Shown piece after piece: positions 1 through 64,000 of a stretch of DNA of 64,000 nt. The notes below the pieces were generated by a model. It searched no databases and was not told the DNA's origin. It saw nothing but the letters and a program-made list of their open reading frames with translations. Source of the stretch: an uncultured delta proteobacterium (GTDB lineage: Bacteria; Desulfobacterota; Binatia; DP-6); the NCBI GenBank assembly GCA_963815115.1, contig CAWFFN010000005.1, forward strand, positions 1,216,001 through 1,280,000, written 5' to 3'. The stretch's first letter is position 1. Each line of letters opens with the position of its first letter. The position numbers and the translations under genes were made by a program.

Positions 1-177
1 CCTCGGCCTCCGCGCGTCGGTGCTGTAGCACCACGGTCACGCGAACTGCGGCAAGAAGAGACGCGAACGTGGAGCGCGTGGGTGGACCTGCCCCGCGAGG
101 GTTGACGAACGCCTCGGAGGCGGACGTTCGCTGGGATCCCTACCTCCGGATCGAGTTCCTCTCCGAGCTGTGCGGCG

Positions 178-351
178 TCACGCGGCGATGTTGAGGGAGG
201 CCGTGGCCAAGGCCTTCTCGCGGAGTTGGATCGCCGGGCTCATGACGGTGTAGCCGAGCTCACTGCGGCATCCACCGCACGTCGGCGGCTCGTACGGGTT
301 GGCCGTGAGGCGCGCGCCGCACATGGGGCATGGCCGCATCGTCGTCGTCAT
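178..351 (-). CDS. small CxxC..CxxC zinc-ribbon-like protein (57 aa)
   Basis: Hand translation MTTTMRPCPMCGARLTANPYEPPTCGGCRSELG...; the ATG overlaps the TGA of ORF 348..584 (ATGA coupling). Below the ORF-track cutoff. Confidence 0.4.
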   Translation of the reverse strand: MTTTMRPCPMCGARLTANPYEPPTCGGCRSELGYTVMSPAIQLREKALATASLNIAA

Positions 352-1862
352 GGCACGTCTCCGAAATCGGTCTCGGCGCCGTCGAAGTCGTCGCCGGGCC
401 GTCCTTCCGCTGTCCTCAGTGACTCCCCTCGCTGCTCGACACCCTCGATTACACAGACGATACGAAGGTTGGTGTCGTGGCGCGGTCTGATTGCGGCGTT
501 CTTATCCATGCGATTTTGCAACTCGTTCCGCCTACCCAAGGCGCGACGATCTACGCTCCAGCGGCCTGCGGCCGTTCGCCGCATCGACGGTGCGTGCTGA
601 GGAAGAGCGAACGGCGTGCCAACGAGCTATCGCAACTGAATGCCCACCGTTAGGTGATCAGGGCCTGGCTTGCCTGCGGGCCAAACGTAGCTGGTAAGCG
701 ACGAGATCGTGAGCGTAGGGCGCACGTGGATTCGACGCCCGCCGAGGAGATGAGCGGCTCGGGTGCCGGCGTGGTCCCTCCTGCCTGCCCCAAAATCAGC
801 TAACGGATCGGGTACCCTAGGGACGCCCAGGCCCGTACGGTGTGAATCGTGGCGGCCGGCGTACAGGTTGCGCGGAGCCAATTGAAGAAACTTCAGCCGA
901 CCGGGCGCCCGTTCCCCGCCGGGAAACACGCTCTGCCGCAATACCGTCACCCTGGGGCGAAGGCTCCGCGAGCGCGCGCGGGACGGAGGCGGTCCGCAGT
1001 CGAGCCTGATGCGACGGTTCTCCCTTGGGTGGCCGTGACTCGCCATGACTGGAGTCCCCGCGAAGCGACGCCGCGCGGCCCCCCGGCGATGCTTCCAGCA
1101 TCATCGACGACGGCACCGGTGCCGATATGCGCCGCGTCAAGAGAGCGCACACGACAGCGTGGATCCTGGCGACGGCCCGCGGGGGCCCGCTCAGGATCGG
1201 ATCCTGTGGTGGGACCCGTCAGCTTGCACGGCGTCGTTCGCGGACATCGAAGGTTCTTCTGAAGATGGCGGACCTACGGGCATCGATGCGACAAACCCTC
1301 GCGGTGGTTGCGGCGGAGCGCGGCTCTAATCGCCACCAGATGGACATCTCTTCGACTGTCATGCGGGACATACTCCGTGGCGGAGACGAATGCGACAAGG
1401 AGGACCGTAAGCTGATGAGTTCGAGCGGGATCAGTTGCCGGCGCTCTCCGGTCCCCCGAAACGCCGTCAGCGGCCGCCGCGACCACCCGGACCGCTGCCC
1501 GCGCGGCCACGCCTCGAGTACCGGGGCCGCGCCGCGCCGGGCGTCCACAGCGCGAAGATCTAGATCACCGCCACCGGCACCACCTACACGCCCGCCGTCG
1601 ACACCGGCGGCACCTGCCAGACCCATCAATGCCAGATCCATCAAGCTTGCCGCCGGCGCACACACCATTGACGCTGGTGTGGCCGTGGGGGGCAGCAGGA
1701 CGGCGTTGCCGAGCCGGTGCGCGACGCGGCGGCAGCCTTCCGATACGAGTCCGGTCACGCCACGCCGAGGTCGCTTGCGAGCCGTGGCCGACGCCGACTA
1801 TGAGCCGCCCGGAAGGGGCGGCGCCCCACCCATGTGGCAAATACGGCACGAAGGAGGGCACG

Positions 1863-2240
1863 ATGCCCACGAAGAGCAAGGCGAAGCGCGCGCTCCCGAG
1901 GATGTCGCCGGAGGTGAAGGCAGCCTACACGGAGATCCAGCGCGGGGTGCGGAGTCTCGGCAAATCGATCGCTGAGATCCAGCAGGGGCTGTGGAAGGCT
2001 GGCCGGGACATCGAGGCGGCGGCGCGTGCCCGCATCCAAGCGCTCCGCAAGGACGTCCGCGCGCAGCTCGCCGGGCTCGAGAAGCGTCGCCGCGACCTCG
2101 CACAGACCCTCAAGCGCCTCGCGTCGGCGGCCGACGAATCCTCGCAGGACATCAAACAGTCGGCCGAGTCGGCCCTCGCCGAAGCCAGGGCGACGGCAGA
2201 CTCGGTGATCGAGCGCTTCCGCCGCGCGCTCGGCGCATGA
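1863..2240 (+). CDS. helical amphipathic hypothetical protein (phasin/apolipoprotein-like)
   Basis: AAGGAGG RBS before ATG 1863; Ala/Arg/Gln-rich helical sequence; ATGA overlap with the next gene. Confidence 0.7.
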   Translation: MPTKSKAKRALPRMSPEVKAAYTEIQRGVRSLGKSIAEIQQGLWKAGRDIEAAARARIQALRKDVRAQLAGLEKRRRDLAQTLKRLASAADESSQDIKQSAESALAEARATADSVIERFRRALGA

Positions 2241-2617
2241 CGGCGCTCGCCGATCGGCTGGCGGCGATCTCCAGCCGCTCCACATGCCGCCTCACCCACC
2301 GTGGCCGCAAGAGCGGCAAGCCGTACCAGGTGACCATCTGGTTCGTGGTCGACGGCGACGCGGTCTATCTCGAAACCGCCAACGCCAAGCGCCAATGGGT
2401 GCGCAACGTGCAAGCGAACCCGCAGGTCTCCTTCGCCGTCGGCGGGGAGACATTCACCGGCACGAGCGAGCGCGTGCGCGACGCCGCCAAGGAGCGCCAC
2501 GTGATGGACCTCGTCGCGGCGAAGTACTGGTATCTCTGGCCGTTCGTCGCGCTGGCCCGCCTGCTGGGCTACGACCCGAAGCCCGACGCGAGCTTTCGCG
2601 TGCGGCTGGCGGGGTAG
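2237..2617 (+). CDS. deazaflavin (F420)-dependent nitroreductase family oxidoreductase
   Basis: LTHRGRKSGKP...WVRNVQANPQV motifs of the DDN family. Confidence 0.8.
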   Translation: MTALADRLAAISSRSTCRLTHRGRKSGKPYQVTIWFVVDGDAVYLETANAKRQWVRNVQANPQVSFAVGGETFTGTSERVRDAAKERHVMDLVAAKYWYLWPFVALARLLGYDPKPDASFRVRLAG

Positions 2618-2689
2618 CCGTCGCTACCGGGGCCCTTGCCGCCCCCGGGCGTGCGGCTCCAGAATGCGGCCGACTCCTCAGGGCATTCC

Positions 2690-3549
2690 ATGGCCGGGAC
2701 GCAGCACGACGAGCTGTCCTTCGATCCGTCGCTCGTGAAGGAACTGGACCGGTTCCTGGCGCCACTCAAGCGGCTGCTCAGCCCGGTCGCGATCGGAGTC
2801 GAGCACGTGCCCCGCGAGGGGGGGGTGCTGCTCGCGGGCAACCACACGATCTACGGGCTGCTCGATTCCCCATGCTCGCGCTCGAGGTCTACGAGAAGAC
2901 CGGCCGCGTGGTGCGCGGCCTGGGGGACCACAACCACTTTGCCGTGCCCGTCTGGCGGGACCTTCTCACGCGGCTCGGGGCGGTGCGCGGAACGCGCGAG
3001 AACTGCGGGCGCCTCTTCGAGGCCGGCGAGGCCGTGCTCGTCTTCCCCGGCGGCGGGCGCGAGGTCTTCAAGCACAAGGGCGAGAAGTACGAGCTGGTGT
3101 GGAAAGAACGCGTCGGCTTCGCGCGACTCGCTATCCAGTATTGCGTCCCCATCGTCCCCTTCGCCTCGGTGGGGGTCGAGGACATGTTCGAGATCGTCCT
3201 CGATGCTGACGACGTGCTGAGCTCGCCGGTTGGACACCTGCTGCGGTCCCTCGGCATCACCGAGCGCGCCTGGTTCCGCCACGGTGAGATCCTGCCGCCC
3301 GTGGCCCGCGGCACCGGTCCAGGCGCGCTGCCACGGATCGAGCGCCAGTACTTCCTCTTTAGCGAGCCCATCCCGACGGATCGCTTCCGGGGGAGGCACG
3401 ACGATCCGGAGGTGTGCTTCGCACTCCGCACGCAGGTCAAGAGCGCGGTCGAGCGCGGCATCCAGCGGCTCCGCGAGGTGCGCGAGGCCGATCCCGAACG
3501 CTACCCGGTCCAGCGTCTGCTGCGCCGGATCGCCGCGAAGCTCGGCTGA
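2690..3549 (+). pseudogene. lysophospholipid/diacylglycerol acyltransferase, frameshifted
   Basis: NHTIYGLLD motif in one frame and VFPGGGRE plus the rest in another; one base apparently missing near 2867 (real or assembly error). Confidence 0.8.
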
Positions 3550-3564
3550 GGCGAGAGAGCGCCA

Positions 3565-4245
3565 ATGAACTCGCTCAGGATGCTCTGGACCGGCAAGGGC
3601 CCGATGGACGGCTGGATCGCCCGGGGCTATGACCGCGGCGTCCAGGCCGCGTTTCGCGAGATGTTCCTGGCCCTCGCGGGCGACCTGCTCAGCGAACTCG
3701 GCACGGCGCGCCGCGTGCTCGATGCGGGCTGCGGACCCGGCCAGTTCACGATCGTCGTGGCGGAGCGCCTGCCGGACGCGGAGGTATGGGGGATCGACGT
3801 CGCTCCCATCATGATCGAGCTGGCGCGCGCCCACGCGCGCGAGTCGCCCGCGGCCGCGCGCCTTCACTTCCAGGAGGCGGACGTCGGCGCGCTGCCCTTC
3901 CCGGACGCTCACTTCGACGCGGTCCTGAGCACCGGGTCGATCAAGCACTGGCCGGATCCGGTCGCGGGGCTGCGTGAGCTTCACCGCGTGCTCGCTCCGG
4001 GCGGGCGCGCCTTCGTCGCCGAGATGAATCGCCTCGCCCCGCCGCAGGCCGTGGCAGCCCAGCGCCGGCGCCTGCGTCACTGGTTCTTCCGGCTGATCTA
4101 CCCGCGCGTCTTCACGAAGGCGCTGTCCCCTGACGAGGCGAGACATGTCTTCGAGCGCTCGCCGTTCGGAAGACCCACGGCCGAGCGAATGCTCATCGAC
4201 GGCCGCCTGTGGCTCTTCGAAGCCCGCAAGCCACTGCCGGCCTGA
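3565..4245 (+). CDS. class I SAM-dependent methyltransferase
   Basis: VLDAGCGPG, LPFPDAHFD, RVLAPGG motifs. Confidence 0.9.
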   Translation: MNSLRMLWTGKGPMDGWIARGYDRGVQAAFREMFLALAGDLLSELGTARRVLDAGCGPGQFTIVVAERLPDAEVWGIDVAPIMIELARAHARESPAAARLHFQEADVGALPFPDAHFDAVLSTGSIKHWPDPVAGLRELHRVLAPGGRAFVAEMNRLAPPQAVAAQRRRLRHWFFRLIYPRVFTKALSPDEARHVFERSPFGRPTAERMLIDGRLWLFEARKPLPA

Positions 4246-4404
4246 GGGCACTCGAGGGGCGGAGCACGTCCGGGCGCGGCAACACGCACCGTTGTACCGG
4301 ATTGGATGCCGTCCGAGCCCATCTCACGCTGCGCCGAGCGTGCGGGACGTACGAGCTACCCGGGATGCGATGGGCTGAGATGGCGTGGTGACGGGAGTCG
4401 CGGC

Positions 4405-4452
4405 GCTTGCCAAGCACAAGGTCGCCGGTTCGACTCGGTCACCCCGCACTCA
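4405..4452 (+). repeat. degenerate tRNA-Gly(GCC) 3' half (att-like)
   Basis: GC-TTGCCAA-GCACAAGGTC-GCCGG-TTCGACT-CGGTCACCCCGC: anticodon loop, T-arm and acceptor strand; no 5' half upstream. Confidence 0.65.
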
Positions 4453-4555
4453 GAAGGTCGCGGCTGCCGGGACCAACGTGGTCCGTTGGGCAATATCGGC
4501 GGTCGAATTTCCCATACGAGACCATGTGCGGTGCGTGGCACATCCACCCTGCGCG

Positions 4556-4789
4556 CTACGGATTCCGCCACCCGCGTGCCTGCATGCAGACGCTGAAGCG
4601 CTCGCGCGAGTACATCTTCCCCCCGAAGCCGCTCGGCCCTTTGTACGAGGCGCGCATGCAGTCTTGTCGGTCAGCGTAGTACTGGTTCGAGTGCGGGGCG
4701 TACTGCGGATGCACCCAGTCGTCGCACAGGCCGCACGCACTCAGCAGGATCAACGATGCGGCGATGCGGGCAGGAGCGCGATACCGCAA
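4556..4789 (-). CDS. small putative lipoprotein
   Basis: Signal peptide with LSAC lipobox; D..DC...CMQARGW pattern. Confidence 0.55.
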   Translation of the reverse strand: MRYRAPARIAASLILLSACGLCDDWVHPQYAPHSNQYYADRQDCMRASYKGPSGFGGKMYSRERFSVCMQARGWRNP

Positions 4790-5134
4790 GAGCCATTCGC
4801 ATCCGAATTCTCCGGCTAGTTCGCTGGCAACGTGTGCGTTCTAGCCCGCATTTCTCACCAAGCCAACGATCGGTGGTGCGCAGGCGGCCACCATCGGTCC
4901 GATTCCGGTGCTGGTGTCCGACGGGGCGCAGTCCGCGCCCCGTCGGACACCCAGGGCGACCGGCACCAGGTGGGATAGCCGGCGGCGGGCACTCCAGGAC
5001 CTCACGGCCGCCGCCGCCGGTTGGAGAAGAGGGACCGCCGACCGGGTGCGCCGTCAGCAGCGGAGCGGAGCGGCGCGCTGCAGGTTGGCCAGCGCTGCGG
5101 CGAAGAGGCGCTGCAGCGGGAAGACGCTGCTGAG

Positions 5135-5198
5135 CTGTGAAGGTGGAGATCTTCGCCGCCTCGCGGGGCAACAGCTCGCCGTCGACGTAGAGTTGCAT
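5135..5198 (-). pseudogene. N-terminal fragment resembling branched-chain amino acid aminotransferase
   Basis: MQLYVDGELLPREAAKISTF resembles the IlvE N-terminus, then similarity stops. Confidence 0.4.
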
Positions 5199-5252
5199 CG
5201 TCGCATCGTAGTGTCCGCCCGCGCGCCGAGTCGACATGAGCGGTCCGCGCGT

Positions 5253-5693
5253 TCAGTCGCAGATCGGCGTCTGCCCGAGGGTGGTCACTGTGCAGGCGAG
5301 ACCCGCACAGCAAAGCGTGATATTGCCGCATGGCGAGCCTGCCGGCAGGCAGGTCCCGTTGAGCTCTTGCGCGAGCTCCTCCGAGAATCGATCGACGAGC
5401 AGTGCGACGGACGGCGCGTCACCCGTGGCGCTGCATCCGCCCTTCGCGTCGATCTTCGCGAACGTCGTGCCGAGCGTCGCATGCGCGGCGTCGACGCAGG
5501 CGGGGTCCGGGTCGCTCCCCGTCTGGATCGCGTGGCGAAAGCATGCGTTCAGTGCCGACGATGCCTTGAGCGCCGCGTGCATCTTGGCGAAGCCGCACGC
5601 GACGGCGGGGTCGAGCGACGCCGCGCTCGCACCCGCGGCGAGGACCATGGTGAGCGCGAGGGCGCTGACCGATCGCCTGATTGAAGTCTGCAT
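5253..5693 (-). CDS. secreted Cys-rich protein: 4-Cys helical domain plus C-terminal knottin-like motif
   Basis: AGGAGGAG RBS, signal peptide, 10 Cys. Confidence 0.8.
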   Translation of the reverse strand: MQTSIRRSVSALALTMVLAAGASAASLDPAVACGFAKMHAALKASSALNACFRHAIQTGSDPDPACVDAAHATLGTTFAKIDAKGGCSATGDAPSVALLVDRFSEELAQELNGTCLPAGSPCGNITLCCAGLACTVTTLGQTPICD

Positions 5694-6150
5694 ATTCGTC
5701 TCCTCCTGCGTTGCGCGGTAGAGTGCCGGCGGTGCCGGCGTCGCAACGCGTCAGCACTCCTACGCGCGACGCGACCGTCCGGATGCGGCTCGACGCGACG
5801 CTGGCGCTCGGACGCCGGCCCGAACGTGCACGCCGCGGAAACATCGATCTTCTCGCTCGCGGCGGGCGCGATATCCCGTCGCCGAGGCCGTTGCTTCCGA
5901 TCCTGGTCGCCTTCACCACTAATACGGCTAGCAAGCTCGTCGCTGCGAGCGCAGCCGGAGGGCGTCGCTATGCGCCGCGGGTGGCCGCAGGCCGTCTGGC
6001 GCTCACGGTCGGGTGTGGGCAACCGTGTTGGTGGCGTCCCTGACAGCGGGTGGAGATCACGGGCTCCCGGCACCGGGGAGTGCGACCGCCGGCGCGCTCG
6101 GTAGGCCGATCCTCACCCGACCCGAACCTGCTCAGTCGGGCTGAAAACAC

Positions 6151-6810
6151 CTACCCTCTCCCCATCCTCCTCAACACCTCGCCCACATCCCCCTTGTTCA
6201 GGAAGCCCACGAACGGATCCCGCGTCGAGTCCTGCTGCCACTCGTACTCCGTCGACTCGGCGATCTGCTGCGCGATCTCCTTGCCGTAGAGCTTGGCGAT
6301 CACGGCGAGCGCCATGTCCGTGCCGGCCGAGACGCCCGAAGAAGTCGCGAACGGCCCATCCTCCACCCAGCGCGCTTGCTCGACCCACTTCACGGCCGCG
6401 CCCTGCGCTCGTGCGAGATCGAAGAACTGCTTGTTCGAAGTCGCCCGGCGTCCGTCGAGTAGACCTGCCTTCGCCAGAATCGCCGATCCGGAGCATACCG
6501 ACATCGTCACCTCGGCCGTCGCCGCTCGTCGCCGTAAGAAATCGAGCATCGCGGGATTCTCGAGCTGCGGGATCGTGCCGAAGCCACCCGGCAGAAGGAT
6601 GAGATCCAGCATCGGCGCGCTCGCGAAGTCGAACTCGGCGACCGTCTTCGGCCGTTGAAACGACGCGACGGGTCCGGTTTTCTCGGCGACGGTCACCATC
6701 CGCAGCTCGGCGCCGATGCTGCCGAACATCTCGAGCGGCCCGTACAGGTCGAGCAGCTCGAAGTCCTCGTAGAGGACCGCTCCAAGCGTGCGGGTCTTGG
6801 GCTTGGTCAT
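6151..6810 (-). CDS. DJ-1/PfpI family protein
   Basis: FELLDLYGPLEMF, LPGGFG, SVCSGS, GRRATSNK, TSSGVSAGTD motifs; GAGGAGG RBS. Confidence 0.9.
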   Translation of the reverse strand: MTKPKTRTLGAVLYEDFELLDLYGPLEMFGSIGAELRMVTVAEKTGPVASFQRPKTVAEFDFASAPMLDLILLPGGFGTIPQLENPAMLDFLRRRAATAEVTMSVCSGSAILAKAGLLDGRRATSNKQFFDLARAQGAAVKWVEQARWVEDGPFATSSGVSAGTDMALAVIAKLYGKEIAQQIAESTEYEWQQDSTRDPFVGFLNKGDVGEVLRRMGRG

Positions 6811-7125
6811 GGTCGATTCCTCCTCGCCGACATGGACGCTATCACGACTCGCGGGCTCACGAACGAGCAAAAGCCTGCCAAATCCCGCGCATCAACGGAC
6901 GTCGCTCCCAGGGGGACCACCTCGGAGGGATGGTAGGGCCCAAAGCAGCCGCTTCATTGCTCTCCGCTCGGGAAGATGAATGTGAGCTGGACGGGGACGA
7001 TCGAGGACGGGTCGCCGCTCGGGCGCTTCACCAGGTCGTAGACCAAACGGTGGCCAGCAAGGTCGCGAGCGTCCAGCCGGCGAAGAGGAGCAGCACCCAG
7101 ACCGGGATCGCCATCGTCGGCCTCC

Positions 7126-7401
7126 TCAGTCCTCGGCGGTGGTCGGATCAATCACCGTACGCACCCGCGAGATGCGGTTGGCCGGGAAGCGACCCTGCTT
7201 CGCGTGCTCGCGAACGACCTCCTCGTCGGGTGCGATGTAGACGCAGTAGATACGGTCGTCGGTGACGTAGCTCTGCACCCACTGGATCTTCGGCCCGAGG
7301 CGTTCGACGACCGCGCACGACCGCTGCGAGATGTTCCGGAGCTCGAAGGTCGAGAGCTTCCCCGCTCCCGGGATGTCGCGCTCGATCACGTACTTCGGCA
7401 T
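7126..7401 (-). CDS. DUF4242 domain protein
   Basis: MPKYVIERDIPGAG...YCVYIAPDEEVVREHA...FPANRIS. Confidence 0.85.
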   Translation of the reverse strand: MPKYVIERDIPGAGKLSTFELRNISQRSCAVVERLGPKIQWVQSYVTDDRIYCVYIAPDEEVVREHAKQGRFPANRISRVRTVIDPTTAED

Positions 7402-7483
7402 GACTCTTCTCCCTTCGGGTCGGATGAGCGTCAGGGGACACGCGCGGACGGTCATCCGTCACTCCACCTCGGCTCGCGCCGTC

Positions 7484-7894
7484 TCAGAGAGCCACCGAAG
7501 GACCGAGCGGCTTGGCTTGCCCGTTTTCCGACCACACGAGCAAACTGCCGAGAACGATCGCGGCCAGAAAGAGAGCGGGCACGTCACCAAGCAGGTGACC
7601 GCAATGCTCAGCGGGCATCGATTGAACCGCCATGATGCCGGCGTGCACGACGCTCGACCACACTGTGAACCAGATCAGGCTGCGATGGGCTTGCGGGTTT
7701 CTCGACGCATTCAGCAGGAAGACGCCGAGCGTGAGGTATACCCCGACGAGCATCATGAAATACTGGGATTCATAGGGCGCGCCGGCGTGCCACGCCCAGC
7801 CAGACGGCCACACGATCGCCAGAGGATAGATCAGCAGGAAGGCTGCGCCGAATACAGCCAGGGCAATTTGCAAGAGCCTGTGCGGGGACGTCAT
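7484..7894 (-). CDS. membrane protein (DUF6632-like)
   Basis: Four hydrophobic segments; WPSGWAWH and SLIWFTVWSSVVHA motifs. Confidence 0.75.
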   Translation of the reverse strand: MTSPHRLLQIALAVFGAAFLLIYPLAIVWPSGWAWHAGAPYESQYFMMLVGVYLTLGVFLLNASRNPQAHRSLIWFTVWSSVVHAGIMAVQSMPAEHCGHLLGDVPALFLAAIVLGSLLVWSENGQAKPLGPSVAL

Positions 7895-8030
7895 CGGGTT
7901 CCCTCCCTTGTCGGAGTCACGCTCCGGGTGGTGGTCTGGGAAGTGCGGGGCTCAATCACCTGGACGTTCACCAATGGCATCGCTGTCTCCCTTCCGGGCT
8001 TCGCGCCGTGCGAGCCCTTGCCGGCTCATT

Positions 8031-8047
8031 CGCAAGCGGCGCGCCAG
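8031..8047 (-). promoter_or_regulatory. sigma-54 -24/-12 promoter
   Basis: Minus strand TGGCGC-GCCGC-TTGC upstream of 7894 and next to a bEBP gene. Confidence 0.75.
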
Positions 8048-8103
8048 GCGTGACCGAAGCCACTGAGCGCGTAGGTGGGCGGTTTCTCGAGGGCAGTCCA
8101 GTG

Positions 8104-8154
8104 GCGAGATCGTATGGAGCACGAGATATCGCGCCGGACGACGCGAGATCTCGC
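8104..8154. promoter_or_regulatory. putative bEBP upstream activating sequences
   Basis: Repeated near-palindromes CGAGATATCGC and GCGAGATCTCGC about 75-105 bp upstream of the sigma-54 site. Confidence 0.55.
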
Positions 8155-8167
8155 CACGGATCGCCGC

Positions 8168-10084
<1,917 letters not shown>

Positions 10085-10228
10085 GGAGCCGGGCCCGCGG
10101 CGCGGACCGCTGTGGCGTCTAATAGGTCAGCCGATGACGCGGAGGCAACGGGCGGTCCTCGGCCCGGATTGCGTTATCCCGTTTCTGCTACCGCCGCCGA
10201 AAAACCCTAGTGCCGCAAGGGCCAACAA

Positions 10229-10279
10229 AGCTTCCCAAGCTGGACGTCACCGGACCGGTTCGACCCCGGTCGCACGCTC
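10229..10279 (+). repeat. tRNA-Gly(CCC) 3' half (att-like) with internal 5-bp duplication
   Basis: AGC-TTCCCAA-GCTGGACGTC-ACCGG-ACCGG-TTCGACC-CCGGT-CGCACGCTC. Confidence 0.7.
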
Positions 10280-10495
10280 TTCCGCGAATCGAAAAGTTGC
10301 AACATTTCAGGTGAGCAGGGCCGGCGTCCGTGCCAGGTCCGCGAACCGGGCGCCTGGGAGGGTCTGATCTGCATGAGCAGTCCAAAGCCTGAATGTGCGC
10401 TCGAGCGTGGCGCCGAGGGTTGCGGCCCGCAGGCGAAGAGCGGGCGAACATCGGGCCGGTTTTTAAGAGGTCATCTCGGCACGTTTTCGAGCACC

Positions 10496-10517
10496 CGTTG
10501 CCACTACGTTGCCACTA
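10496..10517 (+). repeat. perfect 11-bp tandem repeat, putative integrase arm-type sites
   Basis: CGTTGCCACTA x2, about 100 bp upstream of the tRNA-Ala half. Confidence 0.6.
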
Positions 10518-10619
10518 CGACCCCAAATGGTATCTCCGAGTAGCCCCGCGCAACTGCCACCTCGAGCAGTTCCGCGGGGATAGCCGTGCATAGGTCCGCG
10601 CAGGTGCACTGTCAGACAC

Positions 10620-10661
10620 ATGGCATTCAAGAGGTCGGGAGTTCGACTCTCCTCGGCTCCA
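10620..10661 (+). repeat. tRNA-Ala(GGC) 3' half, copy 1 (att site)
   Basis: ATGGCAT-TCAAGAGGTC-GGGAG-TTCGACT-CTCCTCGGCTCCA; begins at the anticodon loop; the 5' stem strand CTTGA is absent. Confidence 0.9.
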
Positions 10662-10723
10662 TTCTACCATCCCCATCATTCCCAATGCTTAGCGCTCGCT
10701 CGACTCAACCACGATCCCGGACC

Positions 10724-11592
10724 CTAGCGAGGTAGGGCCGAAGTAGGGCGGTCGCGCAGCGGCGTCACGGTCCCCGGGTCGCTGCGCCGAGCGCTCGCCC
10801 GCTCCGCCGCTTGGCGCATCACGTCGAGGTCGATGATGTGGTAGCGCCGCAGCATCGACGGCGTGCTGTGCCCGGAGAACGCCATCACGGTGTGCGGGTC
10901 ATTCCCGGGCGTCTCGATGAGGTGCTTCACGCCGGAGCGGCGGAGGTCATGGACAATGCGGGCCGTGGCGCCGATCGCCTTGCACGCCTTCGTCCACAGC
11001 TTCCGGAAGTCGCCGATGCGCCGTCCGTTTCGGTGGAAGACGTAGGGGCAGGTGAGATCGCGGGCAGCGAGCCGGCGCTCCATGATGACCGCCAAATCGC
11101 CCGCGATGGGGAGCGCCTTCGGCCTCTTGTTCTTGTGCAGCTCGGCCGGGAGCCGGATGGCAGATTCGGCTGCAAAGACGTGCTTCCATTCAAGGTGTCG
11201 CGCCTCGCCGATGCGCCACGCCGAAAAGAAGAGGAACAACACGAGGTCCGCGAGCGGGGCAGGAAGATGGGTTGCGAGGGCCTCGACCTGCTCGCGCGTG
11301 AAGAACCCCTTGCGGACCCGCGAGGGGTCCTCCGCCGGCTTCTCGATGTAGGGACGCGCGCGCTGGCTGATGAGCCGCTTCTGAACGGCGAGCTTAAAGG
11401 CGCGGTCAAGCAACGCCAGCTCGATGCGGAGCGTCGCATCGGCCGCTCCCTCAGCGCGCCGTGCCGCGACGTAGCCGTCGAGCCGTGCGCCCAGCTTGGT
11501 CACCTTCGCGCTGTCCCCGAAGTACTCGCGGAGGTGCTTGAAGGAGTACCGCATGGAGTCGATGGAGCGGTTGCGGCGCAGCTCGTAGTTTG
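10724..11592 (-). pseudogene. tyrosine recombinase/integrase, N-terminally truncated
   Basis: Catalytic WRIGE, HKNK, HDLRR, GHS, RRY; frame continues upstream of 11554 as NYELRRNRSIDS with no arm-binding domain; 3' end points at the att site. Confidence 0.85.
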
Positions 11593-11615
11593 GCGCGGAA
11601 GAAGGCGCTCGGGCT

Positions 11616-12209
11616 GTGAAGGATCAGGGGACCCTGATCGAGCGGTGGCGCGGTGCCTTCTTCGCGTTGTTGGAATCGAGCGAGACGGGACCACGGCTCA
11701 AAGAGGCGGCAGTTGAAGGTGCGCTGGGCGCCTGGACGGAGCATCTCACCGCTGCCGTGGTATCCGTCTGCGGTGCCATGAGCTGGAGAGCAGCAGGGCG
11801 GGGGCACCTGGGAGACGTGCTGCCCGTCCCTCGGAACGCGTATCTGGCGTTGGACATCGTAGCGTTCGCTCCCAACGCGGAGTCGCGGTGGCCGCTGCCC
11901 GTCGCCGTCTTCGAGTTGGAGAACAGCCCCACCCTGGACCGCGTCGCATACTCGCTCTGGAAGGTTCTCTGCGTTCGTGCCCCACTCCGAGTGGTGTTCG
12001 CGTATCGGCGTGACAGCTCGGAGGGGAGTGCGCTGGTGGGACAGCTCACCGACGCCGTGATTGCAGGCATGTTCATCGACGACCGCCTCGCGCTCGGCGG
12101 GGAGACGTGCCTGATCGTCGGCAACCGGGGTGAGGCGGAAACGTTCCCCTACGGCTACTTCAAGGGCTGGGTGCTGGACCCGAACACGGGCCGCTTCGCG
12201 CGGACCTGA
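11616..12209 (+). CDS. hypothetical protein, possible PD-(D/E)xK-like nuclease fold
   Basis: YLALDIVAF...VAVFELEN pattern; directly upstream of the DUF499 gene. Confidence 0.6.
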   Translation: MKDQGTLIERWRGAFFALLESSETGPRLKEAAVEGALGAWTEHLTAAVVSVCGAMSWRAAGRGHLGDVLPVPRNAYLALDIVAFAPNAESRWPLPVAVFELENSPTLDRVAYSLWKVLCVRAPLRVVFAYRRDSSEGSALVGQLTDAVIAGMFIDDRLALGGETCLIVGNRGEAETFPYGYFKGWVLDPNTGRFART

Positions 12210-12221
12210 GAGGATCGACCC

Positions 12222-12573
12222 ATGGCGAAGCTCCAACCGTGGTTCCACGTGGTCCAGCCCCGGGAAGACCTCCGCGAGGGCAAACCGCTCGACGCCTCCG
12301 AGTTCGCCGTCCACCTAGACCACATCCGTGAGAAACGAGCCCCAAAGGACTACCAGGAGCCCGACCGCTTCTTCGAGCGCAACTACATGACGGCCAGTCT
12401 GCTCGACCTCGCTGCCCAGACCGTGCGGCGGCTCTCGGGTATCACTGTCGCCACCTCTCCCGTCTTCAACATGGCGACGCAGTTCGGGGGCGGGAAGACG
12501 CACGCGCTGACGCTCCTCTACCACCTTGCTAAGCACGGCCCTGGCGCCGAAGCGTGGCGAGGCGTGCGGGCCA
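12222..12573 (+). pseudogene. DUF499 AAA+ ATPase N-terminal fragment
   Basis: PREDLREGKPLDASEFAVHL...TQFGGGKTHALTLLYHL; cut by the IS21 end at 12574. Confidence 0.85.
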
Positions 12574-12618
12574 TGTTGCCGGACTTGAGGAAGCGCCGAA
12601 TTCTGGACCGAGCGTCGC

Positions 12619-13386
12619 TTACCCCTTCGGCCGGGGCTTCTTGCTGAGCCGCTCCTCGGCGACGCGCTTGCGGTAGCTCTCGCCTTCGATGGCGAGGATG
12701 TCGGCGTGATGGATGACCCGGTCGATGAGGCCGATGGCGGACGTGGCGTTCGGGAAGATGGTCGGCCAGTCGCTAAACGCCAAGTTGGTGGTGAGGATGA
12801 GGCTTTTGCGTTCATGCCGGCGGCTCACGACCTGGAAGAGCAGATCGGCGTTGCGGCTGTCGTACGAGAGGTAGCCGATCTCGTCGACGATCAGCAGGCT
12901 CATGCAGCCGCCGTAGTGCCGCAGCCGCCGGTCGAGGGCGCGGGCCGACTCCTGGGCGGCGAGGTCGAGGAGGAGTTGGCTCGCGGTGATGAAGCAGACG
13001 GAATGGCCGGCGAGCACGGCCTGATGCCCGATGTTCTGGGCGATCATCGTCTTGCCGAGGCCCTGCGGCGCGACGAGGACGATGTTGCGGGCTTCGGCGA
13101 GGAAGTCGAGGCGCACCGCGGCCTCGACGGCGGCGCGATCGATCTTCGTCGGCCACTGCCAGTCGTAGTCGGCCATCGGTTTGAAGCGGCCGAGGCGGCT
13201 GCGGGTAAGGCGGCGCTCGAGGCCGCGGCGCGCCCGGTCGTCCTGCTCGGTCTGGACGACGTGTTCGAGGAGCTGCGTGGGGCTCCAGCGATGTTTGGTG
13301 GCGAGCGCGATGAGGTCGTTGAGCTGCGTGGCCGTGGCGCGGAGCCCGAGGGTGGCGAGCAGCTCAGGCAGCGGGGTCGTCGTCAT
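12619..13386 (-). CDS. istB: IS21 helper ATPase IstB
   Basis: PQGLGKT Walker A, LLIVDEIGYL, LTTNLAFSDW, DRVIHHA, IEGESYR. Confidence 0.95.
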   Translation of the reverse strand: MTTTPLPELLATLGLRATATQLNDLIALATKHRWSPTQLLEHVVQTEQDDRARRGLERRLTRSRLGRFKPMADYDWQWPTKIDRAAVEAAVRLDFLAEARNIVLVAPQGLGKTMIAQNIGHQAVLAGHSVCFITASQLLLDLAAQESARALDRRLRHYGGCMSLLIVDEIGYLSYDSRNADLLFQVVSRRHERKSLILTTNLAFSDWPTIFPNATSAIGLIDRVIHHADILAIEGESYRKRVAEERLSKKPRPKG

Positions 13387-13891
13387 CGGAGGACTCCTGT
13401 CGCGTGGGCGTGACGCTGAGCGCGTCGTCGCCGGTGAGCGCGTGCGGGGTGACGCGGAGCTCGCGCACGCGCGGATCGTCGGGCAGCGGCACGACCAGCG
13501 GCGGGGCGATGCCCTGCGCGCGGGTCTGTTGATCGAGCAGATGGGCGACGGCCGGCGCGCCGACCGCCCCGCGGCGCAGCGCCTCGGCCAGCGCGGCATC
13601 GAGCGCGGCGGCCCCGTAGCGATCGTGGAGCTGGCCGAGCTGGCGGGTGTGGGGCGCGAGGGGCTGGCCGCGCTGCGCGAGCGCGTCGAGGAAGGCGACC
13701 GCCTGCGGGCACGTGGCGCGCAAGAGATCGCGGCCCCGCAGCTCCGCCGCCGCGCGTTTCACCGCGGCGAGGGCCGCGATGTGCGCGGGGTCTTCCACGA
13801 CGCGCCGGTGGTCGTAGCTGCGGGCATGGCGGGCGACTTCGGTCGCGCCGTCGAGGAGGCGGACGGTGTCCTCGCTCGCGACGAGCGTTAG

Positions 13892-15405
13892 CCTCAGTGA
13901 GACAGAAATTTACGCCGCCAAGAGGCGGTCGAGGCGTTTGAAGCGGTCGACGATGGCTGGGGCGGGGCCGACGTCGAGCGTCGCATAGCCATCGGGTCGG
14001 ACGATCACCCCGGCGCGGTGCAGGCAGAGGTAGCGCAGCGTGTGAATGGCCTCGAAGCGGAAGCGGCTGCGCCGCGTGCGGGTTGCCCCGCGGCGCTCGG
14101 CCGTCGTCGCGAGCTGAAAGCCGCGCATGAGGTTGAAGGCGAGGACGCTGAGCACTTGCCAGGCGCTGTTCGCGGCGTAGCGCATCGTGGGCACGGAGGC
14201 GAAGGCGAAGCCGCTCTTGCGCTCGCCGTACACCTTCTCGTGGACCCCGCGGCCACACATGAAGGCCCACAGCGCCGGCCCGCTGAGCGTCTTGTTCGTG
14301 ACGACGGCAGAGTACTCGTAGTGCCCGTCACTCGGGTCGAAGAGATCGAGCTGGAAGTTCTTGACCGTCTCGTGCTGGACCCGACGACGGTATAGGACGA
14401 TGCGGAAGCGCCGGCCGCCCCACGGCGCCAGCACGATGGTGTGCTCGGCGCAGCTCACCGTCTCCTCGACCCGTGTCCACACCCGCGTCTGCCGCACGCG
14501 TTGCTTGAGGCCGACCCACGCGTAGAAGGGCACCTTGATCGCGTACTCCGCCCCGGCCTGCTCCAGCTGCGCGATGATGTAGCGCCGGAAAAACGCCCCA
14601 TCCATGCGGAATTCGAGGGGGTAGCCCGCCCCGAGCGTCGCGCGGAGCTGGGCAAACAGGTCGCGCAAGAAGCGGCGGGCGGCCTTGGCGTCGTCCACGT
14701 TGCCCGGCCGGTTCTGGACCCGCAGCACTTGCCCGCTCTGCGCTTCGTAGGCCGTGATCGGGTAGTAGCTCGGCACCTTGCGGTGATGGGGATTGTAGCC
14801 GCGGTGCGCCCACTGGACCTGTTGGCCGGTGGACACCACCGACCCATCCACGTCGATTGTCAGGCGGCGCAGCCCCGTGTGCCGGATCGTCCGCGCCACC
14901 ACGAGCGCGTTCACCCACTGCAGCCGCGGCAGATGCCGGGCGCGGAACCCGGTGAGCCACCGGCCGACGGTCCGCGGTGTCGGGAGACGGGTCAGCCCGC
15001 ACAGCCGGAGCACGAGGGGATCACCGGCCAGGTAGCGCAGGTGGCGCAGCCGGCGCCCCCCGCTGATCACGAGCGTCAGCAGCACGAGGACCATCGCCGG
15101 CACGCCGAAGGCGCTCCGCGGCAGGCCCGTGCCGAGCTCGCGCCGCAGCACCGGCACCAAGCCGAGCAGGTCGACGTACCGGCGCACGAACTCGAGTCCA
15201 CCGTACGACGTGAGCCCCCGCTGCTCGAAGCGCAGCGCCAGATTCCCGTTGACCCGCCGCCGCAAATCCGCTTTTCTCCACCGCATTGGGAATGGCCTTT
15301 CGTTGAGGGTGCTTTCGTTGGCTCGACACCACGAATTTACCACAACGGAAGGCCTTCTCATTCTCTGCGCGTCACGCGCTCCCTCGATTTTTCGTCATAT
15401 CGAGG
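13892..15405 (-). mobile_element. IS1380-family element
   Basis: Ends CCTCAGTGAGACAGAAA and revcomp CCTCGATATGACGAAAA; flanked by TTAG/CTAG. Confidence 0.8.
13910..15286 (-). CDS. IS1380-family DDE transposase
   Basis: LTSYGGL, TIDVDGSV, RPGNV, RMDGAFF, RGVHEK motifs. Confidence 0.9.
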   Translation of the reverse strand: MRWRKADLRRRVNGNLALRFEQRGLTSYGGLEFVRRYVDLLGLVPVLRRELGTGLPRSAFGVPAMVLVLLTLVISGGRRLRHLRYLAGDPLVLRLCGLTRLPTPRTVGRWLTGFRARHLPRLQWVNALVVARTIRHTGLRRLTIDVDGSVVSTGQQVQWAHRGYNPHHRKVPSYYPITAYEAQSGQVLRVQNRPGNVDDAKAARRFLRDLFAQLRATLGAGYPLEFRMDGAFFRRYIIAQLEQAGAEYAIKVPFYAWVGLKQRVRQTRVWTRVEETVSCAEHTIVLAPWGGRRFRIVLYRRRVQHETVKNFQLDLFDPSDGHYEYSAVVTNKTLSGPALWAFMCGRGVHEKVYGERKSGFAFASVPTMRYAANSAWQVLSVLAFNLMRGFQLATTAERRGATRTRRSRFRFEAIHTLRYLCLHRAGVIVRPDGYATLDVGPAPAIVDRFKRLDRLLAA

Positions 15406-16409
15406 CTAGCGGCTGGCGGACGACGGCGTGCGGGATCGAGTAGTCATTGCCGTCGAAGCGGACGTACGGCGTCTTGCCCGAGCGCACGGGCCGCACGAGG
15501 TCACAGGGCAACGGGTGCTGCGGGAGCGGGAGGAGCCGGGGCTGTTCCGCCGCCAGGGCGTCCGCGACCCGCTGGCCCGTGGGATCGCCGGGCACCGGGC
15601 GCTGGTGCGCCGTCGCGGCGATCCAGGCGGCAAGCTGCGCATTGAGATCGGTCACGCTCGTGAAGCGGCGCGCGGCGAAGAAGGCGTGACGGAGGTATTG
15701 GATTTGGCGCTCGACTTTGCCTTTCTCGTTCCCGCGGTACGGCGCGCACGCTTGGGCGCGCAGTGGTAGTGGCCCGCCAGCTCGAGGAGGCGGGGGTGGT
15801 AGCGGATGTGCTCCCCGACCCGCTCGAGGCCGACGCTCTTCAGATTGTCGTACAGCAGCGTGCGGGGCACGCCCCCGAGCGCCGCGAAGGCCGCGACGTG
15901 CCCGCGCAGGAAGCTCTCGAGGCCCAAGTCGAGGCCGAAGCGGGCGTAGACGGCGCGCGACCACGACAGCACGAGCACGAAACAGACGAGGGGCCGGCGG
16001 GCATGGCCGACCGCGAGGGTCCCGAAGTGGCCCCAGTCGACCTGTCCTTGCTCGCCCGGCAGCGTCTGGAGCCGGAGGTACGCCTCGGCCCGGCGCGCGG
16101 GCCGGATCGTGCGGACGTAGCGGCGCACGGTGACGACGCCGCCCAGGTACCCGCGTCCCCGCAGCATGGCGTGGAGGCGCGTCGCGCGGAGCCGCGGGTG
16201 CTGGGCGAGGATGTCGGCGAGGAAGGGTTTGTACGGATCGAGGACCGACGGCCGGACCGGCCGCAGCACGCTCGGTCGCCCGAGTCGCTCGCCGCCGAGC
16301 ACGCGGACGATGGTGTCGTGATGGACGCCGAGCTCGGTGGCGAGCGTCCCGATCCGCCAGTGCTCGGCGTAGTAGAGCCGGCGGATGCGGGCGGCGACCT
16401 CGGGCGGGA

Positions 16410-16784
16410 TCATGCGACCGCCCGGCGGCGCAGGAGCCGGCGTACGTCCGCGAACGCCCCCGAGCCCGTCCCCGGTGCAGGATCGGCCGGCACGGCGTCA
16501 TGCCGGACGCACGCGACGGTGACGGCGACCGGCCGCGTGACGGTCTCCAGCGTGTCGAGCCAGCGTGGTGTGGCGCAGAAAGCGCCCCGGCCGACCACAG
16601 CGATGGCAACGCGGCACGGGCGCCCCGTCCACAGCGTCAGGGCCTCGGCCAGCGCCAGCACGGCGCGAGGATGGGCCGGACTGTGCGGCAGCCGGGCCTT
16701 GAGCAGCGGGGTCGACCCGTCGTGGACCAGGACGCGCGTCGCCAGCGGCCCCGGGACCACGCCCATCGCGAGCGGCAACGACAT
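16410..16784 (-). CDS. IS21-associated accessory protein
   Basis: GAGGAGGTG RBS; stop overlaps the istA ATG (ATGA). Confidence 0.7.
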
Positions 16785-17103
16785 CGGACACCTCCTCGAT
16801 GCGGCCGTCATCGGGGACGGCGCGCGTGCGCGTGTCCATGCCGCAGGATGCGCGGGCCGCGCGAGGGTGATGCGTCACTTTTTCCCGGCGGCGGGCCCGG
16901 TACCGGTGCTGGCGCGCGGCATGCCGCCGGCGCCCGCGCCGTGTGTCCTGGTACCGCGTCCCGGCCGCGCGCACGGTCTGGCGCCGCCTCGTCGTCGCGC
17001 AGGGCCGGCTGCAGTACCACTGCCCGCGGTCGCAGTGCGAGCAGAGGAAGAAGACTTGCCCGCACGCCGCCCGCGCACACACCACGCACCGCAACGACTC
17101 CAC
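16498..17103 (-). CDS. IS21-associated Cys-rich basic protein
   Basis: [22 protein letters not shown] followed by an Arg-rich helix and KVTHH; lies inside the IS ends. Confidence 0.65.
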
Positions 17104-17346
17104 GCGTCCCTGCCACCGGCGGCCGGTGGAGTGGACGACGTCACGGACTCATGCGACAACGACCGCGGCTGCTACGCGTCCCTGCGTCTCAGCCGGAGGG
17201 CTCGGAGATTGTCGCTCCGGGCCCTCGCTCTTTGGGCTGCCTGCTGTGCCGCGCCCTCTACCGCAGGGACGGCCCGCAGCAAACAGGCTCAGCATCGAAC
17301 GACGACCTCACGTCGAGAATCCTGCGCTTCTCGGTGATCGCCAACA

Positions 17347-17790
17347 CTCGCCGCCATTGGCTTCGCATCTCCCGCCCGGAGCGTTGCAGCGACCCCGGTC
17401 GGCCTCTGGTATGCGGAGGGCGGTGCTGCGCAGGTCGCTATCGAGCCGTGCGGAAGCGAACTGTGTGGGCGGGTCAAATGGCTCCGCTCCCCGTACGATG
17501 TTGACGGCTGTGACCTCCGGGATCGGCACAACCCGGACCCGACGCTCCGCGCTCGGAAGGTCGAGGGCCTGGAGATTCTGCGGGGGCTCACTCCGCGGCC
17601 GGACGGCACGTGGGTGAACGGGCGCATCTACGACCCTGGCAGCGGGAACACATACACCTGCCAACTGGCGCTCGACGGCGATGACCGGGTGCGGCTACGT
17701 GCTTACGTTGGCATCCCACTGATCGGTCGCACCACGACGTGGACGCGCGTCGGGACCGAGAACCGGAGTTGCCGGGAGGACGACCGATGA
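17347..17790 (+). pseudogene. DUF2147 protein lacking its start
   Basis: Hand translation PVGLWYAEGG..IEPCGSELCGRVKW..DRHNPDP..WVNGRIYDPGSGNTY..RAYVGIPLIGRTTTWTR; begins at the IS21 end; not in the ORF track. Confidence 0.85.
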
Positions 17791-17981
17791 AGCTGCGCTA
17801 CCTCGTGCCGCTCGCGGGTTTCGTGGTGCCGACCGTGGGCATCGGATACGGCATCGTCATCCCCCGAAGCTGCATCGCCGGGGTCAACAATCTCACCCTC
17901 GGCTTCGCCGTGACCATCGTTGGGGCGTGCGTGACCTGCATCTTCGGTCTACGCACCGTCCTCCGCAATCACCGGCGGTGA
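17787..17981 (+). CDS. small two-TM membrane protein
   Basis: ATGA-coupled to the DUF2147 stop; two hydrophobic segments. Confidence 0.6.
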   Translation: MKLRYLVPLAGFVVPTVGIGYGIVIPRSCIAGVNNLTLGFAVTIVGACVTCIFGLRTVLRNHRR

Positions 17982-17988
17982 ACCCAGC

Positions 17989-18570
17989 ATGCGTCGCCCC
18001 GAGTTCATTGCTCGGCAGTCCCGCTGTCCGACCGGGCTGCTTGGACGACTGATCGGATACATCATGTCTGCCGAAACGGCGACCGCGAACGAGGAGGCGC
18101 TCACGCTCCTCGATCTTCAACCCAGCGACCGCGTGCTGGAGGTGGGCTTCGGGCACGGACGGACCATTGAGCGCGCCGCGACGGCGCTCGCCACGGGGTT
18201 CATCGCGGGAATCGACCTCTCGGAGGAGATGGTCCGCATGGCGGAACGTCGCTGCCGTCACCTGAGCCCCCAGGGCAAGGTCGCACTCATGGTCGGTGAC
18301 AGTGACCACCTTCCGTTTCCCGATCAGCATTTCGACAAGGCGCTTTCAATTCACACGGTCTACTTTTGGGCCGACCCGGAAGCGCACCTCCGTGAGATTC
18401 GTCGTGTCCTCGCATACGGCGGGCGACTCGTGCTGGGGTTTCACTCAAGGAAGGACAAGAGGGCCGCGGACTTCCCGGAGAGCGTGTACACGTTCTACAC
18501 GGCCGAGGAAGTCGGCAGCCTGCTCGAAGCGAGTGGCTTCGAGCGCGTGCGGCGCGTGTCAATGAGATGA
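17989..18570 (+). CDS. class I SAM-dependent methyltransferase (3' end replaced by IS3 end)
   Basis: VLEVGFGHG and LPFPDQHFD motifs; stop codon falls inside the IS terminal repeat. Confidence 0.9.
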   Translation: MRRPEFIARQSRCPTGLLGRLIGYIMSAETATANEEALTLLDLQPSDRVLEVGFGHGRTIERAATALATGFIAGIDLSEEMVRMAERRCRHLSPQGKVALMVGDSDHLPFPDQHFDKALSIHTVYFWADPEAHLREIRRVLAYGGRLVLGFHSRKDKRAADFPESVYTFYTAEEVGSLLEASGFERVRRVSMR

Positions 18571-18588
18571 GAGAGGGGCATGGTGAAA

Positions 18589-19730
18589 TTACTGTCCCGC
18601 CGCGACGTCGAGCTCCGCGAGCAGGAGGTCGTCCGCAGCCACGAGCATCGAGACTGGGGGGGTACCTGGACCTTGGACCGGCTCCGTTGCGGGCGTCTGC
18701 GGGGCTCTGAGCGCGACGTTTCTTCGCGATCGCGGGCTCGGAACGCCATTGCGGTCGAGGGCCGGCGGATTGATCCACACTTCCGTCGGGGGCTGTTGCA
18801 CCCGCGGTGTCTTCCCCTTGAAGCGTTCGGGATGAGCCGCGAATGCCGCCGCGAGCGTTTCCCCCCGTCGTGCCACGATCGCCAGGGCCGTCCCGCTGTG
18901 CACGCTCACCGGCGTCAGGAACCCGATCCCGCTGTGCCGATGCTCTTCGTTGTACCAGGGGAAGAATCGCCGCAGGAATCCCAGGGCGTCCTGCTGCGAC
19001 CCGAATCGCTCGGGAAACTCCGGACGCGACTTCAACGTGCGAAACTGCGACTCCGAAAACGGATTGTCGTTGCTGGTGTACGGTCGCGTCAGGCTCCGCG
19101 TGATCGACAGGTCGGCCAACAGCTGGCCCACCGTCTTCGACGTCATCGCCGGCCCGCGGTCGGAGTGCAGCGTCAGGACCGCCTCCGCGATCCCCTCCTT
19201 CTCGCAGCTCTCCTTGATCAAGCGGCGCGCCAACGTCGCCGACTCTCGATCCGCCAAGAGCCACCCCACCACGTAGCGGCTGAAGATGTCGAGCAGCACG
19301 TAGAGGTAGAAGTACGTCCACTTCGCCGGCCCCTTGAGCTTCGTGATGTCCCACGACCACACCTGGTTCGGTCCCGTCGCCAGGAGCTCGGGCCGCGTCG
19401 CCACCGGGTGGCGCAGCTGGTTGCGCCGCTCGCGGACTTCCCCGTGCCGATCGAGAATCCGGTACATCGTCCGCAGCGAGCAGTGGTAGGTTCCCTCCTC
19501 GAGCAACGTCGCGTACACCTCCGCCGGAGCCTGGTCGATGAACCGTTCCGAATGCAGCACGTCGAGAACGGCAGCCTCCTCGACCTCGGACAATGCCAGC
19601 GGCGGCCGCGATCGAACCGCCGTCTCCGAACATGGTCGCCGCCACCGGTAAAAACTTGCCGGGGCCACGCCCAACGCCCCACAGGCGGCCTGGACCCCCA
19701 CGGCGTCGGCCAACGTCTGCGCCGTCGCCA
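18589..19730 (-). CDS. IS3-family transposase OrfB (DDE)
   Basis: VWSWDITKLKGP, LHSDRG, SNDNPFSESQFRTLK, WYNEEHRHSGI. Confidence 0.9.
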
Positions 19731-20210
19731 TCAGCTCCCGACCTCCTCGTCGCTCGGCGGCAGCCCCAGCAACTGTGAGACTTTTTTTTGAACGTCGATG
19801 ATCACGTGCGCCTTGCGCAGCTCCTCCCGCAGCCGCGCGTTCTCCCGCTCCATCCCGGCGAGTCGCTTCGCCAACGGATGCGCCACCGCCTTGCGCCCGC
19901 GCGCGTGCCCCGCCAGCCCGACCAACGCCCCCGCCTCGCGCTGCTGACGCCACACGCTCAGATGCGACGTGTAGAGCCCCTCGCGTCGCAGCAGCGCCCC
20001 GATCTCCCCCGGCTCGCGACACCCGTCGGCCTCGGCCAGGAGCTGTCGCTTGTACTCGGCCGTGAACCGGCGCCGCTGCGCCTTCGCCGGAACCTCCGGA
20101 TCCTTGCGGCCCGTCGGCGCCGGCGCGCCCGCAACTTCAGTCGCCCTACGGGCTCCTTCCGTTCCGGGCGCGCTTCCTGATCCCCCGCCATCCCTCACCT
20201 TCACTCCCAC
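19731..20210 (-). CDS. IS3-family OrfA (HTH)
   Basis: RRRFTAEYK, GALLRREGLYTSHL, IIDVQKKVS. Confidence 0.9.
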   Translation of the reverse strand: MGVKVRDGGGSGSAPGTEGARRATEVAGAPAPTGRKDPEVPAKAQRRRFTAEYKRQLLAEADGCREPGEIGALLRREGLYTSHLSVWRQQREAGALVGLAGHARGRKAVAHPLAKRLAGMERENARLREELRKAHVIIDVQKKVSQLLGLPPSDEEVGS

Positions 20211-20863
20211 CTCGCTCGCCTTCCTCCGTCCCCTCGTACACTAAATTCGGATCGCCTCCTCTCTCACGTTCATTGGCACAGGGGGGTGGACCTCGCGCAC
20301 GCGCCGGGAGGGCTCGTCATGGCGACGGCATACCGGCCGTTGGCTGCTTGATCACCTCATCGCGGTGGAGGTGAATTGCCCGATGTTCTCCGGCGTGAAT
20401 TCGCCCCACAAGGACTGAGGCTTCGGTGTCGAGAGGATGGCATTGTACGCCGCGCCCAGTACTTCGCCGCGTCACCACCGAGGTCGGCTTTGCTCGCGTC
20501 GGCAGGCGTCGGGACGGCCACGAGCGAGCGCGCGACTAGCGTTCCGGGAGGAGAGGCAACGGCCGGGGACCGCGGACGACGATCTGCTGCGTCACAGCGA
20601 TCAGGTCGGCGATTTCGGCATCTTGCTTAGCGGGCGGCACGTACCGCTCGATCAACATGACGACCGCCTCAAGCAAGCCTCGAACTTCCGCTAGGGGAAC
20701 GTGCTGCTGGACATCGACGCGATCCCTGCGACCCCACGTGTCTGGATCGATGCGCTCAACGGCCCAGGCATCCGCGGTCCAGGTTCCTGCCTCGGCTGCC
20801 TGCTCGATGCGGCGGATGCGCCGGGCGGTCGGCTCGCTGGCTGTCCAGCCAGGGGTTTCCAGG

Positions 20864-21487
20864 CTACTCGCCTAGCGGGCGGTCGCGCAGCCCGCCGACA
20901 ATCTCATCGGCGATGGCGAGGAGGTTCGCCAGTTCCGCCTCACGGCGCTCCGGTCGAACGGAACGCTGCACGACGTCGACGGCAGCGTCGAGCAGCGCCT
21001 CGACCGCCTGCACAGCCATGGTCCGGGCAGCCAGGACGAACCGCGGGCGCCCATATCTCAGCGGAAAAGCGCGTTCGAGCAGCCAGGCTGACCCGCGCCA
21101 GTTCTCGGGCTTAGCCTTTGCGGCCGCGCTGATTCGGAGCAGGCACTCCGCTTCGAAATCAGCCTGAGCCCTTTTTATAGCATCGGCAAATTCGGCAAAC
21201 GGCCTCGTCGGCGACCTATCGGGATCGCGGCCGCCGCCCCTGGCAACCCACTCGCACACCAGCGACGGCGGAAGACCGCAGCACCGAGCGGCTGTGCTCA
21301 GGAAGCCGACCTGGCGCACGATGGCGACGAGCCGGTCCTGCAACTCGGGAGTGAGCTTCGTCGGGCGGCCCCGGCCTCGCTGCGGCGGCCCCCCTCGGCC
21401 ATGTCGGCTCACGGAGATGGTGGTGTCGACGTGGTGCTCGGCTCCTCCCGCACCTAGCGGGGTCACCAGCGCAGGGAGGGTGGACAC
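20864..21487 (-). CDS. phage terminase-small-subunit-like HTH protein (start uncertain)
   Basis: GRPTKLTPE...FADAIKRAQA...WRGSAWLLER..P..YGR pattern. Confidence 0.6.
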   Translation of the reverse strand: MSTLPALVTPLGAGGAEHHVDTTISVSRHGRGGPPQRGRGRPTKLTPELQDRLVAIVRQVGFLSTAARCCGLPPSLVCEWVARGGGRDPDRSPTRPFAEFADAIKRAQADFEAECLLRISAAAKAKPENWRGSAWLLERAFPLRYGRPRFVLAARTMAVQAVEALLDAAVDVVQRSVRPERREAELANLLAIADEIVGGLRDRPLGE

Positions 21488-21700
21488 GGCGGGAGCATAC
21501 CATCGATTCACACAGGCCGCGTTCTCATGCGGGCGCGTGGGGTCTGGGCTCCGATCACCGTACGCGAATGCCGCACCGGACGATGAATTCTTCAGCGCGT
21601 TCGCAGAATCCTCTTGAAAACGGTCTCCCCGGGCTGATATCCGGCGGAGAGCGACGGACGTCACCGCGCGCGAGTACGCGCATCGAAGGGGGCCACAGAG

Positions 21701-22798
21701 ATGAAAAAGCTGGCTCGTCTGCTTCTGGTGAGCGCGTGTGTCGTGGGCCTCGCCGCGATCGCGGCCTACGCCGTCGATCAGACGATCCTCGGCAAGTCGT
21801 TCTTCGTGAAGGCAAAGCCCGGCAGTCCCACGAAAGTCGAGGCCAGTGCCGTCGAGAAGAACACCAATGACACCTTGGTGGGCGATCCCACCGCGGGCAG
21901 CGCGGGAGGGGCCGTCCTGCAGATCGTCGTGAACGGCGGCACGCCGTCCAGTCAGAGCTTCGTTCTCAACCAGGGAACCAACGGCAAGGGCAAGCCGTTC
22001 TGGTCGGGCGACGCGGTCAAGGGCTTCAAGTACAGCGACAGCAAGGGCCAGCAGAGCGCCGTGCAGTCGCTCCGCATCTCGCTGAAGAAGGGGACATTCA
22101 AGATCAAGGCCTCGATCAGCGGCAAGAACGGGCCCGTCTCGATCGTGCCGCCGAACCCTGGCACCAGCGCGTGCGTGGCCGTGCAGCTCGGGACGTCCGG
22201 CGACCGCTACAGCGTCCAGTTCGGGCCCGAGAGCAACAAGATCACGAACAAGGACGGCACGCTCTTCAAGGCGACCAAGCCGCTGAACGAGGGAGTGTGC
22301 CCGTCCGGGCCGACGACGACCACCACGTCGACGACCAGCACGACCACCACGACGGCGCCCACCACGACGACGACCACAACCTCAACGACAACCACCACCA
22401 CGACCACAACCAGCACGACAACCACCACCACGACGACGACCACAACCACCACGACGCTGGCCTGCCCCCCGGGCAAGTGCGACGACGGCCTGCGGTGTAC
22501 CACCGACACCTGCGACCCGTCGACGGGCGTCTGCAGCAACGTGTTCAACCCTGCCAACTGCGGCCAAATCCCCGTCTGTGCGCGTGCACTATGCGGTCCC
22601 GGCCAAGACTGCACAGTGGTGTTCAATGACAACCTGTGCCCCCCCTCCACGGTTTCGTGCCTGGTTCCCCAATGCACGGCGACCGGGTGCGGTTTTCGAG
22701 ACATCTGCCCCGGCGGCTCGGACCCCCAGTGTAACGGGTGCGCGGAATGCTCCTGCAATGGGGCGCTCAACAAGTGCGTCCCGACCTGCCCGTCGTAG
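21701..22798 (+). CDS. secreted protein with poly-Thr linker and Cys-rich C-terminus
   Basis: Signal peptide; ~48-residue Thr tract; CDDGLRCTTDTC-type repeat. Confidence 0.9.
   Translation: MKKLARLLLVSACVVGLAAIAAYAVDQTILGKSFFVKAKPGSPTKVEASAVEKNTNDTLVGDPTAGSAGGAVLQIVVNGGTPSSQSFVLNQGTNGKGKPFWSGDAVKGFKYSDSKGQQSAVQSLRISLKKGTFKIKASISGKNGPVSIVPPNPGTSACVAVQLGTSGDRYSVQFGPESNKITNKDGTLFKATKPLNEGVCPSGPTTTTTSTTSTTTTTAPTTTTTTTSTTTTTTTTTSTTTTTTTTTTTTTTLACPPGKCDDGLRCTTDTCDPSTGVCSNVFNPANCGQIPVCARALCGPGQDCTVVFNDNLCPPSTVSCLVPQCTATGCGFRDICPGGSDPQCNGCAECSCNGALNKCVPTCPS
22312..22457 (+). repeat. ACN low-complexity tract (poly-Thr)
   Basis: ACG/ACC/ACA codon run within the CDS. Confidence 0.9.
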
Positions 22799-22933
22799 CC
22801 GCACCGTCGATGGTTGTACTTCGCCCGCGCGCTCGCGGCGTTCAGCGACGTGTGCCGCGCGCTCAACGCCGTGCTCGCCGCATGAACTGCTCCTCAAAGC
22901 TCTCCGGCGGTCTCGGATGGGGAGAGGTCTGAC

Positions 22934-22954
22934 CTGGGGCGGTTCTGGGGCGGT
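22934..22954 (+). repeat. 11-bp-period tandem repeat, putative arm-type sites
   Basis: CTGGGGCGGT x2, about 107 bp upstream of tRNA-Ala copy 2. Confidence 0.55.
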
Positions 22955-23060
22955 CGCAGGGTGCGCGACCGTCCGCGACCATCTGCGGGGCAGGAGTGGA
23001 GCCCTCGAATTCTTGAACACTTGCGTACGGTCGAGGACACTGCGGTTCCCGATGGACCGC

Positions 23061-23102
23061 ATGGCATTCAAGAGGTCGGGAGTTCGACTCTCCTCGGCTC
23101 CA
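23061..23102 (+). repeat. tRNA-Ala(GGC) 3' half, copy 2
   Basis: Identical to 10620-10661. Confidence 0.9.
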
Positions 23103-23140
23103 CTTTTTCGTCTCGCCATGAGGTGCTACTAGCTGGAGCC

Positions 23141-23350
23141 ATGAGGCTTCCCGTCACTTTGGAGCGCGACGAGACTGGCATGATCGTCGCGGAGTGCCCG
23201 GCAATCCCCGGTTGCGTCAGTCAGGGCAACACCGAAGAGGAGGCACTCGCCAACATCCGGGACGCCATCGTCGGTTGCCTGGAGGTTCGCGCCGAGCAGG
23301 GCCTACCCCTCACGGTTCGGACGGTCGAGGTGGACGTAGCCGTTGGCTGA
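23141..23350 (+). CDS. hicB: HicB-family antitoxin (short form)
   Basis: AECPAIPGCVSQGNTEEEALANIRDAI; GGAG RBS. Confidence 0.9.
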   Translation: MRLPVTLERDETGMIVAECPAIPGCVSQGNTEEEALANIRDAIVGCLEVRAEQGLPLTVRTVEVDVAVG

Positions 23351-23567
23351 ACTGCCGGTCGTCTCCGGCCGTGAAGCTCGCCAGGCGTTCGAGCGCCTCG
23401 GTTGGGTCTTCCGCCGTCAGACCGGGAGTCACATGATCCTGACGAGGCCTGGCAGCATCGTGTCGCTGTCGATTCCCGACCACCGAGAGCTGGCACCGGG
23501 CACGCTGAGGAAGCTCATTCGCCTGTCCGGACTGACGGTGGACGAGTTCCTGCAGGCGCTTCGCTGA
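23343..23567 (+). CDS. hicA: HicA-family toxin
   Basis: LPVVSGRE..RQTGSHMIL..IPDHRELAPGTLRKLI; overlaps hicB. Confidence 0.9.
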   Translation: MAELPVVSGREARQAFERLGWVFRRQTGSHMILTRPGSIVSLSIPDHRELAPGTLRKLIRLSGLTVDEFLQALR

Positions 23568-23730
23568 CCCTGTAGCGGGGGATGCCCCGTTCCGGTGGGC
23601 AGTGTGCGGGTATTGCGCGGGACGGACCGTCCGCGACGGTGCGCGATGAGGCTCCGGGGCGCCCGGCGGAGCCAGATTTCGCGCGCGGTTGCGCATTGTC
23701 GCGCACCGTCCGTACACCCCCATCCTCCGC

Positions 23731-23772
23731 ATGGCATTCAAGAGGTCGGGAGTTCGACTCTCCTCGGCTGCA
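23731..23772 (+). repeat. tRNA-Ala(GGC) 3' half, copy 3
   Basis: One mismatch to copies 1 and 2 (GGCTGCA); shares flanks CCGC and CTTTTTC with copy 2. Confidence 0.9.
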
Positions 23773-24065
23773 CTTTTTCCGCACCGCCGGTTCTCTACCG
23801 TCGGTGACCTGCGAGCCGACCACGCGACGGTCAGCCGCTCTTCGGCAGCGGCCGCAGCCTCACCCGGTCGTCGGTGATCACCGCGAAGTGGCCGGCCCAG
23901 CCGTTCGCGTCCGACGAGCGCCTCGACGACGCGCGCGTTGTCGAGTTGGGCTCGGTCCACTGAGCCGCGACGACAGTCGGAGCGTGCGGCGGACATTGAC
24001 GACATCGTGCTCGACGTCCGCGCCGAGTTCGACGAGCTGCAGCGGGCCGCCTCCTCCTGAGCCGT

Positions 24066-24400
24066 TCAGTCATCGATCTTCGAGAAGACCCAGAGGCGCT
24101 TGCGTGCGAAATGCCCGATCACGCATCGGTTCAGCTCCGGGAACATGCGCTTGAGCCACCACGCGACCCGCATGTCGGCGTGGGGGAGACAGAAGAGCCG
24201 CCGCTTCTCCACGCACGCGACGACGTGCGCCGAAGTGGACGCCTCTCCCGCTGCTTGCCGCGGATGCCGGTGAGCATACGGCACTGACCGCCGGCCTGCG
24301 CCGGCTTCTCGTCGCTCAGGATGTCGGACTGGAATATCCCGGGGACGACGACCGTGACGCCCACGGGGCTCGTGTCGGCAGCGGAGCTCGCACTTGTCCG
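24066..24400 (-). pseudogene. C-terminal fragment of an SDR-like oxidoreductase
   Basis: VGVTVVVPGIFQSDIL and FCLPHADMRVAWWLKRMFP in different frames. Confidence 0.5.
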
Positions 24401-24488
24401 GCGGGACTCGGGAACGTACACGGCTGGTATGCGTCGTGCCCGGTCGGTACGATCGCGACGACGCTGCGTCAATCAACCGGGAGCCACC

Positions 24489-26132
24489 ATGCACTACGCC
24501 AGCATCATCGAAGCCATCGCCGATCGGCTTCCCGAGTCGGAGGCGCTGGTGCACCACGGCTCGATCCGCCACAGCTGGGCGGCGTACGACCAGCGCGCCG
24601 CGCGCCTGGCGAGCGCCCTCGGGGCCGCCGGCCTCCGACCGGGCGCGACGCTGGCGTTGTTTCTCTACAACTGCCCGGAATACCTGGAGGCACAGCTCGC
24701 CGCACTGAAACAGCGGATGACGCCCATCAACGTCAACTACCGCTACGTCGACGCGGAGGTGCAGTACCTGCTCGAGAACTCGGACAGCGAGGCGCTGGTG
24801 TTCCACGGATCGCTGGGAGAGACGATCGCGCGCGTCGTGCCGCGGATGCCGAGACTCCGGCTGCTGCTCCAGGTGAACGACCGGGCTCCCCTCATCCCCG
24901 GGGCCGTGGCCTACGAGGACGCGCTGGCCGCGCACGCGCCCGCGCCGCGCATCGAACGGCGGCCCGACGACCTGTTCATGATGTACACGGGCGGCACCAC
25001 CGGAATGCCGAAGGGCGTCATGTACGACGCGGGCGACATCAGCGCCGCCTTCGCCAACCTCTATCCGCAGGTGCTGCTCGGGCGCCCGCCCGTCTCCAGC
25101 GACGCGGAGGTGGCGGAGTTCGTGGCCGGTCTCCACGCGGCCGGACAGGCGATGACCTTCCTGCCAGCGTCGCCGCTGATGCACACCGCCGGCCTGTTCC
25201 AGAGCATGGCGATGCAGCTGCTCGGGGCGAAGATCGTCACGCTTCCGCAGCGGAGCTTCGACGCGGACGCGCTCTGGCAGGCGGTGCAGGAGGAGCGGGT
25301 CACCGGCATGGTGATCGTCGGCGACGCGTTTGCGCGCCCGATGATCGAGGCGCTCCGGGCAGCACGGGCGAAGGGCACGCCGTACGACGTGTCGTCGCTC
25401 CGGCTGGTCCTTTCGTCGGGTGTGATGTGGTCGGCCGAGTTGAAGAAGGCCCTGCTCGAGTTCGGGGACTTCACGCTGATCGACGGTATTGGCGCCACCG
25501 AAGGCGCGATGGGCTATCAGATCACCCGGCGTGGCATGGACGCCGCGACGGGGACGTTCATGAAGGCCGCCGACACCAGGCTGTTCACCGAGGACGGTTG
25601 CGAGATCGCGCCCGGGTCGGGCGAAGCCGGCCTGATCGCCGCCGGCGGCATCCTCGTGCCCCGCGGCTACTACAAGGATCCCGAGAAGTCGGCGAAGACG
25701 TTCCGCGTCGTGGCCGGCAAGCGGTACGCGTTCACGGGTGACTGGGGCAAGCTCACCGCGGACGGGTCGCTCGTCCTGCTCGGGCGCGGCTCCAGCTGCA
25801 TCAACACCGCGGGCGAGAAGGTCTTCCCGGAAGAGGTCGAGGAGATCCTGAAGACGCACCCGCAGGTCGAGGACGCCCTCGTCGTGGGCATCCCGGACGA
25901 GCGCTTCGGGCAGCGCATCGCCGCCGTGGTGGCCACGCGCGTCCGCGCCGACGAGCTTGCCCGCGAGCTGACCGCGTTCTGCAAGGACCGGATGGCGGGC
26001 TACAAGCGCCCGCGGCTGTTCGTCCGGGTCGATGCGATCTCACGCCTGGTCAACGGCAAGCCCGACTACGCGTGGGCACGGGAGCGGCTATTGGAAGCGG
26101 CTGCCGCGGAGGCGGTAGCCGGCGCGCCATAG
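24489..26132 (+). CDS. acyl-CoA synthetase (FadD19-like AMP-binding)
   Basis: YTGGTTGMPKGV, GYYKDPEKSAKTF, GRGSSCINTAGEKVFPEEVE. Confidence 0.95.
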   Translation: MHYASIIEAIADRLPESEALVHHGSIRHSWAAYDQRAARLASALGAAGLRPGATLALFLYNCPEYLEAQLAALKQRMTPINVNYRYVDAEVQYLLENSDSEALVFHGSLGETIARVVPRMPRLRLLLQVNDRAPLIPGAVAYEDALAAHAPAPRIERRPDDLFMMYTGGTTGMPKGVMYDAGDISAAFANLYPQVLLGRPPVSSDAEVAEFVAGLHAAGQAMTFLPASPLMHTAGLFQSMAMQLLGAKIVTLPQRSFDADALWQAVQEERVTGMVIVGDAFARPMIEALRAARAKGTPYDVSSLRLVLSSGVMWSAELKKALLEFGDFTLIDGIGATEGAMGYQITRRGMDAATGTFMKAADTRLFTEDGCEIAPGSGEAGLIAAGGILVPRGYYKDPEKSAKTFRVVAGKRYAFTGDWGKLTADGSLVLLGRGSSCINTAGEKVFPEEVEEILKTHPQVEDALVVGIPDERFGQRIAAVVATRVRADELARELTAFCKDRMAGYKRPRLFVRVDAISRLVNGKPDYAWARERLLEAAAAEAVAGAP

Positions 26133-26197
26133 GCTGGCCGTGACGGCGAGGCGAACGCCCGCGCGTTTGCGACATGGCTCTCATGAGATGTGCAGCC

Positions 26198-27571
26198 CTA
26201 CGCGACCGCCGCCCGCAGGTCGGCGAATGCCGCCTCGATGCAGCGCGCCAGGGCGGGTGCGTCGGGCACCGCCTCGCGTGTCGCCCCGATGCTGAACCAG
26301 AGTTTGTCGTCGTAGCTGAGCAACGTCACGTTCAGGCCCGCCCCCGGCGGCACGATGGGCGTCCCGACGAATCCCACGAGCCGTGCGCCGCCCAGGTAGA
26401 GCGTGCGCGGCGGCCCCGACATGTTCGAGACGATGAGGTTGTAACTCGGCACGGCGCCCCCGAGGGCGGGCAGCAGATCCAGCACGGTCTGGGTGACGAA
26501 GACTCCCACGGTGAGCGCTTGCAACAAGGGCCGCGGCGTCCGCCGCGCCGCGTCCTTGAACTCGCGCATCGTGCGGGCGATGCCCTGAAGACGGCGGCGA
26601 GGGGTCGCACGGTTCTCACCCAGACGAACCGGCAACGCGGCCGCGACGTTGCCTCCGCTCGTGTCGCCCTCGTCCCGCAGCGAGATCGCCACGAGGGCGA
26701 CGAGCGGCGCGGACGCTGGCTTCCCCAACTGCGCGAGATAGCGGTTCGCGCCGTCGTCGACGATCGAGAGCACCACGTCGTTGACCGTGGCGCCGAGCGC
26801 CCGACCCGCGGCCTTCACCCGCCGGAGCGGGAGGGCGAATCCCGCGTAGCTGCGGGCGGACGAGCGCACGGTGTTGTTGAGTGCGTTCGGTGTCGCCCAC
26901 AGGCGGACCGGATCGGAGGCGCCGAGGGCCCCGCGCCCCATGGCGAGCACCGCGTTGGCGGTTCCAGCCAGCGCTGAGAGCATGCCGGTGAACGGAGCGA
27001 GCGAGGCCCCGGACGCCGATGTGTCCACGCGATCGCTCCGCTTCCCCAACGAGCCTCGATCCTGGCGCGGCGGCTGCCCCCACATGGGGTGGATGTGGTC
27101 GTCGTGCGGCAGCTCGGAGTGGGACTCGCGCAGCAGGCGCATGGTCGCCATGCCGTCGAGCAGGGCGTGGTGCACCTTGATCATGATGGCCACGCGCCCG
27201 CCCTTGAGCCCGTCGATGACGTAGCACTCCCAGAGCGGAAGGTTCCGGTCCAGCAGCGGCGCGTACAGCATCCCCACCACCTCGAACAGCTGGTGGAGCG
27301 ACCCCGGTGCGGGCAGGGCCACGTGCCGCACGTGGTGCGAGAGATCGGGCTCCACGATCTCCCACGCCGGGAGTCCGTGCCGGATCCAGGTCGGGCGGCG
27401 CTCGAACGGGGGGTGCACCGCCGCGGCGCGGAAGGCGCGCAGCACCTTCTGCCCGAAACCGCCTCCTTCGCGCTGCGGCGGGTCGTAGATCCCGACGCCG
27501 GACATGGTGGCGGCCCGTTCCGGCGTCTCGATCGACAGGAACAGAAGCGCGATCGGGTCGATCGGAATCAC
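26198..27571 (-). CDS. wax ester synthase/diacylglycerol acyltransferase
   Basis: KVHHALLDG, LLDRNLPLWE, ATVNDVVL; GTG start overlaps the upstream stop. Confidence 0.9.
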   Translation of the reverse strand: MIPIDPIALLFLSIETPERAATMSGVGIYDPPQREGGGFGQKVLRAFRAAAVHPPFERRPTWIRHGLPAWEIVEPDLSHHVRHVALPAPGSLHQLFEVVGMLYAPLLDRNLPLWECYVIDGLKGGRVAIMIKVHHALLDGMATMRLLRESHSELPHDDHIHPMWGQPPRQDRGSLGKRSDRVDTSASGASLAPFTGMLSALAGTANAVLAMGRGALGASDPVRLWATPNALNNTVRSSARSYAGFALPLRRVKAAGRALGATVNDVVLSIVDDGANRYLAQLGKPASAPLVALVAISLRDEGDTSGGNVAAALPVRLGENRATPRRRLQGIARTMREFKDAARRTPRPLLQALTVGVFVTQTVLDLLPALGGAVPSYNLIVSNMSGPPRTLYLGGARLVGFVGTPIVPPGAGLNVTLLSYDDKLWFSIGATREAVPDAPALARCIEAAFADLRAAVA

Positions 27572-28980
27572 GGCACGGCTGCGACGGCGGCCACCCGGTC
27601 GCCTGCGAGCTCCACGAGCTCCTGGAGCGCTTCGCGGAAGTAGCCGAACAGGACCCAACCGTCCTTCGCGATGGCGCTGTCCGCCATGATGCAGAGGTTC
27701 ATGTTCCGATGGTAGCTCCACACCGTGATGTTGAGCGGGGTGCCATGGACGATCTGTCCCATCGAGAACCAGTTCTCGTAGCGGATCTTGTCCAGGAAGA
27801 GCAGTTCCCTCGGCCCCTGCACGTTCGAGAGCGCGACGTTCGCGAAGAGCGAGAACGTCCCGCGCTTTCGGCGGATGAACGCGTCGACCACGCGGCCGGC
27901 GACCGGCGGCATGGCATTGAACAGCGCGCCCAGGTCTCCGCCCCTGACCGCCTCCAAGTGCTGCTTCATCGCGGTTCCCGCCGCGCTCGCAGCCCGAAGC
28001 CGTGCGAGCGGATCCGCGACGTGCGTCGGAAGCCACAGAAAGTCGATCGTCGTGAAGTTGCCGACGGCCACCTTGTCGGCAGGACGCTCCAGCCCGACGG
28101 GGATCGCCGCCACGATCGGCCCGCGGTCGGCGTCGTAGCCGCAGTCGAAGAAGAACCGGCGGATCGCCGCCGCGCTGCAGGCGAGAAAGACGTCGTTGAT
28201 GGTGGCCCCGAGGGCGGAACGCACCGTGCGGAAGTCGTCGAGCGGCAGCGAATCGCAGACGAAGGTCCGCCCGTGGCTGAGCATGCGACTGAGCGGAGTC
28301 AGCGGCGCGTCCGTCTGCGTGGGCGGCAGCGGGCGGCCCGCCCGCCGGTACTCGGCGGTCACGGCGCGTCGCTTCCGCAGACCGGCCAGCGCGCGCGGCA
28401 CGTCGTGCAGGAAGACGCCGGGGAGATCCCGCAGCGCCCACAGGATGCTGCGGCCAGCGGAGGGCCAGGGCTTCGGATCCCAACGCGCCGCCTCGGCGTC
28501 GCCGGGCTCGTCGGGCCGGACGAATTCCTGCAGTGCGCGCGCCGCCCCGATGCCGTCGAAGTAGGCGTGGTGGACGATCATGACGCATGCGAATCGTCCC
28601 CCTTGCAGTCCCTCGACGATCCACATGATCCAGAGCGGGCGGCTGCGGTCGAGCGGCCACGCGTAGAGCGAGGAGACGAGCTCGCAGAGCGCCTTCTGGT
28701 CGCCCGGTGCCGGGCACACCACCCGACGGATGTGATAGTCGACGTGGAAGTCGGGGTCCTCGACCCACACAGGGTGGTGGAGCCCGAGCGGGGTGGGGAC
28801 GTACCGCCAGCGCAGCGGGGGCACGCGATAGAGGCGCTCCGCGAACAGGCGCTTGATCCACTCGTACGACGCGGCGCGCGGCTCCGCCGACGGATCGACG
28901 ATCGCGATCTTCAGCGTGTGCTGATACTGCCGCGGGCCGTCCAGATAGAGCAACATCGCGTCGGTGCCGCTCAGACGCAT
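27568..28980 (-). CDS. wax ester synthase/diacylglycerol acyltransferase
   Basis: MRLSGTDA, PLDRSRPLW, HHAYFDG, ATINDVFL, SNVQGP. Confidence 0.9.
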   Translation of the reverse strand: MRLSGTDAMLLYLDGPRQYQHTLKIAIVDPSAEPRAASYEWIKRLFAERLYRVPPLRWRYVPTPLGLHHPVWVEDPDFHVDYHIRRVVCPAPGDQKALCELVSSLYAWPLDRSRPLWIMWIVEGLQGGRFACVMIVHHAYFDGIGAARALQEFVRPDEPGDAEAARWDPKPWPSAGRSILWALRDLPGVFLHDVPRALAGLRKRRAVTAEYRRAGRPLPPTQTDAPLTPLSRMLSHGRTFVCDSLPLDDFRTVRSALGATINDVFLACSAAAIRRFFFDCGYDADRGPIVAAIPVGLERPADKVAVGNFTTIDFLWLPTHVADPLARLRAASAAGTAMKQHLEAVRGGDLGALFNAMPPVAGRVVDAFIRRKRGTFSLFANVALSNVQGPRELLFLDKIRYENWFSMGQIVHGTPLNITVWSYHRNMNLCIMADSAIAKDGWVLFGYFREALQELVELAGDRVAAVAAVP

Positions 28981-29227
28981 CGAGCCCCTCCGTCACGGGC
29001 GTGCAGCCGCCGGTTCACGAGCCCCACTGTCCGCTTAGTCTCCTATCAGGAAGGCGTCAAGGAAGACCTCGTCGGTTTGTCGATTCGGGCTCCGTACGCC
29101 GTTTCTCGCGCCAGGCGCTCTGCTTCCTGCCCCAATCCCGACCCCCGCGCGGCGGGTTGGTGCGATGTTGCTCTGCTGGATATCGGCGACGGTGCACATC
29201 GTGGTAGGAGCAGCCAGAGGGATACGG

Positions 29228-31435
29228 ATGACCACGGGTGCCCGCGCGGAGGGATCACGATGGGACGCGGCGAAGCCCGCGGGCGTCGCGGATACCGTCC
29301 GCGCGGCCGAGCTGCTGGCAGCGCGCCTACCGTCCCAGCTCGCCGTCTTCGCGAGCCTCGCCTACAATTTCGCCGGTTTCTGGCGTGCCGAGGGCAGGGA
29401 GCTCTTCGCCGCGATCGATTCGCACACGTGGGCGCGGTGCGAGCGCAATCCCGTTCGATTCCTGGCGGAAGCCCCCGCGCTCCACCTCGCTCGGGCCGCC
29501 CAGGACCGGGCTCTCCTGGCCCGCGCCGAGGCCCTGTGGCGTTCCCTCCAGGAACAGAGCGCCCGGCCCTTCGTCTCCACCGGGCCCATCTCCGCCACCT
29601 CCCCGGTGGCATTCCTGTGCGCCGAGTTCGCCATCTACCAGTCCCTCCCCATCTATTCCGGTGGCCTCGGCGTGCTCGCGGGAGACCTGCTCAAGGAAGC
29701 GTCGGACCGCGGCGTTCCCCTGGTCGGTGTGGGCCTCTACTATCGTCAGGGTTACTTCCACCAGCGTCTGGACCCTTCCTTCTGGCAGCACGAATACTGG
29801 ATCGAGACCCCGCCCCACCGGGTGCCCATCGCGCTGGTGACCGACGACTGGGGAATTCCGCTGACGGTCAGCGTTCGGCTCTGGGGCCAGGACGTGGTGC
29901 TGCAGATCTGGCGCGCAGCGGTGGGGCGAACCTCCCTGTACCTGCTCGACGCGGATCGCACGGAGAACTCGCAGATCGCTCGCTGGCTCACGGCGCGCCT
30001 CTACGACTCCAACCGGGAGGTGCGCCTGGGCCAGTACGCCGTGCTCGGGATCGGCGGGATGCGCGCGCTGCGGGCCCTGCGGATCGAGCCCTCGGTGGTG
30101 CACCTCAACGAGGGCCACGCAGCGCTGGCAGCGTTGGAGCTGGCGCGCGACGCGGTAAAGGCGCACGCGGCTCCGGCCGAGGTCCTGGAGGCGACCCGTC
30201 AGCGGCTGGTCTTCACCACCCACACTCCGGTCGCGGCCGGCAACGAGACCTACGCATCCGAGGTCCTGTGGCGAGTGCTGGGAGATCTCCCCGAGGAGCT
30301 GGGCCTCCCTCGTGAAGAGATCCTGCGCTGGGGCCGGATCCATCCCGAGGAGAGCGGCGAGCCGCTGGGGCTCACGGTGCTTGCGCTGCGCACGAGCCGC
30401 AGCGCCAACGGCGTGAGCCGAGTGCACGGAGGGGTTGCGCGGCGGATGTGGAACCCCCTCTGGCCGGATCGGGCCGTGGAGGATGTCCCGATCGGCCACG
30501 TCACGAACGGCGTGCACCTCCCGACCTGGATGGCAGCGCCCATGCGGGAGCTGATGGACCGCTACCTCGGGGCGGACTGGATGGAACGCTCCGCCGACTC
30601 CCGCACCTGGGAGGCCGTGGAGGACATCCCGGACGGGGAGATCTGGGCCGTGCGCAACCAGATGCGGCGAACCTGCGTGGAGTTCGTCCGCGAGCGCACC
30701 ATCGCCGATCGCCTTGGCCGCGCGGATGGGCTCGCCTTGATCGAAAGCTGGACGGCGCCCCTGTCGGGGGAAATCCTCACCGTGGGCTTCGCGCGACGGC
30801 TCGCCTCCTACAAGCGGATCCATCTGCTTCCCCACGGCGATCCGCAGCGCTTCCGCGCGCACTTGCAGGGAGATCCTCCCGTGCAGTGGCTCACGGCCGG
30901 CAAGGCGCACCCGCTCGACGACGAGGCCAAGGGGCTGCTGCAGCGAAGCGCCGCCAGCCTGGGGGCACAGCGCGACAACGAGCGGCAGCGCCTTGCGTAC
31001 GTCGAGGACTACGACCTCGCCGTGGCCACACGGCTCGTGGCGGGGTGCGACGTCTGGACGAATGCGCCGAGGCCCCCGCTCGAGGCCTGTGGAACCAGCG
31101 GCATGAAGGCCGTCCTCAACGGCGCGTTGAACCTGAGCGTGCTGGACGGCTGGTGGGCCGAGGCCTTCGACGGATCGAACGGCTGGGCGGTGTCGGCCGA
31201 CCCAGCGGAGAACGAGGCGGCGCGCGACGACCGCGACAGTCACCTCGTCCTCGATCTCTTCGAGCGCGAGATCATGCCGCTCTTCTATGACCGGGACGCA
31301 GCCGGGATCCCGCGCCGCTGGGTTCACCGGATCAAGCGCTCCCTGCGCACCAACGGCCCCCGCTTCTGCGCCGCGCGGATGCTCGACGAGTACGTCGGTG
31401 CCGTGTACACCAGGCGCGGAGCAGGTGCCCGCTGA
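29228..31435 (+). CDS. glgP: alpha-glucan (glycogen/starch) phosphorylase
   Basis: YSGGLGVLAGD, HLNEGH, FTTHTPV, EACGTSGMKA. Confidence 0.95.
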   Translation: MTTGARAEGSRWDAAKPAGVADTVRAAELLAARLPSQLAVFASLAYNFAGFWRAEGRELFAAIDSHTWARCERNPVRFLAEAPALHLARAAQDRALLARAEALWRSLQEQSARPFVSTGPISATSPVAFLCAEFAIYQSLPIYSGGLGVLAGDLLKEASDRGVPLVGVGLYYRQGYFHQRLDPSFWQHEYWIETPPHRVPIALVTDDWGIPLTVSVRLWGQDVVLQIWRAAVGRTSLYLLDADRTENSQIARWLTARLYDSNREVRLGQYAVLGIGGMRALRALRIEPSVVHLNEGHAALAALELARDAVKAHAAPAEVLEATRQRLVFTTHTPVAAGNETYASEVLWRVLGDLPEELGLPREEILRWGRIHPEESGEPLGLTVLALRTSRSANGVSRVHGGVARRMWNPLWPDRAVEDVPIGHVTNGVHLPTWMAAPMRELMDRYLGADWMERSADSRTWEAVEDIPDGEIWAVRNQMRRTCVEFVRERTIADRLGRADGLALIESWTAPLSGEILTVGFARRLASYKRIHLLPHGDPQRFRAHLQGDPPVQWLTAGKAHPLDDEAKGLLQRSAASLGAQRDNERQRLAYVEDYDLAVATRLVAGCDVWTNAPRPPLEACGTSGMKAVLNGALNLSVLDGWWAEAFDGSNGWAVSADPAENEAARDDRDSHLVLDLFEREIMPLFYDRDAAGIPRRWVHRIKRSLRTNGPRFCAARMLDEYVGAVYTRRGAGAR

Positions 31436-31462
31436 AACGGGTCACAGGGGCTACCACTGCTC

Positions 31463-32425
31463 ATGCGTGAGGAGCTGCCGCCGATCGCGTTTCTCCGCGC
31501 CTTCTCCCGTGCCGCGGAGACGCTGAGTCTCAAGGAGGCGGCGGCCGACCTCAACCTGTCGCCATCCGCGGTGAGCCGGCAGATTCAGTCGCTGGAAGCG
31601 CACCTCGGCGTCACGCTCTTTCGTCGCCTCAACCCGGGGCTGGAGGTCACCGAGGAGGGCCTGCGCTATCTCGAGGCGGTGAATCGCGTGTTGGGTGAGC
31701 TGCGGCGCGCGCAGGATGCGCTCGCCGGCCCTCGTTCGGGCCCGCTGCGCGTGAGCGCCCTCGAGTCGTTCACCGAGAGCTGGCTGATCCCGCACCTGTC
31801 CGACTTCGAGCGCACCCATTCCGGCATCGAGCTGCAGGTCGAGGCGACGTTGCGCTACGCCGACTTCGAGCGCGATCCGGTCGACGTGGCGATCCGCTTC
31901 GGCACGGGACCGTGGGCCGGTCTGCACAGCGAGCCGATCGTTGACCTGACCTACTTCCCCGTGTGCAGCCCCACGCTCGGCGGCGAGTCGCCCGTCCGGG
32001 AGCCCAGCGATCTGCGCTGGCACACGATGATCCACGTGAGCCAGACCCCCGATGCGTGGAGCGAGTGGCTGCGCCAGGCGGGTGTCCCTGGACTGCGGCC
32101 GAGGCGCAGCATCACCTACGACCATCTGTCGATCGCGTTGAGCGCGGCGGAGTCCGGTCACGGCGTCGCGCTGTCGAGCGACTTCCTGTGCGCACAGCGG
32201 CTGGCGACAGGGCGACTCCGGGCGCCGTTCACGGTCCGGGCCCGCTCGGCGTCGACCTATCATCTCGTCTGTCGGCCGGAAGGGCTCGAGGATTCGCGGA
32301 TCGTCGCATTCCGTGACTGGCTGGTCGAGGCGCTCGGCGAGGCAGAGCGGTTGCGTCCTGCGCAACCGCGCGTGCGGAGAAATCGTTTGCGTGGCTCCGC
32401 GCCGCTCGGTAGCTGCCGTCCATGA
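31463..32425 (+). CDS. LysR-family regulator (GcvA-like)
   Basis: N-terminal HTH SPSAVSRQIQSLE and substrate-binding domain. Confidence 0.95.
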   Translation: MREELPPIAFLRAFSRAAETLSLKEAAADLNLSPSAVSRQIQSLEAHLGVTLFRRLNPGLEVTEEGLRYLEAVNRVLGELRRAQDALAGPRSGPLRVSALESFTESWLIPHLSDFERTHSGIELQVEATLRYADFERDPVDVAIRFGTGPWAGLHSEPIVDLTYFPVCSPTLGGESPVREPSDLRWHTMIHVSQTPDAWSEWLRQAGVPGLRPRRSITYDHLSIALSAAESGHGVALSSDFLCAQRLATGRLRAPFTVRARSASTYHLVCRPEGLEDSRIVAFRDWLVEALGEAERLRPAQPRVRRNRLRGSAPLGSCRP

Positions 32426-33444
32426 GGCAGCTCACGTGCAGCGCACCCAACACCATCGGATGGCAGGAGGTTCCCGAGCCGCGGCTCCAGGGAGACGACG
32501 AGGCCCTCGTCCGTCCTCTCTCCGTCGCACGGTGTGACATCGACCTCTTCCTCACCTCCGGCCTGTTCCCGTCGCGCGGGCCCTTCGCGCTCGGCCACGA
32601 GGGTGTCGCCGAGATCCTCGAGCTCGGGGATGCGGTACGCGGGCTGGAGGTTGGCCAGCGCGTCGTCGTCGCCTTCCAGGTGTCGTGCGGCACCTGCGGC
32701 TCCTGCGCCGCGGGCCATACCGCGAACTGCGATCGCTATCCGGTGCTCTCCGACTACGGCATGCAGCCGCTCTCGGGCACCGAGTACGGCGGCATGCTCT
32801 CGGACGTCCTCCGCGTCCCGCACGCGCAGGCGATGCTCGCACCGGTCGCCCCGGGCCTCGACCCGATCGCGCTCGGCAGCGTGTCCGACAACGTGCTCGA
32901 CGGCTATCGCGCCGTCGCCCCGCACCTCGCGGCCCAGCCCGGGGCCGACGTCCTCATCGTGTGTCACGGTCTGAAGAGCGTCCCGCTCTACGCGGCACAG
33001 GCGGCGCTCGCCCTCGGCGCCGGGCGAGTCGACTACGCCAGTGACGACACCGAGGCGTTGGCGATCGCCGAGCGTCTCGGCGCTCGGCCCATTCGCACCG
33101 ACTTCGAGAAGCCTGAGCGGCGGTACCCGATCGTCGTCGACGCGGGACTCACGCCCAACGGTCTGCGCTACGCCGTGCGTGCCACAGCGCCTGAAGCCAC
33201 CTTGCAGAGCGTGAGCTTCTACGCCGGCGGCGACACGCCGATGCCGCTCGGCCGCCTGTACACGCTCGGCATCCGCTTCTTCACCGGCCGCGCCCACGCG
33301 GCGGCCCTGCTTCCCCAGGTGATGCCCCTCATCGAGGCAGGACGCCTGCGCCCCGCGGAGGTGACCACGCGTGTCGTCGACTGGGAGGAGGCGCCGGCGG
33401 CGTACGCGGAGCCGGCGATCAAGCTCGTGGTCCGCCGCGCATGA
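32422..33444 (+). CDS. zinc-dependent alcohol dehydrogenase
   Basis: CDID, GHEG, CGTCGSC..C motifs. Confidence 0.9.
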   Translation: MRQLTCSAPNTIGWQEVPEPRLQGDDEALVRPLSVARCDIDLFLTSGLFPSRGPFALGHEGVAEILELGDAVRGLEVGQRVVVAFQVSCGTCGSCAAGHTANCDRYPVLSDYGMQPLSGTEYGGMLSDVLRVPHAQAMLAPVAPGLDPIALGSVSDNVLDGYRAVAPHLAAQPGADVLIVCHGLKSVPLYAAQAALALGAGRVDYASDDTEALAIAERLGARPIRTDFEKPERRYPIVVDAGLTPNGLRYAVRATAPEATLQSVSFYAGGDTPMPLGRLYTLGIRFFTGRAHAAALLPQVMPLIEAGRLRPAEVTTRVVDWEEAPAAYAEPAIKLVVRRA

Positions 33445-33529
33445 GCCGGGCACGCCCAGTGCAGCGCTCCCGCGCGACCGCGCTTTGATTCGCGCATGTC
33501 CGCGTGGCTTGATCGCCTCGGAGGTGCCC

Positions 33530-34384
33530 ATGGAGCAACTGAACTACGAGGAGTTCGTCCGCGAGCTCGAGGCTGATCCGCGTACGCTGGTGCGGGTGGA
33601 GCGCCCGCGACCGCATGCCGCCGTGCTTCGTGTCGACGACCCCACGAACATGAACGCGCTTTCGGGGCCCCTGACCGTGCAGCTCCGCCGGGCGCTCGCG
33701 GGCGCGCTCGGCGATCCGTCCGTGCGCGCCGTCGTGCTCACCGGCACCGGTCCGTTCTTCTCGGTGGGCGGCGACTGGAAGCTCATGCGCGACCGCGCGC
33801 ACACGGCGGAAGGACGTGACGAGGGCTCCGTCGGCATCTGGAAGTGGATCCGCTACCAGTTCGGTGGCATCGCGCGCCTCATCGCTCAGTCCGACACCCC
33901 GGTCGTCGTCGCGCTGAACGGCACCGTCGCCGGTGTCGCCCTCGCCTGGACGCTCTCGAGCGATCTCGTGGTCGCGTCCGACCGCGCGCAGCTCGTCCTC
34001 GCCTTCGGCCGCATCGGCCTCGTGCCCGAGGTCGGTACCAACTGGGCGCTCACGCGCCGGGTGGGACACCGCAAGGCCTTCGAGCTCTTCGTCCGCGGCG
34101 GCACCGTGGCCGCCGACGAGGCGCTCGCGCTCGGCCTCGTGAACCAGGTCGTCCCCCACGACGGCCTCCTCGATGCGGCGCTCGGGTGGTGCGATCGCAT
34201 CGTGCGCCTTCCCGAGCACGTGGTCTCGATGACGAAGCCCCTCATGCGGGCGGCGGCCGACATGAGCTGGCAGCACGCGATCTTGACGGAGGAGTTCGCC
34301 GAGCCGATGACGTTCACGACAGGCGCCCATCGCCGCGCGGTGGACGCGCTGCTGGCGAAGACCGAGCGGGCGGTCGAGCAGTAG
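33530..34384 (+). CDS. enoyl-CoA hydratase/isomerase family protein
   Basis: MNALS, FSVGGD, FGRIGLVPEVG, EALALGLVN. Confidence 0.9.
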   Translation: MEQLNYEEFVRELEADPRTLVRVERPRPHAAVLRVDDPTNMNALSGPLTVQLRRALAGALGDPSVRAVVLTGTGPFFSVGGDWKLMRDRAHTAEGRDEGSVGIWKWIRYQFGGIARLIAQSDTPVVVALNGTVAGVALAWTLSSDLVVASDRAQLVLAFGRIGLVPEVGTNWALTRRVGHRKAFELFVRGGTVAADEALALGLVNQVVPHDGLLDAALGWCDRIVRLPEHVVSMTKPLMRAAADMSWQHAILTEEFAEPMTFTTGAHRRAVDALLAKTERAVEQ

Positions 34385-34470
34385 GCCGCCGGGCGACCGT
34401 ACGTTCCCCGGTCGGTCACGATTGCCCACGCCGGGTCGAGCGCGTCGGTCTCTGTTGAACCCCGGATCCG

Positions 34471-34896
34471 CTACCCGTGGGGCTGGTCGACGGGTTCTCC
34501 GGCCGCCTTCCAGCCCTTGAGTCCGTCGACCATGACGCTCACGTCGGTGTACCCGGCTTCGACCGCCCGACGGGCAGCCGCGTGGGACGCCAGTCAATGG
34601 ATGTTCGCGCAGTAGAAGACCAGCCGGGCGTCCTTCCGAGGCGGCAACTCCTTCGCCACGTCGTACTTGTTGTCACTCGACAGGAGGACCGCGCCGGGAA
34701 TGACGCCCTCTCGCGCCCGGAAGTCCGGCGCGTTGGCGTCGAGCACCGTGACGGCCGCGTTCGGGGCGGCTCTCAGGGCGACGAGGTCGTTCACGTGGAT
34801 CAGCTTGAAGCCGTCGCCCGCTGGCGCCGCAGTCGCCGTCCCGCTCACGAATACGGCAAGCACGAATACGGCGGGCAACAGCCGAACGAGTCGCAT
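34471..34896 (-). CDS. exported rhodanese-like protein, probable selenoprotein (UGA at 34594-34596)
   Basis: GVIPGAVLL..LVFYCANIH-UGA-LASHAAARRAVEAGYTDVSVMVDGLKGWKAAG: the domain continues in frame past the TGA. Confidence 0.8.
34561..34579 (-). promoter_or_regulatory. candidate bacterial SECIS hairpin
   Basis: GGCTGCCC-GTC-GGGCGGTC; the G-initiated loop starts 23 nt after the UGA. Confidence 0.6.
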
Positions 34897-35064
34897 GTCC
34901 GGATCGTAGCTCGACCGTCGCTCTGGCACAACGAGAATACCCGGATGCCTCTCCTCCACGACCAGCCGCCGCCCGCGCTCGCGCGACTTGGCTTCGGCGG
35001 GAGACATGGCTAGACCCTTGCACGCTCCAGTTGCCGACAACTCGTAGGAAAGAGGGATTAGATC

Positions 35065-36207
35065 ATGCCGATTTCGCGCTCCATCTTCCGGTCGATCGGT
35101 GCAGGGCTGGCGATCATGCTCGCTGCCTCGGGCCCCGCATCGGGCGCTGACGCCGCCGTGACGTGTAGCGCCGCCAAGGGCAAGGCGGCGGGGACGAAGG
35201 TCGACGGGAAACTCGCCTGCGCGGCCAGGGCCGCAATCAAGGGTGAGGCCGCAGATCCTCTGTGCCTGGCGAAGGCGGAGCACCGGTTCGAGCGTGCCTT
35301 CGAGAAGGCGGAAGACAACGCGCAATCCAGCGGCGGCTGCGCGACGGTCGGCGACGCGGCGGAGGTCGAGGCGCTGGTCGACGCGTGCGTGAACGACGTC
35401 CGGAGCCGCCTCGGCGTCGCGGGCGCAGCGCAGGCCGCCTCGAGGTGTACGGCCGACAAGCTGCGTGCCACGGGAACGGCCGTGAATGGCAGTCTGGTGT
35501 GCTGGGCCAAGGCGGCGGCGCGTGGGGCAGCCGTCGACTCCGACTGTCTGGCGAGGGCAGCGGCGAGATACGGCAACGGCTTCGCGAGGGCGGAATCGAG
35601 GGGCGACTGCCTCACGACCGGCGATGCGGCGGCGGTCTTCACGGCGGTCGACGACTGCGTCGCTGCCATCGTCCCGGCACTGGGCGGCTCATCGACGACC
35701 ACCACCATCACGAGCCCCGCCTCGACCACGACGACACTCGCGTGCGGCACCGAGCCGGCGGCGGTCCGAGGCGTCACGGCACGGCACAACCAGGTGCGCG
35801 CGAGCGCGACGCCGGCGCCCAACCCTCCGCTGAACCCGCTCTGCTACAGCACGACCGTGCAGGCGACGGCGCAGGCGTGGGCCGATCGCTGCCACTACGA
35901 GCACAACACCGCGCTGCGCGGTGTCTACGGCGAGAACATCGCTGCCTACGGATCGGCTTCCGGTACGGTGGTGGGCGCGGCCGGGCTCTGGGCTGCCGAG
36001 GCGCCGAACTACACCTACTCCAACAATCGCTGCTCCGGCGTCTGCGGCCACTACACCCAGATGGTCTGGCGGTCGACGCAGCGGCTGGGGTGCGGGATCA
36101 AGGTGTGCACGACGGGATCGCCCTTCGGGCACGACTACCCGACGTGGACCTTCATCGTCTGCGACTACGATCCGCCGGGGAACTGGGTGGGGCAGAAGCC
36201 GTACTGA
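35065..36207 (+). CDS. secreted protein: two 4-Cys helical domains, Thr linker, CAP/SCP (PR-1-like) domain
   Basis: HNQVRA, YGENI, GHYTQMVW..TQRLGCG, VCDYDPPGN. Confidence 0.9.
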   Translation: MPISRSIFRSIGAGLAIMLAASGPASGADAAVTCSAAKGKAAGTKVDGKLACAARAAIKGEAADPLCLAKAEHRFERAFEKAEDNAQSSGGCATVGDAAEVEALVDACVNDVRSRLGVAGAAQAASRCTADKLRATGTAVNGSLVCWAKAAARGAAVDSDCLARAAARYGNGFARAESRGDCLTTGDAAAVFTAVDDCVAAIVPALGGSSTTTTITSPASTTTTLACGTEPAAVRGVTARHNQVRASATPAPNPPLNPLCYSTTVQATAQAWADRCHYEHNTALRGVYGENIAAYGSASGTVVGAAGLWAAEAPNYTYSNNRCSGVCGHYTQMVWRSTQRLGCGIKVCTTGSPFGHDYPTWTFIVCDYDPPGNWVGQKPY

Positions 36208-36507
36208 CCGGGGTACGCAGCTTGCCGCGTGCGACCGATGGCAGCGACATGCCATGGGGGGGAAGTCCACATGCGCGGCTCGCGAGGACGTCTGGGCGGT
36301 TCCAGTGTGCTCCTGTCGGGTGCGTTCCCGGTCGTGTGGGCCGCCGGCGCTCGGGCGCAGGTGCCCTTCGAGGGTGGGACCGCAGATCGCCGGCGCTCGT
36401 CTCCAGCACTGCGCCGGACCGGCCATGCATTGCCGACGCGGAGCGTCGCCCACCCGTGGCCAACGCGGCTCCCGGAGGTGTCCCGCCGTCGGCCCGTGGC
36501 GGCCGGG

Positions 36508-36897
36508 TCAGTAGCCGGCGAGGAGCAGCCCCGCCGCGAGCACGAGGCCGGTGGCGCCCATGGCATGGAGCACCCGCGGATCCATCGCACGCGCCCGCGC
36601 TCCGGACATCGCCGCGCGACGATCATCCGTGACGACGACGTAGTCCGCCAGCGCGACCACCGCGGTGAGGCACAGCCCCAAGGCAAGTGGCCCGCGTCGA
36701 TGCTGGAAGGCGATCACGGCGAGGAGCCCGCCGATCACGACGTCCCGCGCGCCCATCGCGCGAATGAACGCGAGCCCTCGCGGATCGTCGAGCACGATCC
36801 CGTACAGCACAGCCGATCGGCGTGGCGCCGCGAGTGCCCCGAAACCGACCGCGACGAGGGAGATGATGACCGCCGCCGACAACGCCCATCCGAGCAT
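36508..36897 (-). CDS. DUF4267-like membrane protein
   Basis: YGI...AMGARDVVIG; four hydrophobic segments. Confidence 0.7.
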   Translation of the reverse strand: MLGWALSAAVIISLVAVGFGALAAPRRSAVLYGIVLDDPRGLAFIRAMGARDVVIGGLLAVIAFQHRRGPLALGLCLTAVVALADYVVVTDDRRAAMSGARARAMDPRVLHAMGATGLVLAAGLLLAGY

Positions 36898-37152
36898 CGG
36901 CCCCGGGGTATCAGAGCCGCGACCTGCGGTCACGACAGCTCCGGTAGTTCCGGCGCAGTATCCCGGCCGGCGCCGTGAGATGCCGCTCGACCGGCCCTCG
37001 GCGATCCCGAGCAGCACCCGAGCGCACGCTGCACCGGCGTGCCGTCGTGCCGCGGTCATCTGGGGCGTGTCCGCGGTGAGCACCGACCCGCCGTCGGACC
37101 TCGCCGGCCGCGGCGCGACTTCGTTGCCCGTGCCGTGATAGGAGGTGGTCCC

Positions 37153-38541
37153 ATGCAGGCCGCCGCAGCTCCGCTGCCGGGCGTCGGATCGCCGCTCCCG
37201 CCCGGACCGCGCACGCCGCGCCTCTGGCAGAGCCTCTCCTACGCCCTCCGGCCCTATGCCACCGTCGAGTCCGCGCGACCGTGGGGTGACCGGTATACCG
37301 TCGAGGCCATCGGCACGCGCGGGAAGCTCGTCGTGTTCTCGGATCCCGAGGCCGTCAGGGACATCTTCGGCAGCGACGGCGATACGCTCCGCGCCGGCGA
37401 GGCCACCGGTGCGATCCTCGGTCCCCTCATCGGCTGGCACTCGCTTCTCGTCCTCGACGGGGAGCGGCATCTGCATGAGCGGCGACTGATGAGCCCGCCG
37501 TTCCACGGCGAGCGCATGCACGTCTACGGCCGCCTCATGCGCGACATCGCGGTGCGCGCGATCGCGCGCTGGCCGGTGGGCCAGCCATTCCCGATCCATC
37601 GCGAGATGCAGGCGATCACGCTCGACGTCATCATCCGCGCGGTGTTCGGCGTCGATCAAGATGCGCTGTTCACGAAATTCCGCGCCGAGGTCGCACGCTT
37701 CGTCGCGCAGGTGAACGGCCCCTCGGCATCGTTCATCGCACTGCACCCGTTCCAGGTCGATCTGGGTCGCTTCTCGCCCTGGGGCCGGTTCGTGCGCAAC
37801 CGCCAGGTGATCAGGGACAGCGTGCTCGCCGAGATCAAGCGCCGGCGCGGCGATGGCGTGGCGGGGCGCACGGACATTCTGTCGCTCCTCCTCGAGGCCC
37901 ACGACGAGCACGGCGAGCCGATGCAGGACGACGAGCTGGTCGACGAGATGTTCACCTTGCTGATGGCCGGGCACGAGACCACCGCGACCTCGCTCGCCTG
38001 GGTCGTCTGGCACCTGCTCAACCATCCCGGGGTGATGGCGAGGCTGCGCGAGGAGATCGCGCGGGTGACCGGTGGTGCGGACCTTGAGGCGGAGCATCTC
38101 CCCCGCCTCGAGTACCTCGATGCGGTCATCAAGGAGTCGATGCGCTTGACACCTGTCGCGACCATGGTCGCCCGCCGGCTCCACGCGCCCGCGCGCGTCG
38201 GCGGCCTCGACCTCCCGGCCGGAACGAGCGTCGGCGCGAACATCTACATGGCGCACCGCCGGCCGGAGGCCTGGCCGAACCCCGAGCAATTCGACCCCTC
38301 CCGCTTCCTGGGTGCCCGTCCCAATCCGTTCACCTTCTTCCCCTTCGGCGGCGGCGTCCGGCGCTGCCTCGGCGCGGCCATCGCGACCTACGAGATGAAG
38401 ACGGTCCTGCCCGAGATCCTGTCACGGGTCGACCTCCGCATCGCGCCCGGCTACCGCATGCGGCCGGTCCTCCGCGCTGTCACGATCGCGCCGTCGCGCG
38501 GGATGCCGGTCGTCGTGGAGCGCCGGCGCCAACCCGGGTAA
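37153..38541 (+). CDS. cytochrome P450
   Basis: AGHETT, ESMR, FDPSRF, PFGGGVRRCLG; GGAGG RBS. Confidence 0.95.
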   Translation: MQAAAAPLPGVGSPLPPGPRTPRLWQSLSYALRPYATVESARPWGDRYTVEAIGTRGKLVVFSDPEAVRDIFGSDGDTLRAGEATGAILGPLIGWHSLLVLDGERHLHERRLMSPPFHGERMHVYGRLMRDIAVRAIARWPVGQPFPIHREMQAITLDVIIRAVFGVDQDALFTKFRAEVARFVAQVNGPSASFIALHPFQVDLGRFSPWGRFVRNRQVIRDSVLAEIKRRRGDGVAGRTDILSLLLEAHDEHGEPMQDDELVDEMFTLLMAGHETTATSLAWVVWHLLNHPGVMARLREEIARVTGGADLEAEHLPRLEYLDAVIKESMRLTPVATMVARRLHAPARVGGLDLPAGTSVGANIYMAHRRPEAWPNPEQFDPSRFLGARPNPFTFFPFGGGVRRCLGAAIATYEMKTVLPEILSRVDLRIAPGYRMRPVLRAVTIAPSRGMPVVVERRRQPG

Positions 38542-38636
38542 CGCCGCGCTCGCCCGTGATCGTCCCGGTGGCGCCAGCGGCCGGAGCGCGCGCATCAACT
38601 CAAAGGATACATCCCGCTGCCATCACTCGGCTCTGC

Positions 38637-38822
38637 TCACGCCTTCTTGTTCTTCGATCCCGGCGGACGGCCGGGGCCACGGCGACGCCTGCGACGGCGG
38701 CGGCCGTTCTTCGGCTTCGTCTTCCTCGGGGAGACGCTTCCGAGTAACGCCTGGATCGCAGAGCGCACCTCCTGTTGCACCATGTCCCGGATGATCGTCA
38801 GCAAACTCTTCTGTCTCGGCAT
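38637..38822 (-). CDS. small basic protein with AT-hook-like tail
   Basis: AAAGGA RBS; RRRRRRRGPGRPPGSKNKK. Confidence 0.7.
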   Translation of the reverse strand: MPRQKSLLTIIRDMVQQEVRSAIQALLGSVSPRKTKPKNGRRRRRRRRGPGRPPGSKNKKA

Positions 38823-38942
38823 CGAGTCATCCTTTCGGGCGGCAGATACACGAATGGGCGATCATCGGCAAAGGCAGTGAGACAGGCGAGCCAGCTTCAG
38901 GAGAACATGCAGGCGGTACCACAGCCACAGCGGCGCGCCCGA

Positions 38943-39671
38943 CTACCAGCGGCCGAAATGAGAGCCGCCATCGACGTACAGGATGTGACCGGTGACCGTC
39001 GCGGCATCCGTGAGGTACATGACCGCGTCCGTGATGTCCTTCACCGTCGAGGGCCGACCCATCGGCGACAGGCTCTCCATCACGTCCTGCGGAGTCTCCC
39101 GGTGAAGCGGCGTGTAGACGACGCCAGGCGCGACGGCGTTCACCCGGATGCCGTCTTGCGCGTACTCCATCGCAAGGTGCTGGGTGACCGTCTCAAGACC
39201 GCCTTTGGTGACCATGGGCACGGCCGCCGTGACGCCCCGGATCGGGTTGCGAGCAAGGGCCGCCGTGATCGTGACGATGCTCCCGCCGGTCTTCTGCGCC
39301 AACATGTGCTTGATGGAGAGCTGGGTGACGTACAGGAAGCCCTCGATGTTCGTCGAGACGAGCGACCTGAAGTCCTCGGCCGTGTAGTCGGTGAACGGCT
39401 TGGTGAAGAAGATGCCGGCGTTGTTGACCAGTGCGTCGATCGACTTGAAGCGCGACAGCGCCGTCTCGACGATCCTGGCGGCAGTTGCCGGCTCGCCGAT
39501 GTGGCCGTCCACCAGAGCGACGTGGTCGGAAGCCGCGACCTCGCCGGACTGGGTCATCTTGCGGGAATTGGCAACCACGTTGAAACCGCGTTCGACAAAC
39601 CCTTTCACGATTCCCGCGCCTATCCCCTGCGAAGCTCCGGTCACCAGGGCAGTCTTCCGTGGGTCGCTCAT
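38943..39671 (-). CDS. SDR family oxidoreductase
   Basis: TGASQGIG, NNAG, RVNAVAPG, VDGG. Confidence 0.95.
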   Translation of the reverse strand: MSDPRKTALVTGASQGIGAGIVKGFVERGFNVVANSRKMTQSGEVAASDHVALVDGHIGEPATAARIVETALSRFKSIDALVNNAGIFFTKPFTDYTAEDFRSLVSTNIEGFLYVTQLSIKHMLAQKTGGSIVTITAALARNPIRGVTAAVPMVTKGGLETVTQHLAMEYAQDGIRVNAVAPGVVYTPLHRETPQDVMESLSPMGRPSTVKDITDAVMYLTDAATVTGHILYVDGGSHFGRW

Positions 39672-39738
39672 CGTCGTTTAGCCCTCGAAGCCGATCGCCC
39701 AGAGATGAGCAGAACCCGGCATCATGGAATTTGTGGGC

Positions 39739-40725
39739 CTACTGTTTGTTCGACATGAAACCGCGAACGAGGTCGGCAATCTCATCGGCGGCGGTATCCA
39801 GGGCGAAGTGCCCCGCATCGAGGAGGTGAACCTGGGCCTTCGGAACGTCACGGTGGTACGCCTCGGGCTCCGTCAGCTCAAACGACAGGTCGTACTTTCC
39901 CCAGAGCACCAGCAGGCGCGGCTGGGTCTTTTGCATCCATGCCTGCCATTTCGGGTAGGCGTCCACGTTGGTGCGGTAGTCGTAGAACAGATCGCTCTGG
40001 ATGTCGGCCTCTCCTGGCTTGTTCAGGAACGCGTATTCGTCGGTCCAGAGATCGGGATCGTACTTCTCGGGGTTCGGGTCGTTGCCGACGTGACGCGTCC
40101 GCGTGGTGTCCAGAGAGAGCAGGTTGGTCCGCAGCGCAGCCTCGTGTGAGGTGCGGTCCGCCCAGAACGCACGCCTCGTCTTCCAGTTGTCGCCGAGCCC
40201 TTCGTTGTGGGCGACGGCATCCTGAACGATCAGGGCTTCGACGCGATCCGGGTGAGCGAGCGCCATCCGAAAGCCGACCGGTCCGCCGTAGTCCTGCATG
40301 TAAAGGGTGTACCTGGTCAGGTTCAACGCCTCGGTGAAGTGATCCATCACCTTGGCGATGCTGTCGAAGGTGTACGAGAACTCCTTCGGTGTCGGCGCGT
40401 CGCTGTGCCCGAAGCCCGGATAGTCGGGAGCGACCATGTGAAACTGGCCCGCCAGCCGCCCGAGCAGCGGCTCGAACATGCGCGACGACGACGGAAGGCC
40501 GTGAAGCAGCAGCATGGTCGGGGCGTCGTTCGGCCCGGCTTCGCGGTAGAAGATGGAGAGGCCGTCCACGTTCACCGTACGGTACGAGACATGCTGCGCC
40601 ATCGCAGGCTCCTTCGACTGGGCGGCGAGCATGTTGCCGGACAGAATGGACACGGCGACCAGACCGGGCCACGTCATCCTCGGGGAGAACATGTCACGTA
40701 CCCTCGGCGGCAAAAGCGTCATCAA
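39739..40725 (-). CDS. alpha/beta hydrolase (epoxide hydrolase-like)
   Basis: LLHGLP, PDYPGFG, QDYGG, AGHFAL; start uncertain. Confidence 0.9.
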   Translation of the reverse strand: MMTLLPPRVRDMFSPRMTWPGLVAVSILSGNMLAAQSKEPAMAQHVSYRTVNVDGLSIFYREAGPNDAPTMLLLHGLPSSSRMFEPLLGRLAGQFHMVAPDYPGFGHSDAPTPKEFSYTFDSIAKVMDHFTEALNLTRYTLYMQDYGGPVGFRMALAHPDRVEALIVQDAVAHNEGLGDNWKTRRAFWADRTSHEAALRTNLLSLDTTRTRHVGNDPNPEKYDPDLWTDEYAFLNKPGEADIQSDLFYDYRTNVDAYPKWQAWMQKTQPRLLVLWGKYDLSFELTEPEAYHRDVPKAQVHLLDAGHFALDTAADEIADLVRGFMSNKQ

Positions 40726-40770
40726 TCATGGCCGGTGAGATGTGGTCCGAGTAACCGCCGACGACCTTGG

Positions 40771-42129
40771 TCACGCGGCCCCGCGCGGAACGAAACGTTT
40801 GACCTTTCCGGAAATCTGACGCGACAGCTCCGGCACCTGCTCGAGAATCACGGCGGGGTCCGAGAGGCCGCAGCGGCGCAGCTCCGCTTCGAGAGTGCCG
40901 GCCAGTTCCGGCAGCTCGACCGGTCCGTTCGCGCAGAGGCGCACCCGGATCCCCCGGTCGGTCTGGATCACCTGGTACTCGACCACGTGCCGATGGCGGC
41001 CGAGCGGAGCGCGGATGGTGAGCGGATGCACGCAGACCCCACCCGGGTAGGTGAAGGCATCGTCGCTCCGTCCGAGCACGTGATCGATGCGACGTGACTC
41101 CACGCCACAGGCGCATGGCTCCGCGAGCACGACCATCTGGTCGGTCACCTCGTAGCGGATCAGCGGCTGGACGAGATTGTAGAGATTGGTGATGAGCAGC
41201 TTCGCGGCCTGCGTGCCGGGCGGCACGGGGCGGTCCGCATCGTCGACCAGCTCGATGTAGTAGAGGTCGTCGGGCAGATGCATCGCGTCGCCCGCGCGGC
41301 ACGGGATGGCGTACGGTCCCTCGGACATGCCGTAGTAGTTGTGGACGTGAACCGGCCACGCGGCCTCGATCTCGTCACGGGCCTCCGGTAGGAGCGGCTC
41401 GCCACACGTGAACACCGATTGCGGCGCGATGACCAGCCGACCGGCCCTCGCCTCCCCCGCGAGGAGCGCGAGCGTCGAGGCGTACCCCGACAGGGTCCGC
41501 GGCTGGAGGGCGTTGAGCCGCTGCACCATGTCCGCGAGGGGCAAGGTCGGGGCGATGCTCGTGAGCTCTACGGGCGGTGGGAAGACCTCGAGGGAGACCC
41601 ACGAGACGTGCGCTCCGCGCGGAGCCCAGAGGTTTGCCCAGGGAGCCTCAGCCGGAAAACCGTTCCTCATCCGCCAGCGGGCGAGCTGGCACGTGAAGAT
41701 GATGAACGCGTCCCAGTCGTACGCGAACACGCCCCGGCGTCCGCTCGACCCCCCGGACGCGATGACGAGATAACGATCGAAGAGATAGAGGTTCTCGGGG
41801 GGGTGCTCCACGTAGCTGTCGACGGCAGCGCGCGTGAGACGCGGATCGGTCACGACGGCCTCGAAATTGTCCATGAGGTCGCCTTTGGTCATGATCGGTA
41901 GCGAGCGGAGATCCGTCTCCGTGAAGGCCGCCGCATCGACGTGGCGGAGGCGATCGCGATGCCACGCCGAGCGTGCCTGTGCGGTCGCGAGCAACACCCG
42001 CATGCGCCGCTCGCGCTCGACTCGGAGCTGGGCCGCCGGCCACTCGAGTTGGCTCAGATATCTCGGGAGGGCAGCATCCCTCTCGGCAGCATGACGGGTC
42101 CGCAGTTCCTCGAACGTGCCGTGTGACAT
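40771..42129 (-). CDS. phenylacetate-CoA ligase family protein
   Basis: SGGSSG, YYGMSE, TNLYNLVQPLIRYEVTD, GRSDD. Confidence 0.9.
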   Translation of the reverse strand: MSHGTFEELRTRHAAERDAALPRYLSQLEWPAAQLRVERERRMRVLLATAQARSAWHRDRLRHVDAAAFTETDLRSLPIMTKGDLMDNFEAVVTDPRLTRAAVDSYVEHPPENLYLFDRYLVIASGGSSGRRGVFAYDWDAFIIFTCQLARWRMRNGFPAEAPWANLWAPRGAHVSWVSLEVFPPPVELTSIAPTLPLADMVQRLNALQPRTLSGYASTLALLAGEARAGRLVIAPQSVFTCGEPLLPEARDEIEAAWPVHVHNYYGMSEGPYAIPCRAGDAMHLPDDLYYIELVDDADRPVPPGTQAAKLLITNLYNLVQPLIRYEVTDQMVVLAEPCACGVESRRIDHVLGRSDDAFTYPGGVCVHPLTIRAPLGRHRHVVEYQVIQTDRGIRVRLCANGPVELPELAGTLEAELRRCGLSDPAVILEQVPELSRQISGKVKRFVPRGAA

Positions 42130-42346
42130 GGCTTCCCCTGCCACGCGCCGTTCGGTGCGGTCAACGACTGGCGTGCGGAGGGCCGCCTCCGGCTGGCGGC
42201 TGCGGCACCGGGTGCAGCCGGCGGAGGTCGATGCCGGGCGGGGATCCACCGGCTGCGTCAGTCCGGTTGCGTTCGAGCGCCAGTACGGGGAGAAGCAGGA
42301 AGCGCAATCAACGCAACGCGGATCCAGGGATGTCGAGAGGCCCGCA

Positions 42347-42772
42347 ATGAAGTCTCGCTCCGCACGCTGCCATTGCGGGCAACTCGAACTCACATGTTCT
42401 GGTGAGCCGAGGCGGATCTCGATGTGTCACTGCCTCGAATGCCAGCGTCGCACGGGCAGTGTCTTCAGCGTCGCGGTCTTCTACGAGCGCGGCAGGGTGC
42501 GCATCGAGCGCGGCACATCCGAGGTCTTCGAGCGCGGATCCGCCAGTGGCTTTCCCGTGAGGTTCCACTTCTGTGGCCGATGTGGATCGAACGTGTACTG
42601 GGAGCCGGTGCGGATGCTCGACCTCGTCGGCGTCGCGGTCGGCGCATTCGGGGACCCGACCTTCCCCCGACCGGCGCAGTCGGTCTGGACGAAGGACAGG
42701 CACGCGTGGATCGGTCTTCCAGAAGACATGGCGACGTTCGAGTCGAACCCGCCGCCTCGCGGCGTGCGGTAG
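42347..42772 (+). CDS. GFA family protein
   Basis: CHCG, CHCLECQRRTG, FCGRCGS. Confidence 0.9.
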   Translation: MKSRSARCHCGQLELTCSGEPRRISMCHCLECQRRTGSVFSVAVFYERGRVRIERGTSEVFERGSASGFPVRFHFCGRCGSNVYWEPVRMLDLVGVAVGAFGDPTFPRPAQSVWTKDRHAWIGLPEDMATFESNPPPRGVR

Positions 42773-42826
42773 CCTGCACGCTGTGGAACGTGTCTTCGAA
42801 TGTCCCGGCTTGTAGCGGAGGTGTCT

Positions 42827-43153
42827 ATGGTATTCCGAAACATTGAGCGGCAAGGAACTCGATGGAAGTTCGATTGCGACAGCGGAAGGGAATATCGCAT
42901 CTCCGCGACTAAGACAGGGCAGGCCGACGCCAGCCTCGAATTCTTCGGTGACAACGGCACGCATTTTAGATGCAGCGGTCGGTGCGGTCCGCAAAAGTGG
43001 GTCGCCGGCGAGACGACCAACTACGTGCACGCCAGCGTCTCGAGGGTTTCCATGGAAACGGTATCCGAGAGCCGTGATTCCGATGATCTCTGGACCTGCT
43101 CCTTTCGGAAGGATGCGACGTCGTTCTCGTTTACGATACAAATAGTGCACTAG
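42827..43153 (+). CDS. hypothetical protein
   Basis: GGAGGTG RBS; lower-GC ORF just upstream of tRNA-Ala copy 4. Confidence 0.5.
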   Translation: MVFRNIERQGTRWKFDCDSGREYRISATKTGQADASLEFFGDNGTHFRCSGRCGPQKWVAGETTNYVHASVSRVSMETVSESRDSDDLWTCSFRKDATSFSFTIQIVH

Positions 43154-43230
43154 CAGAAGGCCTGAGAGGTGCGGCGGGCATCTTGCGGTAGTGCTCGGTG
43201 TGGGTGGCCGGCCATGTTTCCATGAGCACG

Positions 43231-43273
43231 GAATGGCACTCAAGAGTTCGGGCGTTCGACTTCCATTGGCTCC
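43231..43273 (+). repeat. degenerate tRNA-Ala(GGC) 3' half, copy 4
   Basis: GAATGGCACTCAAGAGTTCGGGCGTTCGACTTCCATTGGCTCC aligns to copies 1-3 with several differences. Confidence 0.7.
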
Positions 43274-43424
43274 GCTCATCCCTCTTCGCCAGTCGCTCGG
43301 CTCTTCCCGACTCCACCGCGTCGGCATTGAGCCTCCGCCGTCTCGACTGACTGCGGCCGGGTCGAGGTGATGCCGTCTGCTCGGCGACTCGGTCGCAGGC
43401 AGGCCTGGGGCGACGGACCCGAGC

Positions 43425-43865
43425 TCAACCGGTCGAAGGGCCAAGCTCACGCAGCCACTGACCGATGCGTGCGCCGATCTCGTCGCGTACGCGACGGAAC
43501 CTAGCGAGTTGGAGTTCTGGTGACCCCTGCGACGCGGCAGGGTCGTCGAAGGGCCAGTAGAGCGTCTGTCTGGCGAACGGGAAGACCCGTGGACAGTTGG
43601 CCTGGTCCTGTGCGCACACGATGATCGCGTAGCGCACCGATTGTCTTCCCAGGAACTCCCGTGTGCCCTTCGCGTAGAGGCCGCTCGTATCGAGACCGAT
43701 CTCCCCGAGCACCTCGCGCGTGAGAGGATGCACCTCGGTGGGCTCCAGCCCGGCGCTCGCCACCTCGAACCGGTGTGCCGCCTTCTGCCGCAGGAGCGCC
43801 TCCGCCATCTGGCTTCGCGCTGCGTTGTGGGCGCACACGAACAGCACGCGCGGCTTCTCGGTCAT
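43425..43865 (-). CDS. arsC: arsenate reductase (LMW-PTP type)
   Basis: VLFVCAHNAARSQMAEA, WPFDDPA. Confidence 0.9.
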   Translation of the reverse strand: MTEKPRVLFVCAHNAARSQMAEALLRQKAAHRFEVASAGLEPTEVHPLTREVLGEIGLDTSGLYAKGTREFLGRQSVRYAIIVCAQDQANCPRVFPFARQTLYWPFDDPAASQGSPELQLARFRRVRDEIGARIGQWLRELGPSTG

Positions 43866-44272
43866 CGCGCGGGCCGCACCCAGCCGTTCACCGTGATCAA
43901 TGCCTCCACCCGGCGGCGGATCTCGTCGCGGATGTCCCGCACCCGCTCGACCGACTGGCCCTTGGGATCCGGCACGGCCCAATCCTCGCGCCGCAGTCCC
44001 GGCACGTAGGGGCAGGCTTCGCCGCAGCCCATCGTGACCAGCAGCGTTGCTCCATTCGCGACGTCCTCGGTGAGGCGACGTGGTCTGGCCATATCTCGGT
44101 CGAGACCCACCTCGCGCATCCCTTCGACGACCTCGGGATGCACGCGCTCGGCGGGGTCTGTCCCAGCCGACACGGCCGTCGCCCGCGATGAGTCGGCGAG
44201 CGCGTTGAAGAACGCCGCAGCCATCTGCGACCGGCCGGCGTTGTGCACACAGGCGAAGAGCACGGTGGTCAT
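43862..44272 (-). CDS. arsC: arsenate reductase (LMW-PTP type)
   Basis: LFACVHNAGRSQMA, TMGCGEACP, DWAVPDPKG. Confidence 0.9.
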   Translation of the reverse strand: MTTVLFACVHNAGRSQMAAAFFNALADSSRATAVSAGTDPAERVHPEVVEGMREVGLDRDMARPRRLTEDVANGATLLVTMGCGEACPYVPGLRREDWAVPDPKGQSVERVRDIRDEIRRRVEALITVNGWVRPAR

Positions 44273-44278
44273 CGGGCT

Positions 44279-45439
44279 TCACGGACGCCCGGCGGCCTGT
44301 GACCGGTGCTTCGGCTCGACGTCGGCGGCATATCGGGAAACGCCGTCCCGCGCCGCGCGGTCCTCCGGAAACAGGCGGCGGCTGGCCAGCGCGACGTAGA
44401 CGAGGGCAACGAGCACCGGGACCTCGATAAGCGGACCGACCACGCCAGCGAGGGCCTGGCCGGAGGTGACGCCGAACGTCGCGATCGCCACCGCGATGGC
44501 CAGCTCGAAGTTGTTGCCCGCGGCGGTGAATGCCAGCGTTGCCGCCCGGGGATATGGCAGCGCCAGGGCGCGGCCGAGCACCATGGAGCCGGTCCACATG
44601 ACGCTGAAGTAGACCAGCAAAGGCAGCGCGATGCGGGCCACATCCAGCGGCCTGGCAACGATGGTGTCTCCTTGCAGGGCGAACAGGACGACGATGGTGA
44701 ACAACAGTCCGTAGAGCGCGAACGGGCCGAGACGTGGGAGCAGCGCCGCCTCGTACCAGGCATGTCCCTTCTGCCGCTCGCCGATCCGGCGCGTGAGGAA
44801 GCCGGCGAGCAGCGGGATGCCGAGGAAGATCAGGACGCTGCGGACGATGGTCCAGGTCGGCACCTCCAGGTGCGCGGTGGACAGGCCCAGCCAGCCCGGA
44901 AGGATCTCCAGGTAGAAGTAGCCCAGCAGCCCGAAGGCGAGGACCTGGAAGATCGAGTTGAGGGCGACCAGCACGGCGGCAGCCTCCCGGTCCCCGCCGG
45001 CGAGGTCGTTCCAGATGATCACCATGGCGATGCACCGGGCCAGGCCGACGATGATCAACCCGGTGCGGTACGCGGGCAGGTCGGTGAGAAAGATCCAGGC
45101 GAGGGCGAACATCACGGCCGGACCGATCACCCAGTTGAGCGCCAGCGACGGCACCAGCAGACGCGGATCACCGGTGACGCTGCCCAGCCGGTCGTACCGC
45201 ACCTTTGCCAGGACGGGGTACATCATCACCAGGAGCCCGAGGGCGATCGGTAGCGAGACCCCCGCGACCTCGCCCTTGGCCAGCCAGAGGCCGAGATCCG
45301 GCCAGAGCCGCCCCAGCAAGAGCCCGACAGCCATGGCCATGCCGATCCAGGCGGGCAGGAAGCGATCGAGGGTGGAGAGTCGCTTCGTCACCGGTGCGAT
45401 GGCCGGCGGTACCGCTGCCAGCGGACTCACGCGGCTCAT
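44279..45439 (-). CDS. acr3: ACR3-family arsenite efflux transporter
   Basis: LSTLDRFLP, MMYPVLAKV, GLARCIAMV, GNNFELAIAV, GPLIEVP. Confidence 0.95.
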   Translation of the reverse strand: MSRVSPLAAVPPAIAPVTKRLSTLDRFLPAWIGMAMAVGLLLGRLWPDLGLWLAKGEVAGVSLPIALGLLVMMYPVLAKVRYDRLGSVTGDPRLLVPSLALNWVIGPAVMFALAWIFLTDLPAYRTGLIIVGLARCIAMVIIWNDLAGGDREAAAVLVALNSIFQVLAFGLLGYFYLEILPGWLGLSTAHLEVPTWTIVRSVLIFLGIPLLAGFLTRRIGERQKGHAWYEAALLPRLGPFALYGLLFTIVVLFALQGDTIVARPLDVARIALPLLVYFSVMWTGSMVLGRALALPYPRAATLAFTAAGNNFELAIAVAIATFGVTSGQALAGVVGPLIEVPVLVALVYVALASRRLFPEDRAARDGVSRYAADVEPKHRSQAAGRP

Positions 45440-45804
45440 GCGGAACGCTTGGTCCTGCTTGGCTTCTCGGCCGACAGCGCCAGTGCCTGGCGGAGCGCCT
45501 CCACCCGGGCGGGGACGAGTCGGTAGAACATCCACGTTCCGCGCCGCTCGCGCTCCAGCAACCCCGCGGTGGTGAGCACCTTCAGATGGTGGCTGACCGT
45601 CGGCTGCGAGAGACCGACGGGGGCGATCAGATGGCACACGCACGCTTCGGCTCCGGGCTGCGCGGCGATGAAGCTCAGCAGCCGGAGGCGCGCCGGATCG
45701 GCGATGGCCTTGAACACGCCCGCGAGCGCTTCCGCGTCCTCATCTCGCATGCGGCTCCGGAGGATCGGCGCGCAGCACCCCACGCCTCGACCTTTTATCG
45801 ACAT
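45436..45804 (-). CDS. arsR: ArsR-family repressor
   Basis: FKAIADPARL, EACVC, LSQPTVSHHL. Confidence 0.9.
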   Translation of the reverse strand: MSIKGRGVGCCAPILRSRMRDEDAEALAGVFKAIADPARLRLLSFIAAQPGAEACVCHLIAPVGLSQPTVSHHLKVLTTAGLLERERRGTWMFYRLVPARVEALRQALALSAEKPSRTKRSA

Positions 45805-45811
45805 GGCTGGA

Positions 45812-45860
45812 TATTGACAGATGTCGATGAGGTGTGCAATACCATCGACAACGATCGATG
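45812..45860. promoter_or_regulatory. divergent ars promoter/ArsR operator
   Basis: Imperfect palindromes ATTGACAGATGTCGAT and CATCGACAACGATCGATG between arsR and arsI. Confidence 0.7.
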
Positions 45861-45875
45861 AAGGAGGATCGCCCA

Positions 45876-46334
45876 ATGGCCCACAACACGTTTCACGTCG
45901 CCCTCTACGTGCAGGACCTCGACGCCGCCGTCGCCCGCTACCGCAAGCTGCTGGGCCAGGAGCCCGCGAAGGTGCGCCACGACTACGCCAAGTTTGAGCT
46001 GGAGGACCCGCCCGTGATCCTGTCGCTCAACACCGGCGGCGAACCGGGCACGGTCAGCCATCTCGGCATCCGCTACCCGGGCACGGGGGACGTGGCGTCC
46101 GCGCTGGTGCGAACCAAGCAGGAGCAGCTCGATCTGCTGGAGCAGCAGGGGACGACCTGCTGCTACGCCAAGGCAGACAAGTTCTGGGTGCGCGACGCCG
46201 ATGGCCTGCCGTGGGAGATGTACACCCTCCTCGCCGACGCCGAGGCCGAGACGGCGGCGGACGCGCAGCTCCGCGACTTTCTCGGTCAGCAGACCGAGGC
46301 CGCGCAGGAGCGGGGATGGACCGGCTGCTGCTGA
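45876..46334 (+). CDS. ArsI/CadI-family VOC metalloenzyme
   Basis: FHVAL, YAKFEL, TTCCYAKADKFWV..PWE; AAGGAGG RBS. Confidence 0.9.
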   Translation: MAHNTFHVALYVQDLDAAVARYRKLLGQEPAKVRHDYAKFELEDPPVILSLNTGGEPGTVSHLGIRYPGTGDVASALVRTKQEQLDLLEQQGTTCCYAKADKFWVRDADGLPWEMYTLLADAEAETAADAQLRDFLGQQTEAAQERGWTGCC

Positions 46335-47344
46335 GGCTGCTCGTTCTCCTCGTGGTCGCTGCGTCGCCCGCACGCCCCGGACATGCCACCATCCTCCTCA
46401 ATGGCTCCGGCTCGACGTTCGCGGCTCCCCTCTACATGAAGTGGGGCGACGTCTTTCACCAGCACGACCCTGACATCACCATCAACTATGCGGCTGTCGG
46501 GAGCGGGGCCGGCATCAGCAACATCAGCGCGGGGCTGGTGGACTTCGGTGCCACCGACGGCCCCATGACGGACGAGCAGCTCGCGACCCTGGCCGTGCCC
46601 GTCCTTCACCTGCCGACGGCGCTCGGCGCGGTCGTCATCACCTTCAACGTGAACCACATCGACCGGCTCCGTTTCGACCCCGAGACGATCGCGGGCATCT
46701 TCCTCGGGAAGATCACCAACTGGAAGGATCCCGCGATTCGGCGGAGCACCTCCGTGCCCGTTCCCGACGCCCCCATCACCGTGGTGCATCGCGCCGACGG
46801 CAGCGGGACCAGCTATGTCTTCACCGACTACCTCTCCAAGGTGAGCCCCGAGTGGCAGACGGCGGTCGGGCGAGGCACGACCGTGAACTGGCCGGTCGGT
46901 GTAGCCGGAAACGGCAACCAGGGGGTCGCCGACCTCGTGAAGGAGACGCCAAACTCCATCGGCTACGTCGAGCTGATCTACTCCGAGCAGCATGACCTGC
47001 CCTATGCGGGCGTCCGGAACCGAGCGGGTCAGTTCCCGCTGCCGACGCTCGACTCCGTCACTGCGGCGGCCCGCGCGGTCGCCGACCACATGCCCGCCGA
47101 CTTCCGCGTGTCGATCACGGACGCGGAAGCCTCTGATGCCTACCCCATTTCGAGCTTCACCTGGCTGCTCATTCCGGCGCGCATCTCCGACACCCAGAAG
47201 GGCGCAGCGATGAAGAAGTTCCTCGAGTGGATGCTCGCCGACGGTCAGACGCTCGCCACTGCGCTGCGGTACGCGCCGCTCCCGTCGCAGGTCATTGCGC
47301 TGGAGCGCAAAGCCATTGAGCAGATCGTCGTTGGATCCAACTAG
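46316..47344 (+). CDS. pstS: phosphate-binding protein PstS
   Basis: GSGSTFAAPLY, GSGAG, DFGATD, HRADGSGT, YPISSFTW. Confidence 0.95.
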   Translation: MDRLLLRLLVLLVVAASPARPGHATILLNGSGSTFAAPLYMKWGDVFHQHDPDITINYAAVGSGAGISNISAGLVDFGATDGPMTDEQLATLAVPVLHLPTALGAVVITFNVNHIDRLRFDPETIAGIFLGKITNWKDPAIRRSTSVPVPDAPITVVHRADGSGTSYVFTDYLSKVSPEWQTAVGRGTTVNWPVGVAGNGNQGVADLVKETPNSIGYVELIYSEQHDLPYAGVRNRAGQFPLPTLDSVTAAARAVADHMPADFRVSITDAEASDAYPISSFTWLLIPARISDTQKGAAMKKFLEWMLADGQTLATALRYAPLPSQVIALERKAIEQIVVGSN

Positions 47345-47633
47345 CCGTCGCCAGGTGGCCGTCGCCGGCCGTCCAGCCCCTGCCGTTCTGAACCGGGAGT
47401 CAGTGCGTGGCCGAGCGATGCGATCCCGCGTCGAGTCCTACGGCGGCAGCGTCTCGCCGCGCGGCAAATGCACGAGGAGCGATTTGCTCACCCAGCCGGT
47501 GAAGCGGCCGCGGAAGTTTGCCCCATTTCACCCGATCGCCTGAGAGGCGTGTGGGGCACTTCGCCTCGGCTCGAACTTATGCGCGCGTGTTCACATCGCG
47601 CGGCGCTCGTCGGAGCCAGGAAGCTGACGACCT

Positions 47634-47992
47634 TTGGGAGTGCCCTTCGGGTCGTTCGACTGCCGGCTCGTCGCGTTGCTCGGCCGGGTAGACTCCGAGT
47701 CCGACCTCGGCACCTTCGGGCCGAAGCTCGTCCAGAACCTGTCGAACGCAAAGGACGCCGAGGAGGCGGGCGGCATCGCGTGCGCGGCCTCGGACCTGAA
47801 GCTCGCAAACCGGCGGCTCAAGCAGACGACCCGGACATGATTCAGTTCGCGCACCACCTGAAGACGCTCCGCGCCCGCAAGAAGCTGCCGGGTACCCTGC
47901 GCGCCGACCTCCTCGCCGAGGGGAATCCCATCACGGACGACGTGAAGAGCCTCAAGCGCACGGTCCGGTGTCCAGCGGATGCTCCCGGGTGA
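47634..47992 (+). pseudogene. frameshifted C-terminal gene remnant
   Basis: Coding-like text (SFDCRLVALL...RRLKQ, then MIQFAHHLKTL) across two frames, no start. Confidence 0.4.
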
Positions 47993-48079
47993 ACGGCAGC
48001 ACCACCGTCGCATGGTGCGGCTGACGCCGGAAGCGAGCGCGGCTTGCAACAGGTCGGCGGCGGCTTCTTTGTCTCGAGG

Positions 48080-48967
48080 ATGCCAACGCTCGCAGACGAC
48101 GTCCTCGGTGCCTTCCATCGCCTGTTCGGGCTCCACCGGGGCCTGCGACCGGTCCACACCCGAGGTGTGTTTCTCGAAGGGGAGTTCCTCCCCGCCGACC
48201 CGCCCGCCGGACTCTCGCGTGCCGCCTTCCTGCACGGCGCGCCGACGCCCGTCGTGGCGCGGTTCTCGAACTTCGTCGGGGATCCGGACGGCGCGGACAA
48301 CGCGCCGCAGCGGCGTGGCTTCGCCGTGCGCTTCCTGCTTCCGAACGACGCCAGCACCGACGTGATCGCGCACTCGTACGATGGCTTTCCCACCCGGACG
48401 GCCGAGGACCTCGTGCTGTTTCTTCGCGCCGTGGCGGAGGGCAGCGCGGCCGTGGAGCGGTTCCGTGCCGCGCACCCGGAATCGCAGCCGTTCCTCGAGG
48501 CGCCCGAGGCCGCCCCGGTCAGCTACGCGACCGAGGTCTACTTCGGCGTCCATGCCTTTCGCTACGTCGCCGGCGACGGCAAGGCGACGTTCGGCCGTCC
48601 GCGCTTCGAGCCGGTGGCCGGAGTCCAGCACTACTCCGCGGAGGCTGCCGCGGCGCTGGCGCCCGACTACCTGCGCACCGAGCTGCGGCAGCGGCTGGCG
48701 TCGGGCCCGGTGCTCTTCCGCTACCGGGTGCAGATCGCCGGCCCGGGCGATCCGCTCGACGACGCCACCCGACGCTGGGCCGACGACCGGCTGCTGGCCG
48801 AGCTCGGAGTGCTCCGCCTGACGAAGCTCGCCACGGACGAGGACGGCCTCGCCCGCCGCATCGGGTTCCTTCCCACCCACCTCGTCGACGGGATCGAGCC
48901 GCCGTCCGATCCCCTGTTTGCCGCGCGCCGCGATGCCTACATGGCCGCGTACGCGGAGCGGTCCTGA
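48080..48967 (+). CDS. catalase-family peroxidase (SrpA-like)
   Basis: RPVHTRG, VVARFS, RGFAVRF, DGIEPPSDPLFAARRDAY. Confidence 0.9.
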   Translation: MPTLADDVLGAFHRLFGLHRGLRPVHTRGVFLEGEFLPADPPAGLSRAAFLHGAPTPVVARFSNFVGDPDGADNAPQRRGFAVRFLLPNDASTDVIAHSYDGFPTRTAEDLVLFLRAVAEGSAAVERFRAAHPESQPFLEAPEAAPVSYATEVYFGVHAFRYVAGDGKATFGRPRFEPVAGVQHYSAEAAAALAPDYLRTELRQRLASGPVLFRYRVQIAGPGDPLDDATRRWADDRLLAELGVLRLTKLATDEDGLARRIGFLPTHLVDGIEPPSDPLFAARRDAYMAAYAERS

Positions 48968-48968
48968 C

Positions 48969-49778
48969 TCACGCGGGGCAGGCCAGATAGCCGCCGTCGA
49001 TCGGCAGCACCGCCCCGGTGACGTAGCGCGATTCGTCTGACGCGAGGTAGACGCAGCCCCACGCGATGTCCTCGGGGACGCCGAAGTACGGCAACGGGAT
49101 GCTGCGCTCGAGCCAGTCGCGCGTGGCGGGATCGCCCAGCAGCTGCGTGATGCTCTCGCCGCTCTCGATCAGGCCGGACGAGATCGCGTTCACCCGGATG
49201 CGGCGCTTCGCGTAGCCGACGGCCATCGAGCGGGTGAGGGCGTTCATCGCCCCCTTGGTCGCCGAGTAGGCATCCATCATCGCGGCGCCCTTCGTCGCCA
49301 CGCCGGACGAGATGTTCACGATCGAGCCGCCGCCGGCCTTGCTCATCTCCGCGATCGCGTGCTTGCAGCACCAGACCATTCCCCAGAGATTCGTCTGCAA
49401 CGCCTCGCCGAGGACGTCGTTGGCGAGCTCGCCGACGCCCGAGTCCCCGCGCTCGGGCAAGCCGGAGAGGTGGGTCGCCGCGGCGTTGTTGACGAGCGTG
49501 GTGAGCGTGCCGAACCGCTCGACGGCGGTGTGCACGGCGCGGACGACGTCGGCCTCCTTGCCGACGTCGGTCGGCACGTAGATCGCCGCCCCGCCGGCGG
49601 CCGCGATCTCGGCCCGGAGCTCTTCGCCGGCCGCCACCGTCCGGCCGGCGAGCACGACCTTCGCCCCCTCGCGCGCGAACACCGTCGCGATGCTGCGACC
49701 GATGCCTTTCGTGGCACCCGTGACCAGGGCCACCTTGCCTGCGAGCCTCATCGTCCCGTTCGCTCGTGGTGCGCGCAT
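48969..49778 (-). CDS. SDR family oxidoreductase
   Basis: TGATKGIG, NNAA, YSATK; start may be 49751. Confidence 0.9.
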   Translation of the reverse strand: MRAPRANGTMRLAGKVALVTGATKGIGRSIATVFAREGAKVVLAGRTVAAGEELRAEIAAAGGAAIYVPTDVGKEADVVRAVHTAVERFGTLTTLVNNAAATHLSGLPERGDSGVGELANDVLGEALQTNLWGMVWCCKHAIAEMSKAGGGSIVNISSGVATKGAAMMDAYSATKGAMNALTRSMAVGYAKRRIRVNAISSGLIESGESITQLLGDPATRDWLERSIPLPYFGVPEDIAWGCVYLASDESRYVTGAVLPIDGGYLACPA

Positions 49779-49852
49779 CCTTTGCCCGGCGGGTCGGCGA
49801 GGGTCAAGGCGACTGGACTGCCCGCGGGACCCCGTCGTAGGACGGGACGATC

Positions 49853-50878
49853 GTGCTGAAGATCGGCCGCCTCCTCGATCATCCGACCGCCGCGGGCACG
49901 TTGGACTACGGACGCGCCGCGATCGATCTGATCTTCGGTGCCGTCAATGCCGGCGGTGGCATCGCGGGACAGGAGATCACCGTGGTCGACGCCGACGCCG
50001 TCGGCAGCGTCGAGCGGGTGGTCGCGGGGGCACGCAGGCTCGCCGCCGAGGGATGTCTCCTGATCCTCGGGCCCTCCGTCACCGACTTCGCCGTGCCGCT
50101 GATTCCCGTGCTCGACGAGATCCGGGTGCCGGCGATCAACTGGTCGGGCAGCGGCCTGGCGCGAGGCGCATGGGGGTTCCAGCTCAAGATCGGGTCGTTG
50201 CCGGACGAGGCCGGATATCTCACCCGTCTGATCGCGGCGCGGGGCGACCGCGCGATCGCCCTGGTGCGCGACCGCGGCCCGATCGGGGACGAGTACGCCG
50301 GCTTCCTGCGAGGTGGGCTGGACAGCGTGGGCGTCGCGCTGGCGGCGGATCTCGAGATGTCCGATGCGACGGATGCCGCGCGATGCGCGGACGCGCTCGG
50401 CCCGCACGAGCCTCCCTGCGTCGTCTATCTCGGTCTCGGGCCCAACGGCGTCTCGCTCTGCCGGACGCTGCGCGCGCGGGGCTGGCGTGTCCCGGTGATC
50501 GGGAACATCGGCCTCGGCGTCTTTCCCGAACCCGCTCTGGAGGGAATCGTCTTCACCGACGTGATCGACGAGGCGAACCCGGTCCTGCAGCGTTTCGCGA
50601 GGCAATGGCACGCTCGATTCGGCCCACATCCGGTGCTGCTCGGGCTGGCGGCCGCGCACGACCTCGCCGTCACGGCGGTGGAAGCGCTGCGCCGTGCCCC
50701 GACGCTCACGCCAGCGGGCGTGCGCATCGGGCTCGAGAGGCTGCGCGGCCTGCCCGCCGCGGCGGGCGCCGCGGGGACCACCGTCGGCTTCGCACCGTGG
50801 GATCGCGACGGCTACAAGGGCCCGCTGATCGTCTACCGCCAGATCCGCGAGGGCCGCGCGGTGATGTTTCGCCCGTGA
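49853..50878 (+). CDS. LivJ-type ABC substrate-binding protein
   Basis: VNAGGGIAG, ILGP; periplasmic binding protein type 1 pattern. Confidence 0.8.
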   Translation: MLKIGRLLDHPTAAGTLDYGRAAIDLIFGAVNAGGGIAGQEITVVDADAVGSVERVVAGARRLAAEGCLLILGPSVTDFAVPLIPVLDEIRVPAINWSGSGLARGAWGFQLKIGSLPDEAGYLTRLIAARGDRAIALVRDRGPIGDEYAGFLRGGLDSVGVALAADLEMSDATDAARCADALGPHEPPCVVYLGLGPNGVSLCRTLRARGWRVPVIGNIGLGVFPEPALEGIVFTDVIDEANPVLQRFARQWHARFGPHPVLLGLAAAHDLAVTAVEALRRAPTLTPAGVRIGLERLRGLPAAAGAAGTTVGFAPWDRDGYKGPLIVYRQIREGRAVMFRP

Positions 50879-51774
50879 CCGGAGACTCCATCGTCCTCTG
50901 CGCCGGGACGATTCCCCGCGCGTCCTTCCGCGCGCGCATCGCCGCGGCGAGCGCGGGCGGGTTCGACGGCGTCTCGCTTCGTCTGCACGACTATACCCGC
51001 GCGCGCGCCGAGGGGTTGTCCGACGCAGACGTCCGTTCGCTGCTGGCGGGGGAGGGGATGGCCGTCGCGGAGCTCGAGGCGCTCACCGCGTGGCGGCCGG
51101 GCACCACGCCGTCACGCCCCGAGTACGTTGCGCCACGGGTTCTGGAGATCGCCGATGCGCTGCGGGCGCGCTCGATCAGCGTGGTCGAGGGGCCGGGAGC
51201 GCCGCTGCCGGTGGACGTCGCGGCGGAGGCCTTCGCCGCGCTGTGCGACGGTGCCGCCGCATTCGGACTCCTGGTGGGCATCGAGTTCTGGCCCGGCTCC
51301 GGGCTCGACCTTCGCACGGCGGCGGCGGTGGTCGGGGCGGCCGATCGTCCGAACGGCGGCCTGCTGGTCGACACCTGGCACCTGGCGCGAACGCGGGATG
51401 GAGCCGCACTGCTCCGGGACGTCCCGGGCGCGCGCATCGTGGCGGTACAGATCAGCGACTCGCCACGCGTCGGAGAGCCGGAGTCCGACTATCTCGCGGC
51501 GACCCTCACCCGGCGGCTGATGCCGGGCGAGGGGGCGCTCGACCTCGTCGGATTCCTGCGTCTACTCGACGCACGCGCATCATCCGCGCCGATCGGCGTC
51601 GAGGTCTGCTCCGAGCGCCTCGCCGCCGAACCGCCCGAGAGCGTCGCGCGGCGCGCCGGCGATGCCATCCGCGTCCTGCTGGCGTCCGCGCGACGGGGGC
51701 ACGATCAGGGCTCGCCCGGCAGCGGACCGAAGTCCGGGGGTGGGACCCGCACCTCCGGGAAGGCCCCCTCGTAG
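50875..51774 (+). CDS. sugar phosphate isomerase/epimerase (TIM barrel)
   Basis: GIEF, LLVDTWH, VQISD, RLMPGEG, GVEV; GTGA coupling. Confidence 0.85.
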   Translation: MTGDSIVLCAGTIPRASFRARIAAASAGGFDGVSLRLHDYTRARAEGLSDADVRSLLAGEGMAVAELEALTAWRPGTTPSRPEYVAPRVLEIADALRARSISVVEGPGAPLPVDVAAEAFAALCDGAAAFGLLVGIEFWPGSGLDLRTAAAVVGAADRPNGGLLVDTWHLARTRDGAALLRDVPGARIVAVQISDSPRVGEPESDYLAATLTRRLMPGEGALDLVGFLRLLDARASSAPIGVEVCSERLAAEPPESVARRAGDAIRVLLASARRGHDQGSPGSGPKSGGGTRTSGKAPS

Positions 51775-51799
51775 GCCGAGGCGACCCGGAACAGCGTCG

Positions 51800-52738
51800 T
51801 CATTCGACGAGGCGGATCGGGATCGAGTGCTCGTTGCCCGGCTCCAGCACGTAGCGCCGGACCCGCGGGAGCACGCGCTCGACCGTCTCCAGGTAGAGAC
51901 GCTTCTCGAGCAACGCGGGCGAGCGTGCGTGCTCGGCCGCGAGCAGGACGAAGCGTTCCGCGTCCGCGCGCGCGGCGTTCAGGCGCTGGTCGCTGAACGC
52001 CATGGCCTCGCGCACGGTCTTCTCGGCCTCGCCGCGCGCGATCGGAACCGTCGTGTTGGCATACGTCTCGGCCTCCGACACCAGGCGCTCGCGGTCGGCG
52101 CGGGCGTCCTGGACGTCCTGGAACGCCTTCACGACGACGGGCGGCGCCTCGACGGCCTCGAGGTTCACCGCCAGGACCTGGATGCCGGTTCGCCACGCGT
52201 CCAGCATCGTCTGGGTCCGCGCCCGCACCTGCTCGCGCAGGATCAGCCGGCCCGAGGTGAGCACGTCGTCGACGGGGAGCGCGCTGGCGGCGGCGGTGAA
52301 CGCGGCGCCGATCGCCATCTGCAGGATGCGCTCCGGGTTCTCGCTGTGGAGCAGGTAGTCGCGCGCCTCGCCGATCCGCCAGGTCACCTTGCTGCGCAGG
52401 TGAAGGATGTTCGTGTCGCTGGTCAGCCACCGGCTCTCGACCGGGTCGCTCGTGTCCGGCTCGCCGCCGGCGCCTGCCCGGAAGCCGATCGGCAGGGAGA
52501 ACGTCCGGGTCGCCGGGACCCGGTCGACGCGTCCGAACGGCCGCGGCCACCACCAGTGGACGCCGGGCGGAACGGGGCTGGTGCTGACCTCGCCGAACAG
52601 CCGCGTCACGGCGACGGTGGTCGATGGTACGGTGAAGGTCCCGCTGGCCGTCCAGGCGAGCAGGGTGAGGGCCAGGACGCCGGCCGGCACCCCGCGACGC
52701 CGGGCGACCGCCGCGAACGTGGCCCACGTTCGCGTCAT
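51800..52738 (-). CDS. hflK: HflK-like SPFH protein
   Basis: PGVHWWWP, LTSDTNI, AFQDVQDA, RLYLETVERVL. Confidence 0.85.
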   Translation of the reverse strand: MTRTWATFAAVARRRGVPAGVLALTLLAWTASGTFTVPSTTVAVTRLFGEVSTSPVPPGVHWWWPRPFGRVDRVPATRTFSLPIGFRAGAGGEPDTSDPVESRWLTSDTNILHLRSKVTWRIGEARDYLLHSENPERILQMAIGAAFTAAASALPVDDVLTSGRLILREQVRARTQTMLDAWRTGIQVLAVNLEAVEAPPVVVKAFQDVQDARADRERLVSEAETYANTTVPIARGEAEKTVREAMAFSDQRLNAARADAERFVLLAAEHARSPALLEKRLYLETVERVLPRVRRYVLEPGNEHSIPIRLVE

Positions 52739-53652
52739 CGCGTCTCGGCTCCGTTCGCATGCACGGGACCGGCGATCCCCGGCGGCCCCTGGAGCAAGCT
52801 CGTCATCAAGGGCGAGTCGGCCGGGAGGACCAGTGTCGTGTCCTTGTCGATGATCTTCTCGTAGGCCTCGAGCGTGCGTACGAAACGGTAGAAGTCGGGA
52901 TTGGTGCCGACGGCGTCGGCGTAGATGCGTGCGGCCTCCGCTTCCGCCTTGCCGCGAATCTCCGACGCCTTGCGCTCCGCTTCCGACATGATGCGCGCGC
53001 GCTTCAGATCGGCCTCGGCACGGATCTCCAGCGCGCGCTCCTCGCCTTCGGAGCGGAATTGCTTGGCGATCCGCTGGCGTTCGGCGCGCATGCGCTGATA
53101 GACGCTGGCCTCGTTCTGCTGCGGGAACGACAGGCGCTCGAGACGCAGTGCCACCAGCTCGATGCCGAACTCGCGCACCGCCGTGGCGCGGACCCGCTCC
53201 TCGACGTCGCTCACCACGGCGTCGAGCCGCATGCGCGCCGGATCGGGCGACACGAGCGCCTCGAACGGCGCCGAGCCGAACGCCGCGCCCAGCTCCGAGG
53301 CCGACACGGCGGCGAGGCGCGCCTCGGCGGTGTCGCGGACGAGCATGGTCTGCAGGAACCGCAGCGGGTCGGCGACGCGCCAGGTGAGGAACGACCGCGC
53401 CACGATGTTCTTCTTGTCGAGAGTCAGATACTCGGTGGCCGGCGGCTCCGTCAGGAGGACGCGCGCATCCAGCCGCACGACCTGGTCGATCAGCGGCACC
53501 CGGAAGCGTAGCCCCGGCGTCATGCAGGTCCGGATCGGGCGCCCGAAGCGCGTCACGATGGCGTACTCGGTCGCATCCACGACGAAGGGGGAGAGCAGCG
53601 CCAGCGCCGTCACCACCAGCGTGCCCGCGAGGAGAATCCGTCTCGTGGTCAT
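52735..53652 (-). CDS. hflC: HflC-like SPFH protein
   Basis: YLTLDKKN, VYQRMRAER, PDFYRFVRTLEAY. Confidence 0.9.
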   Translation of the reverse strand: MTTRRILLAGTLVVTALALLSPFVVDATEYAIVTRFGRPIRTCMTPGLRFRVPLIDQVVRLDARVLLTEPPATEYLTLDKKNIVARSFLTWRVADPLRFLQTMLVRDTAEARLAAVSASELGAAFGSAPFEALVSPDPARMRLDAVVSDVEERVRATAVREFGIELVALRLERLSFPQQNEASVYQRMRAERQRIAKQFRSEGEERALEIRAEADLKRARIMSEAERKASEIRGKAEAEAARIYADAVGTNPDFYRFVRTLEAYEKIIDKDTTLVLPADSPLMTSLLQGPPGIAGPVHANGAETR

Positions 53653-55778
53653 AGGTCGTCGTCCTCGTTCTGGCCCAGCATGTTGGCGATCGTCCGCCGC
53701 GGCTGTGCGGCGGCAGGGGTCACCGGCGGCGCCAGGGGTGGCGGCACGACGGGCGTGCCGTCACCCCGGAGCCAGAGCTCGTAGCCCTGTGGACCGCCGC
53801 GGGCAGATCGAATCACCTTCCTCGCGCCCGGCAGGACCCGCTCCGCGGTCTCGATGTACATGCGCGTCTCCGTGGTCTCGGGCGCCGTTCGATACGCGGC
53901 GGAGAGGGCGAGGAAGCGCCCGGCATCCGCGTGCGCCCGGACCCGCCGCTCGAGCGCCCACGCCTGCGCCTCGTCCACGGTCTTCTCCGCCTCGCCGCGG
54001 GCCACGGCGACGACCCCCGCGGCGTACTCCTCGGCCTGGTGAATGGTGTTCAGCCGGTCCTCGTGTGCGCTGGCGACGTCGCGGAACGCGTCGTGCACCT
54101 TGGGCGGCGCATGGACGTCGAGCAGGCGGACGCCGCCGACGTCGATACCGAGGCCCATCGTCTCGACGTCGTCGCGCACCCGCCGGAGCATCCACTCCTC
54201 CACCTCGGCACGATCGCGCGTGTACACGGCGTCGATGGGATGCGTCGCCAGCGCGTGCACGAGCTGGCCTCGTGCGATCGCCGTCAGGACGGCTTCCGGA
54301 TCGGCGACGCCGAGCCGGTAGCGGACCGAGTCGCCGACGCGGAACTGGACCTCGGCGCGCACGTCCATCAGGTTCTCGTCGGCCGTCACGTAGAGGGGCG
54401 CATCGGGATCGGCCTCGCGTTCCAGCGAACGGGGCTCGAGCGTGAAGTTGATCGGGCGCTCGCGGACCTGGGCGGTGCGCACGAGTGAGACGGTGTCGAC
54501 GAGCGGGACCGCGTAGAGCAGGCCGGGCGCCCGCGGCGTGCCGTCGAGCGCACCGAAGCGTTGCATCACGGCCTCCTCACCCGGCGACACGCGACGGAAT
54601 CCGCCCAGGAGCGCCGCGACGACCCAGAGGGCCGCCAGGGCCTGGACCGGCCGGCTGCGCACGATCGGGCCGAGGCGCAGGTCGCGCATCCATGCCAGCG
54701 AGGCGCGCGCGTTCGTGGCCAGGTCGCGCAGGCCCGGGCGGACGCCGGTCCGATGCAAGGAGCGGAGCAGCAGCCACGCGAAGCTGACCGCGCCGAGGAT
54801 CTTGAGCGGCGCCAGCAGCTCGGGGCCGGCCGGACCGCGAAGCGCCACCGCCTGGCCGAGATCGGGCAGCAGGAGGTCGACCACGAGCCCCGCCGCCAGC
54901 GCCACGCCGACGATCGTGCCGAGGTAGAGCTGCATCAGCCCGGGCCCGAGCATGCGCCGCAATGCCATCATCGTGGCGCCGTTGGTCGCCGGACCGACGA
55001 GGAGGAACACCAGGGCCGCCCCGGCCGACGCCCCCTTGGCGACGAACAGGGCGGCCAGCGGGGTCGACGCGCTCGCGCAGACATAGAGAGGAGCGCCGAT
55101 CAGGACCATGACCGCCATGGCGGCGATCGACGACGGGAAGTAGCGATCGAAGAAATCGGCCGGCAGGATCGCGCCCAGCGTCCCCGTCAGCAGCACGGCC
55201 GCCAGCAGCCAGAACCCGACGTCGTCGAAGAGCTCGACGAAGGCGTAGTGCGCCGCGCGCCGGACCTTCCGTCTCGTGCGCCCGGGAAGCGAGATCTCGC
55301 CGGTGGCGGGTGCCTCGCCGTGATCGTGGCAATCGACGGCGAATGATCCCCGTTCGCAGCCGTGGTCGGGCAGCCGGAGCGAGAGCATGCCCGCGACGAC
55401 GCCGGTGATCGTCGCCACCACGGGGCGGATCACGGCCATCACCGGGCCGAAGTAGGCGGCGGTGATGGCCACCGAGTCCACGCCGACCTCGGGGGTGGTG
55501 ATGAGGAAGGACAGCGTCGCTTCCCGGCTCGCGCCCTTGCGGCGGAGCGCCATCGCCGCCGGAAGCACGCCGCACGAGCAGAGCGGGATCGGCGCCCCGA
55601 GGAGCGACGCGCGCACGCAGGCGCCCAGGCTGCGGCTGCCGAGATGCTTCACCAGTCGTGCCGGATCGATCAGGACGTGCAGCGCGCCGGCGACGGCGAA
55701 GCCGAACACGATCCAGAGCCCGCCCTCGTACAGCGTACGTCCGGTCTCCCGGACCACCGCGATGATGAAGTCGATCAA
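53649..55778 (-). CDS. DUF318 (SO_0444/ArsP-like) permease fused to an HflK-like SPFH domain
   Basis: PLCSCGVLP, TPEVGVDS, YVCASASTP, GPATN, then VTADEN, AFRDVASA, RMYIET in one frame; start uncertain. Confidence 0.85.
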   Translation of the reverse strand: MIDFIIAVVRETGRTLYEGGLWIVFGFAVAGALHVLIDPARLVKHLGSRSLGACVRASLLGAPIPLCSCGVLPAAMALRRKGASREATLSFLITTPEVGVDSVAITAAYFGPVMAVIRPVVATITGVVAGMLSLRLPDHGCERGSFAVDCHDHGEAPATGEISLPGRTRRKVRRAAHYAFVELFDDVGFWLLAAVLLTGTLGAILPADFFDRYFPSSIAAMAVMVLIGAPLYVCASASTPLAALFVAKGASAGAALVFLLVGPATNGATMMALRRMLGPGLMQLYLGTIVGVALAAGLVVDLLLPDLGQAVALRGPAGPELLAPLKILGAVSFAWLLLRSLHRTGVRPGLRDLATNARASLAWMRDLRLGPIVRSRPVQALAALWVVAALLGGFRRVSPGEEAVMQRFGALDGTPRAPGLLYAVPLVDTVSLVRTAQVRERPINFTLEPRSLEREADPDAPLYVTADENLMDVRAEVQFRVGDSVRYRLGVADPEAVLTAIARGQLVHALATHPIDAVYTRDRAEVEEWMLRRVRDDVETMGLGIDVGGVRLLDVHAPPKVHDAFRDVASAHEDRLNTIHQAEEYAAGVVAVARGEAEKTVDEAQAWALERRVRAHADAGRFLALSAAYRTAPETTETRMYIETAERVLPGARKVIRSARGGPQGYELWLRGDGTPVVPPPLAPPVTPAAAQPRRTIANMLGQNEDDDL

Positions 55779-56019
55779 AGCCGGATGCCCCGCGCGACTT
55801 AGCAGGCATGATGCCGACGGCAGTTCCTGATGCGTGGCCCATTCGCACGTGCAGAGTGCGTGCGACGTCGGCATCGAATCGCCGAAATCGTCAGCACGGC
55901 GACGTCGCGTTTCACGGTCGAGCGATCTGCGCGGACGTCGCTGCGGGCACCATCGTTGCTACTCACGCTCGTTCAGCAGCGTTCAGACGATGGGTCGGTT
56001 CGAAAGAGGGAGGGAATCC

Positions 56020-57189
56020 ATGGCGAAAGGATTCACGGCACCACGCACGGTCGCCGTCGCAGCAGGCGTAGCTATTCCCGTCTGCCTCGGCGTGCTCGGT
56101 CATCGCGCCGCGAATGCCACGAAGAGCGAGGCGACGTACTTTGCGCCCTCGACGTCGCAGACGGTGTGGCGCGGCTTCTATCCGAAGGATGCGCCGCCGC
56201 TCCTCACCGTCCCGAGCGGGGCCATCGTGCGCATCGACACGCTGTCGCATCAGGGGCTGAACCAGAAGCCGAGCGGCCAGCCGGATCCGGTCACCCAGGC
56301 CGCGGCCAGCGGCGTTCCGGCGGATCAGGTCCTCGCCGACGCGATCGACGTCTACGACAATCTCGACTACGCCAACCGGACCAAGAACGGTGGCACCCAC
56401 GTCCTGACCGGGCCGATCTACATCGACGGCGCCGAACCGGGCGACACGCTGGAAGTGCGCATCCTGAAGGTGGAGGCGCGCGTGCCCTGGGGTCGGGCGC
56501 CCGGCGGCAAGATCGTCTACATCGACAACAAGCGCGCGCTGTTTGCGCCGGGCATCGAGATATCGCTCAAGCCGTTCCAGGGCATCATGGCGACGTGCCC
56601 GTCGGACGACTATGTCTCGCCGATTCCCGAGGTCGCGGCGGCCGGGTTCGCCGGAACGCGGCCGCCCGGTCCGTACGGCGGCAACATGGACACCAACGAT
56701 CTCGGCGAGGGGACCAGCCTCTACCTGCCGGTCTTCCGCCCGGGAGCACAGTTCTTCACCGGTGACCCGCACCAGGTTCAGGGCAACGGCGAGATCGGCG
56801 GCAGCGCGCTCGAGCAGTCGAACACGGTCACCTTCCAGTTCATCGTGCACAAGGGCGGCGGTCTCACGGGCCCACGCGCCGAGACGCCGACGCACTACAT
56901 CCTGATGGGCATCGACGTCGACCTCGACGTGGCCATGCGGGCGGCGCTGAAGGACGCGCTCGACTTCCTCCAGGCGGAGAAGGGATTCACGCCCGCGGAG
57001 GCGATGTCGTTCGCCAGCCTGGCCGTCGACATGAACATCGCGGAGGCGGTCGACTTCACGCAGCTCGTGATGGCGCGGATCCCCAAGCGCTTCTTCAAGG
57101 ACGACTTCGGGAAGCAACCGGACTTCTGGCACAAGCCGCTGACGGTGAAGAGCGAAGCGCAGCGTCAGGGTCTCGAGGACATCCGATAG
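56020..57189 (+). CDS. acetamidase/formamidase family protein
   Basis: HVLTGPIYIDGAEPGD, GGNMD, GDPH..QGNGE; N-terminal hydrophobic leader. Confidence 0.9.
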   Translation: MAKGFTAPRTVAVAAGVAIPVCLGVLGHRAANATKSEATYFAPSTSQTVWRGFYPKDAPPLLTVPSGAIVRIDTLSHQGLNQKPSGQPDPVTQAAASGVPADQVLADAIDVYDNLDYANRTKNGGTHVLTGPIYIDGAEPGDTLEVRILKVEARVPWGRAPGGKIVYIDNKRALFAPGIEISLKPFQGIMATCPSDDYVSPIPEVAAAGFAGTRPPGPYGGNMDTNDLGEGTSLYLPVFRPGAQFFTGDPHQVQGNGEIGGSALEQSNTVTFQFIVHKGGGLTGPRAETPTHYILMGIDVDLDVAMRAALKDALDFLQAEKGFTPAEAMSFASLAVDMNIAEAVDFTQLVMARIPKRFFKDDFGKQPDFWHKPLTVKSEAQRQGLEDIR

Positions 57190-57200
57190 GAACGGAGGGG

Positions 57201-58409
57201 ATGGGCATGTTGACCAAGTCGACCACACGGCGCGCCATCGCGATCGGGGCGGCGCTGACGGCACTCGTTGCGCTCGGGGTCCTCGGCCACCGCGCCGCGA
57301 ATGCCAGGAAGAACGAAGCCGACTACTTCCTGTCCTCCACCCCCGAGAACCTCTGGTTCGGGTGGTTCCCGCGTGACGCGCCGCCGGCGCTCACCGTGCC
57401 CAGCGGCGCGGTCGTCAAGATCGACACGATCTCGCACCGCGGTGTCGGCGGCAACGGTCTCGACCCGGTCGCCTTCCTCGGCCAGTTCGGGGTCAGCCCG
57501 GAGGAGGTGCTCCCCGACGTCATCAACGCCTTCAACAACCTGCCTCCCGACCACCGCGCGCCGCGCGGGGGCGGCGGCCACTACCTCACCGGGCCGATCT
57601 ACGTCGACGGCGCGGAACCCGGCGACACCCTCGAGGCTCGCATCCTGAAGGTCGAATCGCGGGTGCCGTACGGCATCAACGCGCAGAGCTCCGGCGGTGC
57701 GCTGCCGGGCTATCTGAGCCAGTCGACCGTTCGCCTGATGCGCACCAACGGTGACGTCGTGCTCTTCAAGGAGGGCGTCGAGATCCCGATGAAGCGGTTC
57801 CAGGGCATCATGGCGGTCGCCGCCGCCGACGACTTCGTCTCACCGGTCGGCAGCGCCGCCTCCGTCGGGATCGTCAGCTCGACCCCGCCGGGGCCCTTCG
57901 GTGGCAACATGGACACCAACGACCTCGGCGAGGGAACGAGCCTCTACCTCCCCGTGTTCCGGACCGGCGCCCAGTTCTTCACCGGCGATCCGCACGGTGT
58001 GCAGGGCAATGGCGAGGTCTCGGGCAATGCGCTCGAGCAGTCCAACACCGTCACCATCCAGTTCATCGTTCACAAGGGCGGCGGCCTCACCGGACCGCGC
58101 GCCGAGACCCCGACGCATTTCATCACGATGGGCATCGACCAGGATCACGACACGGCGTACATGCTGGCCCTCGCCGACGCGCTCTCGTTTCTGCAGACGG
58201 AGAAGGGCCTCTCGCTGTCCGACTCGCGCGCGTTCGCCAGTCTCGCGGTGGACTTCGACATCGCGGAGTCGGTGGACAACACGCAGCTCGTGATGGGGAG
58301 GATTCCGAAGCGCTTCTTCGTCGACGACTGGGAGCCGAAGGAGTTCTGGCACAAGCCGCTCCACGTCCGCACGGAAGCGCAGCGCCAGGGACTCGATCGG
58401 TTCCACTGA
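57201..58409 (+). CDS. acetamidase/formamidase family protein (tandem paralog)
   Basis: Same motifs; RR-containing leader. Confidence 0.9.
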   Translation: MGMLTKSTTRRAIAIGAALTALVALGVLGHRAANARKNEADYFLSSTPENLWFGWFPRDAPPALTVPSGAVVKIDTISHRGVGGNGLDPVAFLGQFGVSPEEVLPDVINAFNNLPPDHRAPRGGGGHYLTGPIYVDGAEPGDTLEARILKVESRVPYGINAQSSGGALPGYLSQSTVRLMRTNGDVVLFKEGVEIPMKRFQGIMAVAAADDFVSPVGSAASVGIVSSTPPGPFGGNMDTNDLGEGTSLYLPVFRTGAQFFTGDPHGVQGNGEVSGNALEQSNTVTIQFIVHKGGGLTGPRAETPTHFITMGIDQDHDTAYMLALADALSFLQTEKGLSLSDSRAFASLAVDFDIAESVDNTQLVMGRIPKRFFVDDWEPKEFWHKPLHVRTEAQRQGLDRFH

Positions 58410-58456
58410 GGACCTCGGAATTGCCTTCACGGGAACGGCGGTTCTAGAGTCGGTCG

Positions 58457-58984
58457 ATGACGACCGACGACGACCTCCGAGCCGTGCTCCGTCGCCTCGA
58501 GGACCGCGAGGCGATCCGCGACCTGCACGCCCACTACTGCTTCGTTCACGACCGCGGCCATGCCAGCCACGCCGAGGTCGACGTGCAGGCATTTCTGGCG
58601 CTTTGCCATCCGGACGTCGTCTGGGACAACAGCACGGACGGGTCGCGGGCTCATCGCGGTCACGCCGCGGTGGCGGCGTACCTGCGCCGGCTCTGGCCGC
58701 GCTTCGAGTCGTGCATGCACTTCGTCCACAACCTGGCGATCACGTTCGCTGGACCCGATCGCGCCCGCGGGCGGTCGAGCTTCGAGGCCGTCGGCGACAT
58801 GGGCGGCGTCGCATTCGTCGCGGCGGGCTACTACGAGGACGAATACGTGCGCACCGAGGACGGCTGGCGATTCACCCTCCATCGCGAGCTGCCGTTCTTC
58901 TTCGTGAAGACCGGCGAGAGCTGGGCCGGACCGAAGCCGCGCATCATGGAGGAGTGGAAGCAGCGGCCGACCAGCTCGCCGTAG
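58457..58984 (+). CDS. SnoaL/NTF2-like protein
   Basis: LEDREAIRDL..Y, H..HN, GYYEDEYVRTEDGWRF. Confidence 0.85.
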   Translation: MTTDDDLRAVLRRLEDREAIRDLHAHYCFVHDRGHASHAEVDVQAFLALCHPDVVWDNSTDGSRAHRGHAAVAAYLRRLWPRFESCMHFVHNLAITFAGPDRARGRSSFEAVGDMGGVAFVAAGYYEDEYVRTEDGWRFTLHRELPFFFVKTGESWAGPKPRIMEEWKQRPTSSP

Positions 58985-59103
58985 CGCGCCGCCGCATGCC
59001 GCCCAGTCCGCCGCGAACAGCCCCGGTGCACCACACGGTTCGCGAGAAGCCGGGCGCGGTTGCTGCTACGAACGTGCGCCGCTATCGTGCGACCGGAGGC
59101 ACG

Positions 59104-59307
59104 ATGGAGATCAGCGCGCGGAACCAGCTCAAGGGCAAGGTGAAGCAGGTGACCTCCGGAGCCGTCATGAGCGAGGTGGTGGTGGACATTGGCGGCCAGG
59201 AGGTGGTGTCGATGATCTCGAAGGCCTCGGTCGAACGCCTCGGTCTCAAGGCAGGCGATGCGGTGGTGGCGATCATCAAGGCCACCGAGGTGATCATCGG
59301 CAAATGA
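59104..59307 (+). CDS. TOBE/Mop molybdate-binding protein
   Basis: ISARNQLKG...AIIKATEV; GGAGG RBS. Confidence 0.9.
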   Translation: MEISARNQLKGKVKQVTSGAVMSEVVVDIGGQEVVSMISKASVERLGLKAGDAVVAIIKATEVIIGK

Positions 59308-59359
59308 CCGCACGGCAAGCGCAAGGCAAACCCGAGGTACGCCCCCCAAGGTAGGACCA

Positions 59360-59767
59360 ATGAGCGTCCCGGTTCCTCTCGAACGCCTGCGCGAGGCCGT
59401 CGAAGAGCGCAACGCCACCACGTACCTGCTGACGGTATCCGACGACGGCTCGCCACACGCGGTGCATGTGCCGGTCCGTTGGGAGGGCGGGGCCATCGTC
59501 GCAGACGTCGGCAGGCGCAGCGCAGCGAACGCGTGCGCGCGACCGTCGGTGTCGTTGCTCTTTCCGGTGCGAACCGAGGGCGACTACAGTCTGATCGTCG
59601 ACGGTACGGCCAGCGTCGGGGCCGGCGACGACGCGCGGAGCGTGCGCGTCACACCAACGAGAGCGGTTCTCCACCGTCCCGCCGTGGTGCCCGACCGGTC
59701 GTCGTCATGTAGCGCCGACTGCGTGCCGCTGTTCCCCGGGTCCAAAAGCGGTAGCCAAGAGCGGTAG
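59360..59767 (+). CDS. pyridoxamine 5'-phosphate oxidase-like protein
   Basis: YLLTVSDDGSPH, YSLIVDG, PTRAVLHR. Confidence 0.75.
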   Translation: MSVPVPLERLREAVEERNATTYLLTVSDDGSPHAVHVPVRWEGGAIVADVGRRSAANACARPSVSLLFPVRTEGDYSLIVDGTASVGAGDDARSVRVTPTRAVLHRPAVVPDRSSSCSADCVPLFPGSKSGSQER

Positions 59768-59786
59768 ACAAGGCCGGTAGACAAGC
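59748..59786 (+). repeat. three 13-bp tandem repeats
   Basis: GCGGTAGCCAAGA GCGGTAGACAAGG CCGGTAGACAAGC. Confidence 0.75.
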
Positions 59787-59969
59787 CCGCGGCCCCGGAG
59801 GGGCCAAATCGGTTTCTCCGGCCTGTCTCCCGCTTTGCCGCGCGTTCCTACGCGGCGCATCGGGCTGGGAGTGACCGCGGCGATGGTGTGCCGGTGCCCG
59901 CGGCATGCAGTCACGGCATGCGCCTTGCTGGCTCGATCCTCACAGGAGATCGCAACGCGGAGGACCGGG

Positions 59970-60119
59970 ATGATTCGCAAGCTCAAGTCGGGCCAGTATC
60001 GGCTGTACTCGCAGAAGAGGGACAAGGCGGGCAAGCGGAAGAACCTCGGGACGTTCGCCAGTCGCCAGGCCGCCGAGAAGCACGAGCGCGCCGTGCAGTA
60101 CTTCAAGCGGCACGGGTAG
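59970..60119 (+). CDS. small basic conserved hypothetical protein
   Basis: GGAGG RBS; MIRKLKSGQYRLYS...NLGTF..AAEKHERAVQYFKR. Confidence 0.75.
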   Translation: MIRKLKSGQYRLYSQKRDKAGKRKNLGTFASRQAAEKHERAVQYFKRHG

Positions 60120-60436
60120 CGCGCGATGCGTCGAGCCCCCGGGTGACCGCGCAGTACGTTGGGAGCGGTAATTCGTAGGAAACCCGTCCGAGAACGTGAA
60201 CGCCCCGAGCATGCGACATGGTTCGGCTCTGGCGACCGCCGTTCACGACAGCCTGCCGATCCCCGAGCCGGCGCACCCTTGAGACGCTGAGCGCGACCAG
60301 GATCCGGCGGCGACCGGGAAGCGCCCCACGAAGACTCCAGGAGCCGCCAGCGCGCTGCGTCGACGGAAGATGCCTGGGTCGGTCGTTCGATTACCGGGGC
60401 ATCTCTCAACCCCCTGAAGATAGTTGCGAAAATCCA

Positions 60437-60483
60437 TTGACAGCGAGGGGTGCCCTTCGATAGGGCGGGACTGACATGTCAGT
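60437..60483 (+). promoter_or_regulatory. promoter with palindromic operator, copy 1
   Basis: TTGACA-N18-TAGGGC, then perfect palindrome ACTGACATGTCAGT (60470-60483). Confidence 0.7.
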
Positions 60484-60649
60484 TCAATCCGGCCCGCCGT
60501 GACGGACCCGGACCCCCCGCCGAAGCTGTCACTTCGGCGGGGGAGTGCCCCGCTCGCCGCCTCGCGCATAAAGTGCCCGCGACGCGCCGGGGCTTCCGGG
60601 CGGGCCGGGAGCCATCCGGGATCAACGGCCCCTACGAAGGAGTCTGGCG

Positions 60650-62854
60650 ATGGTCCGATGGCTACTCTCAGGAGCGCTCATCCTGGGCGGTTTGTGTAGG
60701 ACCGCCTCGGCAGACGTCATTCCGCCCCCGATCACCTCGTCATTCGTGGGCTTTGAGGAGGTTTTCGGGGCACCCGATGCTCTGTCGGTGCCTGGGCCGC
60801 TGACCACCGAGTATGCCGATCGCGGCGTGATCTTCTCCGGCTTCCCGCCTCAGAACGGCGGCGGCATCTTGGGCCTCGGCCTGGATAGTGGCCACCCCGA
60901 GGTCGAGGGGAACAACTTCATGCTCTTCCTGAGCGCGTTCCCGCTGCTGAACGGCGGCCTCCCGCAATCGCCGGAGACCCTCACGTTCTACCCAGCGATC
61001 ACGGCGTTCCAGTTCGACACCGGCACCTTCGGCATCTCGTGCGCGGACGAAAGCGCCGGGTTGGCGACCACCATGGTGCTGACTGTCCAGGGATTCGACG
61101 CGGGCGGCACGTTGGTCGGCTCGGCCACGCACCCGGTCGTCATCGAAGGTTCGACCGTCCAGCTCAGCTTCACGTCGCCGGCCGAGAAGGTCGTCATCAC
61201 GAGCACCCACACGTGCGGAGCGCCGGACTTCCTGCTCCACGGCGTCGAGCTCTTCACGATGGACCGGGTTTCCTTCACGCCTGTCGCTTCGGCGGCGAGC
61301 AAGTGCGATCAGGGCACGATTGACGCCGCCGGCAAGAAGGCCAAGGCCGAGGCGAGCTGCTACTCCAAGGCGCTCCAGAAGGGCGTTCCGGTCGATGCCG
61401 CCTGCATCCAGAAGGCCGTTGACGCCTTCAACAAGGGCTTCACCAAGGCGCAGGCGAAGGGCGACTGCCTCGCCCCCGACACGGACGCGGGCGCGGTCGA
61501 GAGCGCGGTCGACAACATGCTGGCGAGCGTCATCCAGACGGTGACGGGCGGCGCACCAGGACCGGACGCCTGCTTCGCCAAGAAGCTCACCTCCATCGGC
61601 AAGAAGGCGCAGTCCTTCACGAAGTGCTTCTCGAAGGCAGCGAAGTCGGGCGTGCAGGTCGACGAGGCCTGCGGCCAGAAGGCCGCGGCCTCCTTCAACG
61701 GCTCGCTCAAGGCGTGCGGCACGCCGACCCAGCTCGCGCCGGTGGAGTCGGCGCTCGACACCTTCGGCGTGGCACTGTCGCGGTCGCTGACCGTGGCGAC
61801 GACGAGCACCACCACCACGACCACGAGCACGACGACGACCACCCTGCCTCCGCCGCTCGGCCAGCACCTGTCGTTCACCACGACGGCGGGCACGGCCAAC
61901 TGTGGCACCACCGGTCAGTTCGGCTCGCCGCCCGATCCGCCGTTCTCGGGTGAGCTCGACTCCGACGCGGTCGGAACCAAGATCAGGGACCTCGGGCTCG
62001 GCTGCCTCTACATCGGCGGCGGCGCTGCGACGGTGAACCCGTCGCTCATTCCGGAGAACGCCACCACGGTCCTCGACAGCCCCGACGGCACCACGCTCTC
62101 GGGCAGCCTGGGAACGGGCCGCGCGGACTGCTCGGTGGGGCCGCAGGGCAGCACCAAGCACTGCGTCAACAACCCGGGCTTCGAGTGCAGCAGCGACGGC
62201 GACTGCTTCGCGCCGGGCGGCTGCCAGGCCGACCCCACCTGCTACTTCGGGCCGCCGGTCCTGGTGAACGGCTTCCCCTCGAGCTGCGTGGTGAACACCT
62301 TCGCGCAGAGTGCGAGCGGGACCCTCAACCTGGCCACGGGCGAATCGACGGTCGACATCGAGCTCGCCTCGTTCGTCTACCTGACCCTGGGCAAGCCCAC
62401 CGTGTGCCCGATCTGCGACGGCGGCTTCTGTAACTACGGCGCCAACAGCGGGCAGGCTTGCACGACCAACAACAGCACGCAGACGTCGCTCGATTGTCTG
62501 CCGGATGCCGGCACCTTCGTGGCCACGCTGCCGATCAGCCTCAATCCGCTGACCTCGTCGACGATCACGGCCTCGGCGGCGGACGGACTGTTCTGCCCGG
62601 CGCAGCCGCATGCGGGAGCCTTCGGCACGACGGTGCCCCCAGGCGACGAGACCCCGGGGGTGATGGCTGAGGCGATCGTGCAGAACGGATCGCCGGCGGG
62701 TGATCTGACCGACGGGGCACCCCACGCCGGGGTACTCGTGAGCAACTTCTGTATCCCGCCGACCGGGAGCCTGGCACTCGACGGGCTTGCCGATCTGCCG
62801 GGCGCGGGCTCGCTCAGCTTGCCCGGAAACGCGCAGTTCGTCACCGTTCCGTAG
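60650..62854 (+). CDS. large secreted Cys-rich modular protein
   Basis: AAGGAG RBS, signal peptide, beta-rich N-domain, two 4-Cys helical domains, Thr linker, Cys-rich C-domain. Confidence 0.9.
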   Translation: MVRWLLSGALILGGLCRTASADVIPPPITSSFVGFEEVFGAPDALSVPGPLTTEYADRGVIFSGFPPQNGGGILGLGLDSGHPEVEGNNFMLFLSAFPLLNGGLPQSPETLTFYPAITAFQFDTGTFGISCADESAGLATTMVLTVQGFDAGGTLVGSATHPVVIEGSTVQLSFTSPAEKVVITSTHTCGAPDFLLHGVELFTMDRVSFTPVASAASKCDQGTIDAAGKKAKAEASCYSKALQKGVPVDAACIQKAVDAFNKGFTKAQAKGDCLAPDTDAGAVESAVDNMLASVIQTVTGGAPGPDACFAKKLTSIGKKAQSFTKCFSKAAKSGVQVDEACGQKAAASFNGSLKACGTPTQLAPVESALDTFGVALSRSLTVATTSTTTTTTSTTTTTLPPPLGQHLSFTTTAGTANCGTTGQFGSPPDPPFSGELDSDAVGTKIRDLGLGCLYIGGGAATVNPSLIPENATTVLDSPDGTTLSGSLGTGRADCSVGPQGSTKHCVNNPGFECSSDGDCFAPGGCQADPTCYFGPPVLVNGFPSSCVVNTFAQSASGTLNLATGESTVDIELASFVYLTLGKPTVCPICDGGFCNYGANSGQACTTNNSTQTSLDCLPDAGTFVATLPISLNPLTSSTITASAADGLFCPAQPHAGAFGTTVPPGDETPGVMAEAIVQNGSPAGDLTDGAPHAGVLVSNFCIPPTGSLALDGLADLPGAGSLSLPGNAQFVTVP

Positions 62855-62982
62855 TGTAGAGACGTAGCATCGGCTGTACGGAACTCCCGGCGCCGGCCCA
62901 CGCGGCCTGCGCCGGGACGCGTCTCGGCCTGCGCGCCTACCCCTCAGGTACCGAGATTCGCATCAGTTTACGCAAAAAATGA

Positions 62983-63028
62983 TTGACAGGAGCGGGGGAG
63001 GTTGGTTAGGGCAGACTGACATGTCAGT
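62983..63028 (+). promoter_or_regulatory. promoter with palindromic operator, copy 2
   Basis: TTGACA-N18-TAGGGC, then ACTGACATGTCAGT (63015-63028). Confidence 0.7.
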
Positions 63029-63209
63029 TCCCCGGCCCATGAGGAGATAGCCAGAATCAGGAGTCAGGAGCCGCGCCGGGGGCTGTCACTTCGACGCGGT
63101 CTGTCCCGCTCGCCGCCTCGCGCACAAAGTGCCCGCGACGCGCCGGGGGACCCCCGGGCGACCCCGAGGAGCCACCGGAACCAACGGCCCCTACGAAGGA
63201 GTCTTTCTG

Positions 63210-64000
63210 ATGGTTCGATGGTTACTCACAGGAGCGCTGATCCTAGGCGGCCTGTGCCGGACCGCTCCGGCACAGCTCATTCCACCCCCGATCACCTCGA
63301 CGTTCGTCGGCTTCGAGGAGGTCTTCGGGGCGCCCGACGCGTTGTCGATGTTCCCGCTGACGACCGAGTACGCCGACCGCGGCGTGATCTTTTCCGGCTT
63401 TCCGGCCCAGAACGGTGGCGGCATCTTCGCTGCAGGCCAACAAGGCCCGCCGGAAATTGAAGGCAACAACATCATGCTGTTCGTCAGCGCGTTCCCGCTG
63501 CTGACCGGCGGACTCCCGCAGACGCCCGAGACCCTCACCTTCTACCCCCCCATCACCGCCTTCCAGTTCGACACCGGCACCGTCGGCATCAGCTGCGCGG
63601 ATGAGGACGCCGGCCTGGCGACCACGATGGTGCTGACGGTCCAGGGATTCGACGCCGGCGGCACGTTGGTCGGCTCGGCCACGCACCCGGTCGTCATCGA
63701 AGGTTCGACCGTCCAGCTCAGCTTCACGTCGCCGGCCGAGAAGGTCGTCATCACGAGCACCCACACGTGCGGACCGCCGAGCTTCCTCTTCCACGGCGTC
63801 GAGCTCTTCACGATGGACCGGGTTTCCTTCACGCCTGTCGCTTCGGCGGCGAGCAAGTGCGATCAGGGCACGATTGACGCCGCCGGCAAGAAGGCCAAGG
63901 CCGAGGCGAGCTGCTACTCCAAGGCGCTCCAGAAGGGCGTTCCGGTCGATGCCGCCTGCATCCAGAAGGCCGTTGACGCCTTCAACAAGGGCTTCACCAA
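63210..64000 (+). CDS. tandem paralog of 60650..62854 (runs off window)
   Basis: MVRWLLTGALILGGLC...; 63790-64000 reads identical to 61236-61446. Confidence 0.9.
   Translation, partial: MVRWLLTGALILGGLCRTAPAQLIPPPITSTFVGFEEVFGAPDALSMFPLTTEYADRGVIFSGFPAQNGGGIFAAGQQGPPEIEGNNIMLFVSAFPLLTGGLPQTPETLTFYPPITAFQFDTGTVGISCADEDAGLATTMVLTVQGFDAGGTLVGSATHPVVIEGSTVQLSFTSPAEKVVITSTHTCGPPSFLFHGVELFTMDRVSFTPVASAASKCDQGTIDAAGKKAKAEASCYSKALQKGVPVDAACIQKAVDAFNKGFT

Follow-up and report, generated by a model that had tools for sequence, protein, structure and literature searches.

How did six tRNA 3' halves derived from three different tRNAs, all on the + strand, come to lie one behind the other in a single 64,000-nt stretch of DNA (hereafter the window)? 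An earlier reading of the sequence alone had taken them for the reusable att sites of an integron-like platform for gene capture. We consider it likely that the window is instead the middle of a variable region of ~90-95 kb that was built by tandem accretion of islands at one tRNA-Ala(GGC) gene. Such accretion is an ordinary island pile-up, a known kind of process and not a new gene-capture machine. The DNA comes from an uncultured soil lineage that is labelled Deltaproteobacteria and has a large, GC-rich genome.

We compared the 60 tRNAs predicted by ARAGORN with a 98-kb region by BLAST and recovered all six halves at the starts and spacings given by the sequence-only reading (Table 1; start-to-start intervals of 5824, 391, 12441, 670, and 19500 bp; E 7e-15 to 3e-8). 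All other matches outside the intact tRNA-Ala gene had E-values of at least 6e-4. The reading had interpreted the halves as recombination-site relics of tyrosine integrases that act in the anticodon loop, and this interpretation holds up: all four Ala halves begin with the first of the seven anticodon-loop nucleotides (position 32/33), and each repeats the tRNA from this one fixed point to its 3' end. The first three match the genome's own tRNA-Ala(GGC) from tRNA position 33 onwards, and the fourth (43231/43233) is degenerate. When the entire 6.9 Mb were scanned without gaps, this fourth copy was the sole match of at least 34 positions besides true tRNA-Ala genes and halves. It is the oldest scar that is still detectable.

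Table 1. Features of the window (positions are counted from its first nucleotide).
Feature	Position	Strand	Details
tRNA-Gly(GCC) 3' half, inside island 1	4405..4450	+	41-nt alignment, 90% identity, E 2.9e-8, from tRNA position 31
tRNA-Gly(CCC) att module	10161..10282	+	~68-nt arm 10161-10228 and 3' half 10229-10279
Arm preceding Ala half 1, at the right end of island 1	10481..10619	+	GTTGCCACTAC direct repeat at about 10497-10519
tRNA-Ala(GGC) 3' half no. 1, attR-type scar of island 1	10620..10662	+	42/42
Truncated tyrosine integrase of island 2	10724..11623	-	PF00589 E 1.8e-12; 276-299 aa
IS debris in island 2	12619..20286		IS21 IstB, DDE transposase, IstA remnant, methyltransferase, IS3 copy
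Arm upstream of Ala half 2	22922..23060	+	19-mer GGGGCGGTTCTGGGGCGGT at 22936-22954
tRNA-Ala(GGC) 3' half no. 2	23061..23102	+	42/42
hicB, hicA	hicB 23159-23350, hicA 23343-23567	+	HicB_lk_antitox E 6.8e-7; HicA_toxin E 2.1e-15
Arm upstream of Ala half 3	23592..23730	+	GTGCGGG, CGTCCGCGAC, and GCGCACCGT repeats
tRNA-Ala(GGC) 3' half no. 3	23731..23772	+	41/42
Integrase-less metabolic unit of 19.5 kb	23773..43232		no integrase similarity; halves at both ends
tRNA-Ala(GGC) 3' half no. 4, degenerate	43233..43274	+	34/42

The sequence-only reading had also seen no full tRNA. This is correct for the window itself (no intact tRNA by ARAGORN or by Rfam), but the parent tRNA-Ala(GGC) gene stands complete 13.4 kb ahead of its first nucleotide, on the same strand as all four Ala halves (C5:1202551-1202625, +; window -13449..-13375), and a full-length cognate integrase of 392 aa (PF00589) starts 30 bp behind this gene. 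Because the parent tRNA and this integrase lie upstream, the Ala halves form a tandem array of the canonical kind, with an intact, co-oriented tRNA at its proximal end and a tyrosine integrase adjacent to the tRNA/att site. The Ala halves are attR-type scars of serial integration into the upstream gene. The reading had put forward locating parent tRNAs and counting halves genome-wide as a check: of 28 tRNA 3'-half fragments in the genome, 17 share a contig with their parent tRNA and follow it downstream in the same orientation. As a caution, tRNA halves that appear to have no parent gene are usually window-edge effects.

The region differs between relatives and has conserved flanks on either side. 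The left flank (an M23 peptidase and the tRNA) is kept in relatives. On the right, in four of the seven downstream regions compared (G002, G005, G018, and G006), the DNA 6-16 kb past tRNA-Ala is colinear with C5:1293-1310 kb of the genome of the window (G000), where the same flank lies ~90-95 kb past the tRNA. Since these four relatives are colinear at 6-16 kb, the insert in G000 amounts to ~90-95 kb. The right flank is not kept in every relative, because the DNA past the last half of the congener G001 matches another part of C5 (~760 kb). Past half 4, the variable region continues for another 34-38 kb in which no tRNA half is detectable.

Consistent with the earlier reading, the halves delimit units of foreign DNA, most of which have no integrase. 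The Ala-delimited units measure 0.63, 12.4, 19.5, and 24 kb and carry genes on both strands. The most tRNA-proximal one, island 1 (24 kb), has the full-length integrase beside the tRNA. Island 2 contains the only integrase ORF of the window, which is truncated, as the reading had noted: it starts 62 bp behind half 1, lacks ~75-115 N-terminal residues, and keeps the motifs of the catalytic domain. The two integrases are 54% identical and share conserved R, HxxR, and Y columns; we found no further integrase locus in the 98-kb region. The IS3 copy in island 2 (18550-20286) is 99.7-99.9% identical to three further genomic copies. Two units have att sites at both ends and no integrase. One is the 628-bp unit 23103-23730, in which hicB and hicA are the only genes, and the other is the unit 23773-43232, which encodes an acyl-CoA ligase, two WS/DGAT proteins, a phosphorylase-like protein, LysR, ADH, enoyl-CoA hydratase, CAP, P450, SDR, a hydrolase, and GFA. 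As a block, the latter is kept in none of the 12 relatives searched, and pieces of 2.0 kb and 0.55 kb occur at 95-97% identity in G001. On the whole, the units are decayed.

Beside the core, the arms carry repeated motifs that resemble binding sites and may serve as such. The 19-mer GGGGCGGTTCTGGGGCGGT of the arm before half 2 recurs 77 nt behind the intact tRNA-Ala, and its exact copies (one in the window against 0.08 expected, and one in L001 against 0.03) are the only two in 84 kb. The arm of half 3 is 81-88% identical to arms in G001. Ordered direct repeats are common to arms of G000, G001, and G017, and the same repeat architecture is found in 6 of 10 aligned arms (halves 2 and 3 of G000, three in G001, and one in G017). 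The two arms of island 1 differ in motif (GGGGCGG-type behind the tRNA versus GTTGCCACTAC before half 1), which a single simple element does not obviously predict.

The sequence-only reading had treated the Gly halves as dividers equal to the Ala halves. Both lie inside island 1, however, and are not working dividers of the Ala array. The Gly(GCC) half has diverged from the host gene on contig C7. The Gly(CCC) half (51 nt, 86% identity) contains a 5-nt insertion, and its att module aligns with C8:714697-714812 over 122 nt (86% identity), while the DNA flanking it on either side is unrelated. We found no integrase linked to Gly or Thr tRNAs in any part of the genome, so that the route by which the Gly modules entered is not obvious. 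A Thr/Gly array on C8 has 2.5 kb (99.4% identity) and 0.8 kb (97.9%) in common with island 1, and C9 has 1 kb (97%). Island 1 is thus a mosaic with near-identical pieces in other island regions. The Thr/Gly array is the second locus in this genome at which halves of different tRNAs are mixed. Such mixing is specific to this genome, because pattern matches for Gly-CCC and Thr-CGT never occur together on one contig in 20 relatives.

This mixing, together with the integrase-less units, invites the platform reading, according to which arm-bearing tRNA halves are reusable att sites and integrases encoded elsewhere insert, excise, and exchange, in trans, cassettes without integrases between arrays of different tRNAs. 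Of the four Ala-delimited units that have halves on either side, three contain no integrase; the HicAB unit keeps a repeat-bearing arm of ~140 nt; and Thr and Gly-CCC modules with conserved arms recur beside different cargo with no integrase nearby. In G030, Ala halves with ~140-nt arms in common close three units of 0.7-0.9 kb, each holding only a toxin-antitoxin pair; a fourth such pair lies past the last half, and the closest homologue of the integrase in that genome is 34% identical and on another contig. We nevertheless regard the platform as unlikely. A cognate tRNA and a full-length integrase head the array, and the range of unit sizes and the genes on both strands do not suggest cassettes. 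Neither the Ala modules (z -0.5 to -1.9) nor the Gly-CCC module (z +0.1 and +0.8) fold better than shuffled sequences, and the only module that folds significantly is a Thr module on another contig. None of 18,950 NCBIfam models matches either integrase at E <= 1e-3. In Pfam both match only the generic PF00589 (46-48 bits), and the 392-aa protein is a divergent member that matches nothing in NCBIfam or PDB. The HicAB unit shows no repeat motifs on its tRNA-proximal side, and none of nine hicBA homologue loci fetched from other genomes has a tRNA half within 1.5 kb. Arrays with at least three copies occur in only 5 of 201 genomes of the class, and the 20 relatives show no mixing of tRNA identities. 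The reading had itself set fixed remnants of decayed islands against the platform, and G001 has three Ala halves with integrase only as C-terminal remnants. In sum, we found neither an IntI-type integrase at the head, nor hairpin attC sites, nor short, co-oriented single-gene cassettes. There is thus only a slim chance that 'arm plus tRNA half' modules are reusable and that integrase-less units such as HicAB and the toxin-antitoxin units of G030 are swapped among Ala, Thr, and Gly arrays by integrases elsewhere. If true, this would amount to a tRNA-half-based functional analogue of the integron; mobilization in trans of integrase-less units, which may still take place here, is for its part an already published concept (CIME, accretion; PMC5704250).

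It is distinctly unlikely that one att module was multiplied on the spot, by duplication or unequal crossing-over, and that the repeated halves thus arose with no independent integrations. Halves 1-3 are identical at 41-42 of 42 positions, the DNA downstream of halves 2 and 3 begins alike (CTTTTTC), and two halves in G075 have identical 32-nt upstream flanks. Identical halves are expected anyway, however, because every attP must match the tRNA, and the arms before halves 1, 2, and 3 are unlike one another, the cargo is unrelated from unit to unit, and a separate, diverged integrase paralogue lies behind half 1. That a metagenome assembler falsely joined unrelated contigs at the 42-nt halves is extremely improbable: contigs C9 and C12 do end within copies of tRNA-Gly(CCC) and contamination of the genome is given as 2.98%, but the array is internal to a 1.8-Mb contig, the unique flanks of each half pair sensibly with integrase genes and arms, and comparable arrays occur in the independent genomes G001, G030, and G075.

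We therefore return to tandem accretion at tRNA-Ala(GGC). From the anatomy, repeats, integrases, synteny, and mosaic sharing observed directly in this region, we infer an order of events and whether any unit may still move; the mechanism draws on the established biology of tRNA-targeting integrases. An incoming element would carry an attP that duplicates the stretch of the tRNA between its anticodon loop and its 3' end. The tyrosine integrase of the element would then, by recombination, restore the tRNA at the proximal junction and displace the earlier 3' half distally as an attR-type scar, still joined to the arm of the element. Island 1, with its full-length integrase beside the tRNA, would be the newest unit. 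Older units would have been eroded by IS insertion, integrase truncation, and deletion, leaving integrase-less, att-flanked, CIME-like units such as the 628-bp HicAB and the 19.5-kb metabolic unit. The Gly halves would be att modules of Gly-specific elements that reached island 1 by secondary mosaic rearrangement among the island regions of the genome.

The locus is a large and well-resolved example of a tRNA-anchored island array from an uncultured soil lineage. All stages of decay can be seen next to one another in it, from an intact integrase and a truncated one to a toxin-antitoxin pair that has kept just an att arm and a scar that is eroded. The locus also supplies concrete att arms and an integrase pair that are open to testing. 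Slightly past the textbook cases are the embedded halves of other tRNAs and the units that hold only a toxin-antitoxin pair, which also form a run in G030; both would matter if mobile.

Like chromosomal integrons, the array has recombination sites that separate its units, toxin-antitoxin units inside it, and mostly recombinase-less units. Unlike in integrons, the sites are tRNA 3' halves with arms of the double-strand type and not folded attC, no IntI signature is present, the units vary in size and in gene orientation, and the array is not conserved across the lineage. Accretion and cis-mobilizable elements (CIMEs) have been described for streptococcal elements of the ICESt1/ICESt3 type (PMC5704250, which cites Pavlovic 2004 and Bellanger 2011), and the integrase-less, att-flanked units match this concept. 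In both cases co-oriented att sites repeat the 3' end of the target gene, the functional element adjoins the intact target, and older units keep their att sites and have lost their integration genes; composite units might, by analogy, be excised from outer sites here too. Unlike in the ICESt1/ICESt3-type elements of that account, none of 60 ORFs of the region scanned against Pfam is a conjugation or mobilization gene, the host is an uncultured soil bacterium, halves of other tRNAs are embedded, and the units are known from sequence alone. The tandem islands of Dehalococcoides, described as linked to ssrA, likewise result from site-specific integration at one small-RNA gene, although their target is tmRNA and here it is a tRNA (PMC3146451). 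In Prochlorococcus, tRNAs are described as seeding islands that are built by tycheposons and contain partial tRNAs and fragmented integrases (bioRxiv 10.1101/2020.12.28.424599). Gene content sets our array apart from these tycheposons: the same 60 ORFs include no hallmark primase or helicase beside the integrase, which is a divergent PF00589 protein in a large, GC-rich genome. As in the tycheposon islands, however, a tRNA is the seed, no more than a partial tRNA stands between neighbors, broken integrases and further partial tRNAs are scattered along the region, and the older material lies distally.

All six co-oriented tRNA 3' halves that the sequence-only reading had placed on the + strand of the window were confirmed by BLAST and by an ungapped scan (table). 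ARAGORN finds no tRNA in the window, and Rfam finds none there at gathering or at E <= 10. Because covariance models miss tRNA halves, we compared the 60 tRNAs that ARAGORN calls in G000, the genome under study (6.89 Mb, 12 contigs, ~70% GC), with the whole genome and with the 98-kb region around the window by BLAST, and also ran an ungapped scan with a 42-nt Ala half. In the 98-kb region the six halves have E-values of 7e-15 to 3e-8, and all remaining matches of the 60 tRNAs outside the intact tRNA-Ala gene have E >= 6e-4. Several odd calls of 86-99 nt (among them tRNA-Pyl, tRNA-Asp(atc), and long calls for Ala-CGC, Arg-CCG and Ser-CGA) appear to be false positives arising in GC-rich DNA, so that the total of 60 is inflated.

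Features of the tRNA-Ala(GGC) region in G000 (bare positions are window coordinates, negative ones upstream of its start; L001, the 20 kb upstream of the window; C5, C8 and C9, contigs of G000, with the window at C5:1216001-1280000)
Feature	Position or extent	Strand	Details
Intact parent tRNA-Ala(GGC)	C5:1202551-1202625	+	13.4 kb upstream of the window
Full-length integrase, 392 aa	L001:6655-7833	-	PF00589 E 4.7e-12; directly behind intact tRNA
Gly(GCC) half	4405	+	41-nt alignment, 90%
Gly(CCC) half	10229	+	51-nt alignment, 86%, 5-nt insertion
Ala(GGC) half 1	10620	+	42/42
Second integrase	10724-11554	-	PF00589 E 1.8e-12; directly behind Ala half 1
Ala(GGC) half 2	23061	+	42/42
Ala(GGC) half 3	23731	+	41/42
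Ala(GGC) half 4, degenerate	43233	+	34/42
Island 1	tRNA to half 1, 23,994 bp		integrase, IS4 transposase, aldo-keto reductase, IS110 fragment, acyltransferases, lipase, F420-type reductases, methyltransferases, DJ-1, DUF6632, sigma-54 activator
Island 2	12,398 bp		truncated integrase; IS21, IS4-like and IS3 debris
Unit 3	628 bp		hicB and hicA only, plus ~140-nt arm
Unit 4	19,460 bp		lipid and xenobiotic metabolism genes
Island 1 segment	-1444..1054		= C8:777374-779870, 99.4%
Island 1 segment	5138-6111		= C9:383085-384054, 97%
Island 1 segment (DJ-1)	6116-6940		= C8:768359-769182, just behind Gly(CCC) half there, 97.9%

Genome-wide, we count 28 such 3' halves among the BLAST matches, and 17 of them lie on the same contig as their parent tRNA, downstream of it and co-oriented (Ala-GGC 3, Ala-CGC 1, Gly-GCC 1, Met 1, Arg-TCG 1, Arg-ACG 3, Lys 2, Thr-CGT 5). 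The halves are therefore not scattered at random but follow their tRNAs, like insertion scars. One further half is inverted inside its own array, three could not be placed relative to their parent, tRNA-Gly(CCC), which stands at a contig end, and seven are on a contig other than the parent's (Gly-CCC 4, Gly-GCC 1, Val 1, Leu 1). On contig C7, the intact tRNA-Gly(GCC) gene has a 5' half (positions 1-41; C7:457609-457649) 11.5 kb upstream and a 3' half 5.6 kb downstream, a pattern suggestive of elements that duplicate the sequence on one or the other side of the anticodon loop.

Every Ala half begins at base 1 of the 7-nt anticodon loop ATGGCAT (printed in register), a start point that we take to be that of the anticodon-loop class of tRNA-targeting integrases. 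The Ala halves are preceded by stretches of ~140 nt, here called arms; arm and half together form an att module. Among ten aligned arms, six (those of G000 halves 2 and 3, three from the relative G001 and one from the relative G017) have the same order of direct repeats, beginning with two copies of GTGCGGG or GGGGCGG, continuing with CGTCCGCGAC-type and ending with GCGCACCGT-type repeats that adjoin the core; three arms from genome G030 form a separate group, and the arm of G000 half 1 differs in carrying GTTGCCACTAC twice instead. In the window the exact 19-mer GGGGCGGTTCTGGGGCGGT is found a single time, within the arm preceding half 2 (22936-22954; expected 0.08); the 20 kb upstream likewise contain one copy, located 77 nt behind the tRNA (L001:6702-6720; expected 0.03). 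The repeats and the 19-mer have the character of double-strand att sites with arm-type sites rather than of repeats arising by chance. Among public runs, all of them contigs, the best contained 0.28 of the sampled words; when these were aligned with window 8000-27900, many joints were short-sided and from other organisms, and none fell at 10620, 23061 or 23731.

A Pfam search of G000 gave 18 PF00589 matches, two of them in this region, and tblastn with all 21 tyrosine-recombinase ORFs of the genome revealed no further integrase relics in the 98 kb. Compared with the full-length integrase, to which it is 54% identical, the second one has lost ~75-115 N-terminal residues but keeps the conserved Arg, His-x-x-Arg and Tyr columns. 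No match to the integrase was found in a PDB sequence search, nor any NCBIfam match for the integrases; a related-locus search found two loci. Just upstream of the full-length integrase gene, a 58-aa ORF (L001:7830-8006, -) with weak ribbon-helix-helix similarity (E 0.008, below the cut-off) is a candidate excision factor.

Genes were called with a codon-usage model trained on G000, and 60 ORFs were scanned against Pfam. Both Gly halves fall within island 1, and an ars operon follows the degenerate half 4; this arsenic-resistance-type operon (43425-45783) comprises two LMW phosphatase/ArsC-like genes, an Acr3-type SBF transporter and ArsR. The IS3-family element at 18550-20286 has three other copies at 99.7-99.9% identity (C7:923262, C8:781127 and C9:103261), so it was probably active recently; its C8 copy adjoins the inverted Thr half of that contig and segments in common with island 1. 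A tandem pair of ~700-aa genes (60746-62854 and 63129-65414, extending past the window end) encodes proteins 93% identical to each other, with further copies at ~80% DNA identity at C8:359975-366548 and C9:1268732-1270361. In genome G165, a BrnT-like ORF and a possible antitoxin-like ORF flank an Ala half on contig C26 (L030:3813-4660).

The left flank of the array (M23 peptidase and tRNA) is kept in relatives, and we compared the regions downstream of tRNA-Ala in seven of them. Four (G002, G005, G018 and G006) show colinearity with G000 C5:1293-1310 kb at only 6-16 kb behind the tRNA; the variable region of G000 is therefore ~90-95 kb long and extends beyond the end of the window. In the other three (G001, G003 and G017) the fetched stretch consists of their own islands or meets a contig end, and G001 DNA past its last half matches G000 C5 at ~760 kb, which indicates a rearrangement. 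Unit 4 is present as an intact block in none of 12 relatives searched; its only traces are pieces of 2.0 and 0.55 kb (95-97% identity) near the array of G001. The best explanation of the array, and a probable one, is accretion in tandem at tRNA-Ala(GGC), accompanied by decay and mosaic reshuffling.

Contig C8 carries a second, larger mixed array, in which tRNA-Thr(CGT) is followed over 113 kb (C8:696366-809460) by six Thr halves, of which one is inverted, with three Gly(CCC) halves lying among them. The Gly(CCC) half in the window has a 68-nt arm, and its 122-nt module is 86% identical to C8:714697-714812, with unrelated DNA flanking the two modules on both sides; the DNA behind the window's Gly-GCC half has no similarity to that behind the C8 Gly-CCC half, so no arm is shared there. 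Because island 1 contains near-identical C8 and C9 segments (table) and Thr/Gly mixing was not seen in 20 relatives, we interpret the Gly halves, with moderate confidence, as att modules of Gly-specific elements that a recent rearrangement within G000 would have moved into island 1. An ancestral adjacency of tRNA-Thr(CGT) and tRNA-Gly(CCC) as the origin of the mixed array finds no support in those 20 relatives, none of which has matches to both patterns on one contig and whose multi-copy cases are simple same-strand pairs; a serine recombinase serving the Thr/Gly arrays was likewise rejected, all four PF00239 matches in G000 being located elsewhere. None of the Thr, Gly(CCC) and Gly(GCC) sites of G000 has a tyrosine or serine recombinase in its vicinity. 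Five C8 Thr halves have a ~205-nt module with sharp edges in common. The Thr module at L033:660-808 (C8:770760-770908) folds into a long hairpin as DNA (z -2.9 on one strand and -4.2 on the other), and its arm contains GCCACCCGCCGGA, which is reverse-complementary to the 3'-terminal 13 nt of the tRNA half; Ala and Gly modules have no comparable fold. The sole intact tRNA-Gly(CCC) stands at a contig end (C9:2-74) and its 3' half recurs at the very beginning of contig C12 (C12:1-47), so that the assembly apparently breaks at the repeated Gly(CCC) module.

The sequence-only reading had proposed an integron-like capture platform, with tRNA halves as reusable att sites and integrases acting in trans. 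Its best support, as mobilisable mini-units, comes from the HicAB unit of G000 and the toxin-antitoxin units of G030 (L019:1882-5100, contig C62), where tRNA-Ala(GGC) is followed by Ala halves at +0.86, +1.77 and +2.53 kb that have ~140-nt arms in common; the units of 0.7-0.9 kb carry BrnT with an RHH partner, a weakly matching PemK-like pair (E 9e-4) and HicAB, and beyond the last half comes a pair of PemK and RHH genes (E 2e-23). There is no integrase in the 9.3 kb fetched around the G030 array, and the best integrase homologue in that genome is 34% identical and on a different contig. Against a platform, however, half 2 and hicB are only 56 nt apart and this spacer lacks the repeat motifs found downstream of the tRNA, and none of nine fetched hicBA homologue loci of other genomes (77-91% DNA identity) has a tRNA half within 1.5 kb. 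The Ala-half pattern, found in 91 of 201 sampled class genomes, occurs at least twice in 11 and at least three times in five (G000, G001, G030, G075 and G138). G001 does have three halves, but its integrases are reduced to C-terminal stubs, and it has only att modules in common with G000 (arms 81-88%; half and integrase 3' end 94% over 221 nt), with no cargo common to the two arrays. The hallmarks of an integron are also missing, with no NCBIfam match, no significant folding of the Ala or Gly modules, and mixed unit sizes and orientations. We regard such a platform as improbable.

Tandem accretion has, by comparison, a close published counterpart. PMC5704250 describes a three-step route, in which an element integrates, decays into a CIME with both attL and attR retained, and is then joined by a further element that enters the att site; it also describes the transfer of CIME-ICE tandems. 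The G000 array fits these accounts. The sequence-only reading is supported in part, its mechanism corresponding in essence to the accretion and cis-mobilisation already published rather than to a new kind of system.
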